A DNA stretch of 61,983 nt, counting the filler, from Hausera hauseri (lineage: Eukaryota): assembly GCA_046269625.1 (NCBI GenBank). It is 13 parts of 13 records of this genome, joined end to end, with 100 filler letters (N's around TTAATTAATTAA, not from the genome) between each part and the next. Parts side by side here need not be neighbours in the genome. Positions count along the whole stretch, not along the records: positions 4,296 to 8,790 come from JBJURY010554227.1; positions 8,891 to 12,880 come from JBJURY010835637.1; positions 12,981 to 17,940 come from JBJURY010378258.1; positions 18,041 to 22,966 come from JBJURY010389701.1; positions 23,067 to 27,205 come from JBJURY010738766.1; 8 more parts are not named here. One strand, 5' to 3'. Position 1 is the stretch's first letter, and each line of letters begins with the position of its first letter. The position numbers and the translations under genes were made by a program. This document shows positions 1 to 61,983 of this stretch, one piece after another. A model generated the notes under the pieces. The model did no database searches. It saw nothing but the letters and a program-made list of their open reading frames with translations, and had not been told where the DNA came from.

Positions 1-1134
1 AAATAGATATGCGTTTGAAAATTTTACGATCCGTCGTGTTCCGAGTGAGTGAAAATTTAATTTTATTATTCTAAATAGTAAATTTTGAAATTTAAAATTA
101 GAAATTTTTGTCTGTTTCAAATCAATACAAATATCACAAACGGGAATTGAGGGTTTTTAACATGTTTTATATTTAATAATTCTCATTTCTATTCTTTCTC
201 ATTTTTCAAACTTTTTATATTTCTAAATAGTGCACTTTTCTATCCAATTTCATTAAAAATCTGATAATTCTATTGAATTCACAAGATCCTTATTCTATTT
301 ATTTCGTATAATCTCCCGAAAGGAGAGCTAACAAATTTTGAAGAAATTATCTCCCACCTTTGTTCATTCAGCGGTTTCAAATATCTATCTGCGTCCTTGG
401 TCTCATCAATCAATATATCCTTCCTATTTATGAATAACAAAGAGGTAATATACTGCAAAATATGAATAAAATGTTATCTATTTTTTGATGGTACAGATTC
501 AGCTAGTTAATCAACTCCTTCCCTAAAACAGTGGTCAGAATCTTTAATTGTAGCTCTGGGACATTTGGATAAGTGTCATTTTTGTCACTGTGGCAGAAAA
601 GCAATTGTTGGGATTTAAAACTATTTTAATTAATATTTCAAATGTGTTGTTTTGTTGTTTTATTTGATTTATTTATGAAATTGAAATATTTTTTAATAAT
701 TATTGCTTTACGTGTTATAATTATGGAAAGCTGTGCGGCACATGTATCTTAATATTAAATACTTTACTATATTTAACAACTGTCCGTTGTTTGTTAGTCG
801 ACATTACTAGCCTAAAAATATGCAATATCTCAATGAACATCAGATTACTAGACCGGGATGAGCTTTCAAATAACTTTGTCGCAAAACCGCACAATTTAAT
901 TCTATATATTGTTGTTAAATAATAACTTTAATTCTGTTTGGATAATGTATTATTCTGTTTGTTCACAGGAATCTGTGGGAAAACAGATTGTTGCTGACGT
1001 CGGCGGATTTGCAAATTTACTGCCCATCGCTAAATTGGACCAGCATTTCGACTTAATGGAAACTGTAGCCTCAACGCAATTGGGTAATGGATTTATTTGC
1101 GGTGCAGGTGCAGGACCGCATCATGAATTAACTG

Positions 1135-2072
1135 TCAATTGCGTAATGCCATGAATGAGTTTTTATTACAGATGGACTTGATTTTGTTAAACGGCTTTTT
1201 ATCTGATAGTAACGTGTCCAGATCCGTTATTGCTGCGAGCGTTGTTGGCTGCAGGTATTGTATTAGTGTTAAGGCCTTGTTTAGTTGGCCGGTGATGCTG
1301 CATTGAGTGGCCCATGTTTCAGACACATGGAACCACTTCAATGGAGTTCCGTCCAAATCTATAAAGAAGGTTTGACATGCTAATTTGGGAGGTTTAGCCT
1401 GTGCTAATAATGCAGTTTCGGCTTTTTTGTCGGGCGTGAGTGTCGACGCCTCCTTCTAGTCTGAAAATGGCTAGTATGGTGTTGTTTGAAGTGAATATTG
1501 TGTTGATTGTGCACTTATTCTTATGCAATATTTTTCCATTATGTGAAAATATATGCTCGGGATATTGTTGTTTTAGAACTTTCAGCATATCCGACATGTC
1601 TAGGGTAGGTACAGAGTTGTACTTCGTTTGCCGTACTATGGATCGATGTTGTTTCATAATAGTGAATTTTGTTGGCGATTTCAATCGACTGAAGATTGAG
1701 TAAATGGTTGAGTAGCGACTTTTCGATTATTATGTGTGCTATTTTGGCACCATTAGTATACTCTGGCTTGTATTTTGATTTTACGATGTCGGTATGTGTC
1801 TCAGTGCTAGGATATTTTAGCACTTGTTCAAAATCGCTCACTGTAATAGCCGTAGGGTTAGCGGGTCTCGTGTTATCACTTTTAGTGATGTGAGTATTTG
1901 TGGCAGGATTGTTTTCGACTGCATTACTCTAAATTTTAGCTTGACTGCTGTCATTTCATGTGCGCGGTGTTTGAGCCGGATTGTTTCTAACGGCTGGGTT
2001 TATCGAAATTCCCGAACCAGTCGGTTCGGTACAGTGCGAAATGGACGTGTGTGCGGTATTCGCTGCCACCAT
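1135..2072 (-). pseudogene. gag: Gypsy-type gag precursor: N-terminal extension + ubiquitin-like domain (RLEGG) + capsid N-terminal domain, decayed
   Basis: An ATG at 2072 overlaps the PBS and is in frame with ORF 1539-1841 across two stops. A frameshift leads into ORF 1394-1684 (HIFSHNGKIL...NNTILAIFRLEGG). A 1-nt frameshift near 1440 leads into KPPKLACQTFFIDLDGTPLKWFHVSETWATQCSIT...PFNKIK, which follows the Gypsy capsid pattern P..WF...E......I......K......L......PY..LK. Confidence 0.6.
2061..2071 (-). promoter_or_regulatory. Primer binding site, tRNA-Leu type (TGGTGGCAGCG)
   Basis: 11-nt complement of the 3' end of tRNA-Leu (CGCTGCCACCA), directly after a U5-like T/G-rich tract and just upstream of gag. 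Confidence 0.65.
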
Positions 2073-3422
2073 TTTAGAGTTCTCATCCTTGTGGATGGAA
2101 CTTTTAAATATAAAAAGGATAAACATGTAAACACAGTCGAATAAAACGACTGAAACAAACACTGATAAAACGAGAAAACAATGAGAGAAATTTTTATTCA
2201 ATTCTCGCAAATCGTCCGCCGAGGCGTACGAGTCCTCGGTTGAAGAAAAGGCCTGGTCACTCCTCGGATTTCGGCGCGGACAAGTCGGAATGTCGTCCGA
2301 ACTGGAATCAGTTGATGCTGATTCAAGTCTTGTCGGCTCCAACCGACGTCGACGGAGCGGTATTGAAACTTCGTCTGGGCTGGAGCTCACTGTCCGAGCC
2401 TTCCGCTTGTCAGCGGTTCGACGGTCAGTAATTAAGTGGCTCTCCGAAGGAGCCAGCAATTCGAATAGCCGATTTGTTGCCGCCATCAGTCTTATAAAGA
2501 CTGGCAAGAAGGCGGAAGGGTCGAACAGCCGTCGGCTGTCTTCATCGGCGTAGAACCTGCGAAGATGTCCTGTCGGGAGGCAGTAAGGATTGTTCTCGGG
2601 CAGTCTGCTGAGGTGCCGCACGAAACGGCTCCGCTGCAGAAACTCTCGCACCGTCTGATAATCAGAATAAGAACGGCACGGAGCTTGACGGTCTCGGATG
2701 CGGAGTCGTTTTCCACGGGAGATGGTGTCTCGCCGGGCTGTGTTTTCATTCTTCTGACCGGGTTTGCTCCGCCGAGGCGGTACGCCTGTCGGTATTGTTT
2801 TCCGCTTCGGCGTGCACTGGTCGGAGTACCTTGTGGATGCAATACCCCGAAATCGATGCGGTCTTCTTTTCGCAAATTGTAATGTTTGTTTGGATGGCTG
2901 CATCGGCTAGGAGGACCCTAATATCTTCTCTGATGACCGGTTCGCCGGGTTTTGCTGTTCTGGTCGCGTGAGTTCTCGTTCCATTACTATTACTAGCGAT
3001 ATCGACTCGTATTGTTTTCGTGCCTTCTTTGGTGACGGATACACCGTTTTTCGACAACCTGGTCACTGTGTTCGACATTTCTGACATGTTTGTAGATATT
3101 TTGAATAAATCTGCCCTTTTTTAAACTGTGGATTCAAACAAATGGATTTGAATCCACAGATTTTGAATGTTGATAATTTTGCATGTGCTGGTCACTTCGG
3201 CACTTGTAATCCCAATTTTTAATTTTTCTTTTATTTTTTATCTTTTGTGTAATTTCGTGTGGGAAAAAAATGTGGTGTTTAACGAATCTGTGATTTTGTT
3301 TTTGATACTTGATTTTGTATTTTTGCGTTTACTTGGGATGAATCCGTGATATTAACTGATTTAGTTTAACTTAAATAAATTAAATATAAATTTTAATGTT
3401 TTTTGTAAGGTGGAACCTTACA
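2072..3422 (-). repeat. Long terminal repeat (about 1.35 kb) with a GC-richer, ORF-like U3 interior
   Basis: Starts with TGTAAGG right after a purine tract. AATAAA at about 2193-2198 is followed by about 125 nt of T/G-rich U5 and then the PBS. No second copy is present in the window. Confidence 0.55.
3126..3159. repeat. Perfect 13-bp inverted repeat (hairpin) inside the LTR
   Basis: CTGTGGATTCAAA - 8 nt - TTTGAATCCACAG. Confidence 0.85.
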
Positions 3423-3436
3423 AGGCTCCCCGCCTG
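3423..3436 (-). promoter_or_regulatory. Polypurine-tract-like element (CAGGCGGGGAGCCT) upstream of the LTR
   Basis: G-rich tract ending 3 nt before the LTR-initial TG. Confidence 0.45.
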
Positions 3437-4195
3437 AAAAAAAATAAAATTAAAATCATCCGTTGATTTCAATTTTAAAGTTTACATGACTGATTTGACG
3501 TCATTTAAGTGAAAAGTTATGAAATCCCTTCACAATTTTGTGAAATCGAATCTGTTAAACATACCATTTGCTGATTTAACTTTTTAAACAATTTCGCAAT
3601 GTATTTTTAATTTGGCATTAGCAATGAACGTTAAGTGCTTTTAGAATTTTTTGTGTTGTTGTAAATATTTGTACATTTTAGGAAATACCTTTTGGACAAT
3701 TATGATTTCGATTTTTATTTTATAAATTTGTTACCGACTTTAAATTATTGTTATTTGTCATTCTGTGTAACTTGTTATAAAGTAAATGACCAGAAGTTTG
3801 TTTAAAACTATTCAATTAGTTCTACTTGATCGGTGAAGTGAAGTACTTTTGTCATTGGTTTTTATGAATGATGTATTTTTCAATATAATTCCCGTGTTTG
3901 GCTTTGAGCTTATAATGTTAAATATTGCATTAAACATAAAACCTGTTTAGAAACTCATGGAGACATTTATTTATGTGCCTCATGTGAAATATTACGGAAT
4001 CAACTACGGTGAGTTTACAAAGTTATTCTTCGTTATTCATTTTCCAAAAAGTAAAATGTGGAATTTATACTGTATAAATTTAAGCTTTGCAATTATAACC
4101 CCATTTTTTGATTATTGCAATCACCCTAAAAAGTTCATTTCTTAGCACTTCTTTGAATAATGATAAAATATATTTGTTTTAAATTTGTTTTAATT

Positions 4196-4295
4196 NNNNN
4201 NNNNNNNNNNNNNNNNNNNNNNNNNNNNNNNNNNNNNNNTTAATTAATTAANNNNNNNNNNNNNNNNNNNNNNNNNNNNNNNNNNNNNNNNNNNN
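4196..4295. other. Artificial contig spacer (N44-TTAATTAATTAA-N44); 12 such spacers split the window into 13 independent contigs
   Basis: The same six-frame-stop linker flanked by Ns occurs at about 4196, 8791, 12881, 17941, 22967, 27206, 31413, 36244, 41427, 45807, 50424 and 57064. Adjacency across spacers has no biological meaning. Confidence 0.98.
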
Positions 4296-5410
4296 CTTTC
4301 TTGTCATATTGTTTTCTAAACTGTTCTTGATATTCTTGGGATAATTCCTTGGCGATCTCACAACACTTTTGCAATCGCGTTTGTAATACTTCTGAGAAAT
4401 TTTGTTCTAAATCTTCGGGATTGACTGTGTATGGCGTCATTCCTAAGTCCGTGGGAAACACGGTTTCACATCCATACGTCATAAAGAATGGCGTAAATCC
4501 CGTTGTTGGATGTAGCGTGGTATTAATTGAAACTGAGTTCCTTCTAAAAATTCGTCCCAGTCTTTTTGGTCCTTGGCCACTACTGTCGATAATATATGTA
4601 CGACGGTAGCATTCGTCCGTTCGACCATTCCATTACACTGAGGATGACATGCAGTGGTCGTTAATCGTTCGACTTCAAATATTTTGGTGATTTTCTCAAA
4701 TAATTCACTTGTAAAATTTCTCCCTCGATCCTTGAGTATCTGGTCTGGGGGTCCGTATCGGCAAATAATTCGTCTCACTACGGCTTTTGCTAAAGTTTCT
4801 GCTTTCTGATCAATTAATGCTAGCAACTCGACGAAATCAGTTAGTCGATCAATTCACGTCAAAATGTGCTTATTGTTCTTGTGAGTCATAGGAAGAGGTC
4901 CTACGATATCCATCGATATGGCTTGCATAAGCCTGTCGGGTACATGAATTGGTTTTATTTTGGCCATGTAATTTTTCGTCTTCTTTTGCTTAATTGCACA
5001 TACTTCACAAGCATTCACCCAATTCTTTACATTAATATAGATACTAGGCCAAGAGTATTTATTCATTATCCTTTCTAATGTCTTCTTCCAGGACATGTGT
5101 CCGGCTAAGTACGAGTCGTGCTCTGACATTAACACTTCGGTTCGTAAACCTTTGGGAATAACTATCAGTTTTCTTCCTTTTCGCTCGTAATATAAAATAT
5201 CTTTGTCGCTCTTGTCATTTAAGACGCAATATTTATGTCTGTGTAAATTTTTCTTTAAATTTTGTCCTCTTGGTATGACATCCTTCTTAGAAAATTCTAT
5301 AATCTGCTGGATGACCTTATCCTTTCTCTGTTCTGTTGAAATTTTAATGGCCTTATCCACCGTCAAAACGCGTTTGCGGTCTATTATTTCTTCAAGTTGA
5401 CTTTTCTTCA
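4296..5410 (-). pseudogene. pol: Integrase (HHCC zinc finger + DDE core)
   Basis: HDSYLAGH...W...CEVC; ISMDIVGPLP; RYGPPDQILKDRGRNFTS; HPQCNGMVERTN. Confidence 0.93.
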
Positions 5411-5830
5411 TTACCGTGATTGCGCTGGTTTGGTCTTTAAGCTAGAAAACGCATTGGCGTCTACGTGTTTGTTTCCTGGCTTATACTGAAATTCGATATT
5501 ATATCTGGAGATTTCTTCGATCCATCTGTTAAGTCTGCATGTCAGATTATTTTCTCGACCCTTCAAAGTCGTAACGGCCTTGTGATCGGTGAGAATTATA
5601 ATTTTCTGCCCGTATACGTAAACATTAAAATGTCGAAGTGCTTCCTTTACAACTAGAGTTTCCAATTCGGTAACAGAATAATTTTTTTCAGCCTTCTTCA
5701 AAGAACGTCCTCCATAAGCAATCGGATGCTCCAATTCTTCATCCTCTCTTTTCTGTGCTCGTTCATAACCAATGCTTTCTTTACTGGCGTCTGTCTTGAT
5801 TATGAAGGGTAACTTAAAATCTGGATATCG
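5411..5830 (-). pseudogene. pol: RNase H domain
   Basis: PDFKLPFIIKTDAS; HPIAYGGRSLKKAEKNYSVTELE; ILTDHKA; KPGNKHVDANAFS. Confidence 0.92.
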
Positions 5831-5899
5831 TAAAACAGGTTCACTTGTTAATATCTTAATCTCGTCAAACGCTTTCTGTTCGACGTCTGTCCATTTCCA

Positions 5900-6683
5900 T
5901 TTAATTCCTTTTTTAAGCAGACGATATAGAGGTGCATTAATTTTTGAATTATCTGGTACATAGGTTGTGTAATATCCGCAGAGTCCTAATCAGTGTCTTA
6001 ATTCCTTCTGGTTTTGTGGTTCCATGCAGTCTGATATTTTATTTAGCAGCGATTTATCCGGTTTCGATCCTCCTTCTCCAATTATATGGCCAAGATAGGA
6101 TACGGCGTTTTGAGCCCATTTGCATTTCTTCGGATTTAACTTCAATCTGGCTTGTTCCAGTCTCATCAGTGTGTGTTCGATATTCCTTTAAGTGTTCCTC
6201 TTCGGTCCTTGATGCTATCATTACGTCATCTAAGTATGCAAAAGCATGATCCAATCCCATTAGCATTTTATTCATAATTTTCGTAAATATAGCTGGTCCA
6301 GTAGTAATACCGAACGTCATGACATTAAATTCATAAACACCATCGTGTGTTTTAAATGCTGCCTTATAGCGGTCTTCGTCTTCTATCTCTACTTGCCAAT
6401 ATTTGGATTGTAAGTCCAGCGTAGTAAACCACTTGGCTCCTCAGAGTCGGTCTAAAGCCTCTTTCACTGACGGTAATGGGAAAGAATCTTTCATCATAAG
6501 ATTATTCAGGGCTTTACAGTCAATACAAAATCGATGTTTTGTGGTACCTTTCTTTTTGACCATGAGGATTGATAAGTACCAAGATCTATAGCTGGGCCTA
6601 ATTATATCGGCCTTAAACATTCGTTCGACTTCCTTTGTTATCTCGGGTTTTATCGAGTGTGGTGGAAGGTACCATTTCGGCAT
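5900..6683 (-). pseudogene. pol: Gypsy reverse transcriptase (stops and frameshifts)
   Basis: IIRPSYRSW...VKKKG...RFCIDCKALN...DSFPLP; MTFGITTGPAIF; FAYLDDVMIAS. Confidence 0.93.
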
Positions 6684-6785
6684 CTTCTGATCCTCAAGAT
6701 CTATTTTTTCATTCGAACCAGGCTTTTTCTTGAGCGAAATAGTCCGTTTTAATGCTTTTTAATATTCTGGCTGATCGTCATCTTG

Positions 6786-7841
6786 CTAGATCTGTGCATA
6801 AATTATTATCTCTGTTCTTGGTGGAATATTTTCGTCTACTGGTATCCACACTTCTCCCAATTTTCTATCCTTAGCGTTTTTTACGCCTTTATTTGGCCTG
6901 ATTTCTATTAGTTTTCCTGTTTGTAAGTCAATTGCAATATTCGGTATCCTTTTCAGTAGATCACATCTTAATACGACGTCGTCAGTTAATTGTTCCATGA
7001 TTGCAAATTCGTGACGAAAAGTTTGTCCAACTATTTGAACTTCTGGGTTCCATTTAAACATCGGTTTTGACATTTGGCCAAAAGCTCCTGTACTTCCTGG
7101 AACCCTTGTAGACGGTGGGTATAATTGTTCTCTCAGCGTTTGAGGTATTGAATCATTTTTGATGTAAGACGTCTCGGAACCCGTATCAATTAATGCATAA
7201 ACTTCCCAATCTTCGATAATAATTTTAGCGAAGGGTCTTCCTTCTATTACCGTTTCGAAACAGTTTGACGCTACTTTTGGGCGTTTAATTACCGATATTT
7301 TATGTCCATTGATTCGAATTTCTGGGGAGGATACTATGTTCTCTTCCAGCTGCTTTAATTCTCCGTTTGGGTAAAGCTCATTGTTTTCAATGCTTAATTC
7401 TGCCGTTTCATGAGTACTAATTAACGGTTCTTGGTTGTTAGTATGTAGTTCAGTATTCTGGAAGGTCTTTAATCTTGAGCTATCCCAAACTGTCGATCTA
7501 GTTTTTATATTTTTGGGTTCTCTCGGTGAATACAACATCTTTGGATCATCTGTGGATTGTAGGTAACACATTTTCCATAGGATCCCGTAACGTTTGGTTC
7601 CTTCATAAGGGTCTTCTACATTAATTGTTCTTTTATAGATTTCCGTCTGATATGAACTCATTGATCGTTTATCGCAGTCTTCATAGAATGGAGCGGTGGG
7701 AGGCAACATAGGTAGTGGCGCCTTTATGACAGAGTATGTCTTATGTCTGTTTATTCCTGGAAGTACTTCTCCTCCCTTAGGCTCATCATCATCTGAATTA
7801 TTCCTTCGTGTACTATGCTTGATGAATTTCCGCTTGTGCAA
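6786..7841 (-). CDS. pro: Spacer + retroviral-type aspartic protease
   Basis: YALIDTGSETSYI active site and DVVLRCDLL (the ILG.D.L motif). Same frame as env upstream and RT downstream. Confidence 0.85.
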   Translation of the reverse strand: MHKRKFIKHSTRRNNSDDDEPKGGEVLPGINRHKTYSVIKAPLPMLPPTAPFYEDCDKRSMSSYQTEIYKRTINVEDPYEGTKRYGILWKMCYLQSTDDPKMLYSPREPKNIKTRSTVWDSSRLKTFQNTELHTNNQEPLISTHETAELSIENNELYPNGELKQLEENIVSSPEIRINGHKISVIKRPKVASNCFETVIEGRPFAKIIIEDWEVYALIDTGSETSYIKNDSIPQTLREQLYPPSTRVPGSTGAFGQMSKPMFKWNPEVQIVGQTFRHEFAIMEQLTDDVVLRCDLLKRIPNIAIDLQTGKLIEIRPNKGVKNAKDRKLGEVWIPVDENIPPRTEIIIYAQI

Positions 7842-7904
7842 GAACGTGGACCTTCTTTTCCGTTTACGATGATAATATCCGATATGGCGTTCTACGTCCG
7901 TTTT

Positions 7905-8790
7905 TCATTTGTTTTCTTCGTATGCCTTTAAGAATTTTCCAAAGGGTGTTATGATTGCAGTCAATACCTTACATGAAAATCCAGTCAATGTAAATATTTC
8001 ATAGCCATTTATTACTGCTTGGATGACTGCTTTAATTATCTGTATCAAGAAATATATCGCTAAGAATCCGGATGCCGCTTTTCCGAATATCAGAAACCTT
8101 CCCCACATTTTGTAAAGTATTTCGGTTGTTACTCGCTGATAATGGTTTACACTGAGTAAAGATTCCCATTTAGCCTGCTATCGTGTATCATCGACTACCG
8201 AAGCCATAAATCGATTTAACTCATGTGTTTGTTGTCGTGGAAAGGCAAGGAATTGTCTAAAAGCCTCAATTTCCTTCGGTCTGTATATACCTTTCCATGA
8301 GGTGTCTTGAAATTTATATGTAATTCCTTTCGCGAGATTTGTTCCTTTCAATTTATTTGAAGCGGCAATAATACCTCCATTCGGTAAGCTAACCCAATCT
8401 GTCTCACTACGTCTAAACATAGGTTCTGCTAAGCTTGCCTTACAATTTTTAAGGATGGTTGGTTGGGTAGCGTTATCCAATAACACTCTCGTCAGCGGTG
8501 TAGCTAATCTCTGAATACTTTGGTAAATAACAGGAAGTTCTTGAATGCAACGTTTTTCTCTCATGTTAATAGGTACATCTCTCTTTTCACATTCGTAGGT
8601 CAGCAATACTTCACCTGTAACCCGACCGAAGATTCCTTCTCTCGTGGGAATTATTGGAGAAGCCAATTCTGGATTTGCATATATTAAAGCCATTTTAATT
8701 CTCATAATTTCCCTATCCAATTTGCAGTCATTCATTATCATTTTATGATATAATTTCGTTATTTCAACTTGCCCTTTATAGTAGAAGTAA
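7905..8790 (-). pseudogene. env: Envelope glycoprotein, C-terminal half + transmembrane region; chuvirus/Monjiviricetes-like class III fusion protein
   Basis: LYHKMIMNDCKLDRE...NPELA...GIFGRVTGEVLLTYEC...CIQELPVIYQ...PLTRVL...C....PMF...W...GIY...IEAFRQFLAFP...LN, then WGRFLIFGKAASGFLAIYFLIQIIKAVIQAVINGY. This follows the chuviral G consensus motif by motif. In-frame stop at 8178. Confidence 0.82.
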
Positions 8791-8890
8791 NNNNNNNNNN
8801 NNNNNNNNNNNNNNNNNNNNNNNNNNNNNNNNNNTTAATTAATTAANNNNNNNNNNNNNNNNNNNNNNNNNNNNNNNNNNNNNNNNNNNN

Positions 8891-9283
8891 TCTGCCGAAA
8901 ACTTTCGCCACTTCTTTTCCTCAACCACAAAAGTAGACGAAACAAACTGTCCCCTCTCTGATTATAAAGATCTTTCTAAATTTATTCAATCTAAGCTAAA
9001 TGGCACTGACCTTCCTGTATTACCTTTTCTCTCTGTCACAGAAGTGATCTCTCTAATCAGAAGTCTGCCCCGAAAGAAATCTTGTGGTATGGATGGTATT
9101 TCACCACGCATCCTGTACCAGCAGCTCCTGTCGTTGCTGAGTCACTTACGTATATTTATAACTCATGTATTACCCAGAAGATATTTCCAGAGCACTTAAA
9201 AGCAGGGCTCGTGTTTCCAATCCCAAAAAAGGGCAACCCTGACCTTGTAGAAATTTACAGACCAATTTCGCTTCTTTCTGCAA
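8891..9283 (+). mobile_element. Non-LTR retrotransposon (CR1/L2-like) ORF2 fragment, cut by an LTR insertion
   Basis: KKSCGMDGIS...SLTYIYNSCITQKIFPEHLKAGLVFPIPKKGNPDLVEIYRPISLLSA is the RT domain 0-1 signature. It ends abruptly at TGTGGCAG. Confidence 0.85.
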
Positions 9284-11845
9284 TGTGGCAGAATATGCCC
9301 GCCACAGGATGATGATAAAGCTAACCAAGGCACAAGAAAAGTAGAGAAAAAACTTTCATGCGAAACATGTGATTCTAGAAGTACGTGCTTACCGTGAATA
9401 GAAAGCAACTATCCCACGAACGATTTAATTAGCAGCATGCTAGACAGGAGACAAGGGGGGTTAAAGCCACAGGTCAGGCAGGTGGATGTTATGATACACG
9501 ACACTAAAAGGGGGAGGGTTACCTCGTACAGAGTAGCATGAACAGTGGCGATTCTCAAATTGGGAGGACAAACTAGAATAATGAAGTACCATAATGGAAA
9601 TGGAGGGACATTTATGATTACATGAAAGGAAGCATTGTAAGACCTAGAGACACTGTGACTTTTAGCAAGATCGCATAACACCATTCAATAAGTGTTTATT
9701 TTGCCAATCACTGTCATGAGACCCTGTATGTGACGAGAGAACTCTGCACAATAATAGGGATGATGGACAGTTTTGAGCTGACCTGTTGACCCATTCCCAC
9801 AGTTAGCCACCACGTGACAGTATGCTCGGGGTGCAACCGAGGACATTGCTGAAAAATCAATTCCCAGGTTGTCAAAGTTGAAGTTAGTAAACTTGTTGCC
9901 CCGACTGTATGGTAAACACGTGGTAGGTGCGGACGTGATCATGCGTGGGAACTTGTAGAAAACTAGCTAGAATTGGAGACACTATAAAAAACTCAGTAGA
10001 TCAACAAGAAAAAAGGATTTTATCATGCACTGAGAGAGGACTTTTTCATGTACTGAGTCGAGGACTTGTGTGCCCTAGCCAGCAGCCGACGATTTCTCAC
10101 AATTATAGGGGGCTCATAGATGAGCGTAGAGCAGAACACGACATTAGTATATCTGCTGTCTCCGGATCAGAGACGCCGAGCCCTCTGCTAGGTGTCTACA
10201 CGAGAGAAACAGAGCCTCTGCTGACATCCTGTGAGACGGACCCAGCGGTTGTCATATGTGCTGATTATAGAACGGTTGTTTCTCCGACAAGCATCGGCAG
10301 CCATTGTGGACAACGCCACTCATCGTAAGTAGTTGAGAAGTTAACTAAGTGAGTGAGGTCCATATCGTCTAAGAAGGGAAAGTGCTGAGGCTAGTGGAAG
10401 TAACAGTGAAATAACTTTAATTGTTGAACTTAACTGTGAGGATAAAGAAGTGACAGTCCTTAGACATTTGATAGATTAAGGTTAAGAACCACTGTGGAGA
10501 ACCTTCAGGAAAATCTTAGTAGTACTGGTCGCGTATATTGGTCATTGGAAGGACTATTGAACATAATATGAGAACCAGTGCAAGGCACTGACAACTGGTG
10601 GGTTTATATTTGAGCTGTCACATTGTGTAGAGAAGTAGGCCGAGGTTAGAACAACCAAGTGACAGACAGTGCGCAGTTGCCAATCAGATAGAGGAGAACT
10701 GAGAGATGGTATTCGCCATTGTGGGTTTTATAGTGTTGTGGGGACAAGTAACAGAGAAACTTAACTCATAGACAGAGTATAATTGTTGCCACATTTAAGT
10801 GAAACAACTAAGTGAAAGACATTTTGTTCAATACATGCATAGTGAACACTTGAACACAGCACATCTCACCACACACACACCTCTGCGAGTGTTGGCAGGG
10901 AAATTGAATAACTGAAGATTATTGAACAACACAGACAACAATTAGACAATTAGCACAAGAACCAGAATAGTGACATGTGAAGTTTGTTGAACATTTATCA
11001 GACAGTTCAAAAGACAAATAACTTTATAAATTTTAACCTTACAGCAACTTGAACACCAGAGACCGACTGACAGAACAACGCAAACCAGATACCATGAATC
11101 ATAAGAACAACATACAGACATTAATCCGCAAGTTAGTTCAAGAAGACATTAACATTTTTGACAGTGCCATCAAAAACCTGGGTTAATTGGTGGATCATTC
11201 ATCAGGACGGATAATCCAGATCCACCCAAAAATACAGCTGGACATGACAACAATAGCACAGGACATGTTAGGGTTAATTAATTATAGAGGGAGATAATTA
11301 TATAAGACTTGTTTAGTTAGATGACAATTGTTTGAGACTGATTTTTGTTGTTGTTATTATCTCATGTTTGTAGTCATGAACTTCTATTGCATGAATATAC
11401 ACTCATAATATTTTACTTAAGATTTTTATTAAAAACTTGTAATTTACACTTTTAGAAAGCCAAGTGTTTGGTTAGTGTTTCGATTTAGTGTGTGACGTTG
11501 CAGTCTCTGTGTCGGATAAACAACTTATTAGGTAGTTAAGTGGATCTCCCGGACATCACTATTTCCATGATTTTCATGGGTCAGTGAGTCCATTGAAGTG
11601 TTCAAGCCTTGCGTGGATCCCAAGAGTCACGTGGATCTCCATTTGCACGTGTATCTCACACTTGCACGGGTTGCTCAAGTCTGGCGACTGGTCCGTGTGT
11701 TAGTTGGAATCGGGAGGTCACGTGTATCTCGATTATCACGGCCAAAGTGACTCTGTGGTTCAGTAAACATAAACACCCTCTTGGGCACTTGGAGGGTTAC
11801 CCCTGGTCCTTGGATTTACAGTGTGGGATTGACCGCACTGCCATA
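9284..11845 (+). repeat. Putative very long LTR (about 2.56 kb) inserted into the LINE
   Basis: Starts TGTGGCAG and ends CTGCCATA (8-bp terminal inverted repeat with 1 mismatch). A PBS-like sequence follows 11 nt later. Confidence 0.6.
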
Positions 11846-11856
11846 TAGTTATTTAG

Positions 11857-11874
11857 TGGTGCCGTTCGCAGGAT
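11857..11874 (+). promoter_or_regulatory. PBS-like sequence, tRNA-His type (TGGTGCCGTTCGCAGGAT)
   Basis: Matches the complement of an invertebrate tRNA-His 3' end (TGGTGCCGTGACCAGGAT) apart from three central mismatches. Confidence 0.5.
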
Positions 11875-12980
11875 CTTTCTTGGATAGGATCGTTCCTCTC
11901 ATAGGATCATCTTGACAAGAAAGAAATAATAACAACATAAAGATAACAGTGGAGGACACAGGGGTAGAATAAGATAACACTGAGACTGCATGATAGAATG
12001 ACACACGGACTATAAGTAGATATAGTGAATTCTAATATCAGTTTATTACAGGAACATTTGGATGTAGGTGATTACATTTGCATTGAATAACATTATGTTC
12101 CCCAGTTTCACAATTTTGTTCAAGATGCTGTGGCATCCATTTCTGTATACAACAACGCATATTTTATCTAAAACCCCTGTTTCTGCAGGGATCCAGCTTA
12201 ACTATCTTAATAAAGCTGTTTTTAAAATTAAGGGAACAAAATGGTTGAAAGTAAATCTTAGGGTAAAATATGCTAGAAAAAACTATAGTCTCCCCACCAA
12301 AATTTGGATCACAATATTCTATTCAAACACAGTATGTATAAATTGAGAATTTTTCTAATAATTGTTTTTAAATTAACCTGACCAATTAATTGGAAATAGC
12401 TAATCTGAAATTATTAATATGAAACGTTTAATCCGAAATAATCAATATCAATTTGTGTTAAACATAAATTAATTTAAATGGGTTATTTAGATTCATTTGA
12501 TTATTTATGGTCACTTTTCATTAAAATACAAAATTTTGTTTAGTCAGATAATAAATAGTGTTATATATTGGGGTGGCCCTTAACGATCTCCCACTATATA
12601 ACAATAGTTTACTCTCGAAATTGAATAGCTTACGCAGATTCGATTTAACGTTCTCGTCAAATGAATGTGCCAATATGTGATGATTTTAATAATGCGTGTA
12701 CTTTTTGCCGTATCCTGTGCACGGGTTAATTAATATTCTCGTACCTATGTAAGTTTAAGTGAGATTTTAGCCTTAATGTTGTCAAACCAGCCTTAAGGGC
12801 CGGTGAAAAACTATATGGGAATTTTAAAAGAAAATATTAACACTCACAATATAATAGACCAATACACGTCAAGCAGCAACNNNNNNNNNNNNNNNNNNNN
12901 NNNNNNNNNNNNNNNNNNNNNNNNTTAATTAATTAANNNNNNNNNNNNNNNNNNNNNNNNNNNNNNNNNNNNNNNNNNNN

Positions 12981-14100
12981 TTCTCATTTATACACACTTA
13001 ATGGCATTAAATTATTTTTATTCGGTCCAGAGATATATCGATTTTTCGATATTACACACAGAAAATCCCGAATATCTCTGCATGCAAACAACATTTTGGG
13101 CTGATTTTGGTTTACATAATAGCTATTGAATAGAAGTACATGACAAAATGAAAAAAATATTCGAAAAAACATTCGAAAATCGAGTTTTATCGAAAAAAAT
13201 TGAAAATCGATAATTTTGATTTTATTTGATAGAGGACATTTTCCTGATTCCAACAAACTTGATCGCAGGTCAATACGACCTCTGGGGGCTGAGATATTGC
13301 GTTTCGAATACATGAAGCACTGAAAATCGATTTTTATTTTAAAGTTTAATTTGATATTTTTACGTGTACTCGATAGAGAATTTTTTTCCATTTAACCCAC
13401 TTGATCACACGTCAATAGGATTTTCCATTGCGGAGATATTTTATTTTGAATATTTTTTTCGAAATATTCGAATCGATATATATTCGAAACTGAAAGTCAT
13501 ATTGACTTGCGACCTGTACCAATCGATAGAGCTAAAAAAACTGAACATTTCTCATGTAGGACTCAAAATTATTCGAAAACTCGGTAATTCTAAAAATGGA
13601 ACTCGAAAAAAATTTTTTGAATAATTTATGCCCAAGATAGAATATTTTTTCGCTATCCAACAAACTTGATTTCACTTTAATATAATTTTTCGTTAAGGAG
13701 ATATTGCGTTTTGTAAATATTTTTCGAAATATTCGAATCAGTATATATTCGATTGCTTACATCGTACAGACTTGAGACCTATACCATCCGATAGAGCTCG
13801 CAAAACTGAACATTTATGTCCTTCCAACCAAAATTATTCGAAAACTCGGTGAAAAAATATTCGAGTTCGAAAACATTTTTTTCGAAAAATTTTTTCTAAT
13901 AATACCATCATATACAGAATTCGAAAATATATATTTTTCATTTTTTCGAAAATTTTCGAAATTTGCATCGAATCAGTGCTAAAATCAATATTGCACTTTC
14001 GAAAATCAATATTTAACTTTTGAAAATCAATAGTGCACTTTGAAAAAAAAAAAAATTTAAAAATTCATAAATTAAAAAAATTTATTTTTGAATATTGATT
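12981..14100. repeat. AT-rich TCGA-rich repeat with about 267-bp direct repeats and a short 20-21-bp tandem; probable non-autonomous DNA transposon interior
   Basis: 13430-13625 resembles 13698-13895 (TTCGAAATATTCGAATC...CGATAGAGCT...AAAATTATTCGAAAACTCGGT). AAAATCAATATTGCACTTTCG-like unit x3 at 13981-14043. Confidence 0.6.
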
Positions 14101-14357
14101 TCCAATCCTGGGGGTGGCCCAGTGCGCTGCCTTCCTCCTCGCCCTTCTGTATTTCCGTTTTTTTAAATAATAAACATAATTGCACAAATACATCAACACA
14201 CCTAAACACTGCGGCCATCTACAACATCATCTCCACTTTTCTTTTCTCACCTGAATTTTACCTCACACACCACGGCTCCACAGTACCTCTCGTTGGGACC
14301 CTGCAATTTTTTTCATCTTATATCTGCCTTTACATATACTTCCGCATCCGTGGTGGT

Positions 14358-16589
14358 ATGGACTCATCACCACTATTAATACCACGGACAAACTCACCAA
14401 ACCACCGATTTCCATCACTTACCTACCCAAACAAAGTGCTTCAAACACTCCGACACAGCGCACACTCCCTACTCATTCGCCCTCCGCAGAATATTTCCTC
14501 GACAGACAAAATTCTACTCAAACTTGGCTAAAACTGCATCAATTCTGTCTCCAATCATAAAACGTCGTCGACCCCTTATCCAAAGTCAACAGCCTGTTTT
14601 TTCATTTACCCGCTTTTATCAAAACTAAAATTACAAACATCACCGCCGTCCTTCACCACACCAATCCATATGCTCAACTTTATAATGCCGTTCTTAAGCT
14701 CACTGAGTCGTCAATCGACTCTATCATTCAAAGGTTCTTCAATGACAACGCAATGGGCCTACAGAAGCATTCTGAATTCTTGCGCACATACCCACAATAC
14801 CCATGGCGTAACATCTGAGCATAGTCCAGAACTTCTTTGTCGTTAATTTTTAAACGCATTGCACCTTCAAATAAGAGCTTTGCTCACTGTGGTGCAGGAC
14901 TCCACGGCACTGGAAAAGTTAGACGAACTGGTGGACAACGCCTATAAAGTGCTGCACTCACACACAGCACCAACTGTCTCTGCGGCATTAAAAACAAACC
15001 ACCAACAACAAAATGCAATGCTGCAGCAACAAATTGCGCAATTACGCACAGACAACGAAATTTTGCAAAAAACAATTAATAACATAAAAGAGAAATTAAA
15101 TGAGTTAACGCTGCCTCGACGAGGTTATTCTAGAGCTGCTTCCCCTCATGTATTTCATCAACGACAAAGACGGTCGCCTTCGCCCGCGCGGTCGTCTATT
15201 TGCCACTATCACAACAAATTTGGAAACAATGCTCAGAAATTCTGCATCGGTTGTAAGCTTTACTCCACCGATTTTAATACAAGCAACATCGTTTGCATCT
15301 ATCACGCAAAATTCGGAACAAAAGCACAAAAATGCCTACCTGGCTGTAACTACAACACGCAAAATAAAATCAGCACTATTAACCACACACAAAATAGTAG
15401 GCCAAACTTACCAGCTACAAAAAACTGATTTCGCCGCTAGGACACACGGCAAGTTCTATCAAAGGCAACAACCTACAAAAAGATAGCCGACACATTTCTT
15501 TTGCTGTATTCACGTTGGAAGCAGCAGTCATCACTCCAACAAAGCAAAACATTAATTTTCTCATAGACACCGGCGCAGCAATCTCTTTACTACCACCAAC
15601 ACAGCACATCCAAAACAATTTCACTTCAAAAAAGCAACTGTTTACTGCGTCCGGTGAACCTTTACAAATTTTTCGTGTTATTAAATTTACTTTTACACTC
15701 CCAAATTTTCCAAACACATTCACTTGGAAATTTACAGTAGCCAATGTACGCACACCTATATTTGGTTCAGACTTTCTGTCCCACTACAATTTACTTCTAG
15801 ATTGCAAACTATCTTCCTTAAATAGCGGAAATAATTTTAATCAAATTAGCATTATTTCGGTGACCACCCGAATGATCGTTTCCAGCAAGTCAATACTAAA
15901 GAAAACGACTTCCGATTTAAATTATTTTTATAATCATACATTATACAGAAATTTTTATTAAGGCAACAAATACGATATTGCCAACTGCGTGGCACCTATT
16001 ACTGATAGCACAGCTGCCAACACCATCTTCAACACGAACATCCATCTTCAACATCCACCTTGTCACAACACCTTGACTACAACTCATACCTCAGCTGCAT
16101 ACAGTCACGATGCATAGACACCGCCTGATAAATTTTCATCGTTGCACTCTGACTTACAGCAATATATCTCGTCTTCCTGCACGCGTCTGTTGCAAAAGGA
16201 CAAATCATTCGTATCACCTCAATCCACCTTCCATCACATAGTACCAACACATCAAAGACCAATACGTCAAAAGGTTCGCCCGCTATCGCCTCCACGCAGA
16301 CAGGCAGTGGAGGCTGAGGTTCTCGAACTTGAAAAATCAGGAATAATCAGAATATCCAAATCCCCCTGGTCTTCACCACTGCATGTGGTTCCAAAAAACA
16401 TGGTACCTTTTGCCCATGCAGTGATTACCGCCAACTCAACATCATAACAACAATGGACGCCTACCCTCTACCATTAAACAATAATATCCTTCACAGGCTT
16501 TATGGTTCAACCATATTTTCCTACATTGATTTTCACAAAGCATACTATCAATTCCGGTGGACCCCAGTAGACATTCCGAAAAAGGCTGT
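14358..16589 (+). mobile_element. CsRn1-like Gypsy element: gag (two CHCC knuckles) - protease - start of RT; decayed and truncated by an insertion
   Basis: CHYHNKFGNNAQKFCIGC and CIYHAKFGTKAQKCLPGC; FLIDTGAAISLLP; SKSPWSSPLHVVPK, DYRQLN, DAYPLP, IFSYIDFHKAYYQ. Confidence 0.88.
15419..15425 (+). promoter_or_regulatory. -1 ribosomal frameshift slippery site A_AAA_AAC at the gag/pol junction
   Basis: Lies immediately before the gag stop (15426-15428). The -1 frame from 15422 is open into the protease ORF at 15515. Confidence 0.7.
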
Positions 16590-17186
16590 TGTGGTGCCGC
16601 GGACTCGGGCGCCACCATAGTCCAAGTAGATCTGAGAAAATCAAGAAACTGTACAAGAGACACTTAATTTTGAAACCAAACTTGCACCCATTAAATCTAA
16701 AATTAAAACAATCCCTGATTCTGAAAAATTGATTGCAAAATCCACGCATTGAGCGTAACCAAGTCAGTTGCTGATAATCCAGATTCCTGTGCTGTATTGT
16801 ACAAAAATCTCTTATATTCAAAAGAAAAATTGTTAATTTTGTTGCTACCGTATCTGGTTTTGAGGCAGTTATGAAAATCTAATCTCAGTGTGTAGAACTA
16901 AATAATGATGATATCCTACGTCTCCTCTTCTGAAACGATTTGCTCTTTGTAAACAAGACGATGAATTAGGAACGCTGCCTGATTTACGCAAAAATAATAA
17001 ATTACTTCTGTGAGGATATAATTGAGAACAGAAATTCTAAATTTAAATCAGAAACATTTCCAAATTTAAATTAAAATATTAATTTAAAAGTAATATTAAA
17101 AGTCTGATTTAAATTTGGAAAATTTGTTTCCAAATAAATATTTTGAATGATAATAAAAAATTTTCAACAAGTGTTGTTACTTTTCA

Positions 17187-17940
17187 ATGAGCAATTACAA
17201 ACAATCAAATTCTGATTCGGCGGACAGACCAGTGGGTGGGGATTTTCCAACCCTACCCAAGCTGGGCGACGAGGTAGACGGCGTGGATGCGAACACGCCC
17301 AACACGGCGACTTACGACACAATGGACATCTTCGCGAACCAATTCCTGCCCAACAAATTCAGGATAGGCGACGACGTGGAGAAGTTTATTAGAGGATGTG
17401 AAAAATTCTTCAAATATATAAACACCCCGACCGCAAAGCGAGAGATAATGGTTGAATGTCTCTTGGAAGAAGATGCACTAGAAAGATACGAGGCAGTAGA
17501 TGCAAGGATAACGGGATATCAAAACCCACTGCGGAAGGCTTTTGCCCGATCCTCAACGCTATGTGAAGATCTAAAAGAAGCGCTCGAGTACAGAATGAAT
17601 GGAGCGGAACCGGAAGCTTACTTCGAAACAATCGAAAAACTTCTGGATAAAATCATGAAACACAATCTTTCACGCGAGGCTCTAAAAGAGGAACTATTGT
17701 TTTAATGTTGTAACAATGGAGAGATGAGAAGAAAAATATGCCTCAGTGAAAAAAAAAAGACGCGGAAACAATAAAGGAGAAAATACGGAAGTTACACGAG
17801 GTTAAGATTAAGACAGAAGAAGTCAACACGGTCAAGGAGTATACATGGATCGGTAGAAGAAGCTACCAGGAAGTGGCAGCACAAAATATCAGAAAATCCG
17901 TTCCTGGAATCAACTCGACCCCTACTAGACTGCCAAATAG
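17187..17940 (+). pseudogene. gag: Gag-like ORF of another LTR element (partial)
   Basis: PNKFRIGDDVEKFIRGCEKFF...LLEEDALERY...LRKAF...EAYFETIEKL is a capsid-like pattern. It continues through a stop and frameshift to the contig end. Confidence 0.55.
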
Positions 17941-18040
17941 NNNNNNNNNNNNNNNNNNNNNNNNNNNNNNNNNNNNNNNNNNNNTTAATTAATTAANNNN
18001 NNNNNNNNNNNNNNNNNNNNNNNNNNNNNNNNNNNNNNNN

Positions 18041-18790
18041 AATAACGTCTGATCACACCTTCTGGTATCACTTTCTAATTTAAATCTCATTCCATCCTGA
18101 GGGTTTGCTGAATATACTATTGTTGGTGTTTTAATCATATCTGATACTCTATCCAATCTACTCTTGGGTATCTCTTCTTTATACATACGGCCATTTGTTT
18201 CATTGAATTTTCCTGCTTTTAATAATACTGACTGACACTGATCTTTGTCAACTTCATATGACATGATTGATTCACCGGTATCTCATTCTTTATTGTAGTA
18301 ATCACATTCAGGAAATATCATCATTTTTCCTGATGATAATTCAGAGAGCATTATACTCTCTTAACTCGACTTGATAATCCTCAATAGCTACAATATTATC
18401 TAACATTCCCTTACAATATCCCGTTTTATCATTTGTTACAAAGGCTTCCACACACATTCGTTTACTTATAGGAAGTGGTTCGAACTGAGTAGTAGGTTCT
18501 ATAATAGCATTATTTCTATACCAGTAGCCACAGATAAAATGAAATTGATTTCTTCGAACAAAACATTCTTTTACTTTAGTTACGAATTCTGATTCTTGAT
18601 AAACATAGTAATCCTCGTCTATCTTTGTAGTTAATAATTCCGGATTGGCAAATGGACATTTTTCTTAATCTAATATAGAATATATAGGGCTTTCTTTAGC
18701 TTGACTACAGTCATAAGCAATGATTGAGTGTTTTTGGCAAAAGACTGAACAGAAGGAGTATGGGTATAACTTTTCTTAACCATGATAAGT
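18041..18790 (-). pseudogene. env: Envelope glycoprotein N-terminal half with internal signal peptide; chuvirus-like class III fusion protein
   Basis: WLRKVIPILLLFSLLPKT / IIAYDCSQAKESPIYSILD*EKCP...YYVYQESEF...KECFVRRNQFHFICG...MC. This matches the chuviral G N-terminus pattern (AYDC...SL.D...C...Q...C.V......CG). Downstream ...VYSANPQDGMRFKL...RCDQTL. Confidence 0.78.
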
Positions 18791-20468
18791 CAAAATCTGG
18801 TTGTAAGTTTTATTGTCTGTCCGATCGTTGACGTGGAATATATTCCCCTTGTCGTTGAGTGGCTGACACTGACTCGTATCGTCTTTTGAATCAAGCTAGT
18901 AATTCATCCTCCTCTGCACTTTACCCATCCTTCAACATTGACCTTTAATGCTCTTGTGGCTATTTCTATGTTTCTTTCTATTTCTTCTTGATTCGGGTTT
19001 ACACCATTCATTACCATTATTTTATATAGAAGATATGGCTGTTATAATTTTGTTACGGGATATACCTGTTCCCATCATTCTGGATAAAATATCTCTTGGA
19101 TTTCGTTTATTCTCTCGTCCGTAGGGATATCTGCAAATTGCTCGCTAACCTTTGCGATTTCATTCCTTATAGCTTGTATTAATGAGTCTGGTATTTGCAG
19201 ATTAGTGTTGAACTTGACGAATGCTTTATGCATTCTTACTAATAAAGTTTGTGGTAGTGTTGCCAAAGATACATTATTTACATCGTATTCATCTTCTGTT
19301 GTCAGCAATCTTCTGACGACTTCATCATCTCTGGCTTTTCTACCCTTTAATTGATAAAGTTTTGTTGTTCCTTTTGGTTTTCCACGCGTTCTTTTATCTG
19401 TTTGTATTTGTTCAGTTATAGGGATATTCATTTCAGTTCCTATTTGTGGTGTTCCTTGATGCTGTCCATGTTCTTCCATTTGTTTCTGTCTGACATCGGT
19501 TGTAATCTCATCGATTGCCTCTTGTTCAGATTGTCTATAAATAATGCATATCGGGTTATATCTGTTTTCCCAGATCCCTACCTCATATAACGTTTCATAG
19601 TCCATTAACACTCTTCCATAGGAACGCAAATCTAATTCTCCTTGAGGTTGTTTTATCTCATTAATTTTATGTTTCAAAGCATCTATCGTATCTAATGACT
19701 TCATTCTTAAAACATGAAAGTCTTGATTATATTGTTGGAGAGTAATCATTACTTCTGGATTTTCTCCGAGTGTTCTCACTCTTTCTGCGTATCGATAAAT
19801 TATATATCGTACGACTTTCTGATATGGGCTTGTGCTCGCAGCATACATTAGCAACAAATCTAACAAATTAGCAAATTGATGATGACTGATTGTTGGTAAC
19901 AATAACATTGAGAGGTCCTGTCTGAACTGAACTCCATCAATTAATTTCTGATTAGCATAACCAGATATTCTTCGAACTATTTCCACGCCATCCTGGTCTA
20001 AGCCTATAGATGAACTATCATATTCCAGTGGTCGTTCTACTTTCTTCTTATTTTTCCTTTTGGTTTAGTTTCACTTTCCACAGACTCACTTCCAGAAGGT
20101 AAATTCGTTTATGGGGTATTTAACTCTTCTTCTATAAGAGGTTTATGTTTCCTCTTTACTTTCTTCTTTTCAGTTTTCGATTCTGATTCAGGAAACTTTT
20201 TAGGCCTACCAACCGGAGCTACAATAGTATTTTCATTCAACATTTTGTCTCTGTTCACAAATCTGATGTTTCTTTAATTCAATATTGCTGTTTTAATTCA
20301 GCTATTTTATCCTCATCGTCTAACGTATTAGTCTTACTTTCCTTTAGTTTTGATCTAATCTTTTGCTGACGTTTTTCTATCGTATCTTCAGGCTTTGTCT
20401 GTGGTTTCATGTTCTTTATCTGTATCAGATATATTACCAATCATTTCGACTTGTTTCTTTTGATTAGA
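18791..20468 (-). pseudogene. Gag extension: AT-hook (PVGRPKK), helical domain, ubiquitin-like domain (19534-19752), second basic hook, helical domain
   Basis: VMITLQQYNQDFHVLRMKSLDTIDALKHKINEIK...LDLRSYGRVLMDYETLYEVGI aligns with ubiquitin PSDTIENVKAKI...LIFAGKQLEDGRTLSDYNI. Confidence 0.75.
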
Positions 20469-21380
20469 TTATCCTTGACTAGGATAAGAACGAGCCATAT
20501 GTTCATATTTTTGACATGAAAAACATAGTGGCTGTCCATCTTGATTAACCGGACGTTTTTTCATTGCAGACTTCTGAGGTTGATTTTGCCACGAAACCTT
20601 TTTCTGTTGGTGTTCTGGCTGACTATACTTCTGGGAGAATTTGCTGAGAATTCTTTTTCTGCTGAATATTTTTCGACTTTTTGTCATCATTTTTAGGATG
20701 CTTCTTAATATTTTCCAATCTCTCATAATTAACTTCAATTTTCTTAGCCTTACTAACAGCTTCTTTATGAGTCAGGGTCGGCAACAGTAATGTAGTTTTG
20801 TATTTCCTTAGTAACTCCATAACAAAACTGAGCCAGGAGAGCTTCTTCTATTGTCGTTATTTGCATAGGCTCTCTGAGCCAATTTCTGAAGGGTACATGC
20901 ATATTCTTGCACACTTTTACCTTTTCTCTGACGTCGCCTGTTAAACTCTCCAATTCGACCTTTTCCTGATGGGTCTACTAAGAGTCTTTCTTCCTGGGCG
21001 TCCTCAAGGCTAGCCCAATCAGCCTTATCATCATCCGAAAGCTGAGCATAAGCACTAAGTGCTATTCCTTTAAGATGTAAGGGAAGACGTTGTATTCTAA
21101 GCTCATCTGTCCATGCATAGCTTTGTGAGTACATTTGATATTGCATCAAAAACTCACTATAATCTTGGTTTGGTTTTCCTTCAAACTTATCCATCGGGAG
21201 GACCATCGTACCATTTGTACTTGAACCGGTTCCTATTCCATAACTAGACATAGGTTTCTTTTCTGTACCTAATTCAATCAAAGGATTTTCGTCTGCTGAT
21301 TCAGAACTGCTTGCTGAATCGGTGCGTGAAGTTATAGTATTAACGTGTATACGTTTACTTCGTAAAGAATACGACGCCAG
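20469..21380 (-). pseudogene. gag: Gag (capsid + degenerate CCHC knuckle CFSCQKYEHMARSY), putative CUG start
   Basis: MDKFEGKPNQDYSEFLMQYQMYSQSYAWTDELRIQRLPLHLKGIALSAY...W..L; RRQRKG.SVQEYACTL; QFCYGV. Confidence 0.88.
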
Positions 21381-21386
21381 TGTGCC

Positions 21387-21404
21387 TCCTCACTCGGGGC
21401 ACCA
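21387..21404 (-). promoter_or_regulatory. Primer binding site complementary to elongator tRNA-Met (TGGTGCCCCGAGTGAGGA)
   Basis: 18-nt site 1 nt after the LTR-terminal CA. Complement of ...CCTCACTCGGGGCACCA, the 3' end of invertebrate elongator tRNA-Met. Identical in copy B. Confidence 0.85.
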
Positions 21405-21405
21405 G

Positions 21406-22121
21406 TGACAAGTTTATGAGTTTAAAAAGAAGTTTGGGTTTTCTCAACCCTAAACTTATTCTCTAATACAATAGTAATAATAGTCTAGGGTAATTTATTT
21501 CCAAAACTCTTCTTTATTTAGTCTTACGAGCAGCCTGTGGGGTCTGCTTTACAAATTAATATAGATCGGTGAGTGTCGATCACTAGGAGGTACACTAGTG
21601 TCGTTTTCCCTTTATTTAAAGTATATTAGACAACCGTCTTATGGACGGAATACCAAAAAGAGGGACCCAAATATTAACTTAATTAACCTTAGTTAAGTTA
21701 AATCAAAACAATGTTACACTTAAAAATATATTAAATGCAAAATACTAAAATGATTAACAAAGAAAATGACAATACTTACAAGAGTTGTAATACATAGTAG
21801 CTCAGCAAAGAATAGTCACCAAGATTTATTTGTAATCGCTAATGTCAATGTCGACTAAAAATCTCATGCTTATATAGTATATTATCACACACATTAATAC
21901 ATAATTAAAATTGATTTTTCTCACAAAATAATTACATAAGAATATAACGTAATACAGATAATATCAAATGAATTATCATTGATAAAAGAACAAAGATCAT
22001 AAAATCACATGGATTATTATTTGAATATTGAAAAACAATTGTCAATAAAAATTATCATCATAGTCGAACAATGTTTGTCAGATACCTAATATGAGTCCAA
22101 AAGTCCAACTCGTTGTCAACA
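21406..22121 (-). repeat. LTR of copy A (716 bp, TG...CA)
   Basis: Starts TGTTGACA directly after the PPT and ends TTGTCA before the PBS. Shares blocks with LTR B (GTCTTACGA, GCCTGTGGG, AGGAGGTACACT, ACAACCG, TACCAAAA). Confidence 0.85.
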
Positions 22122-22132
22122 CCTCCCTCCTC
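22122..22132 (-). promoter_or_regulatory. Polypurine tract GAGGAGGGAGG
   Basis: Directly adjoins the LTR-initial TG. Confidence 0.8.
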
Positions 22133-22966
22133 AGATGGCGTTATCCTCAACGCCAGAGGGCAGGTCTCTAAGACTCCATTGTCATATTTATAGTTAGCGG
22201 AATCTAACCGCAGCCACTGATTTCCTTTACGAATTTTCTTTTTTAGTGATTGTTTCATGAATTTTTTGTAGTCTTTGTGACATCAATTATAATAGCATCA
22301 TTAGCAGCAAGTGTTTGACTGGTAACCGATTGATTGGAGGGTAGAATGTCTGAAGGTCCATCAATGTCCATTGATTCTGGAATTCGTTTGGAGGTCTCTT
22401 TCATGGCTGGAAATTGTTCATGTGTAGAAAGCATTTCTGTAACTGATTTTTGGTTATCTTTATTCGTTTCATACTCATGAATCGGTTTATGGATTTTTAG
22501 CATCACTGTAGCATTCTCTTTTGTCCGAAGAGGATAGACGATATCATTATATTAATGAGAATTTGTTTTTGGGTCAATTTCTTTTCTGGGTTTATCTCAT
22601 TATGATAGAACAGATCTCTGATACCATGAATTGTGTTAATGTCAACCAAATCAAGATGTAAATTATTACAAACGTTCATTCCAACGATTAAACTTCCGTT
22701 GAGTTTTTGTCTGATTAAAGATCTAATTTGGTAAGAATCTATCTACCATTGTATATCTGTTTCTTTTAATCCGGTGATTTGACTATTATAATTGTCAATT
22801 CGGTCCATTGGGGTGATTACTTCATCAAGGATAATATATCCTTGTAGATCCATGATGGTTATTTCTGTTAGTGTAATTTCTTTGTTACGTAATGGTGTTA
22901 GTAGATAAGCGGAATTGACGGCTAATACATTTATTTTATTTTCCTTTATTTTTGGTAATCGAGAGA
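22133..22966 (-). pseudogene. 3' ORF with REX4/ISG20-like DEDDh exonuclease fold lacking catalytic residues
   Basis: VLAVNSAYL...EITIMDLQGYIILDEVITPMDRIDNYNSQITGLKETDI...LNGSLIVGMNVCNNL...IRDL...RTKENATVMLKI. The reading frame runs, with breaks, up to the PPT. Confidence 0.7.
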
Positions 22967-23066
22967 NNNNNNNNNNNNNNNNNNNNNNNNNNNNNNNNNN
23001 NNNNNNNNNNTTAATTAATTAANNNNNNNNNNNNNNNNNNNNNNNNNNNNNNNNNNNNNNNNNNNN

Positions 23067-25538
23067 CAACATTGGCCTTCAAGGCTCTTGTAGCTACTTC
23101 TATATTTCTCTCTATTTCTTCTTGATTCGGGTTTGCACCATTCATTACCATTATTTTATATATGAGATAGGATATTGCTGTCAGAATTTTATTTCGGGAT
23201 ATACCAGTCCCCATCATTCTTGATAAGATATCTCTCTCCTGAATTTCATTTATCCTCTCATCTTTATGTATGTCTGAAAATTGTTCACTAATCTTTGCAA
23301 TCTCATTCCTAATAATTTGCATTAATGAATCCTGTATTTGTAGATTGGTATTAAACTCAACAAATGCATTATGTTGCCAATGATACATTATCTACGTCAT
23401 ATTTATCTTCTGTTGTTAGCAATCTTTTAACAACTTTGTCATTTCTGACTTTCCTACCTTTCAACTGATAAAGTTTCATCGTTCCTTTTGGTCTGCCATG
23501 ATTTCTTTTATCTGTTTGTATTTGTTCTGATATGGGAATGTTCGCTGCCCTTTCTATTTGTTGGGCCTCATGTTGATGCTCAGTTTCCTGTGTTCCCTTT
23601 CGCCTAACATCAGTAATAATTTCGTCAATTATTTCTTCGTCCGACTGCTTGTAAGTGATACACACAGGATTGTATCGGTTTTCCCAGATACCTACTACAT
23701 ACAATGTTTCATTATCCATGAGAGTACGTCCATAAAAACGTAACTCTATTTCTCCTCGAGGCTGAACAATCCCATTGATATTATTTTTCAATGTCATTAT
23801 TGTATCCAATGACTTCATTCTTAGAACATGGAAATCTTGGTTATACTGTTGTAACGTAACCATTACTTCAGGGTTTTCTCCAACTGTCCTCACTCTATCC
23901 GCATAGCGATAAATTATGTATCGTACAATATTCTGATATGGGCTTGTACTCGCAGCATACATTAACAGCAAATCCAGTAAATTAGCAAATTGTTGATGGC
24001 TGATTTTTGGGGATAGTAGCATAGACAGATCTTCTCTAAACCCAGTATTATCAATTAGTTCTTGGTTGGCATAGCTGGATATTTTCCGAACTATTTCTAC
24101 GCCATCCTAGTCTAAATCCACAGATGAAGACTCATAACTTGGGGATTTTTAATTTATTTTTTTTTCCTTATTCTTTTTATCTTTTCCTTGGGTTTACTTT
24201 CTTCACTTGATTCACTTTTTTCACTTTCACTTCCCGAACGCAGGTTAATTTCTGGGGTCTTCAGTTCTTCTTTTTGTATCAAAGGTTTATTCTTTTTCTT
24301 GACCCTTTTCTTTTCAACATCCCATTCTGATGCGCGAGTCTTTTTAGGTCTACCAATAGGAACAATGAGTGAGCTTTCATCCTTATTTTCTGTCTTCTCT
24401 CTCAGGTTTGTTGCTCCTTTAATTCAAAGTACAGCTGTTTTAGTTCGGCTAGCTTATCTTCATCCTCTATCGTATTAGTTTTACTTTCGTTTAATTTGGA
24501 TCTGATGTTTTGTTGTAAATTTTCAATCGTTTCTTCGGGCTTTATATCTGTAGTTTCATGTTCATTATCCGTGTTAGATATATTACCTACTATATCAGCG
24601 TTCTTTTCTTTTGACTTGACTGTCCTTGGTTAGGGCAGGTACAAGCCATATGCCCATATTTTTGACATGCAAAGCATAGTGGTTGCCCATTTTGATTAAC
24701 CGTTGGTTTCCTCATCGCGGATTTTTGAGGTTTGTCTTGTTGCCATGTAACCTTCTTCTGCTGTTGTCTTGTTTGATTCTGAATTTTATAGAACGGTTTT
24801 TGAAATTTTTTCTTTAACTGAGGGTTTTTCATCTTTTTAGCATCAGTTTTGGGAGGCTTTTTGGTATTTTCTAATCTTTCATAATTCAATTCTATCTTCC
24901 TGGCCTTACTGACAGCTTCTTTATATGTGTCAGGATCAGCAACTATAATATAATTTTGTATTTCCTTAGTAACCCCATATCAAAACTGAGCCGGAGGGCG
25001 TCTTCTTTATGTCATCATCTGCATAGGCTCTCTGAGCTAATTTCTGAAGGGCACATGCATATTTTTGCACGCTTTCACCTTTTCTATGACGTCGCCTGTT
25101 AAACTCTCCAATTCGACCTTTTCCTGATGGGTCTACTAAGAGTCTTTCTTCCAGGACGTCCTTGAGGCTAGCCTAATCAGCTTTTTCATCATCCGTAAGC
25201 TGAACGTTAGCACTAAGTGCTATTCCTTTAAGATGCGAGGGAAGACGTTGTATATTGAGCTCATCTGACCATGCGAAGCTTTGTGAGTACATTTGGTATT
25301 GCATTAAAAACTTACTATAATCTTCGTCCGGTTTTCCTTCAAACTTATCCATCGGAAGGACCATCGTACCAGTTGCATTTGAGGCAGTTCCTATTCCAGA
25401 GCTAAACATTCGGTTCCTTCCTATTTGAGTGTTTCGTTCAACCAAGGGAGTTTCGTCTGATTCAGAGCTACTCCGTGCTGAATCAGTGAGTGAAGTTGCG
25501 ATATTAGCGTTAACTCTGCTTCGAGTGTTATACGCCAG
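23067..25538 (-). pseudogene. gag: Gag + AT-hook + ubiquitin-like extension, copy B
   Basis: ORFs 25173-25445, 24590-24889, 23369-24022 and 23067-23388 are near-colinear with copy A. Confidence 0.85.
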
Positions 25539-25544
25539 TGTGCC

Positions 25545-25562
25545 TCCTCACTCGGGGCACCA
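25545..25562 (-). promoter_or_regulatory. PBS, elongator tRNA-Met
   Basis: TGGTGCCCCGAGTGAGGA, identical to 21387-21404. Confidence 0.85.
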
Positions 25563-25563
25563 G

Positions 25564-26277
25564 TGATAAGTTTATATGCTAAGGTTTATTGGTCTTACGA
25601 CCTTAAACTTATACTCTAAAAGCTTGAGTCCTTTCCTTGCCTCAAGCTTGACTTATTTTATTATGGTAATCAGCGGCCTGTGGGTCCGCCGAAGTCTAGT
25701 TACCTTGATTATTCTATCTTAGTGTGCGAGTTTCGTCAGGAGGTACACTGACGTAGTTTACCTTTATTTATCGAATTTTGCACAACCGACCTTTTTAACG
25801 GAAGGTATACCAAAAGGGGTCCTGATTTTGAATTAATTATGCCTATTGCAATACAATACTCTTATTAATCGATTCTTAAAGAAAAGCAATGAGACAAAAT
25901 ATTTAATAAAAATTATGCTAGTAACCAAAAATACGTAATAATGATCAAAATACGTAATAAAATGAATATAATCAAAAATACTCACAGTTATCACAAATAT
26001 AATTCATGTCGCATCAAATGTCAAAATTGTGTGTGTTATAGTACAGATTATGCCAGTATTTAGAGTCACTGGTTGTTGAATAAAATTTACATAATAAATA
26101 AAAATTCATTTTCATAAATTAAAAGAAAATACAAGTCAATTTAAAAGTATGTAAAAAAACGAAAATCAATTTGTCTGTCAACAAAAATCAATTTAATTTT
26201 CCCAAATGTTTATTTTGTGCTCGCATTGTTAGCTTGTTTATTTTGTGCTCGCCTTGTTTACTTGCATTGTTTGTACA
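25564..26277 (-). repeat. LTR of copy B (714 bp, TG...CA)
   Basis: TGTACA after the PPT AAGGAGGGAGA (26278-26288). Ends TTATCA before the PBS. Nearly the same length as LTR A. Confidence 0.85.
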
Positions 26278-26289
26278 TCTCCCTCCTTA

Positions 26290-27205
26290 GATCATGCTGT
26301 CCGCAGAATCAGAGGATAGGCTTCTATAATTCCATTAGAATCTTGATTTAGTACTAAATATTCGCCCTTTTTTATCTCTTTTTTTAAGGTAATTGTTTCT
26401 ATTTTAGTGGTTTTCTTTTTCTTTTATGAAACTTTCGTTAGATCAACGAGGATTGATTCGGAAGAGCTGGCTATCGTAAGTGTATTCAGATCAATGTGAC
26501 AATTCTTTGTAAAAGTTGGTACTTGGTCATCAGTAGATTGGATCAATATTAATTGACTTGATGTAGATTGGGTAGATTTTGGATGGGAAAAGATTGGTTG
26601 AACGTCTGGAAAATCTTGTACATCCATTGGAACTTCGAACAATTCATCTTGGTATTCCGAAATTGTATTGTAAATTTTTAATATGGTTGAAGCTTTGTCC
26701 CGTGTTCTTTGGGGGTACGTATTGCCATTATATTTAGTAAAAATTTGTTTGGCTGTGAATTCCCGTTGGGGGTTAATATCTTTACGATATAACAGTTCTC
26801 TGATTCCTAATAAATTATTATAATCGTATCTGAAGATGTAATAATTAACTTTCCAACGATTTCTTTCCTTAGGTACGGTTCTTTATGATAGGAATCTTTT
26901 TGTCCAATCATGTCATCTCATTTTAATCCAGTAATATGACTATTATAGTTGTCTATTTTTTCTCTTGGGCACAAAATTTCATCTACAATGATTCCACCAC
27001 CCAGATCCATTAAAGTTATTTCCACCGTGGTCATTTCTTTATTTCTAATTGGGGTGAACAAATATATCAGATTTACGGCCATTACTATTATTTCTTCTTT
27101 TGATCTTATTGACCTTCTAGTAAATGATAATCCTTTTTCTACGTCGATTTCTTTTTGCCTTGGGGTAATGTACTTAGGGATTTGATAATCCAAACGTGGT
27201 ATTTG
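26290..27205 (-). pseudogene. 3' ORF with inactive DEDDh exonuclease-like domain, copy B
   Basis: VMAVNLIYLFTPIRNKEMTTVEITLMDLGGGIIVDEILCPREKIDNYNSHITGLK...IRELLY...PQRTRDKASTILKI. Confidence 0.7.
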
Positions 27206-27446
27206 NNNNNNNNNNNNNNNNNNNNNNNNNNNNNNNNNNNNNNNNNNNNTTAATTAATTAANNNNNNNNNNNNNNNNNNNNNNNNNNNNNNNNNNNNNNN
27301 NNNNNTCTGTCAATGATTTATCGGAATTGCACGGTGAGTCCTGTTTTTGTTTATAGAACTCCACACAGTTTTTTTATGTTCTTAAAATATGTATATATAT
27401 AAATAAATTACTAAATTATCAATTAGAAGTTAGTGGAATTTTTAAT

Positions 27447-30400
27447 ATGCTAACGATCGGCACCAGTCTAGTATTTTTATTCATTGGGACATATTCTCAA
27501 AATCAAATTTATGACTATAAGTACTGCATTATTGGAGCTGGACCAAGCGGACTACAAATGGCTAGTTTTCTTCAAGAAAAGCAGCGTAACTATGTCGTGT
27601 TTGAACGAAATTCTATTCCTGGAAGTTTCTTTGATAAATGTCCTCGACATGATACATTAATAAGTATCAACAAAATTTACACAGAATCCAAGAACTCCGA
27701 GTTTAACTTGCGACATGATTGGAATAGTTTGATAACTGAGAAAAAAAATTCAAAATTTCGCTTTTATTCCGATAATTATTTTCCGGACAGAAAGGAGTAT
27801 TTAAATTATCTCTCGGATTTCTATAAATACGAAAATCTTAACGTGCCTTTCAAAACATCAATAGAAGTTATTCAGAGGAACCATTCAGAAGATTTGAGAT
27901 GCGCCAATAGCCCACTAAATGTTGCAGTTGGATTTCAAATGAGTTTCACAGCGACAGTTGATTCTGGAACGACTGCGTGGTTAATTTTGAATCCTGATCC
28001 GACGAACCCTACGAAAAACATGACTATTGGAACGGTACCAGCTGTCAATTCTGCTTACGTTGTTAATCAAACTTATTCTACTGTGGGGGTTTATACACCA
28101 GTGATATCCATTTGTAACGTACTTGGTTGTCTGAACTGCTCAATCAACATGCAAGTTCAATATTTAGTTATTAATTCAGATTTTCAAATACAGACAAATG
28201 GATATTATGATTCAGCATTTGCCAATTGTTCATCAACTATCAAGTTTAGTGGAACTAATTTTCCCACTGGCTTGACTGCTACGTTTAACTACTCAGACGG
28301 TTCAACGCCAAGCAGCGTAACTATAACTGCAGCTCAAATACCTTTTACGTTCGTTCGCCATCTTATAACTTACGGATTCGGCACCGTAAATATTGTACTA
28401 TCAAATTTGGTCAGCTCACAGAATTATTTGGCACAGGTTGGGGCTTTCCAAAAATTCAGTAGTTTTTCAATTATGGTTACATGGGGTGTACAAAGACTTC
28501 CTGGATTCGGAAGTGGAAATAATCAATATCCAGCAAAGCAGGCTCTTTATTTTCGACCATCAGCACCATCTGTTGGTACTGTTGTCGGTTACATCTTTAT
28601 GTATACCCCAACGACGAATTTAAGTGCGATATACACGTGCAACGTTACACTTACCAATGGGGAGTTTCCGTTCGTTTTTACTGAGATCGGATCATATAAC
28701 GTTAGTTTATTGGCTTACAATCCAATCGACCAAAGAATATCATACATGGTTGTTAACATTGGAGGAAGTATTCGGGACATGATGATTTTAGCCCCCTCCA
28801 AACCGCTGTATCCAAATGTAAAGGGAACCGTAATTATATCTTGGTCAGTCATCGACACTACAGCTTGTATCTGTGTTGATATGGGTAACAAAACAAAATC
28901 GATATACGGAGCCACTCAAGGATGCACAAATTGTCCCTCGTACAATTATACTGGGCAGGTTCCAGTAAACAGTCAACTTGTGCTCAATGTCCAGTATATC
29001 GCAATTGTCAGTTATACCATTAAAGTATTGGCGTATAATAGCATAGAAAGTGTCATGGAGAACCGCACAGTTACTGCGTCCTATAGTAATTGCAATCTGC
29101 CAGTCATAACTACAAACAATAACAGTGTACAAACTGCATTTATTTCATATCGTGGAAGTCAAACAATTATAAGTGCGCAAATTGTTGATTTACCATGTAG
29201 TGTAACATTAAACAATACAAAATTATGGACTGCAGAAGTTCTTGAAACCACATATTATCATCCTGTCGGATCAGTTGATCTGTCTAGTATTGACACGCGC
29301 AACAACACTCAGATCATTATACCCCCATTATTTCTGAATTACGGATTTTATCGATTTCGATTCACCGTTACCATGGATACAAATTCCACTGGTGGATATA
29401 TTTTTAACAATTATAACTACACCTATATACAAATAATTGCAAGTCCTCTAGTTGTCACTTTCACATTTGGTGGTATCACAATTATGTTTGCTGGATTAAA
29501 TCAGACCATATCGTTGGATCCGACAAAGTATTCACACGATCCGGATGTGGCAGTTCAGAATTTTTCCAACTGGACTTGGTCGTGGGGTTGCAGAAATATT
29601 AATGAAACCGAAAATTTAGTAAATTTTGTGTATCAAAAACCACAGGGTTACAATTTCCCTGCCATCAGAACAGGATGTTTTGGAGACGGACCAGGACGTG
29701 TAAATTTCAGTATTCCCGCGACATTTTTCGGAACAAACATGATTGATGGGAATGAGTATGTCGTGTCTGTTAATGCAACGACAGTGGATGGCCGTAAAGG
29801 CACAGCGAAAATAAATCTTAAAATGGTTCCGGGAATACCTCCAAATATTATTATTCAATGCATGAGACCGAAGACATGTGCGATTAACCGATTTGGTCCT
29901 TACATGTATCAAGAAGTAGCGTTTAACCCATCTGACGATTTACTGGTCAATGCGTCATGCAGTATGCCTGATGGAACTGCCTGTGTTAATGGGATGTGGA
30001 AGTTGACATTATTTAATGAAACAACGAATACGTATTCGACACTAACACAAAGCCAGACGAGTTCTTATGTTCGAGGTTACACTTCTCTGCAAATGTCTTT
30101 ATTGACAAATTTCTTTTCCGACTACTACACTTATAATCGATTTCGTATTTGTTACGTCGTCACACTACCGTCGACATATGGTGTTTCGTGTATCCAATTT
30201 TACGTTGTTCCGCTACCGAGTAATGTAAGTTGCACAGTTGATAAAACGGTGGTAAGTTCAAATGATCAAGTCTGTCTCCACTGTGCAGCTCCAGCATCAT
30301 ATACATACAGAATTTACGGCAGTTCGCAGAACCAAATGACACCAATTGGGTCTAACAACAGTGGCATATTTTGTAGCATCATCCCGTATCAGATTACTCC

Positions 30401-31412
30401 TCAGGCTTACTACGTTCAGATTACGAATGCCAATGGAGGCTACATTACAATCAATGTGGCCAATATTACTGTTACTCCGATGAATGATTCACAAATAAAT
30501 TTAGTACTTGGTGGATTAATGAATGGTCCAGATCAGAATCTAACACTAACAAGTTTTAAAGGAGATTATAAAACAATGTCACAAATATATTTAAAGTATA
30601 CGTCGGTAGTTACTGCCTCAATCACTAGTTTAATGGCCGCTTCGTTAAATAATTCCAAACAGACATATGGAGGATCTGGATACAATTTTGTCCCTACAAC
30701 GACGAGTCCCATTGTAACTATTGACGAGTTACCAACAAGTAAAAGAAACCAACGAGATTCACTGAGTGGGATCATAACACAAATGACGGCTAATCTAAAA
30801 GACACGGTTCCAGGGGATATCGTTGGTCTCGATTGCATGAATCGCAACAGTCAGTCTCATGTTGCATCCAAAATACTTCATTTAGCTGGAAACCTCAGAG
30901 ATATGCAAGGTTCGGCGTCCAGAGATGATGTTCAGCAGATTGCCACCAATTTGCTTTCCGCTAGTCTTCAAACAGATGCGGCGGCGAATATTCAAATAAA
31001 GACAGGAATAAAACGTGATATCCAATATTCAAAGAAAAACTTCCTGGATTATGATACTAGTTTGAATAGCAATGCACCATCATATATGTGTGTGGATAAT
31101 TATCAACAAGCCAGTAATCTTTTAACAGTTGACACGAATGCAGGTTTTCAGACTAAAGTGGCATCCGGCATTGGTAGTACAGGTGCATCGACCAGAAGTA
31201 TAGTTACAAAAGTTTTGAGAGATATTACAGTAATCGATGATAAAACGTTGAACACTGTCTATTTCGGTGTACGAGAATTAGTTGTAAGTGAATGGGAACA
31301 ACTGTTAACTAATGAAAACATCCCAAACCATGCAAAAAATTCTGATTGCAAATTGGCCCACTTATCTCATTCTGTCACAATGGATCATTTACGTCCAACT
31401 CGACGCTCATCC
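27447..31412 (+). CDS. Chimeric ORF (more than 1320 codons, 3'-partial): signal peptide + FOXRED2-like FAD-binding N-terminus fused to four PKD-like domains and a REJ module of a polycystin-1-like protein
   Basis: YCIIGAGPSGLQMASFLQ...FERNSIPGSFF..PRH..LISINK.YT...N.EFNLRHDWNSL is the FOXRED2 signature, up to about 27900. Then repeated Y...G.Y.V...A.N PKD motifs and the REJ motifs IIPPLFLNYGFYRFRFTVTM, ISLDP..YSHDPD, WSWGC. Confidence 0.8.
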
Positions 31413-31512
31413 NNNNNNNNNNNNNNNNNNNNNNNNNNNNNNNNNNNNNNNNNNNNTTAATTAATTAANNNNNNNNNNNNNNNNNNNNNNNNNNNNNNNN
31501 NNNNNNNNNNNN

Positions 31513-32644
31513 TTTTTGTGATGAGACGTTCAGGTTGTCCTTTGAAGATCCATTTTTGCTTAAACCTAAATAACGTATTAATAGAGAATCCATCAAATAT
31601 TCGTTAATGGTAAGTTCAAAAAGGCTATCTTTCTCATTTTCTGATTTGGTAGACAGTTCTACATTAAAATTCAATTCCTGTTTGTTGTCAACTCCGAAGT
31701 TACAAGTCTCAAATGTCCTATTTAACACTAACTCGAATTTATACATCATTTTCGAAGGTCTTTCAACGTATGTTTCAACTCATAATTACTCCAAACGTGG
31801 ATTTTAAGACCTTTGTTAATCTCTCTATATAACTCCGTTATTAATGGTAACTTGAGTTTTTCATATTTTGTTGGAATGTGAGATATTACTTGTTTATTTT
31901 CGTGGCAAGAGATCAATTTTTTCAAGCCTTCTTTCAAATAGTACATATTACTACATGTTTATCTTATTAAGATCGTTAACACTCACGTCAGTCTATTCAA
32001 ACAACTCATTTCTTGAAAAAAAAACTCAAATTTTCCGAATATAAATTATATATAGTCTCTGTATGACTTGTTTTTTGTTAGAACAAATTTTGAAGTTCCC
32101 AATACAGCTAGTCCACTAAAAATGAATTTTATGCAAACACAGTCTACTGTAAGCTCACAATGAACAATCGCTACAGTTCCGTTATCACAAATATTTACAA
32201 TGTCTCCACCATAAGGAATGGTAAAACATCTGGTAATGACATAACAAACCTGTTCAGATTATCTTTTAAATATAAATACAGTTCCTTTGCCCAAGCGATT
32301 CCCCCGCAAAGTATTATGTCATAATCTAATGGAAGCTTCTTTTCATGTAACATCTTTTTCCCTAGTAAAACTAACTTAAGTTTGTACCTTTTATTTATAT
32401 ATTCATTTTTCGGATGATACCTTCCAACAGATAGTTGGTTACTTGTCTTGTATTTAATTTCTCCAACTATCTGTTGCGATGTTATTATAGGTCTGGCGTG
32501 ATATAGGTATAATGAAATATTATATGAGATGTCAATTTTAATGTTTTGTGCAATTACCTTTGAAGACAAATTCTCAAGGAAGAGCAGGTTTATTTTCATG
32601 TTTATTTTTAAATGGCTTAAAACGATAATGTAAACGCGAGACAA
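31513..32644 (-). pseudogene. Unidentified coding-like fragments
   Basis: Consecutive frameshifted ORFs (31513-31749, 31746-31946, 32195-32644) with protein-like composition. No family recognised. Confidence 0.3.
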
Positions 32645-32828
32645 TTTCCCACAATAAATTTTATTACATTAATCACCAAAAGGAAGTTTGAGGCGGGGAG
32701 CAGAGACGAGTAACGATAATATATACATCAATGCAGAATAACTGACCTTTTTAACATTTATCAATCTGTTCCTTTTTTGACTTGATATTCCGTAGTTCTG
32801 GTCACGGACTCATCATTTTCAATATAAC

Positions 32829-32875
32829 CTGAGTCAACACTCAGAAGATCTTCAGTTCGATCCCGGGTCGATCCA
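32829..32875 (+). other. Degenerate 3'-half tRNA-like fragment (Val-AAC-like or SINE head)
   Basis: CTGAG-TCAACA-CTCAG stem-loop followed by AGATC..GTTCGATCCCGGG, a B-box-like motif. No 5' half. Confidence 0.3.
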
Positions 32876-33556
32876 CCGGTTTCCCTGGCATTGATTTGGT
32901 TTCTCATACCTCCAGAATAGCAGACTTTGACCTCGCCTTTGCACTCTTTTTTAGCGTCGTCTGAAATAAGGATTGTCGAATTTTTAAGGGGATTCGAAAC
33001 CCGTTGTAATCAATAGTTGTGGTTCTAAAGAGAACCGTTAACATTCTCAAAAGCACCGCTCGAATCACATTAATCATCTGACAGCATAAAATTGTCATAA
33101 CTCAACTGATCGTTCTTCACTGATAGATCGTTGTTTTTGTCTTTGTCGTCGTTCCCGGTCATCTTTAGTTCCATATTACTATCATTGTTATAACCGCTTT
33201 CTTTTATCGATGACTTTCGATGATGGTTCTCGATGATGATTTGAAGAAATCTATGCTGACATTTGAGCCGTACTTTCTGGATATCGTTAAGATTTTGATT
33301 TATCAAGCACATAAAAACAGCTCTCTCAATTTTGACGTTCTTTGTTAATTGGACATCTTTCAATTTTTGAACTTTGCAATTTTTTCTGATCTCTTCCACA
33401 ATCCTTTGCCGAGCCAAACAAATTAAATTCACAACATTTTTCGTCAAGTTTTTCATATCCCATCTTTGATCGAAGACATTGAAACAGTTCATTACTAGGT
33501 CTGTTAGCACAAAAGTCCTCTATCATACTTCTACAGACCCTTTTCAATTTACCTTC

Positions 33557-34935
33557 TCAATTCGCATCGAGTAATTCTAGTTGTTCACGATTGAAAATAC
33601 GCAGATGGCAGTCGTCCGATAATTTGTCTGTGCAATCTGAATACGATCTGAGGAAATCGGGTACTTCTTGGTTAACTTGATCTAATCTACCGATTGAACC
33701 AGAAGCAAGACTGATGTCCTTCGTATCATCAAAGAAGCGGACAGCCCGTCCAACATTTCTACATCTACCAGTTCGACTGATTCTATGAACGTATGTATCA
33801 ACCTCTTGGGGCATGTCAACGTTGATAACGACATCAACTTTAGAAATATCAGCAACGTTCGTTGCAATCATATATGTAACTCTGTCACTTTTAAAGTCAT
33901 TCAATGCTGATTCTCTCTGCTGTTGATCACAGTCACCGTGGATTGTTGTTACCATGCAACCCAGGTAACCCAATTTTATATCTAAAAAGTCAGCCATTCT
34001 TTTATTTCAACAAACACCAACGTTTTCTGATCGGGAATCGTTTTAACATACTCTAATGCTACATTCAACTTCTCTTTCGGCTCCACACAGATCACTTGTT
34101 TAACATCACTGTTAGCAGACCCGACAACACCAACGGCCACAATTAAATAGTTTTTCAACAAATTCCTTGCTACATCTTGAATTGCTGTGGGAAAAATAGC
34201 ACTGAACCTAGATATTTGAATAGTTCTATCATCACCAGCAAAATTGATTTCTCCATAAACTTTTTTCACGCTTTCATAAAACCCTTCAGAATCTAGCATG
34301 CGATCGGCTCCATCCAATACAAAATATTTCAGATGCCTCAACGAGATCCACACAAGTTGCAAGAAGTGAATCAATCATCCGGGGGTGGCAACAAGTATGT
34401 CATAACCATCGGTTTGTAAATTTCTAGATTTATTCATTTTAACACCACCATAAATATATGCATATTTCAAATTTGAACCACGAGTTAATTTTCTGGAAAC
34501 TGCATACATTTGGCGACAAGGTTCTCTCGTTGGAGCCATAATCAATGTTTTTGGGAAGGTAACATTTGATTGAGGATTTTCAATCTCACTCTGATATTTA
34601 TTCAAAGTAACAATGATTGGCATCAAAAACGCGAATGTTTTCCTAGGACCCGTTTGAACACGGCCCATCAAATCCCGGTGTGAAGTTATAATTGGAATGG
34701 CATATTTCTGCACCGGTGCAAATTTGGTATATTTCAACTCTTCAATGTTTTTCTGTAAGAATTCTGGCAAGTCTAAGTCTGAGAATTTGTTTATTGCTGG
34801 TGGAACATTTTCTCCGGTAACCTCAGCGGTAATCTTTTCATAATTGTGGAAATTAATACCTGAATTAACGTGTAAATAATAATCTCCTTCGCCACCATTT
34901 GAAACGTACATTGCTTTCTTTGGTACTGCCAAATC
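33557..34935 (-). pseudogene. vasa: Intronless vasa/DDX4-like DEAD-box helicase pseudogene
   Basis: SGINFHNYEKI.AEVTGENVPPAI.KF, PVQKYAIP, RDLMG..QTG..KT.AFLMP, APTRE, YGG, DILVATPG*L, VLDGADRMLD, FSAIFP..IQ, VAVGVVGSANSDVKQ, TIHGDCDQQQRE, YVHRISRTGRC.NVGRA. Catalytic motifs are mutated, there is a stop at 34375 and a frameshift near 33990. Confidence 0.88.
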
Positions 34936-36343
34936 GTCATTTTGACTATCAAGCTTGGCTTCTTTGCTACCACGAAAAAAGTCTTAGAAGACATTATTTT
35001 TTATCAACATTTACACCTACCAAATTTACCGGACAAACTTTCGTCATCACCAATTGATGTTTTTATAATGTATTTAAAGTTCGTAGTAAATTTGAATGGT
35101 TCAGCATTGGGTAATTTCGTCAATTTAATTCTTATAACAAGGATTTTCTTCATTTCGTAATATACCTTTGAATTTTTCAAATAACAGGATAACCTCGTCA
35201 TTATAATATTAATCTTTCTACAATTTATTATTTCATCAATTGATAAGAAAATAATTAAAATTAATGTTCTGGAATGTATTCTTGTAAGCTGGATTACTTG
35301 TGTGGACAAAATTGGAACCAACAGATAACATTGGAGCCAACATTGGTAAGTCTGTGTGTATTATGTTATCAAGTGATAGAAAATAATGTCGCACGTGATG
35401 ATCATTAAATATCACGAAAAGCTCATTAAAAATCATTAAAAAGTCATTAAATTTGATCTTGGCTTTTTTGTAGATACCCTGCATGTAGTGGAGTTGACCT
35501 GACTGAACACAAACCAACCATTAGTATAAGAAAATAAAAACTGTGATGTTTCCAATGAGTTCTAGCATTTTCTTTATCTGTGGCTTCTGATTGCAAAGTT
35601 TTCATTGAACACGAGTAGATTAATGCAGTTTTCATTGTTTTGTTTTTTTGTGACAATCCATTGATGTCAGTTAAGTTTAGTTCAGTTGAGTCGTAAGGAT
35701 CAACATATTTGCACAAGGGTATGTATCCATAAGTGCTCCATTCTGGAGAATCCCTGCTCAGTGCACAAAATGTTGGGTATATTATTCTTAGAGTTTTTCC
35801 AGGCAGCGACCTTTAGGCCAACTCTTTTCTGATTACCGACTCCTGCGTCTTTTAACGTATGCAATGTACACAGGCATCTGATCTCACTATCCAAGAAGCA
35901 TCAAGGGAAATTTTTAATATAAGATTCACCTGGATTTGAACCCCTTACTTCTAACACTCGAGGTGGACATCTTACTGAATGTCATTATTGAAAATAGATT
36001 AATTTATTATACTACATGTAAGTATTTTAAATTAATGTATCTTTTCTATTCTCCAGAATTTGTTTTGAAGATTTTTATATTCTACACAAAGTGAGAGGAA
36101 GCAAAGTAAAGAAAAACGTCTCAAAGTGAGCCCCCTGGTGGCCATTTTGTGTAATAACCAGCAGAGAACATTCTTTTAAATATTGCTTCAACTAAATTTA
36201 GTTGCAGATTTTAGCAGCTTTAGTGCAAATTAGTGATAGGAAANNNNNNNNNNNNNNNNNNNNNNNNNNNNNNNNNNNNNNNNNNNNTTAATTAATTAAN
36301 NNNNNNNNNNNNNNNNNNNNNNNNNNNNNNNNNNNNNNNNNNN

Positions 36344-39300
36344 TGTATTAAAAGACAATTCACCTATACGTCAAACACGTAGAAAAATATATATAGACAC
36401 ACCGAAATTAGATAAACGTTCAAATTCAGAAAATAGAATCGAGTTAGACGCCACTGAACAAAACGAGCAATTTAAAATCCCACTTGAGAAGCATAAAATT
36501 AATAAAGCAAATTTAGAGATAAATTACGTATCTAATATGGCAGCAGATAATCCACAAGTAGCGCAGAAACAGGACATCTTTACCTTTGATTCTCTGAACT
36601 TGCCGGCCTATGATGGTGACCCGGACGGGCTTAATGAATTCTTGAGAACTTATAAATTGCACGCAGAAGGTGCTAGCCTTACTCCTGAAGTAATGATTAA
36701 ACGATTGTCATTATATTTGAAAAATTTAGCCACTGACGCTTATAGTGAGCTCACTAACGATGAGAAGAAATCTTGGTCCTCCCTGGTAGGAATAATGATC
36801 GTAGCTATAGAAATCGGGTTGATAATCGAGGAAGGGAAGACAGACAATTATTACCGACGGTAACGTCACAGCAGAAGCTTATGGCATTTCATAACAGAGT
36901 ACAACAAAAGGGTGAATAAGTAACCCAGTTTGCATTCGCGTTGAAGAAACTCGCTAACAGTTACATAAACACACTGAGGATAGCCAACGTGGCTAGAGCC
37001 AAAACAGACGCGAAACGCGACGCCGCGGAAAAAGCAACACCGCCAGACCTAGACGTTATGATGACGACTGAATTGATCCATGGTATTTGGTCCCGAGATT
37101 TAGTTAAACAGTTAATTTTGGCTAGACCTAAGAACTTTAAAGGAACTTTACAATTAGCTCAAGACTTGGAAATGGCGCTTGATAGATATGCCAAGCACAG
37201 TGATAGAAATGACAGGAATAATGATCGTAGCTATAGAAATCGGGTTGATAATCGAGGAAGGGAAGACAGACAATTTATGGGTAATAGAAATTATGGGAAT
37301 AGAAGTAATAATAATAGTTACAGAAAAGGCCAAAGCAATAATCGCACTAATGAGCGGAATATGAATAGATCGGATTTTAACTGGGATAGGAAGAGGAAAC
37401 TATAAAGGTTCTAACTACTCAAATCGTAATGATTACAATCGAAATAAGGATAATCGAAGAAATACAGATAATGCTCAGAGTTTGTCGAATCAGTATAATA
37501 AAGGTACAAATAGACCTAAGTCACCTGTGAACAAAGACGGTCGACAAAGAGTCGGCAGAAATGGAAATTTAGTTTGTTTTACTTGCGGAAGAGAAGGACA
37601 TATTTCAAGGTCATGCCCAAACCCACGTAGCGTTTCATTTACTGAGCCTAATAAGACTAGTATGATCAGAGTTAACAAAAATTTAGAAGCAAAGTATGGT
37701 GTTCGTGGAAACACAGGTACTATCTTCGATATACAAAATTTACGAAGATTTTTAGACGCTCAACCCGAGACTATTAACACACAAATTCTGATGGCCAGAA
37801 AGGAATATGAAGACAAACTAAGGCTATTAGAAGTATATCATGGTTTAGCAGAATCCAAAACTGAATATGAGCATGCAATGGCACCCAAACGGACTGATAT
37901 GACGCTGAAAAAGAGTGTTCCGATGAGTAATAAAATATCTGATAAACCAGGAACTTCGACATAAGTCGACTTAGATGCAGAATTTGAGTTCACAGTCGAG
38001 AAGGTGGATAAGTCTACCGAGGACGTTACAGTAGAAAAAGAATTTATAGAACCATTAATACGTAAAATTATGAAAAATAGAGGCCGTAGCCCTTCCTTAA
38101 AGACAAAACGTAGAAGTCGTTCACACTCCAAAGTAACTAGAAAGAGAATCGAAGAAACGGAAAATACAAACGTCGTTGTAGAAAGCGACGTAGAACATAG
38201 TTTAAAAACACCGGAAATTGGTCCATTCACACCTATCGAGGCAAAAGAATCTATAAAATTAACTAATGAAATTAACAACATTTGCCCAGTTCCCACTAGT
38301 GAGGAGGAAACGGTGAATATTGATGATTTTGATCCAAGAAAGTGGAAAGTCCGACGTTCGTGGAAAAATGCCGAGGAGTTAAGGAAAATGAGAATTAGAT
38401 GCCACGACCGGAAATAATACAACGTAACTAGGAAAGACTCAAGCAAATCAGCGAACAAGTGGATATACCCGGAAAAGAGCAACAGTTTGCCGAAAGGTTA
38501 TATAAAAGTTTAAAATTATGCAGCGAAGGAAAGCTTTATGAAGCAATCGACTTAAGACAACCTGAAGAGGTATCATCTGAAACGTTGTTAAAATGGAAGC
38601 ATGAATTAGGATCATGGATTAAAAGTGGAGTCGAATTTTCGAAAGGATGGAACAAAAACGAAGATCGTGTCGACACAAAGGTTGCAAAAGCTCAAACACT
38701 TTTGTCTAACCTAGAAACAAACTCGAAACGAAAGAAAGTAGCGCGCAATCTAGAGCGCATGATGGACGAAATTCGCTGTACAATGATTAATCGGGTTAGA
38801 AAAAAACAGGTTAGTCATCAAAGTAATATCGATTTAGAAATATTGGGTGTAGACCCAGTAGATATTCCTTCCTTGATGGAGATGATAAAAATCGCATTTG
38901 CTGTGCCTAAACAATATAAAAACCTAGAAAACCGAATTAAAATAAAAAATGAAAAACAAGCACAGATTTATAGCTTGAGAAACCGAGTTATGTCCCCAAA
39001 CCACGAAGAAACCCAATACGTAATAAAGGCTTGTATCGTAGAATTTGATGAATATAAGGACGAATTTAGTTATGTCGGCCGGATTATGAACTTCCTAAGA
39101 GGGCCAGACGATGAGTGGAAAGATGCATATAAGATGCTAGATAAGACTATAATGGCAAAGCCAATAATCTCAAATTAGTTGTCGGAATGGTCTGAACTAG
39201 TAATGCGATTAAGCAAATTAGTGAAAAGCCGTAAGAAGGAATTCCCGAAGAGCGAGACTTCGAAAAAGAAACAATTAGAAGAAAGCGCACGTAATTTAGA

Positions 39301-41426
39301 TACAATACTAGCAAAAATAGACATCCAAACGCGATTCGAAGCATCACGACGACCTAATTTCATGAAGAAGAAACAAGAAGCAACGATACTGGAAGAGATA
39401 TATAAAATGGTCGAAGAGACGGATTTTACCGAAAAGCAAAATATGACTTGCAGTTTTTATCCAAGATTGAGAAATGTCCTATTAGAAGGAGTTCAACATT
39501 TAACAGATAAACCTATCGACCAGATTTCTGTCTAAGACATCGAAACCCTAGAAATTGGTCCGGAACACCAAGCCATTTTAGCGGACACTGAAATTTCTGC
39601 ATGAACCTCAAGAATGGATGATTCGGTCAGATCAGAACTTCCATACTGAATTGATAAAGATGAGAAATGACCAGAATCTTAGTTTTCAAGAATCTAAGTT
39701 CGTAAAGAAATTGTCAGACGCGATAGATCCCGACTCAAAAATTATAAATGAAATGTATTGGTAGAAATGGCAGAGATTAATAAAGAGAGGATGAGACAAC
39801 TGATGCCAAAATTACAGCAAGTCGAAGAAACGTACATCAAAACAAAACAAAGAGCAACGAGGCTAGATGAACTGGCAAAAGAATTCGAAATTTACTGAAA
39901 CAAATATGCTTTTACGGAATCAGAAATCAAAAATAATCGAGAATTCGTACAAAGGTGGCAAAAGGATGTAATTATCGAACTAACAGATTATCATCAAAAA
40001 GGACTCATCGATTTTAACGAATTCGGTGAGTTACTGAAAATGATTCAATATGCTTGTGGAAACGGAATAGGCTTCCGAACTACGCAAATGAAGGAAATAC
40101 AACCCAGATTGAAGGAAATTCGAGAAAATGTGAAAAAAACAAACACAGCCTTAGTAGACTACGGACTTCCAAACGCTGGAAACCAACCAGAATGGGATGC
40201 ATACTTCGACACAATACTTGCCGAAAAACCCGTGACTACAGTACAACTAAATGCGATAGAAACATGTCCGCAGAACAGGAGATTCAATGTGGAGATGCTT
40301 CTGGATTCAGCGCTAACTGAAAGGGATTTAATTGAGCTAATTAATGTAAACATTACTGAAAGTAAGTTAAGACAACTTATTCCGACATTAAGTAAATTAT
40401 CTAGTGAGAATACGATTTATAGCACGGTGCCGAAACCTCTAATAAGGAAATACGCTAAAATCTTAAGAGCTAGATCTGAGGTAACGATGAAAGTAATGGT
40501 ATCATCCGAATGGATAGACGAAAAAGAATGTGAGTTGACTACATATTCCTACGTAAAAGATGTAAGAGAATGGTTGTTAAATAATGGCGGAACAAATGAA
40601 CTAAATTATGGATTTTACTTTAGAGATAGAATACTCGACGACCTAGAACAATTAGTAGATGTCGAGATTATCCCCGACGAAACAAATCGTATAGTAGAAA
40701 TAGTGGCTAACGAACAGACGAAAGAAGAAGCCACCCGTAAGGCTAAGAGAGAGCAATGCGTCGGACAAATCATGGGAGTCCGAGATGCTGCAATGTATTT
40801 TGAGTATTTACAATCTGATGAGGATAAGGAACAATATGACATAAATTTAGTACCAATGAGTGAAATAACCACTAAGGACCCAAGGCCGAAACGTCCAGTT
40901 GGAAGGCCAAAGAAAACGCGAGAAGAAGTGGACTATAATGGAGAATTGATTAGAGAACTGTGGCAGATGGCGATACCGGCTCTCAGTACAAACAGTGAGG
41001 AATTGAGCGAGATAATGAAGAGTTTAATACGAATTGTAAATTATTCGAGCCCTCGGTGTGATATATTAGATGATAAAGAAAGAATAATATTCGATGCAGC
41101 CAAAATTATGCGAATTTCACGTTTTAAACTATCAAAAAGTAACCTAACCGATGAATCGGTAATCGAAAAGATCATGGTAGAATACACTAATGAGGAGTTG
41201 AGAAAGGTATCACTATACGTAGCCATCAAAATAAACCCTAATTGGGCGAATGAAATCAATATAGCTATAAGTTTAGCACTAAAAGCAGCAAAAAGATTTC
41301 CCTGCGAAGTGAATTGGTCAAGACTGTTTGATAAGGAAGACGACAGACAGACTAGCAATAAATTCGACGATATGTTACGTAATTTAACAACGATGGATGT
41401 TGGCTACCGGAAAAATGAATTAAATT
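36344..41426 (+). mobile_element. gag: Related Gypsy-like element with a much longer gag extension: capsid, N/R-rich tract, CCHC knuckle, about 2.9 kb of unknown helical region, Ubl (40487-40711), AT-hook (40889-40915)
   Basis: LPAYDGDPDGLNEFLRTYKLHA...MIKRLSLYLKNLA.DAY...W; CFTCGREGHISRSC; MKVMVSS...YVKDVREWL...FYFRDRILDDLEQLVDVEI; KRPVGRPKK. The helical flanks of the Ubl align with copies A and B (IEKIMV/IYKIMV, LALKA/RALKA). Confidence 0.8.
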
Positions 41427-41526
41427 NNNNNNNNNNNNNNNNNNNNNNNNNNNNNNNNNNNNNNNNNNNNTTAATTAATTAANNNNNNNNNNNNNNNNNN
41501 NNNNNNNNNNNNNNNNNNNNNNNNNN

Positions 41527-42275
41527 AACGCGACTTTAACAGAAAATATGTGTCCCTTTAATGATCGACATCGCCCTAAACATGAAGAAGCCGACTTAAA
41601 CCATACCTGCATCCTTGAGAAACACGACATTAACATAAAAATATGCCCCTTAATGTTCCGACTTGGTCCCTAAGCATGAAGAATGCAATCTAAACCATGC
41701 CCGCAACCGTTTGAAATGCGACTTTAACTGAAAATATCCCCCATCCATACTGCGACTCACTCCCAAAGACATGTTCAAGTGTGATGAAGACGACCTAAAC
41801 CACCGCAAACACTCTAAGAAACACGACTTTAACAGAAAAAATACCCCCTTCCATACCCCAACTCGCTCTCAAAGACATGCCCAAGCGTGATGAAAACGAT
41901 CTAAACCACCATGACACTCTAAGAAACATGACCTTAAAAGAAAAATATCACCCTTCCACGCCCCGACTCGCTCCCAAAGCCATGTACAAGTCTGATAAGG
42001 ACGACTTAAACCACCGCGAGCACTCTAAGAAATACGACCTTAAAAGACAATATCCCCCTTCCATGTCCCGACTCGCTCCCAAAGACATCCTCAAACACGA
42101 TGAAGAGGCCCTAAGCTCCCACCAGTGCCCTTAAGAAACGCGACTTTAACAGAAAATATTACCCTTCCACCCCCATGACTCGCTCCCAAAGACATACACA
42201 ACTGCGAGGAAGCCGACTTAAATCCCCGACAGCACACTCGAGAACTGCGACATTAACAGAAAATATCCTCGACCC
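41527..42275 (+). repeat. Degenerate minisatellite, about 94-108-bp unit, about 8 copies
   Basis: CGACTTTAACAGAAAATAT..CCC...CCGACTCGCTCCCAAAGACAT...GACTTAAACCA recurs at about 41531, 41625, 41719, 41822, 41928, 42034, 42139 and 42247. Confidence 0.85.
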
Positions 42276-42751
42276 ACTACCCACGGCACATGATGATACC
42301 AAACACGCTACCGATACAAAGACACGTCACCACCACAGTCCCCTTCACCCCTTACTGCACGTAACTAAAGAAATTATGAGATCAAGATGCTGACATCATA
42401 TTTACCTAATTAAAAACAATTACTTAATTACCAGCGACCGTGCGTGACCTCGCAGCAGACTACCCCAACCAACATCAATTTAGCAACGATTACACCTATA
42501 CATAACTATTATTTAAATAAAAAATAAAATTTTACAAACCACCTAATTACCTAATTAATTACCTAATTTTAAAAAATGCAAGATTTGTCTGCCCCTTAAA
42601 AAATTTCCCAAAAGATTTATCTCCCCTTACCGCAACTGGTGGCGTCAAGAACGCCGCCAAAGCCACTAAAATACTTTACTCTCTGAGTCAATTAAACACC
42701 ACCAACGCCAACATAATACTGCAGGATGGACCTCCAGAGTGTGACACTCGC

Positions 42752-45590
42752 ATGACTGCCAGTGGTGAAACCCATAACGAAGCCACTGATATGAAAACGG
42801 AAGCCCTGATAGCAAAACCAGAAACGAGAATAGGTTTTTGGAACGTTCGGACAATGAACGAAGCCGGAAAACTAAAACAAATAACCAAGGAAATGAATAA
42901 TTATAAACTACACATATTGGGAATAAGCGAAAGCAGGTGGATAGGAACTGGGAGGATAAGAACGGCTACAGGAGAAACTGTGTTCTACTCAGGAAGAGAG
43001 GACCAGCAACATAGCGAAGGCGTAGCCATTATTCTAAAAAAAGGATTAGAAAGATCATTATTGGAATGGAGGCCCATTAACAATAGATTAATTAGAATAA
43101 GATTAAAGGGCAGATTCACAAATCTCACGCTAATACAATGCTATGCGCCTACCAATGAGAGTGAGGATGAGAAGAAAGAAGAATTCTACCTTCAGCTGCA
43201 GAAGGAGGTAGAGCAGACACCAAAGCATGACCATGTTATAGTAATGGGAGATCTAAATGCTAAGGTTGGAACGGATAACACAGATAATGAAAGAATCATG
43301 GGAAAAAATGGCAGTGGGACAAAGAATGACAACGGAGAAAGACTCATTTCCTTCTGTGGTTTAAACGATATGGTGATTGGAGGAACATTGTTCCCACACA
43401 AGGAAATACATAAATTGACATGGTATTCTCCAAACGGTCGAGACAAGAACCAGATAGATCACTTCATAATAAATGGAAGATGGAAACATTCCTTACAAGA
43501 TGTGAGAGTGAAAAGAGGAGCAGATGTGGGCAGCGATCACAATCTTGTCATAGCAAGAATAAGGATGAAGCTAAAAATCACCAGCCCTAAACCAAATGTC
43601 CAAAAAAGATATGACATACAAAAGCTAAATGACCCAGCTGTCAGGAAAAGCTTTGTGGCCGAAATTAAAAGACGAGCCTTAGAGAGTGAACAGCAAGATA
43701 AATCATTTGATGAGAACGTTGACCATAAGTGGAACACATTTACAACAATATACAATGAGAGCTGCAAATCCTGCTTAGGATTTAAAACAAAAAAGCTGCA
43801 AGAATGGATGACATCAGAGACTCTGAGTACCATTCAGAAAAGAAAAGAGATTAAAATCAAGAAGATTGAAGCTAAGTCCCAGAGGTTGAAGGAAAGATAC
43901 AGTGAGCAGTATAATCAGCTAAACAAAGAAGTAAAGCATCAGACAAGAAAAGACAAGAGGAAATACCTTGAAAATCTTGCAAAACAGGCAGAAGAGGCAG
44001 CACAAAGAAATGAACAAGGCACGCTGTACAAAATAACCAAAAATATCAGTGGAAAGTACAGTGTGAACAGCAACATACCAGTTAAAGACAAAGAAGGAAA
44101 GATAATTACAACAGAAGATGGACAAGAAGCAAGGTGGGCAGAACATTTTGAAGAGCTTCTTAATAGACCTGCCCCATTCAACCCTCCAGACATTGAACCA
44201 GCTGATAATGACCTCCCCATTGACTGTAGCCCGCCAACTAAAGAAGAAATAATAAGAGCCATTGGACAACTAACAAATGGTAAGGCGCCAGGACCAGACA
44301 GTATCCCAGTTGAAGCGTTAAAGGCAAATGTCGAGACAAGCGCTTGTTTACTTCTACCACTTTTTACTACAATATGGGAAGAGGACAAAATTCCTGCAGA
44401 ATGGAAGGAAGGTCAGATAATAAAAATCCCAAAAAAGGCAGATCTTAGCAGTTGCTCTAACTACAGAGGAATAACTCTATTATCTGTGCCGTCGAAAGTC
44501 TTCAACCGCATAATACTGAACAGAATAAAGGATACTGTTGACCCCATACTAAGAGATCATCAAGCAGGATTTCGACAGGATAGATCATGCACTGACCAGA
44601 TTGCAACTCTTCGTATAATTGTAGAACAATCTATAGAATGGAACTCATTATTGTATGTTAATTTCATAGACTATGAGAAGGCTTTTGACAGTGTCGATAG
44701 AAACACCCTCTGGAAATTGTTTAGGTACTATGGAATACCAAACAAAATTACAGACATTATAAGAAACTCATACGATGGTCTTAGTTGCAGAGTAGTACAT
44801 GGCCAACACACCACTGAAGCTTTTACTGTTCAAACAGGAGTTAGGCAAGGATGTCTTCTATCGAAATTTTTATTCCTATTGGCCATAGACTGGATCATGA
44901 AAAAGTCAACAGAGAATCACCGTAACGGAATACAATGGACACTCTGGGAGCAGTTGGATGACCTGGACTTTGCAGATGACCTAGCCCTTCTCTCACATTC
45001 ACATCAACAAATGCAAAACAAAACTAAATTAGTGAGTGAAATATCAAGACAGCTAGGACATAACATTCATAAAGGAAAAACCAAAGTCCTCAGAATCAAT
45101 ACACTCAATACAGAACATATTAGTATTGAAGACGAAGAACTGGAGGAAATTGAACATTTCACATATCTGGGAAGCATTATTGACAAAAAAGGAGGCACTG
45201 AAGCTGACATTAAAATAAGAATAGGGAAAGCAAGAGGAGCCTTCCAACGGCTTAAAAGGGTATGGAGTACTGCAGACTTAAGTATAAAAACCAAGATAAG
45301 ACTATTCAACCCAACAGTGAAACCTGTACTGTGTTATGGTGATGAGACATGGAGGAAAACAGGCCACAACATGAAAAAATTACAAACCTTCATTAATTCT
45401 TGGTTTGAGAAGGATTATGAAAATATGTTGGCCTGTGACCATCAGCAACCAGGAACTATGGCGTAAGACAAACCAAGCCTTAGCTGAGACTGAAATAATA
45501 CACAGACGATGGCGTTGGATAGGGCACAACCTCAGACAACCGGCTACAAGTATCACCAGACAGGCCTTGCAGTGGAACCTGTCAGGGACT
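42752..45590 (+). mobile_element. RTE-clade LINE, single ORF APE endonuclease + RT; one frameshift near 45400, 3' end truncated
   Basis: IGFWNVRT, LGISESRW, IQCYAPT, MGDLNAKVG, QIDHFII, GSDH; KAPGPDSIP, NYRGITLLS, QAGFR, FIDYEKAFDSV, GVRQGCLLS, LDFADDLALL, FTYLGS; WRWIGH.LR. Confidence 0.95.
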
Positions 45591-45943
45591 GCTCGGGACG
45601 GGACATACATTACTATAATTCAACAACCAACACATTATTCAATATTCAAATTTATATATACAATTTAAATCCATAGTAATAATATCATGAATAACAAGGT
45701 ACATAACTTAAACAATCCGCCACCTCCGCTTCCATCGCTCCATCTACGCCACGACTCCTAACATCTCCCAAAATACCAAGGCGTCACCCAGCCACATCAT
45801 CAACACNNNNNNNNNNNNNNNNNNNNNNNNNNNNNNNNNNNNNNNNNNNNTTAATTAATTAANNNNNNNNNNNNNNNNNNNNNNNNNNNNNNNNNNNNNN
45901 NNNNNNCGAAATTCCAAAATTAAATTATACTTTTAATATTACA

Positions 45944-47983
45944 TGTGGTGCCCACCGCGGCCGGTGCCCTTTGGCCTATTTGGTTGGGCACGGCCGGGCG
46001 TCCGTTGCCTCTGCGTCGGGTCCATAGTCGGGCCCGATTTCCCGCCGCGAAAATTTCACAAGATGACATACTCATACATGAACGAGGAAGAACGTTTTAC
46101 GTTATCCCTAAATCTGCATCAATCGATTCAGTCAGCTCATCTGTGCAAAATTCTCAATCTGTTGTTATCCGTTATCAGAAACCTAATTCATTCATCAGGC
46201 TTACCGATAAATATTGTAACTAACGACTCTTACGAATTTTCCATGCAAAAGTCGGAATTTTTATTGATTGACCAGCAAAATAGACAAAATTTTCCATTGA
46301 CATTGAGCAAAGATCAGGGCAACTTTATAATTCCGAAATATCTGGCAATGTATTCTAAAAAGGTATGCTTAAAGGCTACCCAAAAAGTCACGACAGCATC
46401 CTAGTCACTGTTGAATACGTTAGTCAAAATGCTATTATTATCTCCACTGAAATTAACTCTAAATTTCTCCTAGGTACTTTGACTCAATGTTGGGTGATAG
46501 TTTGGCTCATCAATGTCACAATGACTTCAAAATTTCTGGACACTCATCAGTTAGGAAACGGATGATATTCCACATCGAATTCTGCTAACAGCACGTTGGA
46601 GAATCATCAAGAATCATTTGAGATAGGTAACGACAATTATTCTAACGAATTTCGCTCAGATGCAGTTAAAATAGTATCACAAACTACGGTTTTTATCGGA
46701 CAATCGTCAAGTGGTAAAAGTTTAAAAATCAAGGAAGAAAATATAGACAATTCGGAAACAATTCCAGAGGAACAACAACGACAACAAAGAGAAGTTGAAA
46801 CTGACCAAATCAATTTATTCGTAGAAAAATTGAAGAGACAAATTGAACAATTGTTCAATTCAAATAATGATATTCAGTCGAGACTTGCTACGTTGGAGAA
46901 CCGAAGTAATAAAACATGGGAAGAAAATTACAATGCCATGCGGTTCAGCGTTAGAGCAGGGAAAGAGAAATTTAGAAACAAGTAAGCTCAAATAATTGAA
47001 TTAGAAGACCAAACTATTGAAAGGAACTGCCAGAATAAGAAATTAACCAAAGATATTACTAAACTGAAAATTGAAATTGAATCATATAAAGATTCAGATG
47101 AAGCAGAAAAGCGTGAAAAATCGCTTGCAGATAAAGTTAAACATCTAAATAAACAGATAAAAGAATATAAAAGGCAATCGGAGAAATTTGATGAATTGGA
47201 GAAGTTTGAAGATGACAGTGAAACCAAATTTCTGAAACATCAGACTTAATACCAAGATGAAATTAAAAATCTAAAACTACGGTTGATTCATTCCGAAGAA
47301 ACTTGTAAAGGTCTTGTTGAAAAGCATCGTCAAGAAAACGAGGAGGCCGCAAAACAAATCTCAGAGAAAGACGCTAAAATTGAGCATCTTAATCATGAAG
47401 TTGAGGTAAGAAAGATCGCAGTGCTTAATTTGTGAGACAAGGTTAAAGAAAACAATGGAAAATTCACATGAGTGATAATCAGGCCAGCCAATCCGCCACC
47501 AATGATGAAAATCCTTGAACATTTCTAGAGTCATATTTGACTCGTATATTTTTGTGTCAATTTTATGTATATTCTTATATTTTTACAATTTTATTCTATT
47601 ATTGCCTGGAATTTCAAATATTTTGGAATCCATTCATGATTAATGGAAGTTCATGTACCTATATGTAGATATCTTTTTCTTGTTTTAATAATACACAATT
47701 ATTTTCGTTTTCGAATTTAAAAAATTTCTGTGCTCCATTTTGCTTTTCTTTAGCGATTTTAGGAAGTTTTGATTTGCCATTTTGAGAATATTTTGTCATG
47801 CCCGATTTTTTTTTAATTATCGTAAAGAGAAGTTTTGTTCAGAGAATCATAAGAAATATTTTTTTGAAGTTATGATGAAACAGGCAGACAAAAATGATTA
47901 TCAGAAGTTGACAAATTTCATTCAAAATTTTTTGCAAGAGATACCTGGGAACGAGGTTTCCCATTTCAACCAAAATAATAATA
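45944..47983 (+). repeat. LTR-like insertion with conserved GC-rich 5' terminus and a decayed sense ORF (coiled-coil, about 46065-47470); 3' boundary uncertain
   Basis: The first ~100 bp (TGTGGTGCCCAC...CCCTTTGGCC...GCCGGGCGTCCGTTGCC) match 48578 and, on the minus strand, 50797. The interior is unrelated to those copies. Confidence 0.5.
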
Positions 47984-50423
47984 TGGACAGTTTAGTGAAG
48001 AATTTCCCTGCAGAAGAATCCAAGGAGACGAAGCGGTTCTTCCATACTACCTTTGACCTCGTCAAGAGGAAAGGCGTGTTTCCTTATGACTATATAACTT
48101 CATGGGAAACACTGGATGAGACCTCATCGCCGGACAAGAAGGACTTTTACAATATCCTATCTGATTGCGACATCAGTGATGCTCACTCACAGCATGCCCA
48201 GAATGTCTGACATGCATTCCAATGCCGAACATTAGGGGAATACAGCGACATATACCTCAAGAGGGACGTGCTGCTGCTCACAGATGTCTTTGAGAGCTTC
48301 AGGGATGTTACAATGAAGAGCTATGCTTTGGATCCGGCTCATTTCTTTACGGCTCTAGGGATGAGCTGGGCAGCTATGCTGCACTATACTGGTATTAGGC
48401 TACAGATCATTAAGGATTACGACATGATACTTATGATCGAGAGAGGTATTAGAAGCGGAATATGCCAGGCCATTCACCGGTATAGCGAGGCCAACAACAA
48501 GTATAAGCCCCAGTATGATCCATCCAAGGAACCCTCATATATATCATACCTGGATGCTAACAACTTGTATAGATGGGTGTGGTGCCCACAGCGGCCGGCG
48601 CCCTTTGGCCCATTTGAATGGACACTGCCGGGCGTCCGTTGCCGCGACGTCGGGCCTCGGTTTTCCGCATGACCCATACCTTGGAGTACTTCGGTTGTAA
48701 ATGATCTTGGTGGATCAGGATGGATCTCTGATCCGATGACGGGCATTTTAAGCAGAACAGTTTTCAGAGAATGTGTATCAAGTAACTACTGTTCGTCGGC
48801 AATTGTTGTCGTCACTTGACATTGGAATAAAGCTGCCGTGAATTTACTGAAAGCTATTGGCAAACTGAATGCAGAAATGTGTAAAAAAATGAACGGGCAT
48901 TATGGAGATACTGTCGAATAAATAGAATGTTTTCCCGAAGGTGACCGACGATTTTTGTGACGTAACCGCTCTGATCTCCGACCATTTCAACAAGCACCTT
49001 CGAGATCTGATGATAACAATTGGACACATGATGCTCGACATTGGTTAAATAATTCGACTTCGTTGGAAAAATCGATTTCTTTTGCTAATTCATCAGTTCT
49101 CACTCGACTTTTCAATCGTTTCTCCAATTCTTCAACGGTATTTGAACAAGACGGACAACGAGAATAACACAAACTCTCTTGATTTCATCCTCAGACAATC
49201 TTATCGATTGTTCATCCTTAATGCCAGATAAAGAATTTGCAACAGAAATAGCTCCAATATCTGGCAAGAGCTTTGGACAAATTGACCAGAGCGGACCTTA
49301 GCTTAACTGAGGTGCCTGGTTCAATACTTTTCTATACACGAGGAAAAGATCTGTAGCAGAATTTAAACAGTTTTCCGCAGGGTCATCAGACACTGGTCAG
49401 TGTGCATCATCTTGGTCAAGAACGTCGAAATGTTTAATTGATGCTTCATTGACAGTAAAGTTGTTGATTAAATGATTGTTGAGTTCATCATTCAATGTCT
49501 TGTTTATTCCCTCAATGTAGAAATAGATATATCGCTCAAAACAGAAAGAAATTATTCCATTTACAGGATACTTTCGAATACTTGAGTTCGTTTCAACGAA
49601 AATAAAATAAAATTTTCGTTTAATTCCGATGTGTGTTGTATCATTAAACTTTCCAGTGCTTCCGTGAGATTCTTATCTACTGCCTATGGGTAATTGATTT
49701 ACAAATTTGTCAATTGATAATAAAAATGATGTTCCTGTATATGCTATATGATAATGAGGATATTTTCCACTGTTCGCTCACGAAATTTTCTGCCTCTATC
49801 TCAATAATGATTTTTCAATTCAGACTGATTTCTGTTGTGTAACACTTGCGTAATTCAGATTTGACTTTTTGTTATAGCTTTTTGTGCCGAGTTGCTTAAA
49901 TGATTTAATCAATAAATCTTGACAAGTGTTTTGGAATTATTGAATCGTTGTAAGCCATCTTTAACAGTTTTTTATTTCGGATTTTATATCATTTTGCATA
50001 TCTGGATATTTCGATGACCACTTCCTAAAATGGGTAATGAGCGCCCCATTGCCATATGGTAACTTCAAATTGGTCGAGAATCCTGAAAACATCCCTATAT
50101 TGGATCTGGATCCCACTTTAGATACGGGATACATACTGGAGGTGGATATGGAATATCCTGCTTCCATCCACGCAAGGTATCAACACCTGCCTTTCCTCCC
50201 TGAGAACAGACTTCCGCCCTATGGAAAGCAGAGAAAACTGCTATACCATCTGGGTAATAGGGAGAGGTATGTAGTCCACTACATCAATCTCCAAGATCCA
50301 TAGAGCCCTGCAGTTCAGCTAGTCCATGTGGTTGCAGTTATACATAGATCTCAATATGAAGCCGCGGACTAATGCCAAGAACGCCTTTGAGAAGGACCAA
50401 TTCAAGCTTTACAATAACTCGGT
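47984..50423 (+). pseudogene. Polinton/Maverick-type protein-primed DNA polymerase B fragment split by an insertion (47984-48577 and 50030-50423)
   Basis: RKGVFPYDY, LGEYSDIYLK.DVLLLTDVFESFR, LDPAHFFT, IERGIRSG, YLDANNLY.W | VMSAPLPYGNF, GYILEVDMEYP, LPFLPEN. Confidence 0.9.
48578..50029 (+). mobile_element. Probable solo LTR (1452 bp) with ATGGG target-site duplication
   Basis: ATGGG at 48573-48577 and 50030-50034. Removing the insert restores YLDANNLY.WVMSAPLP. AATAAA lies about 118 nt before the end. The 5' end is homologous to the PPT-adjacent LTR start at 50797. Confidence 0.75.
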
Positions 50424-50523
50424 NNNNNNNNNNNNNNNNNNNNNNNNNNNNNNNNNNNNNNNNNNNNTTAATTAATTAANNNNNNNNNNNNNNNNNNNNN
50501 NNNNNNNNNNNNNNNNNNNNNNN

Positions 50524-50797
50524 AATTATTTTGGATATTTTAATTCCAGTTTTACGAAAATAAATTTCCCACTTTGCTGGGTTTTAGAAATTGCTGTTAG
50601 TAGATTTTTATTCATATTGCATCAGTCATTTTCAACAGGAAAAAATTTTGTCGCGGAAATTGAAGCACAAAAAAATTTCAGATTAGATTCATAGAGCAAA
50701 GAGTTGGATCCGACTACTGATCCGACGCAACGATAGCGGAAGCCCGGCCCTGCTCAACCAAATCTGTCAAAGGGCTCCGGATGCTGTGGGCACAACA
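50524..50797 (-). repeat. 5' part of the 3' LTR of the adjacent Gypsy element
   Basis: TGTTGTGCCCACAGC... begins directly after the purine tract GGGAGGTGA (50798-50806), downstream of integrase. Confidence 0.7.
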
Positions 50798-53090
50798 TCA
50801 CCTCCCACGTGGCAAGGTTGAAACTATAAAGAGTAAAATGGACGGAAAAAAGAAAAAATATCACTCAAACGAAACAGTGTCTGTGTCAGTTGGTCTTAGT
50901 GTGGACAAGACGTTGGGTGCCTTCTACTGATTTTTCCTGCTATACATGCTGAATATGACTCTGCGTGTGTTGTCTGCATGCGATGTGTTTGCTTGCAGAG
51001 TCTAAAATTGGGGAAAAAATTTCTCAGATTTTGTTGTGGGTGTTGTGTCGTGCAAAGATGAGCCAGAATAAAGAGAAGAAGAAGTGAAGGCGGAAGAAAG
51101 GTTGTTGGAGACAGACGGTTGAAGGTATTCAAGAGAGTGTTAGAAGACAAAGGACTTAAAAAAGGTTTTGTGGCGGATGAAGGAGAAGAGGCGCAAAGTA
51201 GCGTAGAAATTGGAATTGTATTGAGTGAAAGACCTGAAGTAGAAGATAAAATAGAAGTAGTAGTGGAGACAGGAAGAGAGATAGGCATAGAAGTTGAGAG
51301 AGGAAGAAGTTGCGAAGCGGAAGTGAAAGGAGTAAAAGATGATGTATGAGGAGAGAGGGTAAAAGAGAGCGCGGAGGATAAGGAAAATGTGGAAGGAGAA
51401 AGAGGGAGAGAAAACGGCGAAGAGGGACAAAACGAAAGAAAGCAGGAGGACGGAGGAAGCGAAGGAAAGTAGTTGGAAAGTGGCATTCAAGAGGTTGGAA
51501 TGATGAAAGGGGTAGATGGAGGGATTGGTAAAGTAGAAGTGGTGTTTAGGGGAGGAAGTTTTGTAAGAAATTAAAGCAAATTGTTACCAGGGAATGAAGA
51601 AAATGTTAAAAGTCTTGAAAATGCAGAATCGGGTGGGAAAGGAAGGGATGAACTGTTAGAAAAATTAAAGTAGTAATGTTGAGAGAAAATATAGGGGAAG
51701 ATGGGTTAAAGAAATGAACAGAGATGGGTGGTGAATTTTTGGATTGCTGCGCGTCGTGTAAAGATGTTTGGGGAGAAGTGGTTTCAATAGGAGACGTATC
51801 GTCAATGAAGAAAGCCGGTTTAACGTTGTTGACGTTGACTGTTACTTCTTTGTTGTCCTTGAGGATGATGATGTTGTGGGAGTGTAAACAAATTACTTTG
51901 TAAGGGTAACATACTGAGGTTGAAAACCACACGGCGTTTGATTGTTTAACCAAACGAACTTAGCAGTATATAAATCGTCAAGCATGTAGGGTTTATTGCC
52001 GTGTAACAATCTACAAAATGAGCCTTGGCTTATCGCAACAAAGTGTCTCTGGGCCGCTTGTACGGTTTTATCTGTAGGAATATTGTCCAGATCAGCCAGC
52101 TCGAATAAGGATCTGATAGAAGTACCAAATAATGCTTCTGCAGGTGAACAGCCTGTATAAATATATGGTGTGTTCCGCCAGCCAAACAGAACGTACGGAA
52201 GGAGTGTGGTCCAAATGCGATTGGACCCGGCAACGATTTTAAGAAACGTTTTCATCGTTCGGTGGAAGCGTTCCAGAAGGCCATTCGATTGATGATGAAA
52301 AGTGACGTGTGTATATGGTTAATTCCCAATCGATTGACAAGAACTTTAAACAGGTTGGATTCGAACTGTGAGCCTTGGTCCGAAGTGATATGGCGAGGTG
52401 ATCCAAACCTGCTGATCCAAGCGCGGATGAAAACATTGCGATGTTTTCTGTGTTGGTGCTCCGAAGCGGGACAACATCTGGCCATCGCGAGGAACGGTCC
52501 ATCATTGTGAGAATGAACTGATGGCCGTTGTCTAAGGGTAGTGGGCCTACCAGGTCAATGTAAACAGATTCAAAACGAGACGTACAGGGAAAATGATATA
52601 GTGGTGGCTTTAAATGCTTAGTAACTTTGTATTTTTGGCATGCCACACACTGTCTAACCCATGACTACACGTCAGAGCACATCGATGGCCATACTACTTG
52701 GCGTTGTAAGAGTCGAAAAGTGGCCTTGGAACCGAGATGATGCAACGAATGGATGTTGTTGAATGCTTCATTTTGAAGCGATTCGAAAAGAATGATTTTC
52801 AGATTATTAGGTTTGGAGGTGTCAAAGGCCACATCGTCGATGGTTTTGCACGATTTAAAAGATTTAAGTATGTCAGGAGGTGGCTGGTTTTGTTGAAGTT
52901 TGGATTGGGGGAAAATTGGTGTAAAATCAATCGAGCTGACCGATCGGGACAAAAAGTCAGCCACTAAATTGTCGACTCCGCTTAAGTGCTTAATTTCAAA
53001 ATTAAATCTGGAAAATTACGATATTTGCCTCTTCTGACGCGGAAAAGGCAATTTTATGGTAAGAATTTGAAGCAAGAGCTTGTGGTCTGT
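50798..53090 (-). mobile_element. pol: CsRn1-like Gypsy element 3' part: end of RNase H, integrase, low-complexity 3' region, PPT
   Basis: TDHKLL; SGVDNLVADFLSR; H.LHHLG.KAT...VVWPSM..DV.SWVRQC.ACQ; RFESVYIDLVGPLP; MDRSSRWP; WISRFGSP.HITSDQGSQFES; LLPYVLFGWR. Confidence 0.92.
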
Positions 53091-53458
53091 TTGTAATTAT
53101 TTTTATCATTGTCGGGAGTTTTTATAAAAATCCATTTGTACTTGTTTAAAAATTGTAATTAAGTAATGTAAAATATCTAGAAATAAATACATAGATTAAA
53201 TCAACAAATTATGCATAGGGTTATTCTATAACTAGATGCCACTAAGTACATAAATGCAAAGACTGCACAAAAAATAAAATAAAATAAAAGTAATGATCAG
53301 TTGAAATAACCAAAATAATTGAAGACATTTGGCGGATACGACTGTTGAGATTAGCCGATGGCTTTCAATCAGGTATTGCATCATATAGCCCATTTTCGTA
53401 AATTTTTCATATGAGCCATTGTTGGATATACATTAACATAATATATAATTGGTAGACT

Positions 53459-53486
53459 CGTGGATCGGAACCACGCTCTTCTACCA
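53459..53486 (+). other. 3' fragment of initiator tRNA-Met with encoded CCA (equivalent to an extended PBS on the minus strand)
   Basis: CGTGG-ATCGGAA-CCACG-CTCTTCT-A-CCA: a T-arm with the initiator-specific A54, the acceptor strand and CCA. Confidence 0.7.
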
Positions 53487-53548
53487 TTTGTTGGAACGTT
53501 ATGACGTGCTTTATTTAAAGCATCCGTTATGACATTAATTTTATCACC

Positions 53549-54487
53549 CTAAACGCTATCCCTGATCCTCCGTGTTCTAATATACACGGAACTATTAATT
53601 ATAGACCTTCTTTTATTTTGTTCCTCCTTTGATGTAATCCCAATTCTCGTCCTTGATCCCATGAAACTCAGCCCCCAATTTTCCATAACCTTCTCAAAGC
53701 CCTTATTCAATATATAAATATATAAAAAGGCATTTAAATTAATTTTTGCGATTTTCGCAGCCATTGTTGACGGAGTGCTGCTCTCCGGGGGATTCTCTCC
53801 ACCATTAAACCTGTGGCCCAAAACATACATACTGATTTTATCAGACATACGTACATCAGGCACACCAACCCTGGCAGGGTCCATCAAACAAGGAAAACAA
53901 TAATAACTCATAACGGTACTATTAACACGACACACAAATACCTTCAACGTCTCTGTCACGATCAAGAGTCCTTCGGCGAACGTATCATCTTTCTCTGTAA
54001 ATAGTAGCACGATTTTGTCACCAATTTCCTTCGCCAATTCATCTGGGACTTGTAGCCAACTCCCTGACTTTTCGTTTAAATCACAGTCATCCACAGAACT
54101 GAGATTTCCAAATGAAGCAGACACGTCTCGACGAATGCGCTGAGATATAGACATAAATGCCATTTCTGACGTTTTAAATTCCAAATCATTCCTTTTCAGA
54201 AAATTGTAACAATTCTCAATTTGATCTCCTCTATAATCATTTAATTTCTTCACAATCTTCACCATTGTAAATTTCCTATGCATAATTGCATTTTCTAATA
54301 TTCCAGATTCATAATTCACTAATTCAATCATAAATTCCGATCTGTAAATTTGCAAAATGTAATTGTAATTTCTAATTGCAATTTCATAACTTCCCAAATT
54401 GCAATGCATAATTTCAACTTTCATTACCAATTTCACAATTTCCCTGCAATTCTTAATTTTAATTTTAGAATTTAAATTATATCCCAA
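53549..54487 (-). CDS. Hypothetical ORF, unassigned
   Basis: 312 open codons in AT-rich DNA. The N-terminal third is low complexity and no family was recognised. Confidence 0.3.
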   Translation of the reverse strand: MGYNLNSKIKIKNCREIVKLVMKVEIMHCNLGSYEIAIRNYNYILQIYRSEFMIELVNYESGILENAIMHRKFTMVKIVKKLNDYRGDQIENCYNFLKRNDLEFKTSEMAFMSISQRIRRDVSASFGNLSSVDDCDLNEKSGSWLQVPDELAKEIGDKIVLLFTEKDDTFAEGLLIVTETLKVFVCRVNSTVMSYYCFPCLMDPARVGVPDVRMSDKISMYVLGHRFNGGENPPESSTPSTMAAKIAKINLNAFLYIYILNKGFEKVMENWGLSFMGSRTRIGITSKEEQNKRRSIINSSVYIRTRRIRDSV

Positions 54488-55525
54488 GGATCAATTTATC
54501 TATAATATATGTATTTCTTATATTATTTCAGCTGCTTAGCAGCTTATCTTTTCCATTTCATCGGATCTTATTTTATTATTATTTTATATATATATATGCC
54601 CATTTCTGTGCCAATTTATCTAATTCCTAACCGAACAAAAAACCCATAGAAAATGTCGGGATCAATTAATTGTAATTTTTACGTTATTATGCCTGAGTAT
54701 TGGCACACCATGCTTTATTCTATATCTGTTAATTGCGTCAATTGTTTCTCGAACGAAATCACGGGTGTATCGCTTAACAATTTTCTCTTTCGTAGGAAGA
54801 GACTTTATAATCACACCTTCCATTGCTCCATCGACTAGCAATATTTTCGCCGACTCGATCGTTTTTATACGAATTATTGCTGTTTGATAGAGTGGACTTT
54901 TTGACCAATTCATCACTATTTTGATTTTGTAGTTCTTTGATTTGATTGATGAGTATATTAAAAGTCTTTGTTTCATTTTTCGGATGTTCTACACTTTTTG
55001 AACGGAGGTGAGTTATGTTGCTGATACTTGGACTAGAAACATTCTCCGGTGTGTCTTGATGAATTGTATGTGCAAAAATTGGGGTTGGACAAAAGGTAAT
55101 TGGGTCGGGACGTGCTTGGAGAAATGAGAATGTTTTCCGTAATATTCTTATTGGTGAAAAATATGACCAAATGCTTTCACATATAAAATTCCTAATTGCG
55201 TTATTTTTACTGTACCGACAAATTCTATTCATCCTCTTAGTCGGCATTATATCTTGTACGTATCTCTTGATTCCAAATATGTATAAATTATTCTTTCTCT
55301 TGTCCAGAGTTTTGATTAATTTGCTGTGGAAATTTCCAGACAAAACACAGGAATAATTCCATAAATAGTCAACACTTTCTTTACTCCAATGAGTTCCATT
55401 AAAGATGCTATTGTAGATCTTATCGTTCACCTCTTCGATAGAGAAATGCAGTTTAACAATAATATTCGATAATTCTTTTTCTAATGATTCGGTAGGCACT
55501 GTTGATGAGATCGTTTATTCACTCT

Positions 55526-55693
55526 TTCATTCCGGCGCTGCAAACCGATTAAAGTCGAATTCCATTGACTCATCAAGTGTTTCTGTTCGTATTTTATACT
55601 CTGGATTTCGTCCTGTGCTTCTCGAAGGGTGTCTACAATTGCCTTCCGTTCTTCCGTCTGTGCACTAATTTGTATTTCATATAGACCGATTTC
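55526..55693 (-). pseudogene. CCDC40: CCDC40-like coiled-coil gene fragment
   Basis: EIGLYEIQISAQTEERKAIVDTLREAQDEIQSIKYEQKHLMSQWNSTLIGLQRRNE resembles the conserved CCDC40 segment (ALFEAQ..AQ.E......SEA..EI..I..EK....QQW.SSL.GM..RDE). Confidence 0.65.
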
Positions 55694-57163
55694 TGGTGTT
55701 GATTTGGATTTGTCTTTTCCTTTAGCAGGCATATCATGCAATTATAAAACAATAGTTTTGTAAAGATCGCCTAACAGCCTTCAACTTCTCGGTGAACCAT
55801 GGTTATTGTCGTCTCTCAGTCGTCTGAACCCTGCCAGGGATCATGCATCCATTATTTTACACATTCTATTTTTTATGTCGTGCACACTCATTCAACCATT
55901 TTAACCTTTAACAACCCGATTTTTATCAACTAGTACACACAGTGCAACCAACATGAACACACACATTTATACACATTCATACACACATATATATACCCTA
56001 TATATTTATATATACACTATATACACCCCCTATCCTTTTTCACTTAATCTTCTTGATGTTGGCCGGATTCCCCAACTAATCAGTCAGGTTCAAACAGTCA
56101 ATATTTTCTTCTTACTTTTCGATCTACCGAAGTACTAGCAGTACGAAAATGTCTATTTCAAAATGGAAAACATTTTTTGCAATTAATTAAAGATCAGACA
56201 ACATGTCAATGTTACCCAATGGATGGGGTAAAACTGATAGTACAAAATGTTTTTGAAAAAGTTTTGTAAATTTTAAGAGGTGAGTAGATAAAAATTTGGT
56301 ATTAGTTGTATACATGAAATAATTCTGTAATCAGTAATTGGAAATTTTTTCTACATTTAACTGCTATTACAAAATGTTTCAATATTGATGTACAAATGCA
56401 AAAAATTCAGCAGTAGTAAAGTAATCACTCACTACATATCGAACAGCATTATGATCGAATCCCGACTTCCAATCATTAAGTTTCGTCAGAGCATCTTCGA
56501 GTGTCAAAACTGTTGACGAACCAAGTTTTTCTCATGTGTAATTATTCACATGATTCATAAAAGTTGTACTGTTAATTTCATACATATTCACGGGTTTTAT
56601 GACGCTTATTGTATTACCCTTAACATCAGATATTGACAATTTTATAACTTCTTTACTATATCCATATTTTCCATCATCGTTTCTATTATTGTCGTTTCGA
56701 GTCATGGCTATTTTGAAATAGTAAAGTAAAAATCTCGCAGAACACAATATGGAAACTGTGGCCGTATATTACATACAAATAAAAATTTTCTAAAGTTTCC
56801 AACGATTGGAGTAACTTGGCATATATGGCAAAGTTCCCCGATGCCATGTCGATGTTACCACAATTAGAGAAAATGCTGTATATACACAATATATACTTAG
56901 TTCATATCAAACATTATTACTTTTAATAGTTTTGTAAACTAAATGTGCCTTTGTTAATGAAACAGTTATGAACATAAAGTTTGGTTACCGTCAAAATCCA
57001 TTTATCCAAATTTTGTATTAAATCTAACCATAATTATGATAAAAAAATTCGATTTTCGGACTCNNNNNNNNNNNNNNNNNNNNNNNNNNNNNNNNNNNNN
57101 NNNNNNNTTAATTAATTAANNNNNNNNNNNNNNNNNNNNNNNNNNNNNNNNNNNNNNNNNNNN

Positions 57164-58150
57164 TACCGGGTGCAATCGATTGAAAATATGATGCACTATG
57201 TGATTGTTCAATTAGAATTTAAATCGATCGAGTGTAATCGAATAATATCGATCAAAAGTGCAACTGATGCAGATTTCTCATAGTTTCTTTAGGTTATAAG
57301 GAGTCAAAATTCGACAAATGTTTAAGCGAGAACACGTAGGAAGTGCTACATTGTAACCCGGGTCTTCCATCTCAGATTTCCGAAATTCGAAGCACAACTC
57401 GAACAAATATCGATTTGCACAGAATAGTATAGATTATCTTGACATCCATAAACTTTTGGAGAAATCTGAGAGCGCCAGTCGATTCCCCATGTATTAATGC
57501 ATCTATATAGTACTTTGTAGATGTGTTGCACATGTGCAAGTGTGCTTTAATCAATAATAACCGTTTTCCGATAAAACCTATAAAGTTGATTTTAGCACAC
57601 AAGCAAGTGGACATCGAAAAATGTAAAAGCGTGACACATAGAAACTAACATGTGCTGCATCCGATTATGACGTCAGATATTCTAAAACTCGAATAAAAGT
57701 CGAACTTTTCGAGTAAGTAATTTTCTATTCGATTAGAAACAAAAATCGAAAAATCTAAAAGAGTAAAGGGATAGAAATTCATATATGGAGAATCCGAATA
57801 TGACGTAAAATATTCGAAAAGTGGCTTAAATTAAAAAGCAGATATTTCGATAAAATTTGAATATTCGAATAGTACCATCGGATTCACCATGTCCTAAAAC
57901 CTTTTTGGACTAAAAATTGGGTGTAAAAAGTGTTTGGAGCACTCCAGAAATGAATAAAACATTAAAATATTCGTTAATATTCGGTCAAGCATGCATTATA
58001 GGAACAATCTGGTCACTCCATTCGATTGCCCATGTATGGAAACCTCTTAAATTTGACGCCGAAATGCATTTAATTTATTTGATGCATTAAAGCAAAGTAT
58101 TCTAGAATGTTCGAAAATTCAAAATTTAAAAAATCCATAAATGGGGCAGT
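57164..58150. repeat. AT-rich TCGA-rich repetitive DNA (DNA-transposon-like interior)
   Basis: Recurring ATTCGAA/TCGAT words and TATGACGT repeats. Similar in composition to 12981-14100. Confidence 0.4.
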
Positions 58151-58259
58151 ATGCATTGATGTGGCTATATGTTTCATTATTTTCAAAATCACTTCCACGA
58201 ATGGCGAGATTTTTATTTGCGCTACTCAAATAATTGGCTGATTTTTAGATGTGAAATCT

Positions 58260-58690
58260 ATACAAACAGTGCTTGGCTCAAATCCACGAGCCTGGAAATT
58301 GCCACAACGTTATGCAGAAATACTTCATCCATTTATACAACAGGGCTGAGTATTATATATGCCTTACATGCGAGGTAGTGTGCCAGAACAAATATGAAGA
58401 CTTTTATAATGTTCATAAAAAACACCTGATTCCTTTCACCAAGTCGAAAAAACAAATATTCAATAGCACTATGCCAATAATGACTTCCATGCCTAAGCAA
58501 AATCACGGATGCAGTTCATAAGTGTATTGCATATGTGCAATACACAACCCTCAGAATTGTCATAATGCCATGAGTAGCTATTATGGATACAGATTCAATA
58601 GTATCCCCTATTATATATGCCCAGGATGTGAAACTGTATTCGACGCAAATTACATACAGTTCTATTATGATCAAACATCACTTGAGTAAT
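58260..58690 (+). pseudogene. Two tandem Cys/His-rich repeats upstream of polB
   Basis: IHEPGNCHNVMQKY...YYICLTCEVV...Y..FY..H..H and IHNPQNCHNAMSSY...YYICPGCETV...Y..FY. Confidence 0.5.
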
Positions 58691-58831
58691 TTCGCATCAA
58701 AGTCAAAGAAGGCCATCTTTAATGAGCAACATAATTTTGATTCATCTGCTTAGCAGTATGATGCTTCGCAGTATTCTGCCTCGCATTGTGCTGCTGGATC
58801 TAATGCATCAGCTGCGAAGCATGTTAGAGAA

Positions 58832-60985
58832 TTGAAACGCGCAGCCGCATCACGAGCAGCAGCATCATGCGCAGCCACATCAGGCGCGGCCATATCAGAT
58901 GCACCGGATCCATCAAAAAGCCAAAAACAGCGGCCAGTTGATGTGGCAGCATTAAAGAAAAAATGCCGCAAATATGCCATTGAGCCAACTGGTCGAAGAA
59001 CCCTCCAAGATTTCCTCTTATACACAAAGGACGAGACAGAGGGTATTCTTCAGGATAACATGGCTGAGCTTAAAGCCCTTAAGGTAAATGTGAAACTGGA
59101 GGCCACATACATCAATGTTGATGGCGAAGAATCCAATAGGGCCTTCAAGACCAATAAATAGACCTATATTGGAAACACCAATATAGAAGAATAGATGCAA
59201 GAGGCGCACGAGAAGCTGATCCGTGAAGGCGGGGAGAGCCAGGATAAAAATAGCGGATAGACTCTGGCAACCATCAAGAGATTGATGGTGTACGTCCACA
59301 AGTACTCTCCCATGCAGGTCAGTTCATATTTTCAGCTCCCTGATTGGATAGCTAATAAAAAGTCATGTGTCAATGTCCATAATAACGACAAAATGTGTTT
59401 CATGTATGCCATTCCATCAAAACTCGTAACGGATCAAAATCATCCTTCACGACTTTAGCTATATAAGGATGTGAAGCACAACTATAACTTTCAATGTGTC
59501 TAGGTCACTCCATCCAAGATGAAGTTAGAAAATTTGGAGAAGTAAACATGCCTATCAATATCTTGGGATTGGACGAGGATGGTAAATTCTATCCCCTGCA
59601 GATATGCAATGCTGAATTGGAAGATCATAGGGATCTGCTCCTACTAAACAATGGAGAAAAGAAACATTATGTTTGGATCAAAGACTTTGAGCGACTAGTC
59701 AGAAGACAAATGACGAAACATCATGGACAAATAGAAATATGTAAACGATGGTTGTCCAATTTCAGTGGCAAGTTAGCTGTAAAGAAGCTGAAGGAGCACA
59801 AGATGTACTGCTACAACAATTATTGCATCAGGCCAGATTTTTCCCACGAGGACTACATTGAATTCAAGGAGTTCGAAAAGAAGAGCAAGGTCCCAATAGT
59901 TATCTATTGCGACTTTAAAGTGATCCTGCGCGAAGTTTATAGTTGCAGTCCTAATCCCCAACAAAGCAGCACAAAGGCATACCAATATCATGTGCTCTCA
60001 TTATATTGCATGCATGCCAAAGAACTGGACAGTGAACCATATCTATTGAGGGGTCCAGGCCCAGCAGCTCATTTCATGAAGCGACTTGAAGATATGGCAC
60101 ATAGGATTGGAGACATACAGCAGCAACTTAAGGATACAATGAGTATGTTGAAGCAGCAAGAAGAAGAATGGCGCAAGGCAACAGCACGTTACTTGTGCTC
60201 CAAATCATTTACTAAGGATAATTATAAAGTCATGGATCATTGGCATTTTACAGGCAAATATCGAGCGCGGAATGCAACAACTGCGATCTACGCTGCAAAA
60301 CATGTACATATGTGCCTGTAATGTTCCATAATCTCAGTGGCTATGATTCCCATTTCACTGTTCGGGAACTGGGCGGCATTGAAGGAAACATTGATGTGAT
60401 CTCCAACAGTAAGGAAAAATATATCACCTTTACCAAGCATGTTGGGAAAATCAGGCTTCGCTTCATATACAGTTTCCGTTTTATATCGTCTTCACTTGAA
60501 AGTTTAGTGAAGAACCTCGCTGCAGAAGAAATCAAGGAGACGAAGCGGTTTTTTGCCACTGCATTTGACCTAGTCAAAAGGAAATGCGTGTTTCCGTATG
60601 ATTATATAGCATCATGGGAAACACTGGATGAGACCTCATTGTCGGTCAAGAAGGATTTTTGTGATATCAGTGATATGGATAACCAGCATGCTTAAAATGT
60701 CTGGCATGCATTCCAATGCCGAACCTTAGGATAATACAGCGATATATACCTAAAGACGGACGTGCTGCTTCTGACGGATGTCTTTGAGAGTTTCAGGTAT
60801 GTTACAATAAAGAGCCATGCATTGGATCCGGCTCATTTCTTTACGGCTCCAGGGATGAGTTGGGAAGCTATGCTGAGATATACAAATGTCAGGCCGCAGA
60901 TCATAAAGGATTACGACATGATCCTCATGATTGAGAGAGGCATTAGAAGCGGAATATGCCAGGCTATCCACCGGTGTAGTGAGTG
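58832..60985 (+). pseudogene. Polinton/Maverick-type pPolB (N-terminal region, endonuclease-VII-like Zn segment, exonuclease domain), decayed
   Basis: KVNVKLEATY..FKTN; SSYFQLPDWIANKKSCVNV.NND..CF.YAI; LLLL....KHYVWIKDFERL; VPIVIYCDF; KVMDHWHFTGKYR; CNNCDL; VMFHNLSGYDSHF; KCVFPYDY; DVLLLTDVFE. Confidence 0.9.
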
Positions 60986-61108
60986 AGTATAGAAATATCG
61001 TGTTGTCTTCTTGACCAAGTAATGTGGGATATGGGATAAGACCAAGTAAAACTCATGCGGAACTCCAAAATAATCATTGAAGCCAATCTTCTGGGCTAAA
61101 GTCACCCT

Positions 61109-61983
61109 TTAAACCCCTTTAACCCGATTCTTTACTTGGCCACATATACCAATGGCATACATTTTGGACCTAAGAGCTACAAATCTCGAGATGATTGCTC
61201 CATTCACCTCGTCTTTGAATTTCCCAAGGAACTCTTTGTTAAATATTGAATAGTTGGGATGTTCCTTCGGATAATCCGAGGCATCCATGTGATGTACCAA
61301 TTGGATAAAGTCCTTATAAATATCATCTTTATGGATCTGATAGATGAAACTATCAGTATCCATACACATCAGTTGCATGGACTTAAACTTGGGGACCATG
61401 ATGTAATACTGGAATTTGTACATCACGGTCTTTGACAGGTCCAGTATTGCCATATTCACATATATGAGCTTCTTGAATTGCAAGGATGTTTCCAGAATAT
61501 GGATGCTGACCAAGTTCTCTGCATATATGATGCAACTGTGGAAATTGGGCTTGGAAATGAACTTCTTTGACCGCTTTCACTTAGAGACCAGTTTGATGTT
61601 GATCCTGTTGAGGATATTTTCCATGGTCTTGCCCAAAACGCTGTTGTTATACAGCTTGAATTGATCCTTCTCAAAGTCGTTCTTGGCATTGGTCTGCAGC
61701 TTGGCATTGAGATCTATGTATGGCTAAAGCCACATTGACTGGCTGAACTGCAGGGCCCGATGGATCTTAATAACGCGGAATTCATTTCTGACCGCTTGGT
61801 AGAGATTTACGTACACAATCAATCTCTTGATGGTTGCCAGAGTCTATCCGCTATTTTTATCCTGACTCTCCCCGCCTTCACGGATCAGCTTCTCGTGCGC
61901 CTCTTGCATCCATTCTGCTATATTGGTGTTTCCAATATGGGTCTATTTATTGGTCTTGAAGGCCCTATTGGATTCTTCGCCAT
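61109..61983 (-). pseudogene. Second, inverted pPolB copy with a large internal deletion (N-terminal piece joined to the polymerase palm)
   Basis: 61821-61983 is the reverse complement of about 59121-59283. It is followed by KDQFKLYNNSVLGKTMEN, AILDLSKTVMY, CMDTDSF, LGKFKDE, LRSKMYA, VKGV. Confidence 0.88.

Follow-up and report, generated by a model that had tools for sequence, protein, structure and literature searches.

A Gag Fragment in the First Contig

The stretch of Hausera hauseri DNA analyzed here (61,983 nucleotides, hereafter the window) consists of contigs of 4–6 kb joined by N-linkers and is rich in decayed retroelements. Our finding lies in the contig at 1–4195, on the minus strand, and as its joins to other contigs are N-linkers, the content of neighboring contigs has no physical linkage to it. 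In this contig, the minus-strand frame 1397–1726 encodes a peptide with RLEGG at its C-terminus and Gly-Gly at 1453–1448, just as it had been quoted in a sequence-only reading of the window. A capsid-like frame at 1138–1455 matched the Pfam family DUF7041 with E = 0.0022, which is under the curated cut-off of 28 bits. That reading had the capsid begin one frameshift after the ubiquitin-like (Ubl) domain, and the DUF7041-type capsid frame does differ from the RLEGG frame by one frame, but there are two frameshifts in this copy, not one. The features of the locus, together with those of related and comparable domains elsewhere in the window, are collected in Table 1.

Table 1. Features of the window copy, the second DUF7041 element and the GG-less domains. 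Positions count along the window; P0002 is an intact relative described in the text.
Feature	Position	Strand	Remark
Putative 5′ LTR/leader, GC-rich, starts TG	2075–3086	−	LTR ends inferred
Upstream leader frame, start MSEMSN, like P0002 start MSNHMSN	2749–3087	−	Overlaps next frame; no Pfam match
Stop-free leader frame, continuous with Gag frame	2073–2906	−	276 open codons; hydrophobic 19-mer near end
ATG overlapping primer-binding-site-like TGGTGGCAGCG	2061–2072	−	Encodes MVAA, compare P0002 residue 129
Thr/Asn-rich Gag linker, two stops	1626–2060	−	70/136 aligned residues identical to P0002 129–271
Ubl domain, first strand EVQLC (AVQLF in P0002)	1611–1625	−	In linker frame; frameshifting deletion follows
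Ubl domain, helix to C-terminus, ending RLEGG	1448–1606	−	30/50 identical to P0002 294–344
Gly-Gly, predicted cleavage site	1448–1453	−	Present also in P0002 and second element
Junction with frameshift parting domain from capsid	1432–1447	−	P0002 continuous here
Spacer, then N-terminal domain of the capsid (DUF7041); cut short near 1170	1168–1431	−	73/88 identical to P0002 351–439
Second element: candidate Ubl domain, 74 residues, ending FRIRGG	14136–14357	+	Met directly follows
Second element: decayed Gag, aspartic protease, RT fragment	14358–16617	+	Weak DUF7041; two CxYH-type knuckles
GG-less Ubl domain	19570–19728	−	Pfam ubiquitin match
GG-less Ubl domain	23687–23842	−	Pfam ubiquitin match; close relative of preceding domain
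GG-less Ubl domain	~40500–40750	+	No Pfam ubiquitin match

As a dead 5′ fragment of a DUF7041-type Gypsy retrotransposon present in many copies, the window copy is of value as a pointer to its family. It carries two stops (1958–1956 and 1931–1929), two frameshifts and a truncation in the capsid near 1170; loose ends occur close to the truncation, at 1178. Compared with P0002, ~13 codons, including the domain's second strand, have been deleted between 1611 and 1606 with a shift of frame, and bases 1684–1607 of the originally quoted reading frame are off-frame because of this deletion. Pol is absent from contig 1–4195, and no second LTR was found in that contig or in the window. The region assigned to the 5′ LTR stands out by a GC content of 0.47–0.59 over 2251–3000, versus 0.21–0.35 in most flanks; other copies diverge from the window copy at ~2240–2248, and joints occur at 2077–2213. 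The TGGTGGCAGCG motif at 2071–2061 is a putative primer-binding site.

That the family is multi-copy follows from the many sequencing contigs that were placed on 600–2300 (932 of run X1 and 128 of run X2). At the junction, 7 of the 43 contigs from X1 and 1 of the 6 from X2 differed in length from the window; few of the contigs extend by 31 letters in both directions, and we treat them as side evidence. At position 1456, the Glu codon of the window is replaced by one for Lys in all 11 X1 contigs listed there, and P0002 also has Lys. No RNA run was listed as containing the sequence, which carries no information on expression. No substitution at the six Gly-Gly bases is listed among the contigs, in a table that omits differences near contig ends. 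The summed X1 contig depth over the capsid piece at 1170–1400 was ~1e5, compared to ~1e3–5e3 over the remaining Gag; this peak may represent a high-copy sub-fragment, a non-autonomous derivative, or relatives sharing the conserved part.

An Intact Relative and a Second Element

A protein query in which the frames of the window copy were bridged with X returned one match among 581 candidates, the 648-residue protein P0002 (E = 2e-56). P0002 was recovered independently by a profile search of 1.84 billion representatives, which gave two matches; the other, P0003, is a salmonid repeat protein without the Gly-Gly and DUF7041, and we judged it a chance match. P0002 was the single intact protein in these searches, 1 of 581 and 1 of 7,994 candidates. 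A homologue search with the window frame alone yielded none from 31 candidates, and no related loci were found in scans of metagenomes (0 of 42 and 0 of 127 stretches), viral contigs (0 of 125) and prokaryote genomes (0 of 33); another scan of viral contigs gave two confirmed stretches and no loci.

P0002 is 68% identical to the X-bridged window protein over 159 residues, with no notable gap across the Gly-Gly. In one frame it has a 128-residue leader, MVAANT at residue 129, a Thr/Asn-rich linker, a 73-residue domain (272–344) with the C-terminal sequence PKLKGG, a spacer of ~20 residues, DUF7041 (E = 1e-4, again under the curated cut-off of 28 bits) and two CxYH-type knuckles. This single-frame order means that the fusion is real in the family, and the expectation of the sequence-only reading, that other copies would have Ubl, Gly-Gly and capsid in frame, is thereby borne out by a natural intact protein. 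Conservation between the window copy and P0002 varies along the protein (Table 1), with the capsid part 83% identical. Within the leader, residues 8–41 of P0002 form a tandemly repeated 18-residue unit that has no Pfam or PDB match. In our judgment the unit resembles the N-terminal helix region of histone H2A, and it is possible that the repeat is a scrap of a host gene.

A second DUF7041 element was found in the contig at 12981–17940, with matches to DUF7041 (E = 0.14), an aspartic protease (E = 0.015) and RVT_1 (E = 2e-4). It is related to the C-terminal half of P0002 at 27% identity (E = 2e-10). Its candidate Ubl domain is marginally similar to that of the window copy (p = 0.026) and not significantly similar to that of P0002, and the ESM Atlas gave no usable match for it. 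The assignment of this domain as Ubl is weakly supported and draws mainly on its position and its tail.

The tails of the three domains are PKLKGG (P0002), FRLEGG (window copy) and FRIRGG (second element); none is LRLRGG. The Gly-Gly is therefore kept in all three proteins, as the sequence-only reading had anticipated, and in each of them it belongs to a tail of the type basic-Leu/Ile-x-Gly-Gly, followed by Val, Thr or Met and never by Pro. The motif [KR][LI]xGG occurs three times among the 123,962 codons that the window has in six frames, and two of those occurrences are directly before the two DUF7041 domains found. The presence of a motif of the RLEGG type before the DUF7041 capsid is not chance, with the qualification that the motif was chosen after both cases were known; a looser motif gives 16 matches.

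Fold of the Domain before the Gly-Gly

The sequence-only reading had likened the peptide to ubiquitin and had predicted a beta-grasp fold. Pfam ubiquitin (PF00240) matched neither of the GG domains in the window nor P0002, which means that the domain is at best a very diverged Ubl domain and not ubiquitin. A match of the P0002 domain to Pfam ThiS had an E-value of 0.26. In addition, the residues at what we take to be the Arg42/Ile44 patch of ubiquitin look changed in the domain, as judged by eye.

We nevertheless consider it likely that the domain has a beta-grasp (ubiquitin-like) fold. This is because several signals agree, although each is weak and none is significant alone. In the ESM Atlas, residues 268–344 of P0002 matched a ubiquitin cluster at 0.90 and ubiquitin and Rad60-SLD clusters at 0.88–0.89, below three unnamed clusters of 74–79 residues at 0.91–0.93, on a scale where 4–10 of 100 shuffled proteins reach 0.9. 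A profile built from all three domains, compared with 177,635 PDB sequences, gave four matches at E ≤ 10. Two of them were eS30/FUBI (E = 0.3) and a ubiquitin fusion (E = 0.42), aligned over positions 6–75 to the Gly-Gly, and the other two were unrelated EpCAM fragments. These Ubl matches appeared only with the second element's domain in the profile, a weak hint that this domain belongs with the others; PDB searches with single sequences and with two other profiles found no Ubl protein.

A structural model of the P0002 domain had low confidence (pLDDT 55.9) and the order E-E-H-E-E-E-E. Foldseek gave many Ubl rows for this model, the best match having E = 0.6, and VIA gave a best Z of 3.2 (rmsd 2.9, 57 residues aligned), with 28 of the 50 matches listed being titled Ubl, UBX, PB1, SUMO, FERM or RBD by manual count. 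Foldseek against viral models found nothing at E ≤ 0.001. A model of the window frame (pLDDT 42.6), which included off-frame residues, was uninformative.

The same scores leave some room for the domain being a fast-evolving Gag spacer that is not ubiquitin-like and ends in Gly-Gly by chance. The weakness of every fold score, the shuffled proteins that reach 0.9 in the Atlas and the single-sequence PDB searches without Ubl proteins are all in keeping with a spacer. We regard this as very unlikely, however, as four methods agree on the fold class, a length of 73 residues fits it and the aligned domain ends exactly with the Gly-Gly.

Proposed Host Cleavage after the Gly-Gly

We hypothesize that the Ubl-GG unit, ~20 residues before the capsid, is a site at which a host deubiquitinase cuts after the Gly-Gly, so that capsid-nucleocapsid is freed. 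From the comparisons made here we estimate the probability of this reading at roughly 55%. If the fold is as predicted, it is rather probable that a cut after the Gly-Gly takes place, and the cutter would be a USP or UCH enzyme of the host instead of the aspartic protease of the element. With such a cut, the capsid would begin at a defined residue (Thr, Val or Met), however long and variable the leader translated before it. The families OTU, Ulp1 and UCH were not found in 29 frames from related elements, all of which were fragments.

An analogy with pestiviruses makes such a cut plausible. As outlined in PMC8310069, ubiquitin located internally in pestivirus polyproteins is cut by host hydrolases, giving NS3 its authentic N-terminus, and the diverged Ubl protein FUBI is described as being cut from eS30 by USP36 (PMC8354635). 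USP enzymes are described as reading both ubiquitin's C-terminal tail and its Ile44 patch, and the patch restricts which of them cut (PMC10611586).

Our own data also hold points against cleavage: conservation of the domain is just above that of the linker and far below that of the capsid, the Arg42/Ile44 surface of the domain looks changed by eye, the searches yielded a single intact protein, and the candidate domain of the second element is weakly supported. It may be that the domain has a true Ubl fold and stays attached, as a module for folding, interaction or proteasome targeting, with the Gly-Gly as a leftover or a flexible linker. Its high divergence from ubiquitin, without a Pfam match, would suit an attached module, many of the fold neighbors are integral Ubl, UBX or PB1 domains that are not cut, and the Burro-like family described below keeps a Ubl domain without Gly-Gly. 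On the other hand, the basic-Leu/Ile-x-GG tail has been kept in two Gag lineages that are ~27% identical, while the remaining domain drifted, and we consider attachment unlikely on that account.

The similar conservation of domain and linker would also be expected if the domain were a passive captured scrap or vestige, with the working Gag starting at or after the Gly-Gly and the sequence upstream being untranslated or dispensable. The second element, which has no in-frame Met before its candidate domain and a Met right after the Gly-Gly, has the arrangement of such a vestige. In P0002, by contrast, the frame is open from the first residue onwards and Met is absent between 297 and 462, and so the N-terminal capsid domain must be translated through the Ubl domain. 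For this reason a vestige appears improbable.

A cut after the Gly-Gly would leave a free GG end on the leader-Ubl product, and its main purpose might be to release that product as a decoy for, or a conjugated tag on, the host ubiquitin system; Burro elements are described as carrying several ubiquitin-system domains (PMC6431247). We think this quite improbable. Activation by E1 is unlikely with a surface so far from that of ubiquitin and no profile match, and the leaders of the window copy and P0002 are unrelated.

Release of the capsid by a host enzyme, our preferred reading, would matter in several ways. In retrotransposons, the maturation of Gag is normally the work of an aspartic protease that the element itself encodes. 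If the hypothesis is true, a host-enzyme step has been added to Gag maturation, at which the host could control transposition; it would also supply a reason for the tolerance of long, variable leaders. In addition, what is an accident at the level of strains in pestiviruses would here have become a fixed feature of a lineage.

Comparison with Known Systems

The principle of a cut after Gly-Gly is already known from pestiviruses, and the presence of a Ubl domain in a Gypsy element is already known from Burro. In the cytopathogenic pestiviruses BVDV Osloss, CP1 and CP Rit, as presented in PMC8310069, a ubiquitin-type unit ending in Gly-Gly is likewise found inside a polyprotein, directly before a viral protein. 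The pestivirus insertions are described there as recent, nearly identical to host mRNA, confined to single strains and located before NS3. The domain reported here is in contrast old, highly diverged, a feature of a retrotransposon family and located before the capsid, and its cut is predicted.

FUBI-eS30 (FAU) and the ubiquitin-ribosomal protein fusions are parallels to the proposed cut, with a diverged Ubl leader that, as described in PMC8354635 and PMC10611586, is removed by a host USP after the Gly-Gly. FUBI-eS30 and a ubiquitin fusion were also the only full-length matches of the PDB profile (E of 0.3–0.4). FUBI differs in being N-terminal with the tail RxLGG, whereas the domain here sits inside the protein, behind a leader of 143 residues or more, and has the basic-Leu-basic-GG tail type of ubiquitin.

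Burro/GYPSM1, a giant Gypsy element of planarians, is described as having a ubiquitin/SUMO-like domain in the ORF that contains Gag (PMC6431247). In the layout given there, the Gag is of the Retrotrans_gag and CCHC type, the Ubl domain is downstream, between MATH and BCL-2, and env is in frame. P0002, unlike Burro, has a DUF7041 Gag, a Ubl domain upstream of the capsid and a Gly-Gly, and it ends at 648 residues.

The GG-less family in the window fits the Burro layout described in PMC6431247. Its domains lie downstream of a Gag of the Retrotrans_gag or CCHC type, in contigs that are not joined here to the contig with env, and the two with a Pfam ubiquitin match had E-values of 3.6e-4 and 0.036. 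At 4296–8834 (−) there is a Gypsy pol with a remnant of a Monjiviricetes-type fusion glycoprotein upstream of the protease (Pfam E = 1e-20 and 5e-17), which is a Burro-like layout. Comparison of the GG domains with the GG-less domains found no significant similarity (nine pairs, p = 0.04–0.84 uncorrected; hhalign probability 0.1%). The sequence-only reading had proposed that the two were captured independently, and this is likely, as Gag type, position and tail all differ; the argument is one from architecture, since divergence among the domains is too great for building a tree.

The features shared with other DUF7041 (PF23055) Gags are the N-terminal capsid domain, the knuckles of CxYH type and, as far as the second element is concerned, a protease followed by RT. 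We take PF23055 Gag proteins to belong to the Mag-like clade of Ty3/Gypsy elements. Ordinary members typically start shortly before the DUF7041 domain and differ in this from the proteins here, in which a long leader and the Ubl-GG unit are ahead of the capsid. A Ubl-GG unit before a retrotransposon capsid was not found in searches of the open literature; Repbase, subscription papers and supplements could hold one.

Leader and Translation Start

The 276 open codons upstream of the primer-binding-site-like motif were reached in 2 of 2000 Markov simulations. Translation of the precursor would begin either at the ATG of the putative primer-binding site or farther up in the LTR. Between their ends the leaders of the window copy and P0002 show no relationship (p = 0.5–0.9), and no Pfam family matched the leader frames. 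Each of the two leaders has a hydrophobic stretch at its end, with a Kyte-Doolittle value of 2.65 for the 19-mer of the window copy; T-rich DNA could explain these stretches (the window DNA is 46% T there).

Tentatively, and with the odds against it, these observations can be combined into a broader scheme, in which a group of Gypsy elements is translated from the very start of the LTR through a freely changing and possibly membrane-anchored leader. The old, diverged Ubl domain would then act as an insulator cut by the host, so that sequence captured by the LTR could be translated without spoiling the capsid. Capsid maturation would in this way have passed to deubiquitinases of the host, in an event separate from the capture of a Ubl domain in Burro.

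Other Elements in the Window

Several additional elements were observed in other contigs. At 50524–53400 (−) there is a remnant of a further Gypsy element that extends from RNase H to integrase (rve E = 2e-5, Integrase_H2C2 E = 1e-7); the ORFs upstream of it are unrelated, and no Gag is visible. A frame of 981 codons at 42521–45466 (+) encodes an endonuclease and a reverse transcriptase, and is presumably a non-LTR, RTE-like element. Fragments similar to DNA polymerase B are present in two contigs (47773–48672 and 58754–61576) and are 82% alike over 507 bases; we assume that they represent the protein-primed DNA polymerase B of the Polinton/Maverick type.

Two of the observed frames resemble cellular genes. 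An intron-less, frameshifted DEAD-box helicase at 33557–34983 (−), with motifs that we take to be of the vasa/PL10 type, is probably a decayed retrocopy. The open frame of 1,367 codons at 27357–31460 (+) combines an N-terminal piece of an FAD-oxidoreductase (Pyr_redox_3 E = 2e-13) with a PKD/REJ-domain protein (E = 1e-22) and is possibly a chimeric or retrocopied gene.

Follow-up and report, generated by a model that had tools for sequence, protein, structure and literature searches.

Retroelement Contigs of the Window

The window, a stretch of 61,983 nucleotides from Hausera hauseri, comprises 13 separate contigs, and the retroelement described here was read on the minus strand from those at 4296–8790 (copy A), 18041–22966 (copy B), and 23067–27205 (copy C). 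Copy A runs from env to integrase. A single frame can be followed from 8789 to about 6185, and its 873 codons contain 5 stops (at 8178, 7905, 6786, 6759, and 6441) compared with 74 and 75 stops in the remaining frames, an openness matched by none of 1000 dinucleotide shuffles. The Pfam matches follow in the order PF24664 (Monjiviricetes_fusion), RVP, RVT_1, RNase H, Integrase_H2C2, and rve. The C-terminal half of a class III, chuvirus-G-like env ectodomain (8178–8789; PF24664 profile positions 323–599 of 653, E 3e-42; E 1e-20 in another scan) runs off the contig start and is followed by the env membrane region (7905–8177), which comprises a TM helix at 8010–8066 (KD 2.2), a second, weaker hydrophobic helix at 7941–7997 (KD 1.5), and a stop at 7905–7907. 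The coding linker between env and protease (7248–7904) keeps the env frame; counted from 7949 it has 1 stop in 234 codons, and this too was reached in 0 of 1000 shuffles. Beyond it lie an aspartic protease (6786–7247; RVP E 1.6e-4) sharing the env frame, reverse transcriptase and RNase H (5420–6700; RVT_1, RT_RNaseH) interrupted by stops and, near 6185, by a change of frame, and a broken integrase with H2C2 and core domains (4296–5330; Integrase_H2C2, rve) that is truncated by the contig end. Further frame changes split RT, RNase H, and integrase. An initial annotation of this DNA had placed env, TM segment, protease, and the start of RT in one frame, which is borne out, and had described isolated stops as the only breaks; the shared frame stands, but the protease–RT interval holds two stops rather than one and is shortened to 319 residues against 403–435 in six relatives, a difference of about 85–115.

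The PR-RT-RH-IN order and a Ty3-like RT, whose best PDB match is Ty3 RT (E 4e-30, with caulimovirus and HIV ranking far below it), identify the pol of copy A as Ty3/gypsy (Metaviridae). In a tree, the piece covering the C-terminal part of RT and RNase H groups with six env-polyprotein relatives, apart from four gypsy proteins lacking env (support 82/89); a tree of the N-terminal part of RT did not resolve this grouping.

Copies B and C represent the 5′ half, and each contains one unit of polypurine tract, putative LTR, and primer-binding-site-like sequence. In copy B the unit occupies 21406–22132, with a purine tract (22122–22132) and a putative LTR (22121–21406, TG...CA, about 716 bp) read off the sequence, followed by a primer-binding-site-like 18-mer (21387–21404) that is identical in copy C (2 matches against 0.01 expected). 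In copy C, the purine tract, putative LTR (26277–25564, about 714 bp), and PBS lie within 25545–26288, as judged from sequence and the 18-mer match. Because each contig has only one LTR, the LTRs were delimited from their boundaries, and as no contig holds two there is no TSD. Upstream of the polypurine tract is a coding remnant (22400–22964 in copy B, compared with its counterpart at 26600–27205 in copy C; dN/dS 0.15) that gave no Pfam match and probably stems from a 3′ accessory ORF belonging to this family. By resemblance it may be exonuclease-like.

Downstream of the PBS, copy B encodes a frameshifted gag capsid with CCHC knuckle (20470–21260; Retrotrans_gag E 1.4e-3, zf-CCHC E 0.027), which matches residues 1–233 of the natural protein P0159, then a helical domain and a ubiquitin-like domain (Ubl; together 19519–20010, dN/dS 0.07 against copy C). 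The Pfam ubiquitin match (E 3.4e-5, 24 bits) is just below the 25.4 cut-off. A broken BCL-2-like domain (18900–19190) follows, matching P0159 651–748 and resembling P0007 above 1000 of 1000 shuffles, and then a hydrophobic, putative internal signal (18726–18770; KD 2.0; P0159 786–802) with frame changes on both flanks. The contig ends in the N-terminal half of the env ectodomain (18043–18727; PF24664 18–119, E 4e-5), which is 65–75% identical to P0159 807–1071, is interrupted by stops and one frame change, and is shorter than its P0159 counterpart by about 36 residues. An ATG at 18783 is in another frame than the signal. Copy C retains gag, CCHC, Ubl (ubiquitin E 0.005), and most of the BCL-2-like domain (23067–25410); its contig ends short of the signal. 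A third, distant gag-Ubl family is found in the contig at 36344–41426.

Copies B and C are 78.5% identical in DNA (differing by 21%), and with 12 and 5 frame changes, respectively, these dead copies are unable to show one ORF themselves. Across 18 aligned blocks, no stop in the best frame is common to both, and the gag extension has dN/dS of 0.07–0.17 where computable. At three places the frame changes of the two copies fall within about 20 nt, which raised the possibility of a programmed frameshift in gag; this was rejected, as the gaps differ, no slippery site is common to the two, and P0159 is open there. Copies A, B, and C are themselves non-functional. Intact ORFs and recent expansion, an errantivirus trait, are absent from the window copies (5–12 frame changes), but these do not decide the trait for the family, in which P0159 is open. 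In run X1 the family is multi-copy but diverged, and 20,588 contigs cover all 30 bins of the copy A contig, env included.

Domains Preceding the Envelope

The initial annotation listed gag, Ubl, signal, and env in the contig of copy B, all of which stand, and missed the BCL-2-like domain. Weak and indirect evidence makes the presence of such a domain between Ubl and signal probable. Pfam Bcl-2 matches are found in relatives, weakly in P0159 (E 0.055) and at E 0.001–0.006 in P0009 and P0007; the window piece itself gave 0 matches in Pfam and 0 in a PDB sequence search, direct BLAST against P0009 was not significant, and the model of the piece has a pLDDT of 46.6. With a profile built from the Ubl blocks of copies B and C, Ubl was found in none of P0006, P0012, and P0019; Pfam on two stretches was likewise negative.

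The Envelope and its Two Halves

The env is, on profile and model evidence, a class III, gB-type protein between signal and TM; it is chuvirus-like (PF24664), as first proposed. Only the C-terminal half, from copy A, was folded (pLDDT 83.9). Foldseek against BFVD ranked chuviral G best (E 1e-10), and the top 4 VIA matches were all herpes gB, at a modest Z of 7.2–7.9 (5ys2, rmsd 3.1 over 137). Foldseek against PDB agreed with VIA in giving gB the top ranks, with 0 matches at E ≤ 0.001, and a PDB sequence search with this half returned 0 matches. The parts of env in copies B and A are consecutive and non-overlapping, as had been claimed: in five relatives the end of the former and the start of the latter are 38–40 residues apart, leaving about 39 env residues unsampled.

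The order gag-env is taken from copy B and P0159 and the order env-pol from copy A, so that the contigs, each showing its own domain order, are connected by homology only. It is rather unlikely, though with an appreciable chance, that copy A and copies B/C belong to different subfamilies and that the stitched order mixes two gag-env-pol elements. The lack of overlap across the unsampled residues would permit this, several related lineages exist in the genome (B and C 21% apart, the family at 36344–41426 a distant third), and the two env halves order their relatives somewhat differently (Spearman 0.43, 102 proteins), but the same small set of polyproteins tops the ranking for both halves. The overall gag-env-pol order is independent of the join, since each half alone shows env beside gag or beside pol.

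Natural Relatives and the Polyprotein Reading

A word-index protein search with the env-to-RT frame returned only 4 unrelated gypsy polyproteins, and env alone 0 of 835 candidates; relatives were recovered by a full HMMER scan with env, of which the best 150 of 457 matches at E ≤ 0.001 were examined. The close relative P0159 is a single unbroken ORF of 1130 aa with the order gag-CCHC-Ubl-Bcl-2-signal-env, in which about 810 aa precede env. It is 65–86% identical to copies B and C in the long blocks of Ubl, BCL-2-like domain, and env and 46–70% in the gag and linker blocks. The proposed passage from gag extension through signal into env without an in-frame ATG is seen in P0159, in which no Met occurs between residues 713 and 801 and the frame is open throughout; in copy B it is unreadable across 12 frame changes. 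A zinc knuckle before env is also present in P0006, P0012, P0013, P0015, and P0085, and P0006 and P0085 continue past env and protease into RT, RNase H, and integrase. The stretch from env to integrase is open in more distant relatives, the nearest env-pol relatives being only 35–38% identical. Among the contigs and proteins examined none spans both halves; P0159 stops about where the copy A contig starts and has no match to copy A. P0049 and P0122 carry env after integrase-type domains.

Expression in two parts is improbable. In this reading the stop behind the env tail closes a gag-Ubl-BCL2-env ORF, and pol is translated separately through read-through, from a spliced RNA, or from a start of its own. 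The stop at 7905–7907 lies 10–35 residues past the hydrophobic helices, a position at which stand-alone glycoproteins terminate (77 proteins of 600–760 aa among the best 150 of 457 env matches), and could be the natural end of env in the subfamily of copy A; P0009, the fourth env match, ends 16 residues after the env match. Such expression would also remove the 1:1:1 stoichiometry problem. Four more stops are, however, found at clearly coding places in the same frame of copy A, so an extra stop at 7905 is expected from decay, and among the 10 closest env relatives 9 continue past the env tail with a protease motif in the same protein, as do 15 among the best 150 of 457.

An env nested as a chuviral insertion within an ordinary gypsy element, or an assembly chimera, is a very remote prospect. 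The contigs are short-read, the genome is repeat-rich, and both gag contigs carry 3′ sequence upstream of the LTR, maybe through an assembly join. Against this, the coding linker of copy A is in frame with env, thousands of run X1 contigs cover env and pol evenly, and open natural relatives come from other assemblies; P0159 and P0006 largely rule out this reading; a nested insertion had been named beforehand as counter-evidence.

The three contigs are very likely (probability roughly 0.8) decayed remains of a Ty3/gypsy LTR retrotransposon family that is multi-copy and likely belongs to a flatworm, with the order gag, Ubl, probable BCL-2-like domain, gB-type env, and pol, most likely as one polyprotein. 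For the initial proposal of capsid, internal signal, envelope, TM, and enzymes in one ORF, open natural relatives and the fold search speak in favor; copies B and C are too broken to do so.

Comparison with Known Elements

The gag-env-pol layout with a fusion protein between capsid and enzymes is real but already published, and the claim that it is new fails, since an in-frame env that lies between gag and pol and follows Ubl and BCL-2 motifs has been described for Burro/GYPSM1 (PMC6431247), and GAG-ENV-POL order for errantiviruses with gB-type env (PMC13524379). In planarian Burro/GYPSM1 one polyprotein comprises gag, CCHC, Ubi2/SUMO-like, BCL2-like, env, PR, RT, RH, and IN (Arkhipova and Yushenova, 2019, PMC6431247, section 7), and decayed fragments are reported in another planarian. 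The domain order is alike, with Ubl then BCL2-like before env; in Burro env is in frame between gag and pol, and here gag-env is in frame in P0159 and env-pol, with one stop, in copy A, on separate molecules. In that section Burro elements measure 25–30 kb, with ORFs of 4,900–5,100 aa and MATH, BIR, ankyrin, Smc, and dUTPase motifs, compared with about 810 aa before env (P0159) and LTRs of about 0.7 kb here. Pfam gave 0 matches to these five motifs on the window pieces and P0159. As the giant size and cargo motifs are absent, the family is Burro-like and not a Burro. The class of env may also differ, because the section places Burro env with gypsy Env and the fusion proteins of mononegaviruses.

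Ty3/gypsy elements of GAG-ENV-POL order with gB-type env are described from Platyhelminthes, Nematoda, and Bryozoa (Chary and Hayashi, eLife 2026, PMC13524379). Smed_errantivirus_1-6 of Schmidtea mediterranea resemble the present family in Ty3/gypsy pol, gag-env-pol order, class III gB-type env, compactness, and multiple copies, and short env motifs of the family resemble the Platyhelminthes C1a rows of the supplement, judged by eye. A PBS was not found in the Smed elements but is evident here, and the window copies are dead whereas the catalogued Schmidtea elements are intact. In its available text that paper does not state whether gag, env, and pol form one ORF, and contains no mention of ubiquitin or polyprotein. 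Nematode endogenous retroviruses (NERV), cited there, also have env before pol. They share this feature with the present family and differ in their nematode hosts; their gag, env, pro, and pol are said to form a continuous ORF. Anakin has a glycoprotein of the same chuvirus-like family but is BEL/Pao and not Ty3/gypsy, and its env reportedly lies after pol.

Proposed Mechanism and Significance

Translation of the polyprotein would begin in the cytosol. The hydrophobic stretch behind the BCL-2-like domain would serve as internal signal, directing env into the ER and being cleaved by signal peptidase. Translocation would halt at the env TM helix, with the chain beyond it back in the cytosol, although the second hydrophobic helix after it makes the side of the membrane for Pol uncertain. 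Pol would stay membrane-tethered until released by the element's own protease, and Gag would be held by the signal remnant, so that a single membrane would bring capsid, envelope, and enzymes together and enveloped particles could bud from it. The family may be infectious. More tentatively, the family could be a compact sister lineage of Burro whose Gag keeps only Ubl and BCL-2-like domains, with a gB-type env, an exonuclease-like accessory gene behind integrase, and a BCL-2 tail anchor doubling as env signal, a dual use for which a literature search found no report. Released, membrane-anchored Gag-Ubl-BCL-2 would then seed budding and block apoptosis of the producer cell.

Dead contig fragments of 4–5 kb are poor material for polyprotein threading or infectivity, and intact Schmidtea copies are already catalogued. 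With the present contigs, one further host and a compact family join the env-in-polyprotein retroelements, a class already published, and the order Ubl-BCL-2-env known from the giant Burro elements is seen in a small element too, one whose envelope is gB-type.

Contig A and the env-to-pol half

Artificial spacers link the 13 contigs (4-6.5 kb each) that make up the stretch, and adjacency across a spacer is meaningless. The element was read from three of these, contigs A (4296-8790), B (18041-22966) and C (23067-27205), each on the minus strand. In contig A a single frame extends between 8789 and about 6185, its 873 codons containing 5 stops where the other frames hold 74 and 75, and the initial annotation's placement of env through the RT start in one minus-strand frame holds. 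None of 1000 shuffles matched this frame, nor the 234-codon TM-to-protease linker taken alone. Pfam matches follow the order PF24664 (env; profile 323-599), protease, RT, RNase H and integrase, the RT being Ty3-like. The copy is dead. Stops interrupt env and RT, frame changes fall in RT, before integrase and within integrase, and the protease-to-YxDD distance is 319 versus 403-435 in six relatives. The stop at 7905 is probably, not certainly, decay, since env-pol relatives share only 23-38% identity with contig A in env. In one public run 20,588 contigs were placed on contig A (a tally that gives no copy number), most 80-95% alike and together covering all 30 bins, so the family is abundant, with env and pol carried together.

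Contigs B and C and the gag-to-env half

Contigs B and C are 78.5% identical from the PBS onward. On the minus strand each contains a coding remnant, a purine tract, a putative 0.7-kb LTR, an 18-nt PBS identical between the two, and gag, followed by a CCHC knuckle, a helical domain, a ubiquitin-like (Ubl) domain and an AT-hook-like motif; B alone continues into a hydrophobic stretch and then the N-half of env. The remnant-to-gag order (21406-22966 and 25564-27205, minus strand) sets 3' sequence ahead of the 5' end, reflecting either tandem copies with a common LTR or an assembly that ran across the LTR. Purifying selection acts on the remnant (dN/dS 0.15), which may resemble a DEDD-type exonuclease. 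Exonuclease-type ORF3s are described from rotifer LTR elements (PMC5408684; for general background see also PMC12440569). The gag extension is under strong purifying selection: in four of its blocks dN/dS between B and C is 0.07-0.17 (another two were saturated or misaligned), against 0.46 in the gag capsid. No stop is common to both contigs in the best frame across 18 aligned blocks. B carries 12 frame changes and C five, so neither is able to show one ORF.

Natural relatives and the probable single ORF

Natural relatives decide the matter. With the B Ubl ORF as query, one protein among 2605 candidates was recovered, P0159 (73% identity over 93% of the query), a single 1130-aa ORF comprising gag, CCHC at 197, ubiquitin at 473-522, a weak Bcl-2 match at 651-748, a hydrophobic signal at 786-802 and env from 810, with no Met between 713 and 801. 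P0159 settles the gag-to-env part for this family. A HMMER scan with the contig A env gave 457 hits; among the 150 listed, a protease motif follows env in nine of the top 10 and 15 overall, five also carry a zinc knuckle ahead of env; stand-alone glycoproteins of viral type account for 77. Of 18 hits selected for Pfam analysis, P0006, P0010, P0074 and P0085 were confirmed as env-PR-RT-RH-IN. With five relatives as ruler, 38-40 residues separate the end of B from the start of A. P0159 ends near this gap and has no match to contig A, so the junction of the two halves rests on homology. The single polyprotein initially proposed is supported in parts, gag-to-env in P0159 and env-to-pol in more distant relatives; B and C are too frameshifted to show it.

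The complete env-PR-RT-RH-IN polyprotein P0006 (HBK71150.1) is annotated as hypothetical in a Flavobacteriaceae MAG, likely because that bin contains animal contamination. Long tails extend past integrase in P0006, P0010, P0074 and P0156, with two or three more hydrophobic segments in the first three and ankyrin and C2H2 cargo in P0156. Several relatives have 2-7 protease-like repeats. In P0115, Ig domains precede the chuvirus-like glycoprotein common to the env relatives.

A probable BCL-2-like domain

The segment between Ubl and signal, overlooked in the initial domain list, is likely BCL-2-like. Weak Pfam Bcl-2 matches lie directly before the env signal in P0007, P0009, P0019 and P0159 (E 0.001-0.065), and the contig C piece scores 82 against P0007, 1000 shuffles reaching 64 at most. 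The grade stays at likely because the B and C pieces gave no direct match (P0009 BLAST, Pfam, PDB sequence) and a fold attempt gave no usable model.

Envelope class

The env C-half model (pLDDT 83.9, from 108 sequences) best matches predicted glycoprotein structures of chu-like viruses and other, related negative-strand viruses (E 1e-11 to 1e-9). In the PDB, herpes gB occupies the leading places by Foldseek (best E 0.02) and the first four by VIA at Z 7.2-7.9, a range reachable by common arrangements, yet domain IV superimposes at rmsd 3.1 over 137 residues.

Other sequences in the window

A third, distant family (36344-41426, plus strand) has gag and CCHC followed by a very long extension, in which the helical and Ubl block of B and C recurs (8.5 bits, 20 shuffled sets giving no more than 2.2) together with an AT-hook-like motif; the contig ends ahead of any env, and the element may be a larger, Burro-like one. 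The interval 1135-1726 (minus strand) carries a DUF7041-type gag (E 0.002) and, before it, a short ORF that is ubiquitin-like by eye, with a terminal GG motif and no ubiquitin match in Pfam. Genes at 27357-31460 (plus strand) and 33000-35000 (minus strand) are host-like by eye. We take the decayed intronless gene of this pair to be a vasa-like DEAD-box helicase, and a 1367-codon open frame, which looks processed or chimeric, to be an FAD-oxidoreductase start seemingly fused to PKD/REJ-type repeats.

Known systems and proposed mechanism

The element is real and its initial outline correct, but it is a decayed member of an already published class. GAG-ENV-POL elements with gB-type env are described from Nematoda (citing Sacco 2022), Bryozoa and Platyhelminthes, among them nine from flatworms that reach as many as 215 copies (PMC13524379), and the Platyhelminthes env rows there are similar by eye to the B env. 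The Ubl and BCL-2 cargo is unmentioned in the text of that paper, at least in the portions consulted, and its figures may show it. Burro, the giant planarian gypsy-like elements, is described with gag, Ubl, a BCL2-like motif, env and pol in one ORF (PMC6431247). Compared with Burro, the element is far smaller, lacks Burro's other cargo and has a gB-type env, the Burro env class being less clear-cut. BURRO1 is reported to be expressed upon piwi knock-down (PMC8532177).

A membrane route is proposed for the predicted polyprotein. Gag-Ubl-BCL-2 would remain cytosolic, the internal signal would place env in the lumen, and the TM would act as stop-transfer, leaving Pol cytosolic to be freed by the element's own protease. 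A second hydrophobic helix (KD 1.5), inside the conserved PF24664 match, is taken as amphipathic; were it to cross the membrane, Pol would lie in the lumen and another route would be required. A drawback of the single-polyprotein design is that Gag, Env and Pol would be made in equal amounts. At perhaps three chances in ten, the BCL-2 tail anchor may double as the env signal in a compact sister lineage of Burro.

Follow-up and report, generated by a model that had tools for sequence, protein, structure and literature searches.

The window is a stretch of 61,983 nucleotides from Hausera hauseri, in which 13 contigs (4–6.5 kb each) are joined by N spacers, and its GC content is ~35–40%. Three unlinked contigs carry retroelement remnants: copy A (contig 18041–22966), copy B (23067–27205) and copy C (36344–41426). 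In each, the Gag region is extended by a helical domain, a ubiquitin-like domain (Ubl), a basic motif and a further helical segment (Table 1); stops and frameshifts interrupt all three. Both families occur at high copy number, with 9909 (copy A) and 15290 (copy C) contigs of one public run aligning, mostly at <95% identity.

Table 1. Features of copies A, B and C and of the contig carrying Pol. P0004, P0005 and P0006 are the protein matches described in the text.
Feature	Copy	Position	Strand	Evidence or remark
Polypurine tract (PPT), directly before LTR	A	22122..22132	-	11 purines then TG
Single LTR, 716 bp, TG...CA	A	21406..22121	-	PPT and PBS-like bounds; inferred from ends
Primer-binding-site (PBS)-like motif, TGG start, 18 nt assumed	A	21387..21404	-	44-nt repeat D17 (98% identity to B)
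Gag capsid region, frameshifted downstream	A	20860..21248	-	Pfam Retrotrans_gag E 0.0016; tblastn to P0004
Degenerate zinc knuckle	A	20484..20525	-	Pfam zf-CCHC E 0.027
Upstream GRPK motif	A	20199-20210	-	A/B lineage only; missing here in C, P0005, P0006
Helical domain preceding Ubl	A	19753..20001	-	C vs A z 7.3; aligned in P0005/P0006
Integral Ubl	A	19534..19752	-	Pfam E 2e-5; rad23 E 4.8e-4; pN 0.155 vs pS 0.747 against B
Downstream basic motif GKPK	A	19372-19383	-	GRP in other lineages
Likely Bcl-2-like domain, frameshifts near 19030-19075	A	18900..19250	-	tblastn to P0004
Hydrophobic segment, degenerate, likely internal signal/anchor	A	18730..18790	-	Matches P0004 residues ~784-803
Chuvirus-type fusion glycoprotein, N-terminal part, broken, cut by contig end	A	18043..18727	-	65-75% to P0004 807-1071
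Single LTR, 714 bp; PPT 26278-26288, PBS-like motif from 25562	B	25564..26277	-	Sequence ends
Gag, broken; CCHC 24635-24676	B	24351..25403	-	Pfam, tblastn
Upstream GRPK motif	B	24343-24354	-	Motif scan
Helical domain	B	23867..24106	-	82% identical to A at aa level (80 codons)
Integral Ubl	B	23648..23866	-	Pfam E 0.003; 77% to A
Downstream GRPK motif	B	23486-23497	-	Motif scan
Likely Bcl-2-like domain, truncated at contig end	B	23068..23373	-	86% to P0004 637-738
Gag capsid and CCHC (37575-37616), broken	C	36594..37616	+	tblastn E 5e-8; Pfam zf-CCHC 1.1e-6
Long charged/helical insert between Gag and cassette, with stops	C	37965..40231	+	No family match
Helical domain	C	40232..40486	+	z 7.3 to A
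Diverged Ubl	C	40487..40711	+	z 10.7 to P0005 Ubl, z 6.1 to P0006 Ubl
Downstream GRPK motif (no other in this copy)	C	40901-40912	+	Motif scan
Post-motif helical segment	C	40928..41350	+	z 0.8-1.1 against P0004/P0005
Glycoprotein C-terminal half, protease, RT, RNase H, integrase, in order (Env before Pol)		4296..8790	-	Pfam; separate contig

The hallmarks of an LTR retrotransposon (TG...CA LTR ends, PBS and PPT) were found in A and B, with one LTR per contig. In both (21406–22132 and 25564–26288) this lone LTR has the PPT before it, the PBS after it and homologous coding remnants upstream (minus strand), a pattern that may reflect either tandem elements sharing one LTR or an assembly collapse through the LTR. 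A broken accessory ORF lies before the LTR (22506–22964 and 26427–27205, minus strand) and had no match in Pfam, NCBIfam or the PDB; judged by eye, we take it to resemble a DEDDh exonuclease. The LTRs of A and B are only ~46–63% alike, and the synonymous divergence of the two copies is 0.18 in the capsid region (20870–21200) versus 0.65 in the cassette (19078–20064). This mosaic divergence suggests recombination between subfamilies.

On the contig carrying Pol, the top PDB matches of the RT are Ty3. Its interval between protease and RT (6789–6968, minus strand), where the planarian element Burro has a dUTPase-like domain, gave no Pfam match. Elsewhere in the window, a long open frame (27357–31412, plus strand) fuses the N-terminus of an FAD oxidoreductase (Pyr_redox_3 E 2e-13) with a region resembling REJ/polycystin (E 1e-22) and would be either an intronless chimera or a misassembly. 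We also noted a broken, apparently intronless DEAD-box helicase copy (33560–34983, minus strand); a nearly intact non-LTR element ORF with endonuclease and RT (42521–45466, plus strand), preceded by a ~105-bp tandem array (41709–42238); and two Polinton-like polymerase B remnants, 82% alike (47773–48672 and 59488–60983, plus strand), together with an inverted repeat (59121–59295/61809–61983).

Domains and selection in the Gag extension

A search of 1.84 billion proteins returned three matches, P0004, P0005 and P0006. P0004 (1130 aa, 73% to A) is intact and encodes in a single frame, in this order, a capsid, CCHC (residues 197–212), the helical domain, Ubl (473–522), the GRP motif, a likely Bcl-2-like domain (651–748), a hydrophobic stretch and a fusion glycoprotein (Monjiviricetes_fusion 793–980, E 6.3e-19). 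Copy A keeps this order as far as the glycoprotein; in B the contig ends within the Bcl-2-like domain; and the Pol contig has no sequence overlap with P0004. P0005 and P0006 both run Gag-CCHC-helical-Ubl-linker-KRGRP, and the order helical-Ubl-GRP is kept across four lineages. Searched against the PDB, a joint profile of P0004 and P0005 matched dArc2 in its capsid part. In other searches for relatives, a word-index search for homologs gave one match among 2959 candidates, a further one 0/1389 and one for copy C 0/7993; pattern searches for related loci confirmed 0/191 and 0/97 pattern matches; and the ESM Atlas, queried twice, gave no usable match.

A previous sequence-only reading of this DNA had placed ubiquitin-pattern domains in all three copies, and its coordinates and translations of the three segments proved correct on re-checking. 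Among 52 proteins scanned, Pfam ubiquitin matched the Ubl of A (24.7 bits, just under the cut-off of 25.4) and that of B, with no direct match for C; the NCBIfam rad23 model likewise matched the Ubl region of A and B (E 0.002 for B) and not that of C. When a profile built from the three segments was compared with the PDB, nine of the 15 matches were ubiquitin or Ubl chains (best E 0.025); the A Ubl as a single sequence retrieved just two unrelated matches. Aligned with A or B alone, the C Ubl scored non-significantly (z 1.6 and −0.1). C is tied to A and B because its upstream helical domain aligns with that of A and because the Ubl of P0005 matches both the C Ubl and Pfam ubiquitin (E 0.0046). 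The joint profile of P0004 and P0005 matched the ubiquilin UBL over the whole domain (E 0.0012), and the closest structures by sequence are the UBLs of ubiquilin, RAD23 and IQUB. All ubiquitin-family matches lie just or well below the Pfam cut-off: the assignment holds through weak direct profile matches in A and B, but in C it is reached transitively only, through P0005. AlphaFold2, with alignments of only three to four sequences, gave low-confidence models (pLDDT 42.5 and 45.8), the latter drawing the Ubl region as helices, and neither shows a beta-grasp or a Bcl-2 fold with confidence. As previously noted, none of the Ubls of A, B and C ends in GG; together with the ubiquitin-profile matches, the embedding in a larger protein and a pN far below pS, this bears out the description of an integral (type II) Ubl under selection.

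The helical domain before the Ubl was modelled with pLDDT 61–74 in A. Its structural matches were generic helical ones only: a VIA structure comparison gave a best Z of 9.0, to generic helical repeats, and Foldseek found no match to the model at E 0.001. We also considered a death fold for this domain and obtained no support for it. The last helix before the A Ubl (19759–19791, minus strand) looks like a BH3 helix and shows a weak alignment to designed Mcl-1/Bcl-xL binders (E 0.09–0.55); the resemblance does not extend to C and may be due to chance. Of the homologous helical segments reported on either side of the Ubl, the upstream one is recovered in C, but the segment downstream of the C Ubl does not align significantly with its counterparts (z 1.0 and 0.8).

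The domain order of the intact relative P0004 makes it likely that the downstream helical segment of A and B is Bcl-2-like, a neighbour that the sequence-only reading had overlooked. Three weak, independent, below-cut-off matches point the same way. Pfam Bcl-2 matched P0004 651–748 over profile positions 5–100 of 100, with E 0.0019 for the domain alone (19.1 bits against a curated cut-off of 31.4) and E 0.055 for the whole protein; P0005 matched TIGR00865 bcl-2 at the same place (E 0.013); and the joint profile of P0004 and P0005 found the Bcl-2/Bcl-xL chimera 5agx in the PDB at the same profile positions (E 1.5). The post-motif domains of P0004 and P0005 align with z 11.9. Pfam Bcl-2 did not match the B domain alone, the C post-motif segment or P0005, and PDB searches by single sequence and by an A3 profile found no Bcl-2. 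The structure model of the region, from an alignment of few sequences, is helical with pLDDT <50, and Foldseek found no match to it. Residues 784–803 are the strongest hydrophobic stretch in P0004 and lie ~20–35 aa past a BH2-like motif, where the C-terminal hydrophobic stretch of a Bcl-2-family protein, here a predicted anchor, is expected.

Comparing A with B over the whole ORF (245 aligned codons), we obtained a dN/dS of 0.11 (0.06–0.18). In the Ubl (73 codons) pN/pS was 0.21 (P 4e-13); dS is saturated there, with 526 of 1000 bootstrap samples giving a value, and the dN/dS point estimate of 0.04 is unreliable. The check proposed with the original observation thus came out far below 1, indicating purifying selection on the Ubl. 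Values of pN were 0.105 in the helical domain and 0.094 (pS 0.83) in the first half of the Bcl-2-like domain. These parts are constrained at least as much as the Ubl, and therefore the selected unit is the cassette rather than the Ubl alone.

Possible functions of the cassette

Cellular Bcl-2 proteins carry a C-terminal tail anchor and hold their domain on the cytosolic side of the membrane. An intact element would make one polyprotein of Gag, helical domain, Ubl, acidic linker, GRP motif and likely Bcl-2-like domain, followed by the hydrophobic segment and the fusion glycoprotein, and probably runs on into Pol. The hydrophobic segment probably serves as an internal signal directing the glycoprotein into the ER while the Gag side stays cytosolic; after cleavage it would remain as the C-terminal tail anchor of that side, in the topology of cellular Bcl-2. 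The Bcl-2-like domain would then bind host BH3 proteins and dampen apoptosis, with the Ubl as adaptor or spacer and the GRP motif binding nucleic acid or importin. The host cell would thereby be kept alive while Gag is anchored to the membrane. We give a probability of roughly 0.6 to this explanation as a whole, in which A, B and C would be decayed copies of a Burro-like Ty3/gypsy LTR retroelement and represent two of its lineages.

Across its six reading frames the window contains seven G[RK]P[KR] motifs, five of them inside the Gag extensions of A, B and C, and the observed motif count was matched by 0/20 000 shuffles in A, 1/20 000 in B and 222/20 000 in C. A and B have one motif on either side of the helical-Ubl unit, as claimed when the Ubl was described as flanked by AT-hooks, but C has the downstream motif alone; the upstream motif is confined to the A/B/P0004 lineage. 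The downstream motif holds a constant position, after a linker (acidic in the two measured cases) and before the next helical domain, in four lineages that are 18–26% identical. It reads GKPKG in A (absent from the earlier list of motifs), RGRPK in P0004, KRGRPRK in P0005 and KRGRPP in P0006, with a canonical appearance in the first two of these relatives; the full RGRP core is present in all three relatives and in none of A, B and C. Basic GRP motifs are also compatible with nuclear import or RNA binding. The AT-hook call gains from the conserved position but not from Pfam AT_hook, which gave E 8.4 at best, and we predict nucleic-acid binding or nuclear import through importin as the likely role.

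If the GRP motif were a true AT-hook fastening the capsid-containing complex to AT-rich DNA, chromatin tethering could be the main job of the cassette, a proposal that can coexist with the polyprotein explanation and that we think unlikely. It would account for the retention of the post-Ubl motif across the four lineages and for the above-chance motif counts in A and B, would suit a window GC of ~35–38%, and has precedent in the Gag-borne tethers of the retroviruses MLV (p12) and foamy virus (PMC6021111, PMC6042332). It sits poorly with the Pfam score, with the single hook of C, P0005 and P0006 and the degenerate one of A, and with the other roles open to basic motifs; a membrane-anchored product would, moreover, first need to be cut free.

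In UBLs that bind the proteasome or UIMs, such as those of RAD23 and ubiquilin, a hydrophobic patch centred on Ile44 forms the ubiquitin-receptor surface. We read the equivalent residue from alignments as the one three before the conserved glycine. It is Arg in A and B, Tyr in C and His in P0004, where the RAD23/ubiquilin type of patch is thus absent, and Val in P0005 and P0006. Such variation fits poorly with a conserved receptor-binding patch and therefore with standard proteasome or ESCRT docking. Recruitment of proteasome or ESCRT ubiquitin receptors by the Ubl, which would aid budding or regulate how Gag is turned over, builds on a suggestion made from the sequence and is weakly contradicted here; we regard it as quite improbable. 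The two Val residues and the ubiquilin, RAD23 and IQUB UBLs as nearest structures speak for it, as does the lack of PTAP, PPxY and YPxL late motifs in P0004–P0006, with which another ESCRT route could be needed. The Pol contig does, however, carry a PTAP late-domain motif after the glycoprotein, between its tail and the protease (7689–7700, minus strand), possibly by chance (PTAP has three occurrences in 123,962 codons); the Ubl has no GG, and its pN of 0.155 is not below that of the helical or Bcl-2-like domain, that is, it is conserved no more than its neighbours. Most likely, the Ubl is a folded adaptor or spacer that makes no use of the standard ubiquitin-receptor surface.

That the cassette is captured host debris without function, as the breakage of all three window copies and the weak family matches might suggest, is hardly credible and already largely refuted by an A versus B dN/dS far below 1 across every cassette domain, by an identical order in four deep lineages and by the existence of intact in-frame relatives.

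Comparison with Burro and other enveloped elements

GAG-ENV-POL errantiviruses with a gB- or chuvirus-type Env have been described by Chary and Hayashi in Platyhelminthes, Nematoda and Bryozoa, with nine flatworm elements listed (PMC13524379). They share with our elements an Env between Gag and Pol, a chuvirus-like class III glycoprotein and a Ty3/gypsy Pol; their accessory domains are undescribed there, the main text containing none of 'ubiquitin', 'bcl' or 'hook'. This published list answers the survey of other genomes proposed with the original observation. The Anakin elements of mosquitoes also combine a chuvirus-derived glycoprotein with an LTR element; their backbone is BEL/Pao, and the account of them carries no mention of ubiquitin in the sections used here (PMC7642597), whereas the RT in the window lies nearest to Ty3. 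MLV p12 and foamy virus Gag bear short basic chromatin tethers that are functional analogues of the GRP motif, but these belong to vertebrate retroviruses and are not called AT-hooks in the passages concerned (PMC6021111, PMC6042332). Troyka was rejected as a match for its CG termini and its lack of an envelope, as described in PMC12440569.

The nearest published system is the giant, gypsy-like LTR element Burro/GYPSM1 of planarians, described by Arkhipova and Yushenova (PMC6431247). Its ORF1 comprises Gag and CCHC, then several domains of host type, a Ubi2/SUMO-like domain and BCL-2, followed by a mononegavirus-like Env, PR, dUTPase, RT, RH and IN. P0004 shares the retrotrans_gag and CCHC, a Ubl before a Bcl-2-like domain (weak in P0004) and an Env in frame after Gag, and high copy number is common to Burro and the A and C families. 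In Burro, Env precedes the Ty3/gypsy Pol in frame; here Env before Pol was seen on a separate contig (4296–8790). A Ubl in a Gag extension, and the layout Gag-Ubl-BCL2-Env-Pol, are therefore already in print (PMC6431247), which the sequence-only reading had overlooked. The cassette resembles the accessory region of Burro, and a kinship between them would follow from domain order set against a published description, not from a tree.

P0004 is compact, with ~790 aa from its start to the glycoprotein and one CCHC, compared with 4873 aa and two to three CCHCs in Burro ORF1 (PMC6431247). The Smc, MATH, BIR and ankyrin domains of Burro were not detected by Pfam in P0004 or in the pieces in the window. 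The Ubl here matches ubiquitin (PF00240) and ubiquilin, that of Burro is PF11976, and the published passages on Burro make no mention of an AT-hook or of a helical domain before the Ubl (PMC6431247). In our literature search, no publication turned up that describes an AT-hook in a Gag extension of this kind, or a helical-Ubl-GRP-Bcl-2 cassette outside Burro. The compact version, the conserved pre-Ubl helical domain and the post-Ubl GRP/AT-hook-like motif in four lineages 18–26% identical, which we did not find in print, are modest additions.

A bolder proposal, which we offer tentatively and with more doubt than belief, is that an ancient core cassette, made up of helical domain, Ubl, AT-hook and tail-anchored Bcl-2, is common to an entire enveloped Gag-Env-Pol clade of which Burro would be an expanded case, with one hydrophobic segment serving as both envelope signal and Bcl-2 tail anchor and the Gag AT-hook targeting integration. 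The IAP region of Burro1 is reported, at second hand, to protect planarian stem cells (PMC13465017). Set beside Burro, the compact form would be a minimal accessory region, indicating which parts stay in the absence of BIR, MATH and ankyrin, and it offers small, testable domains for studying how virus-like elements interfere with host apoptosis.
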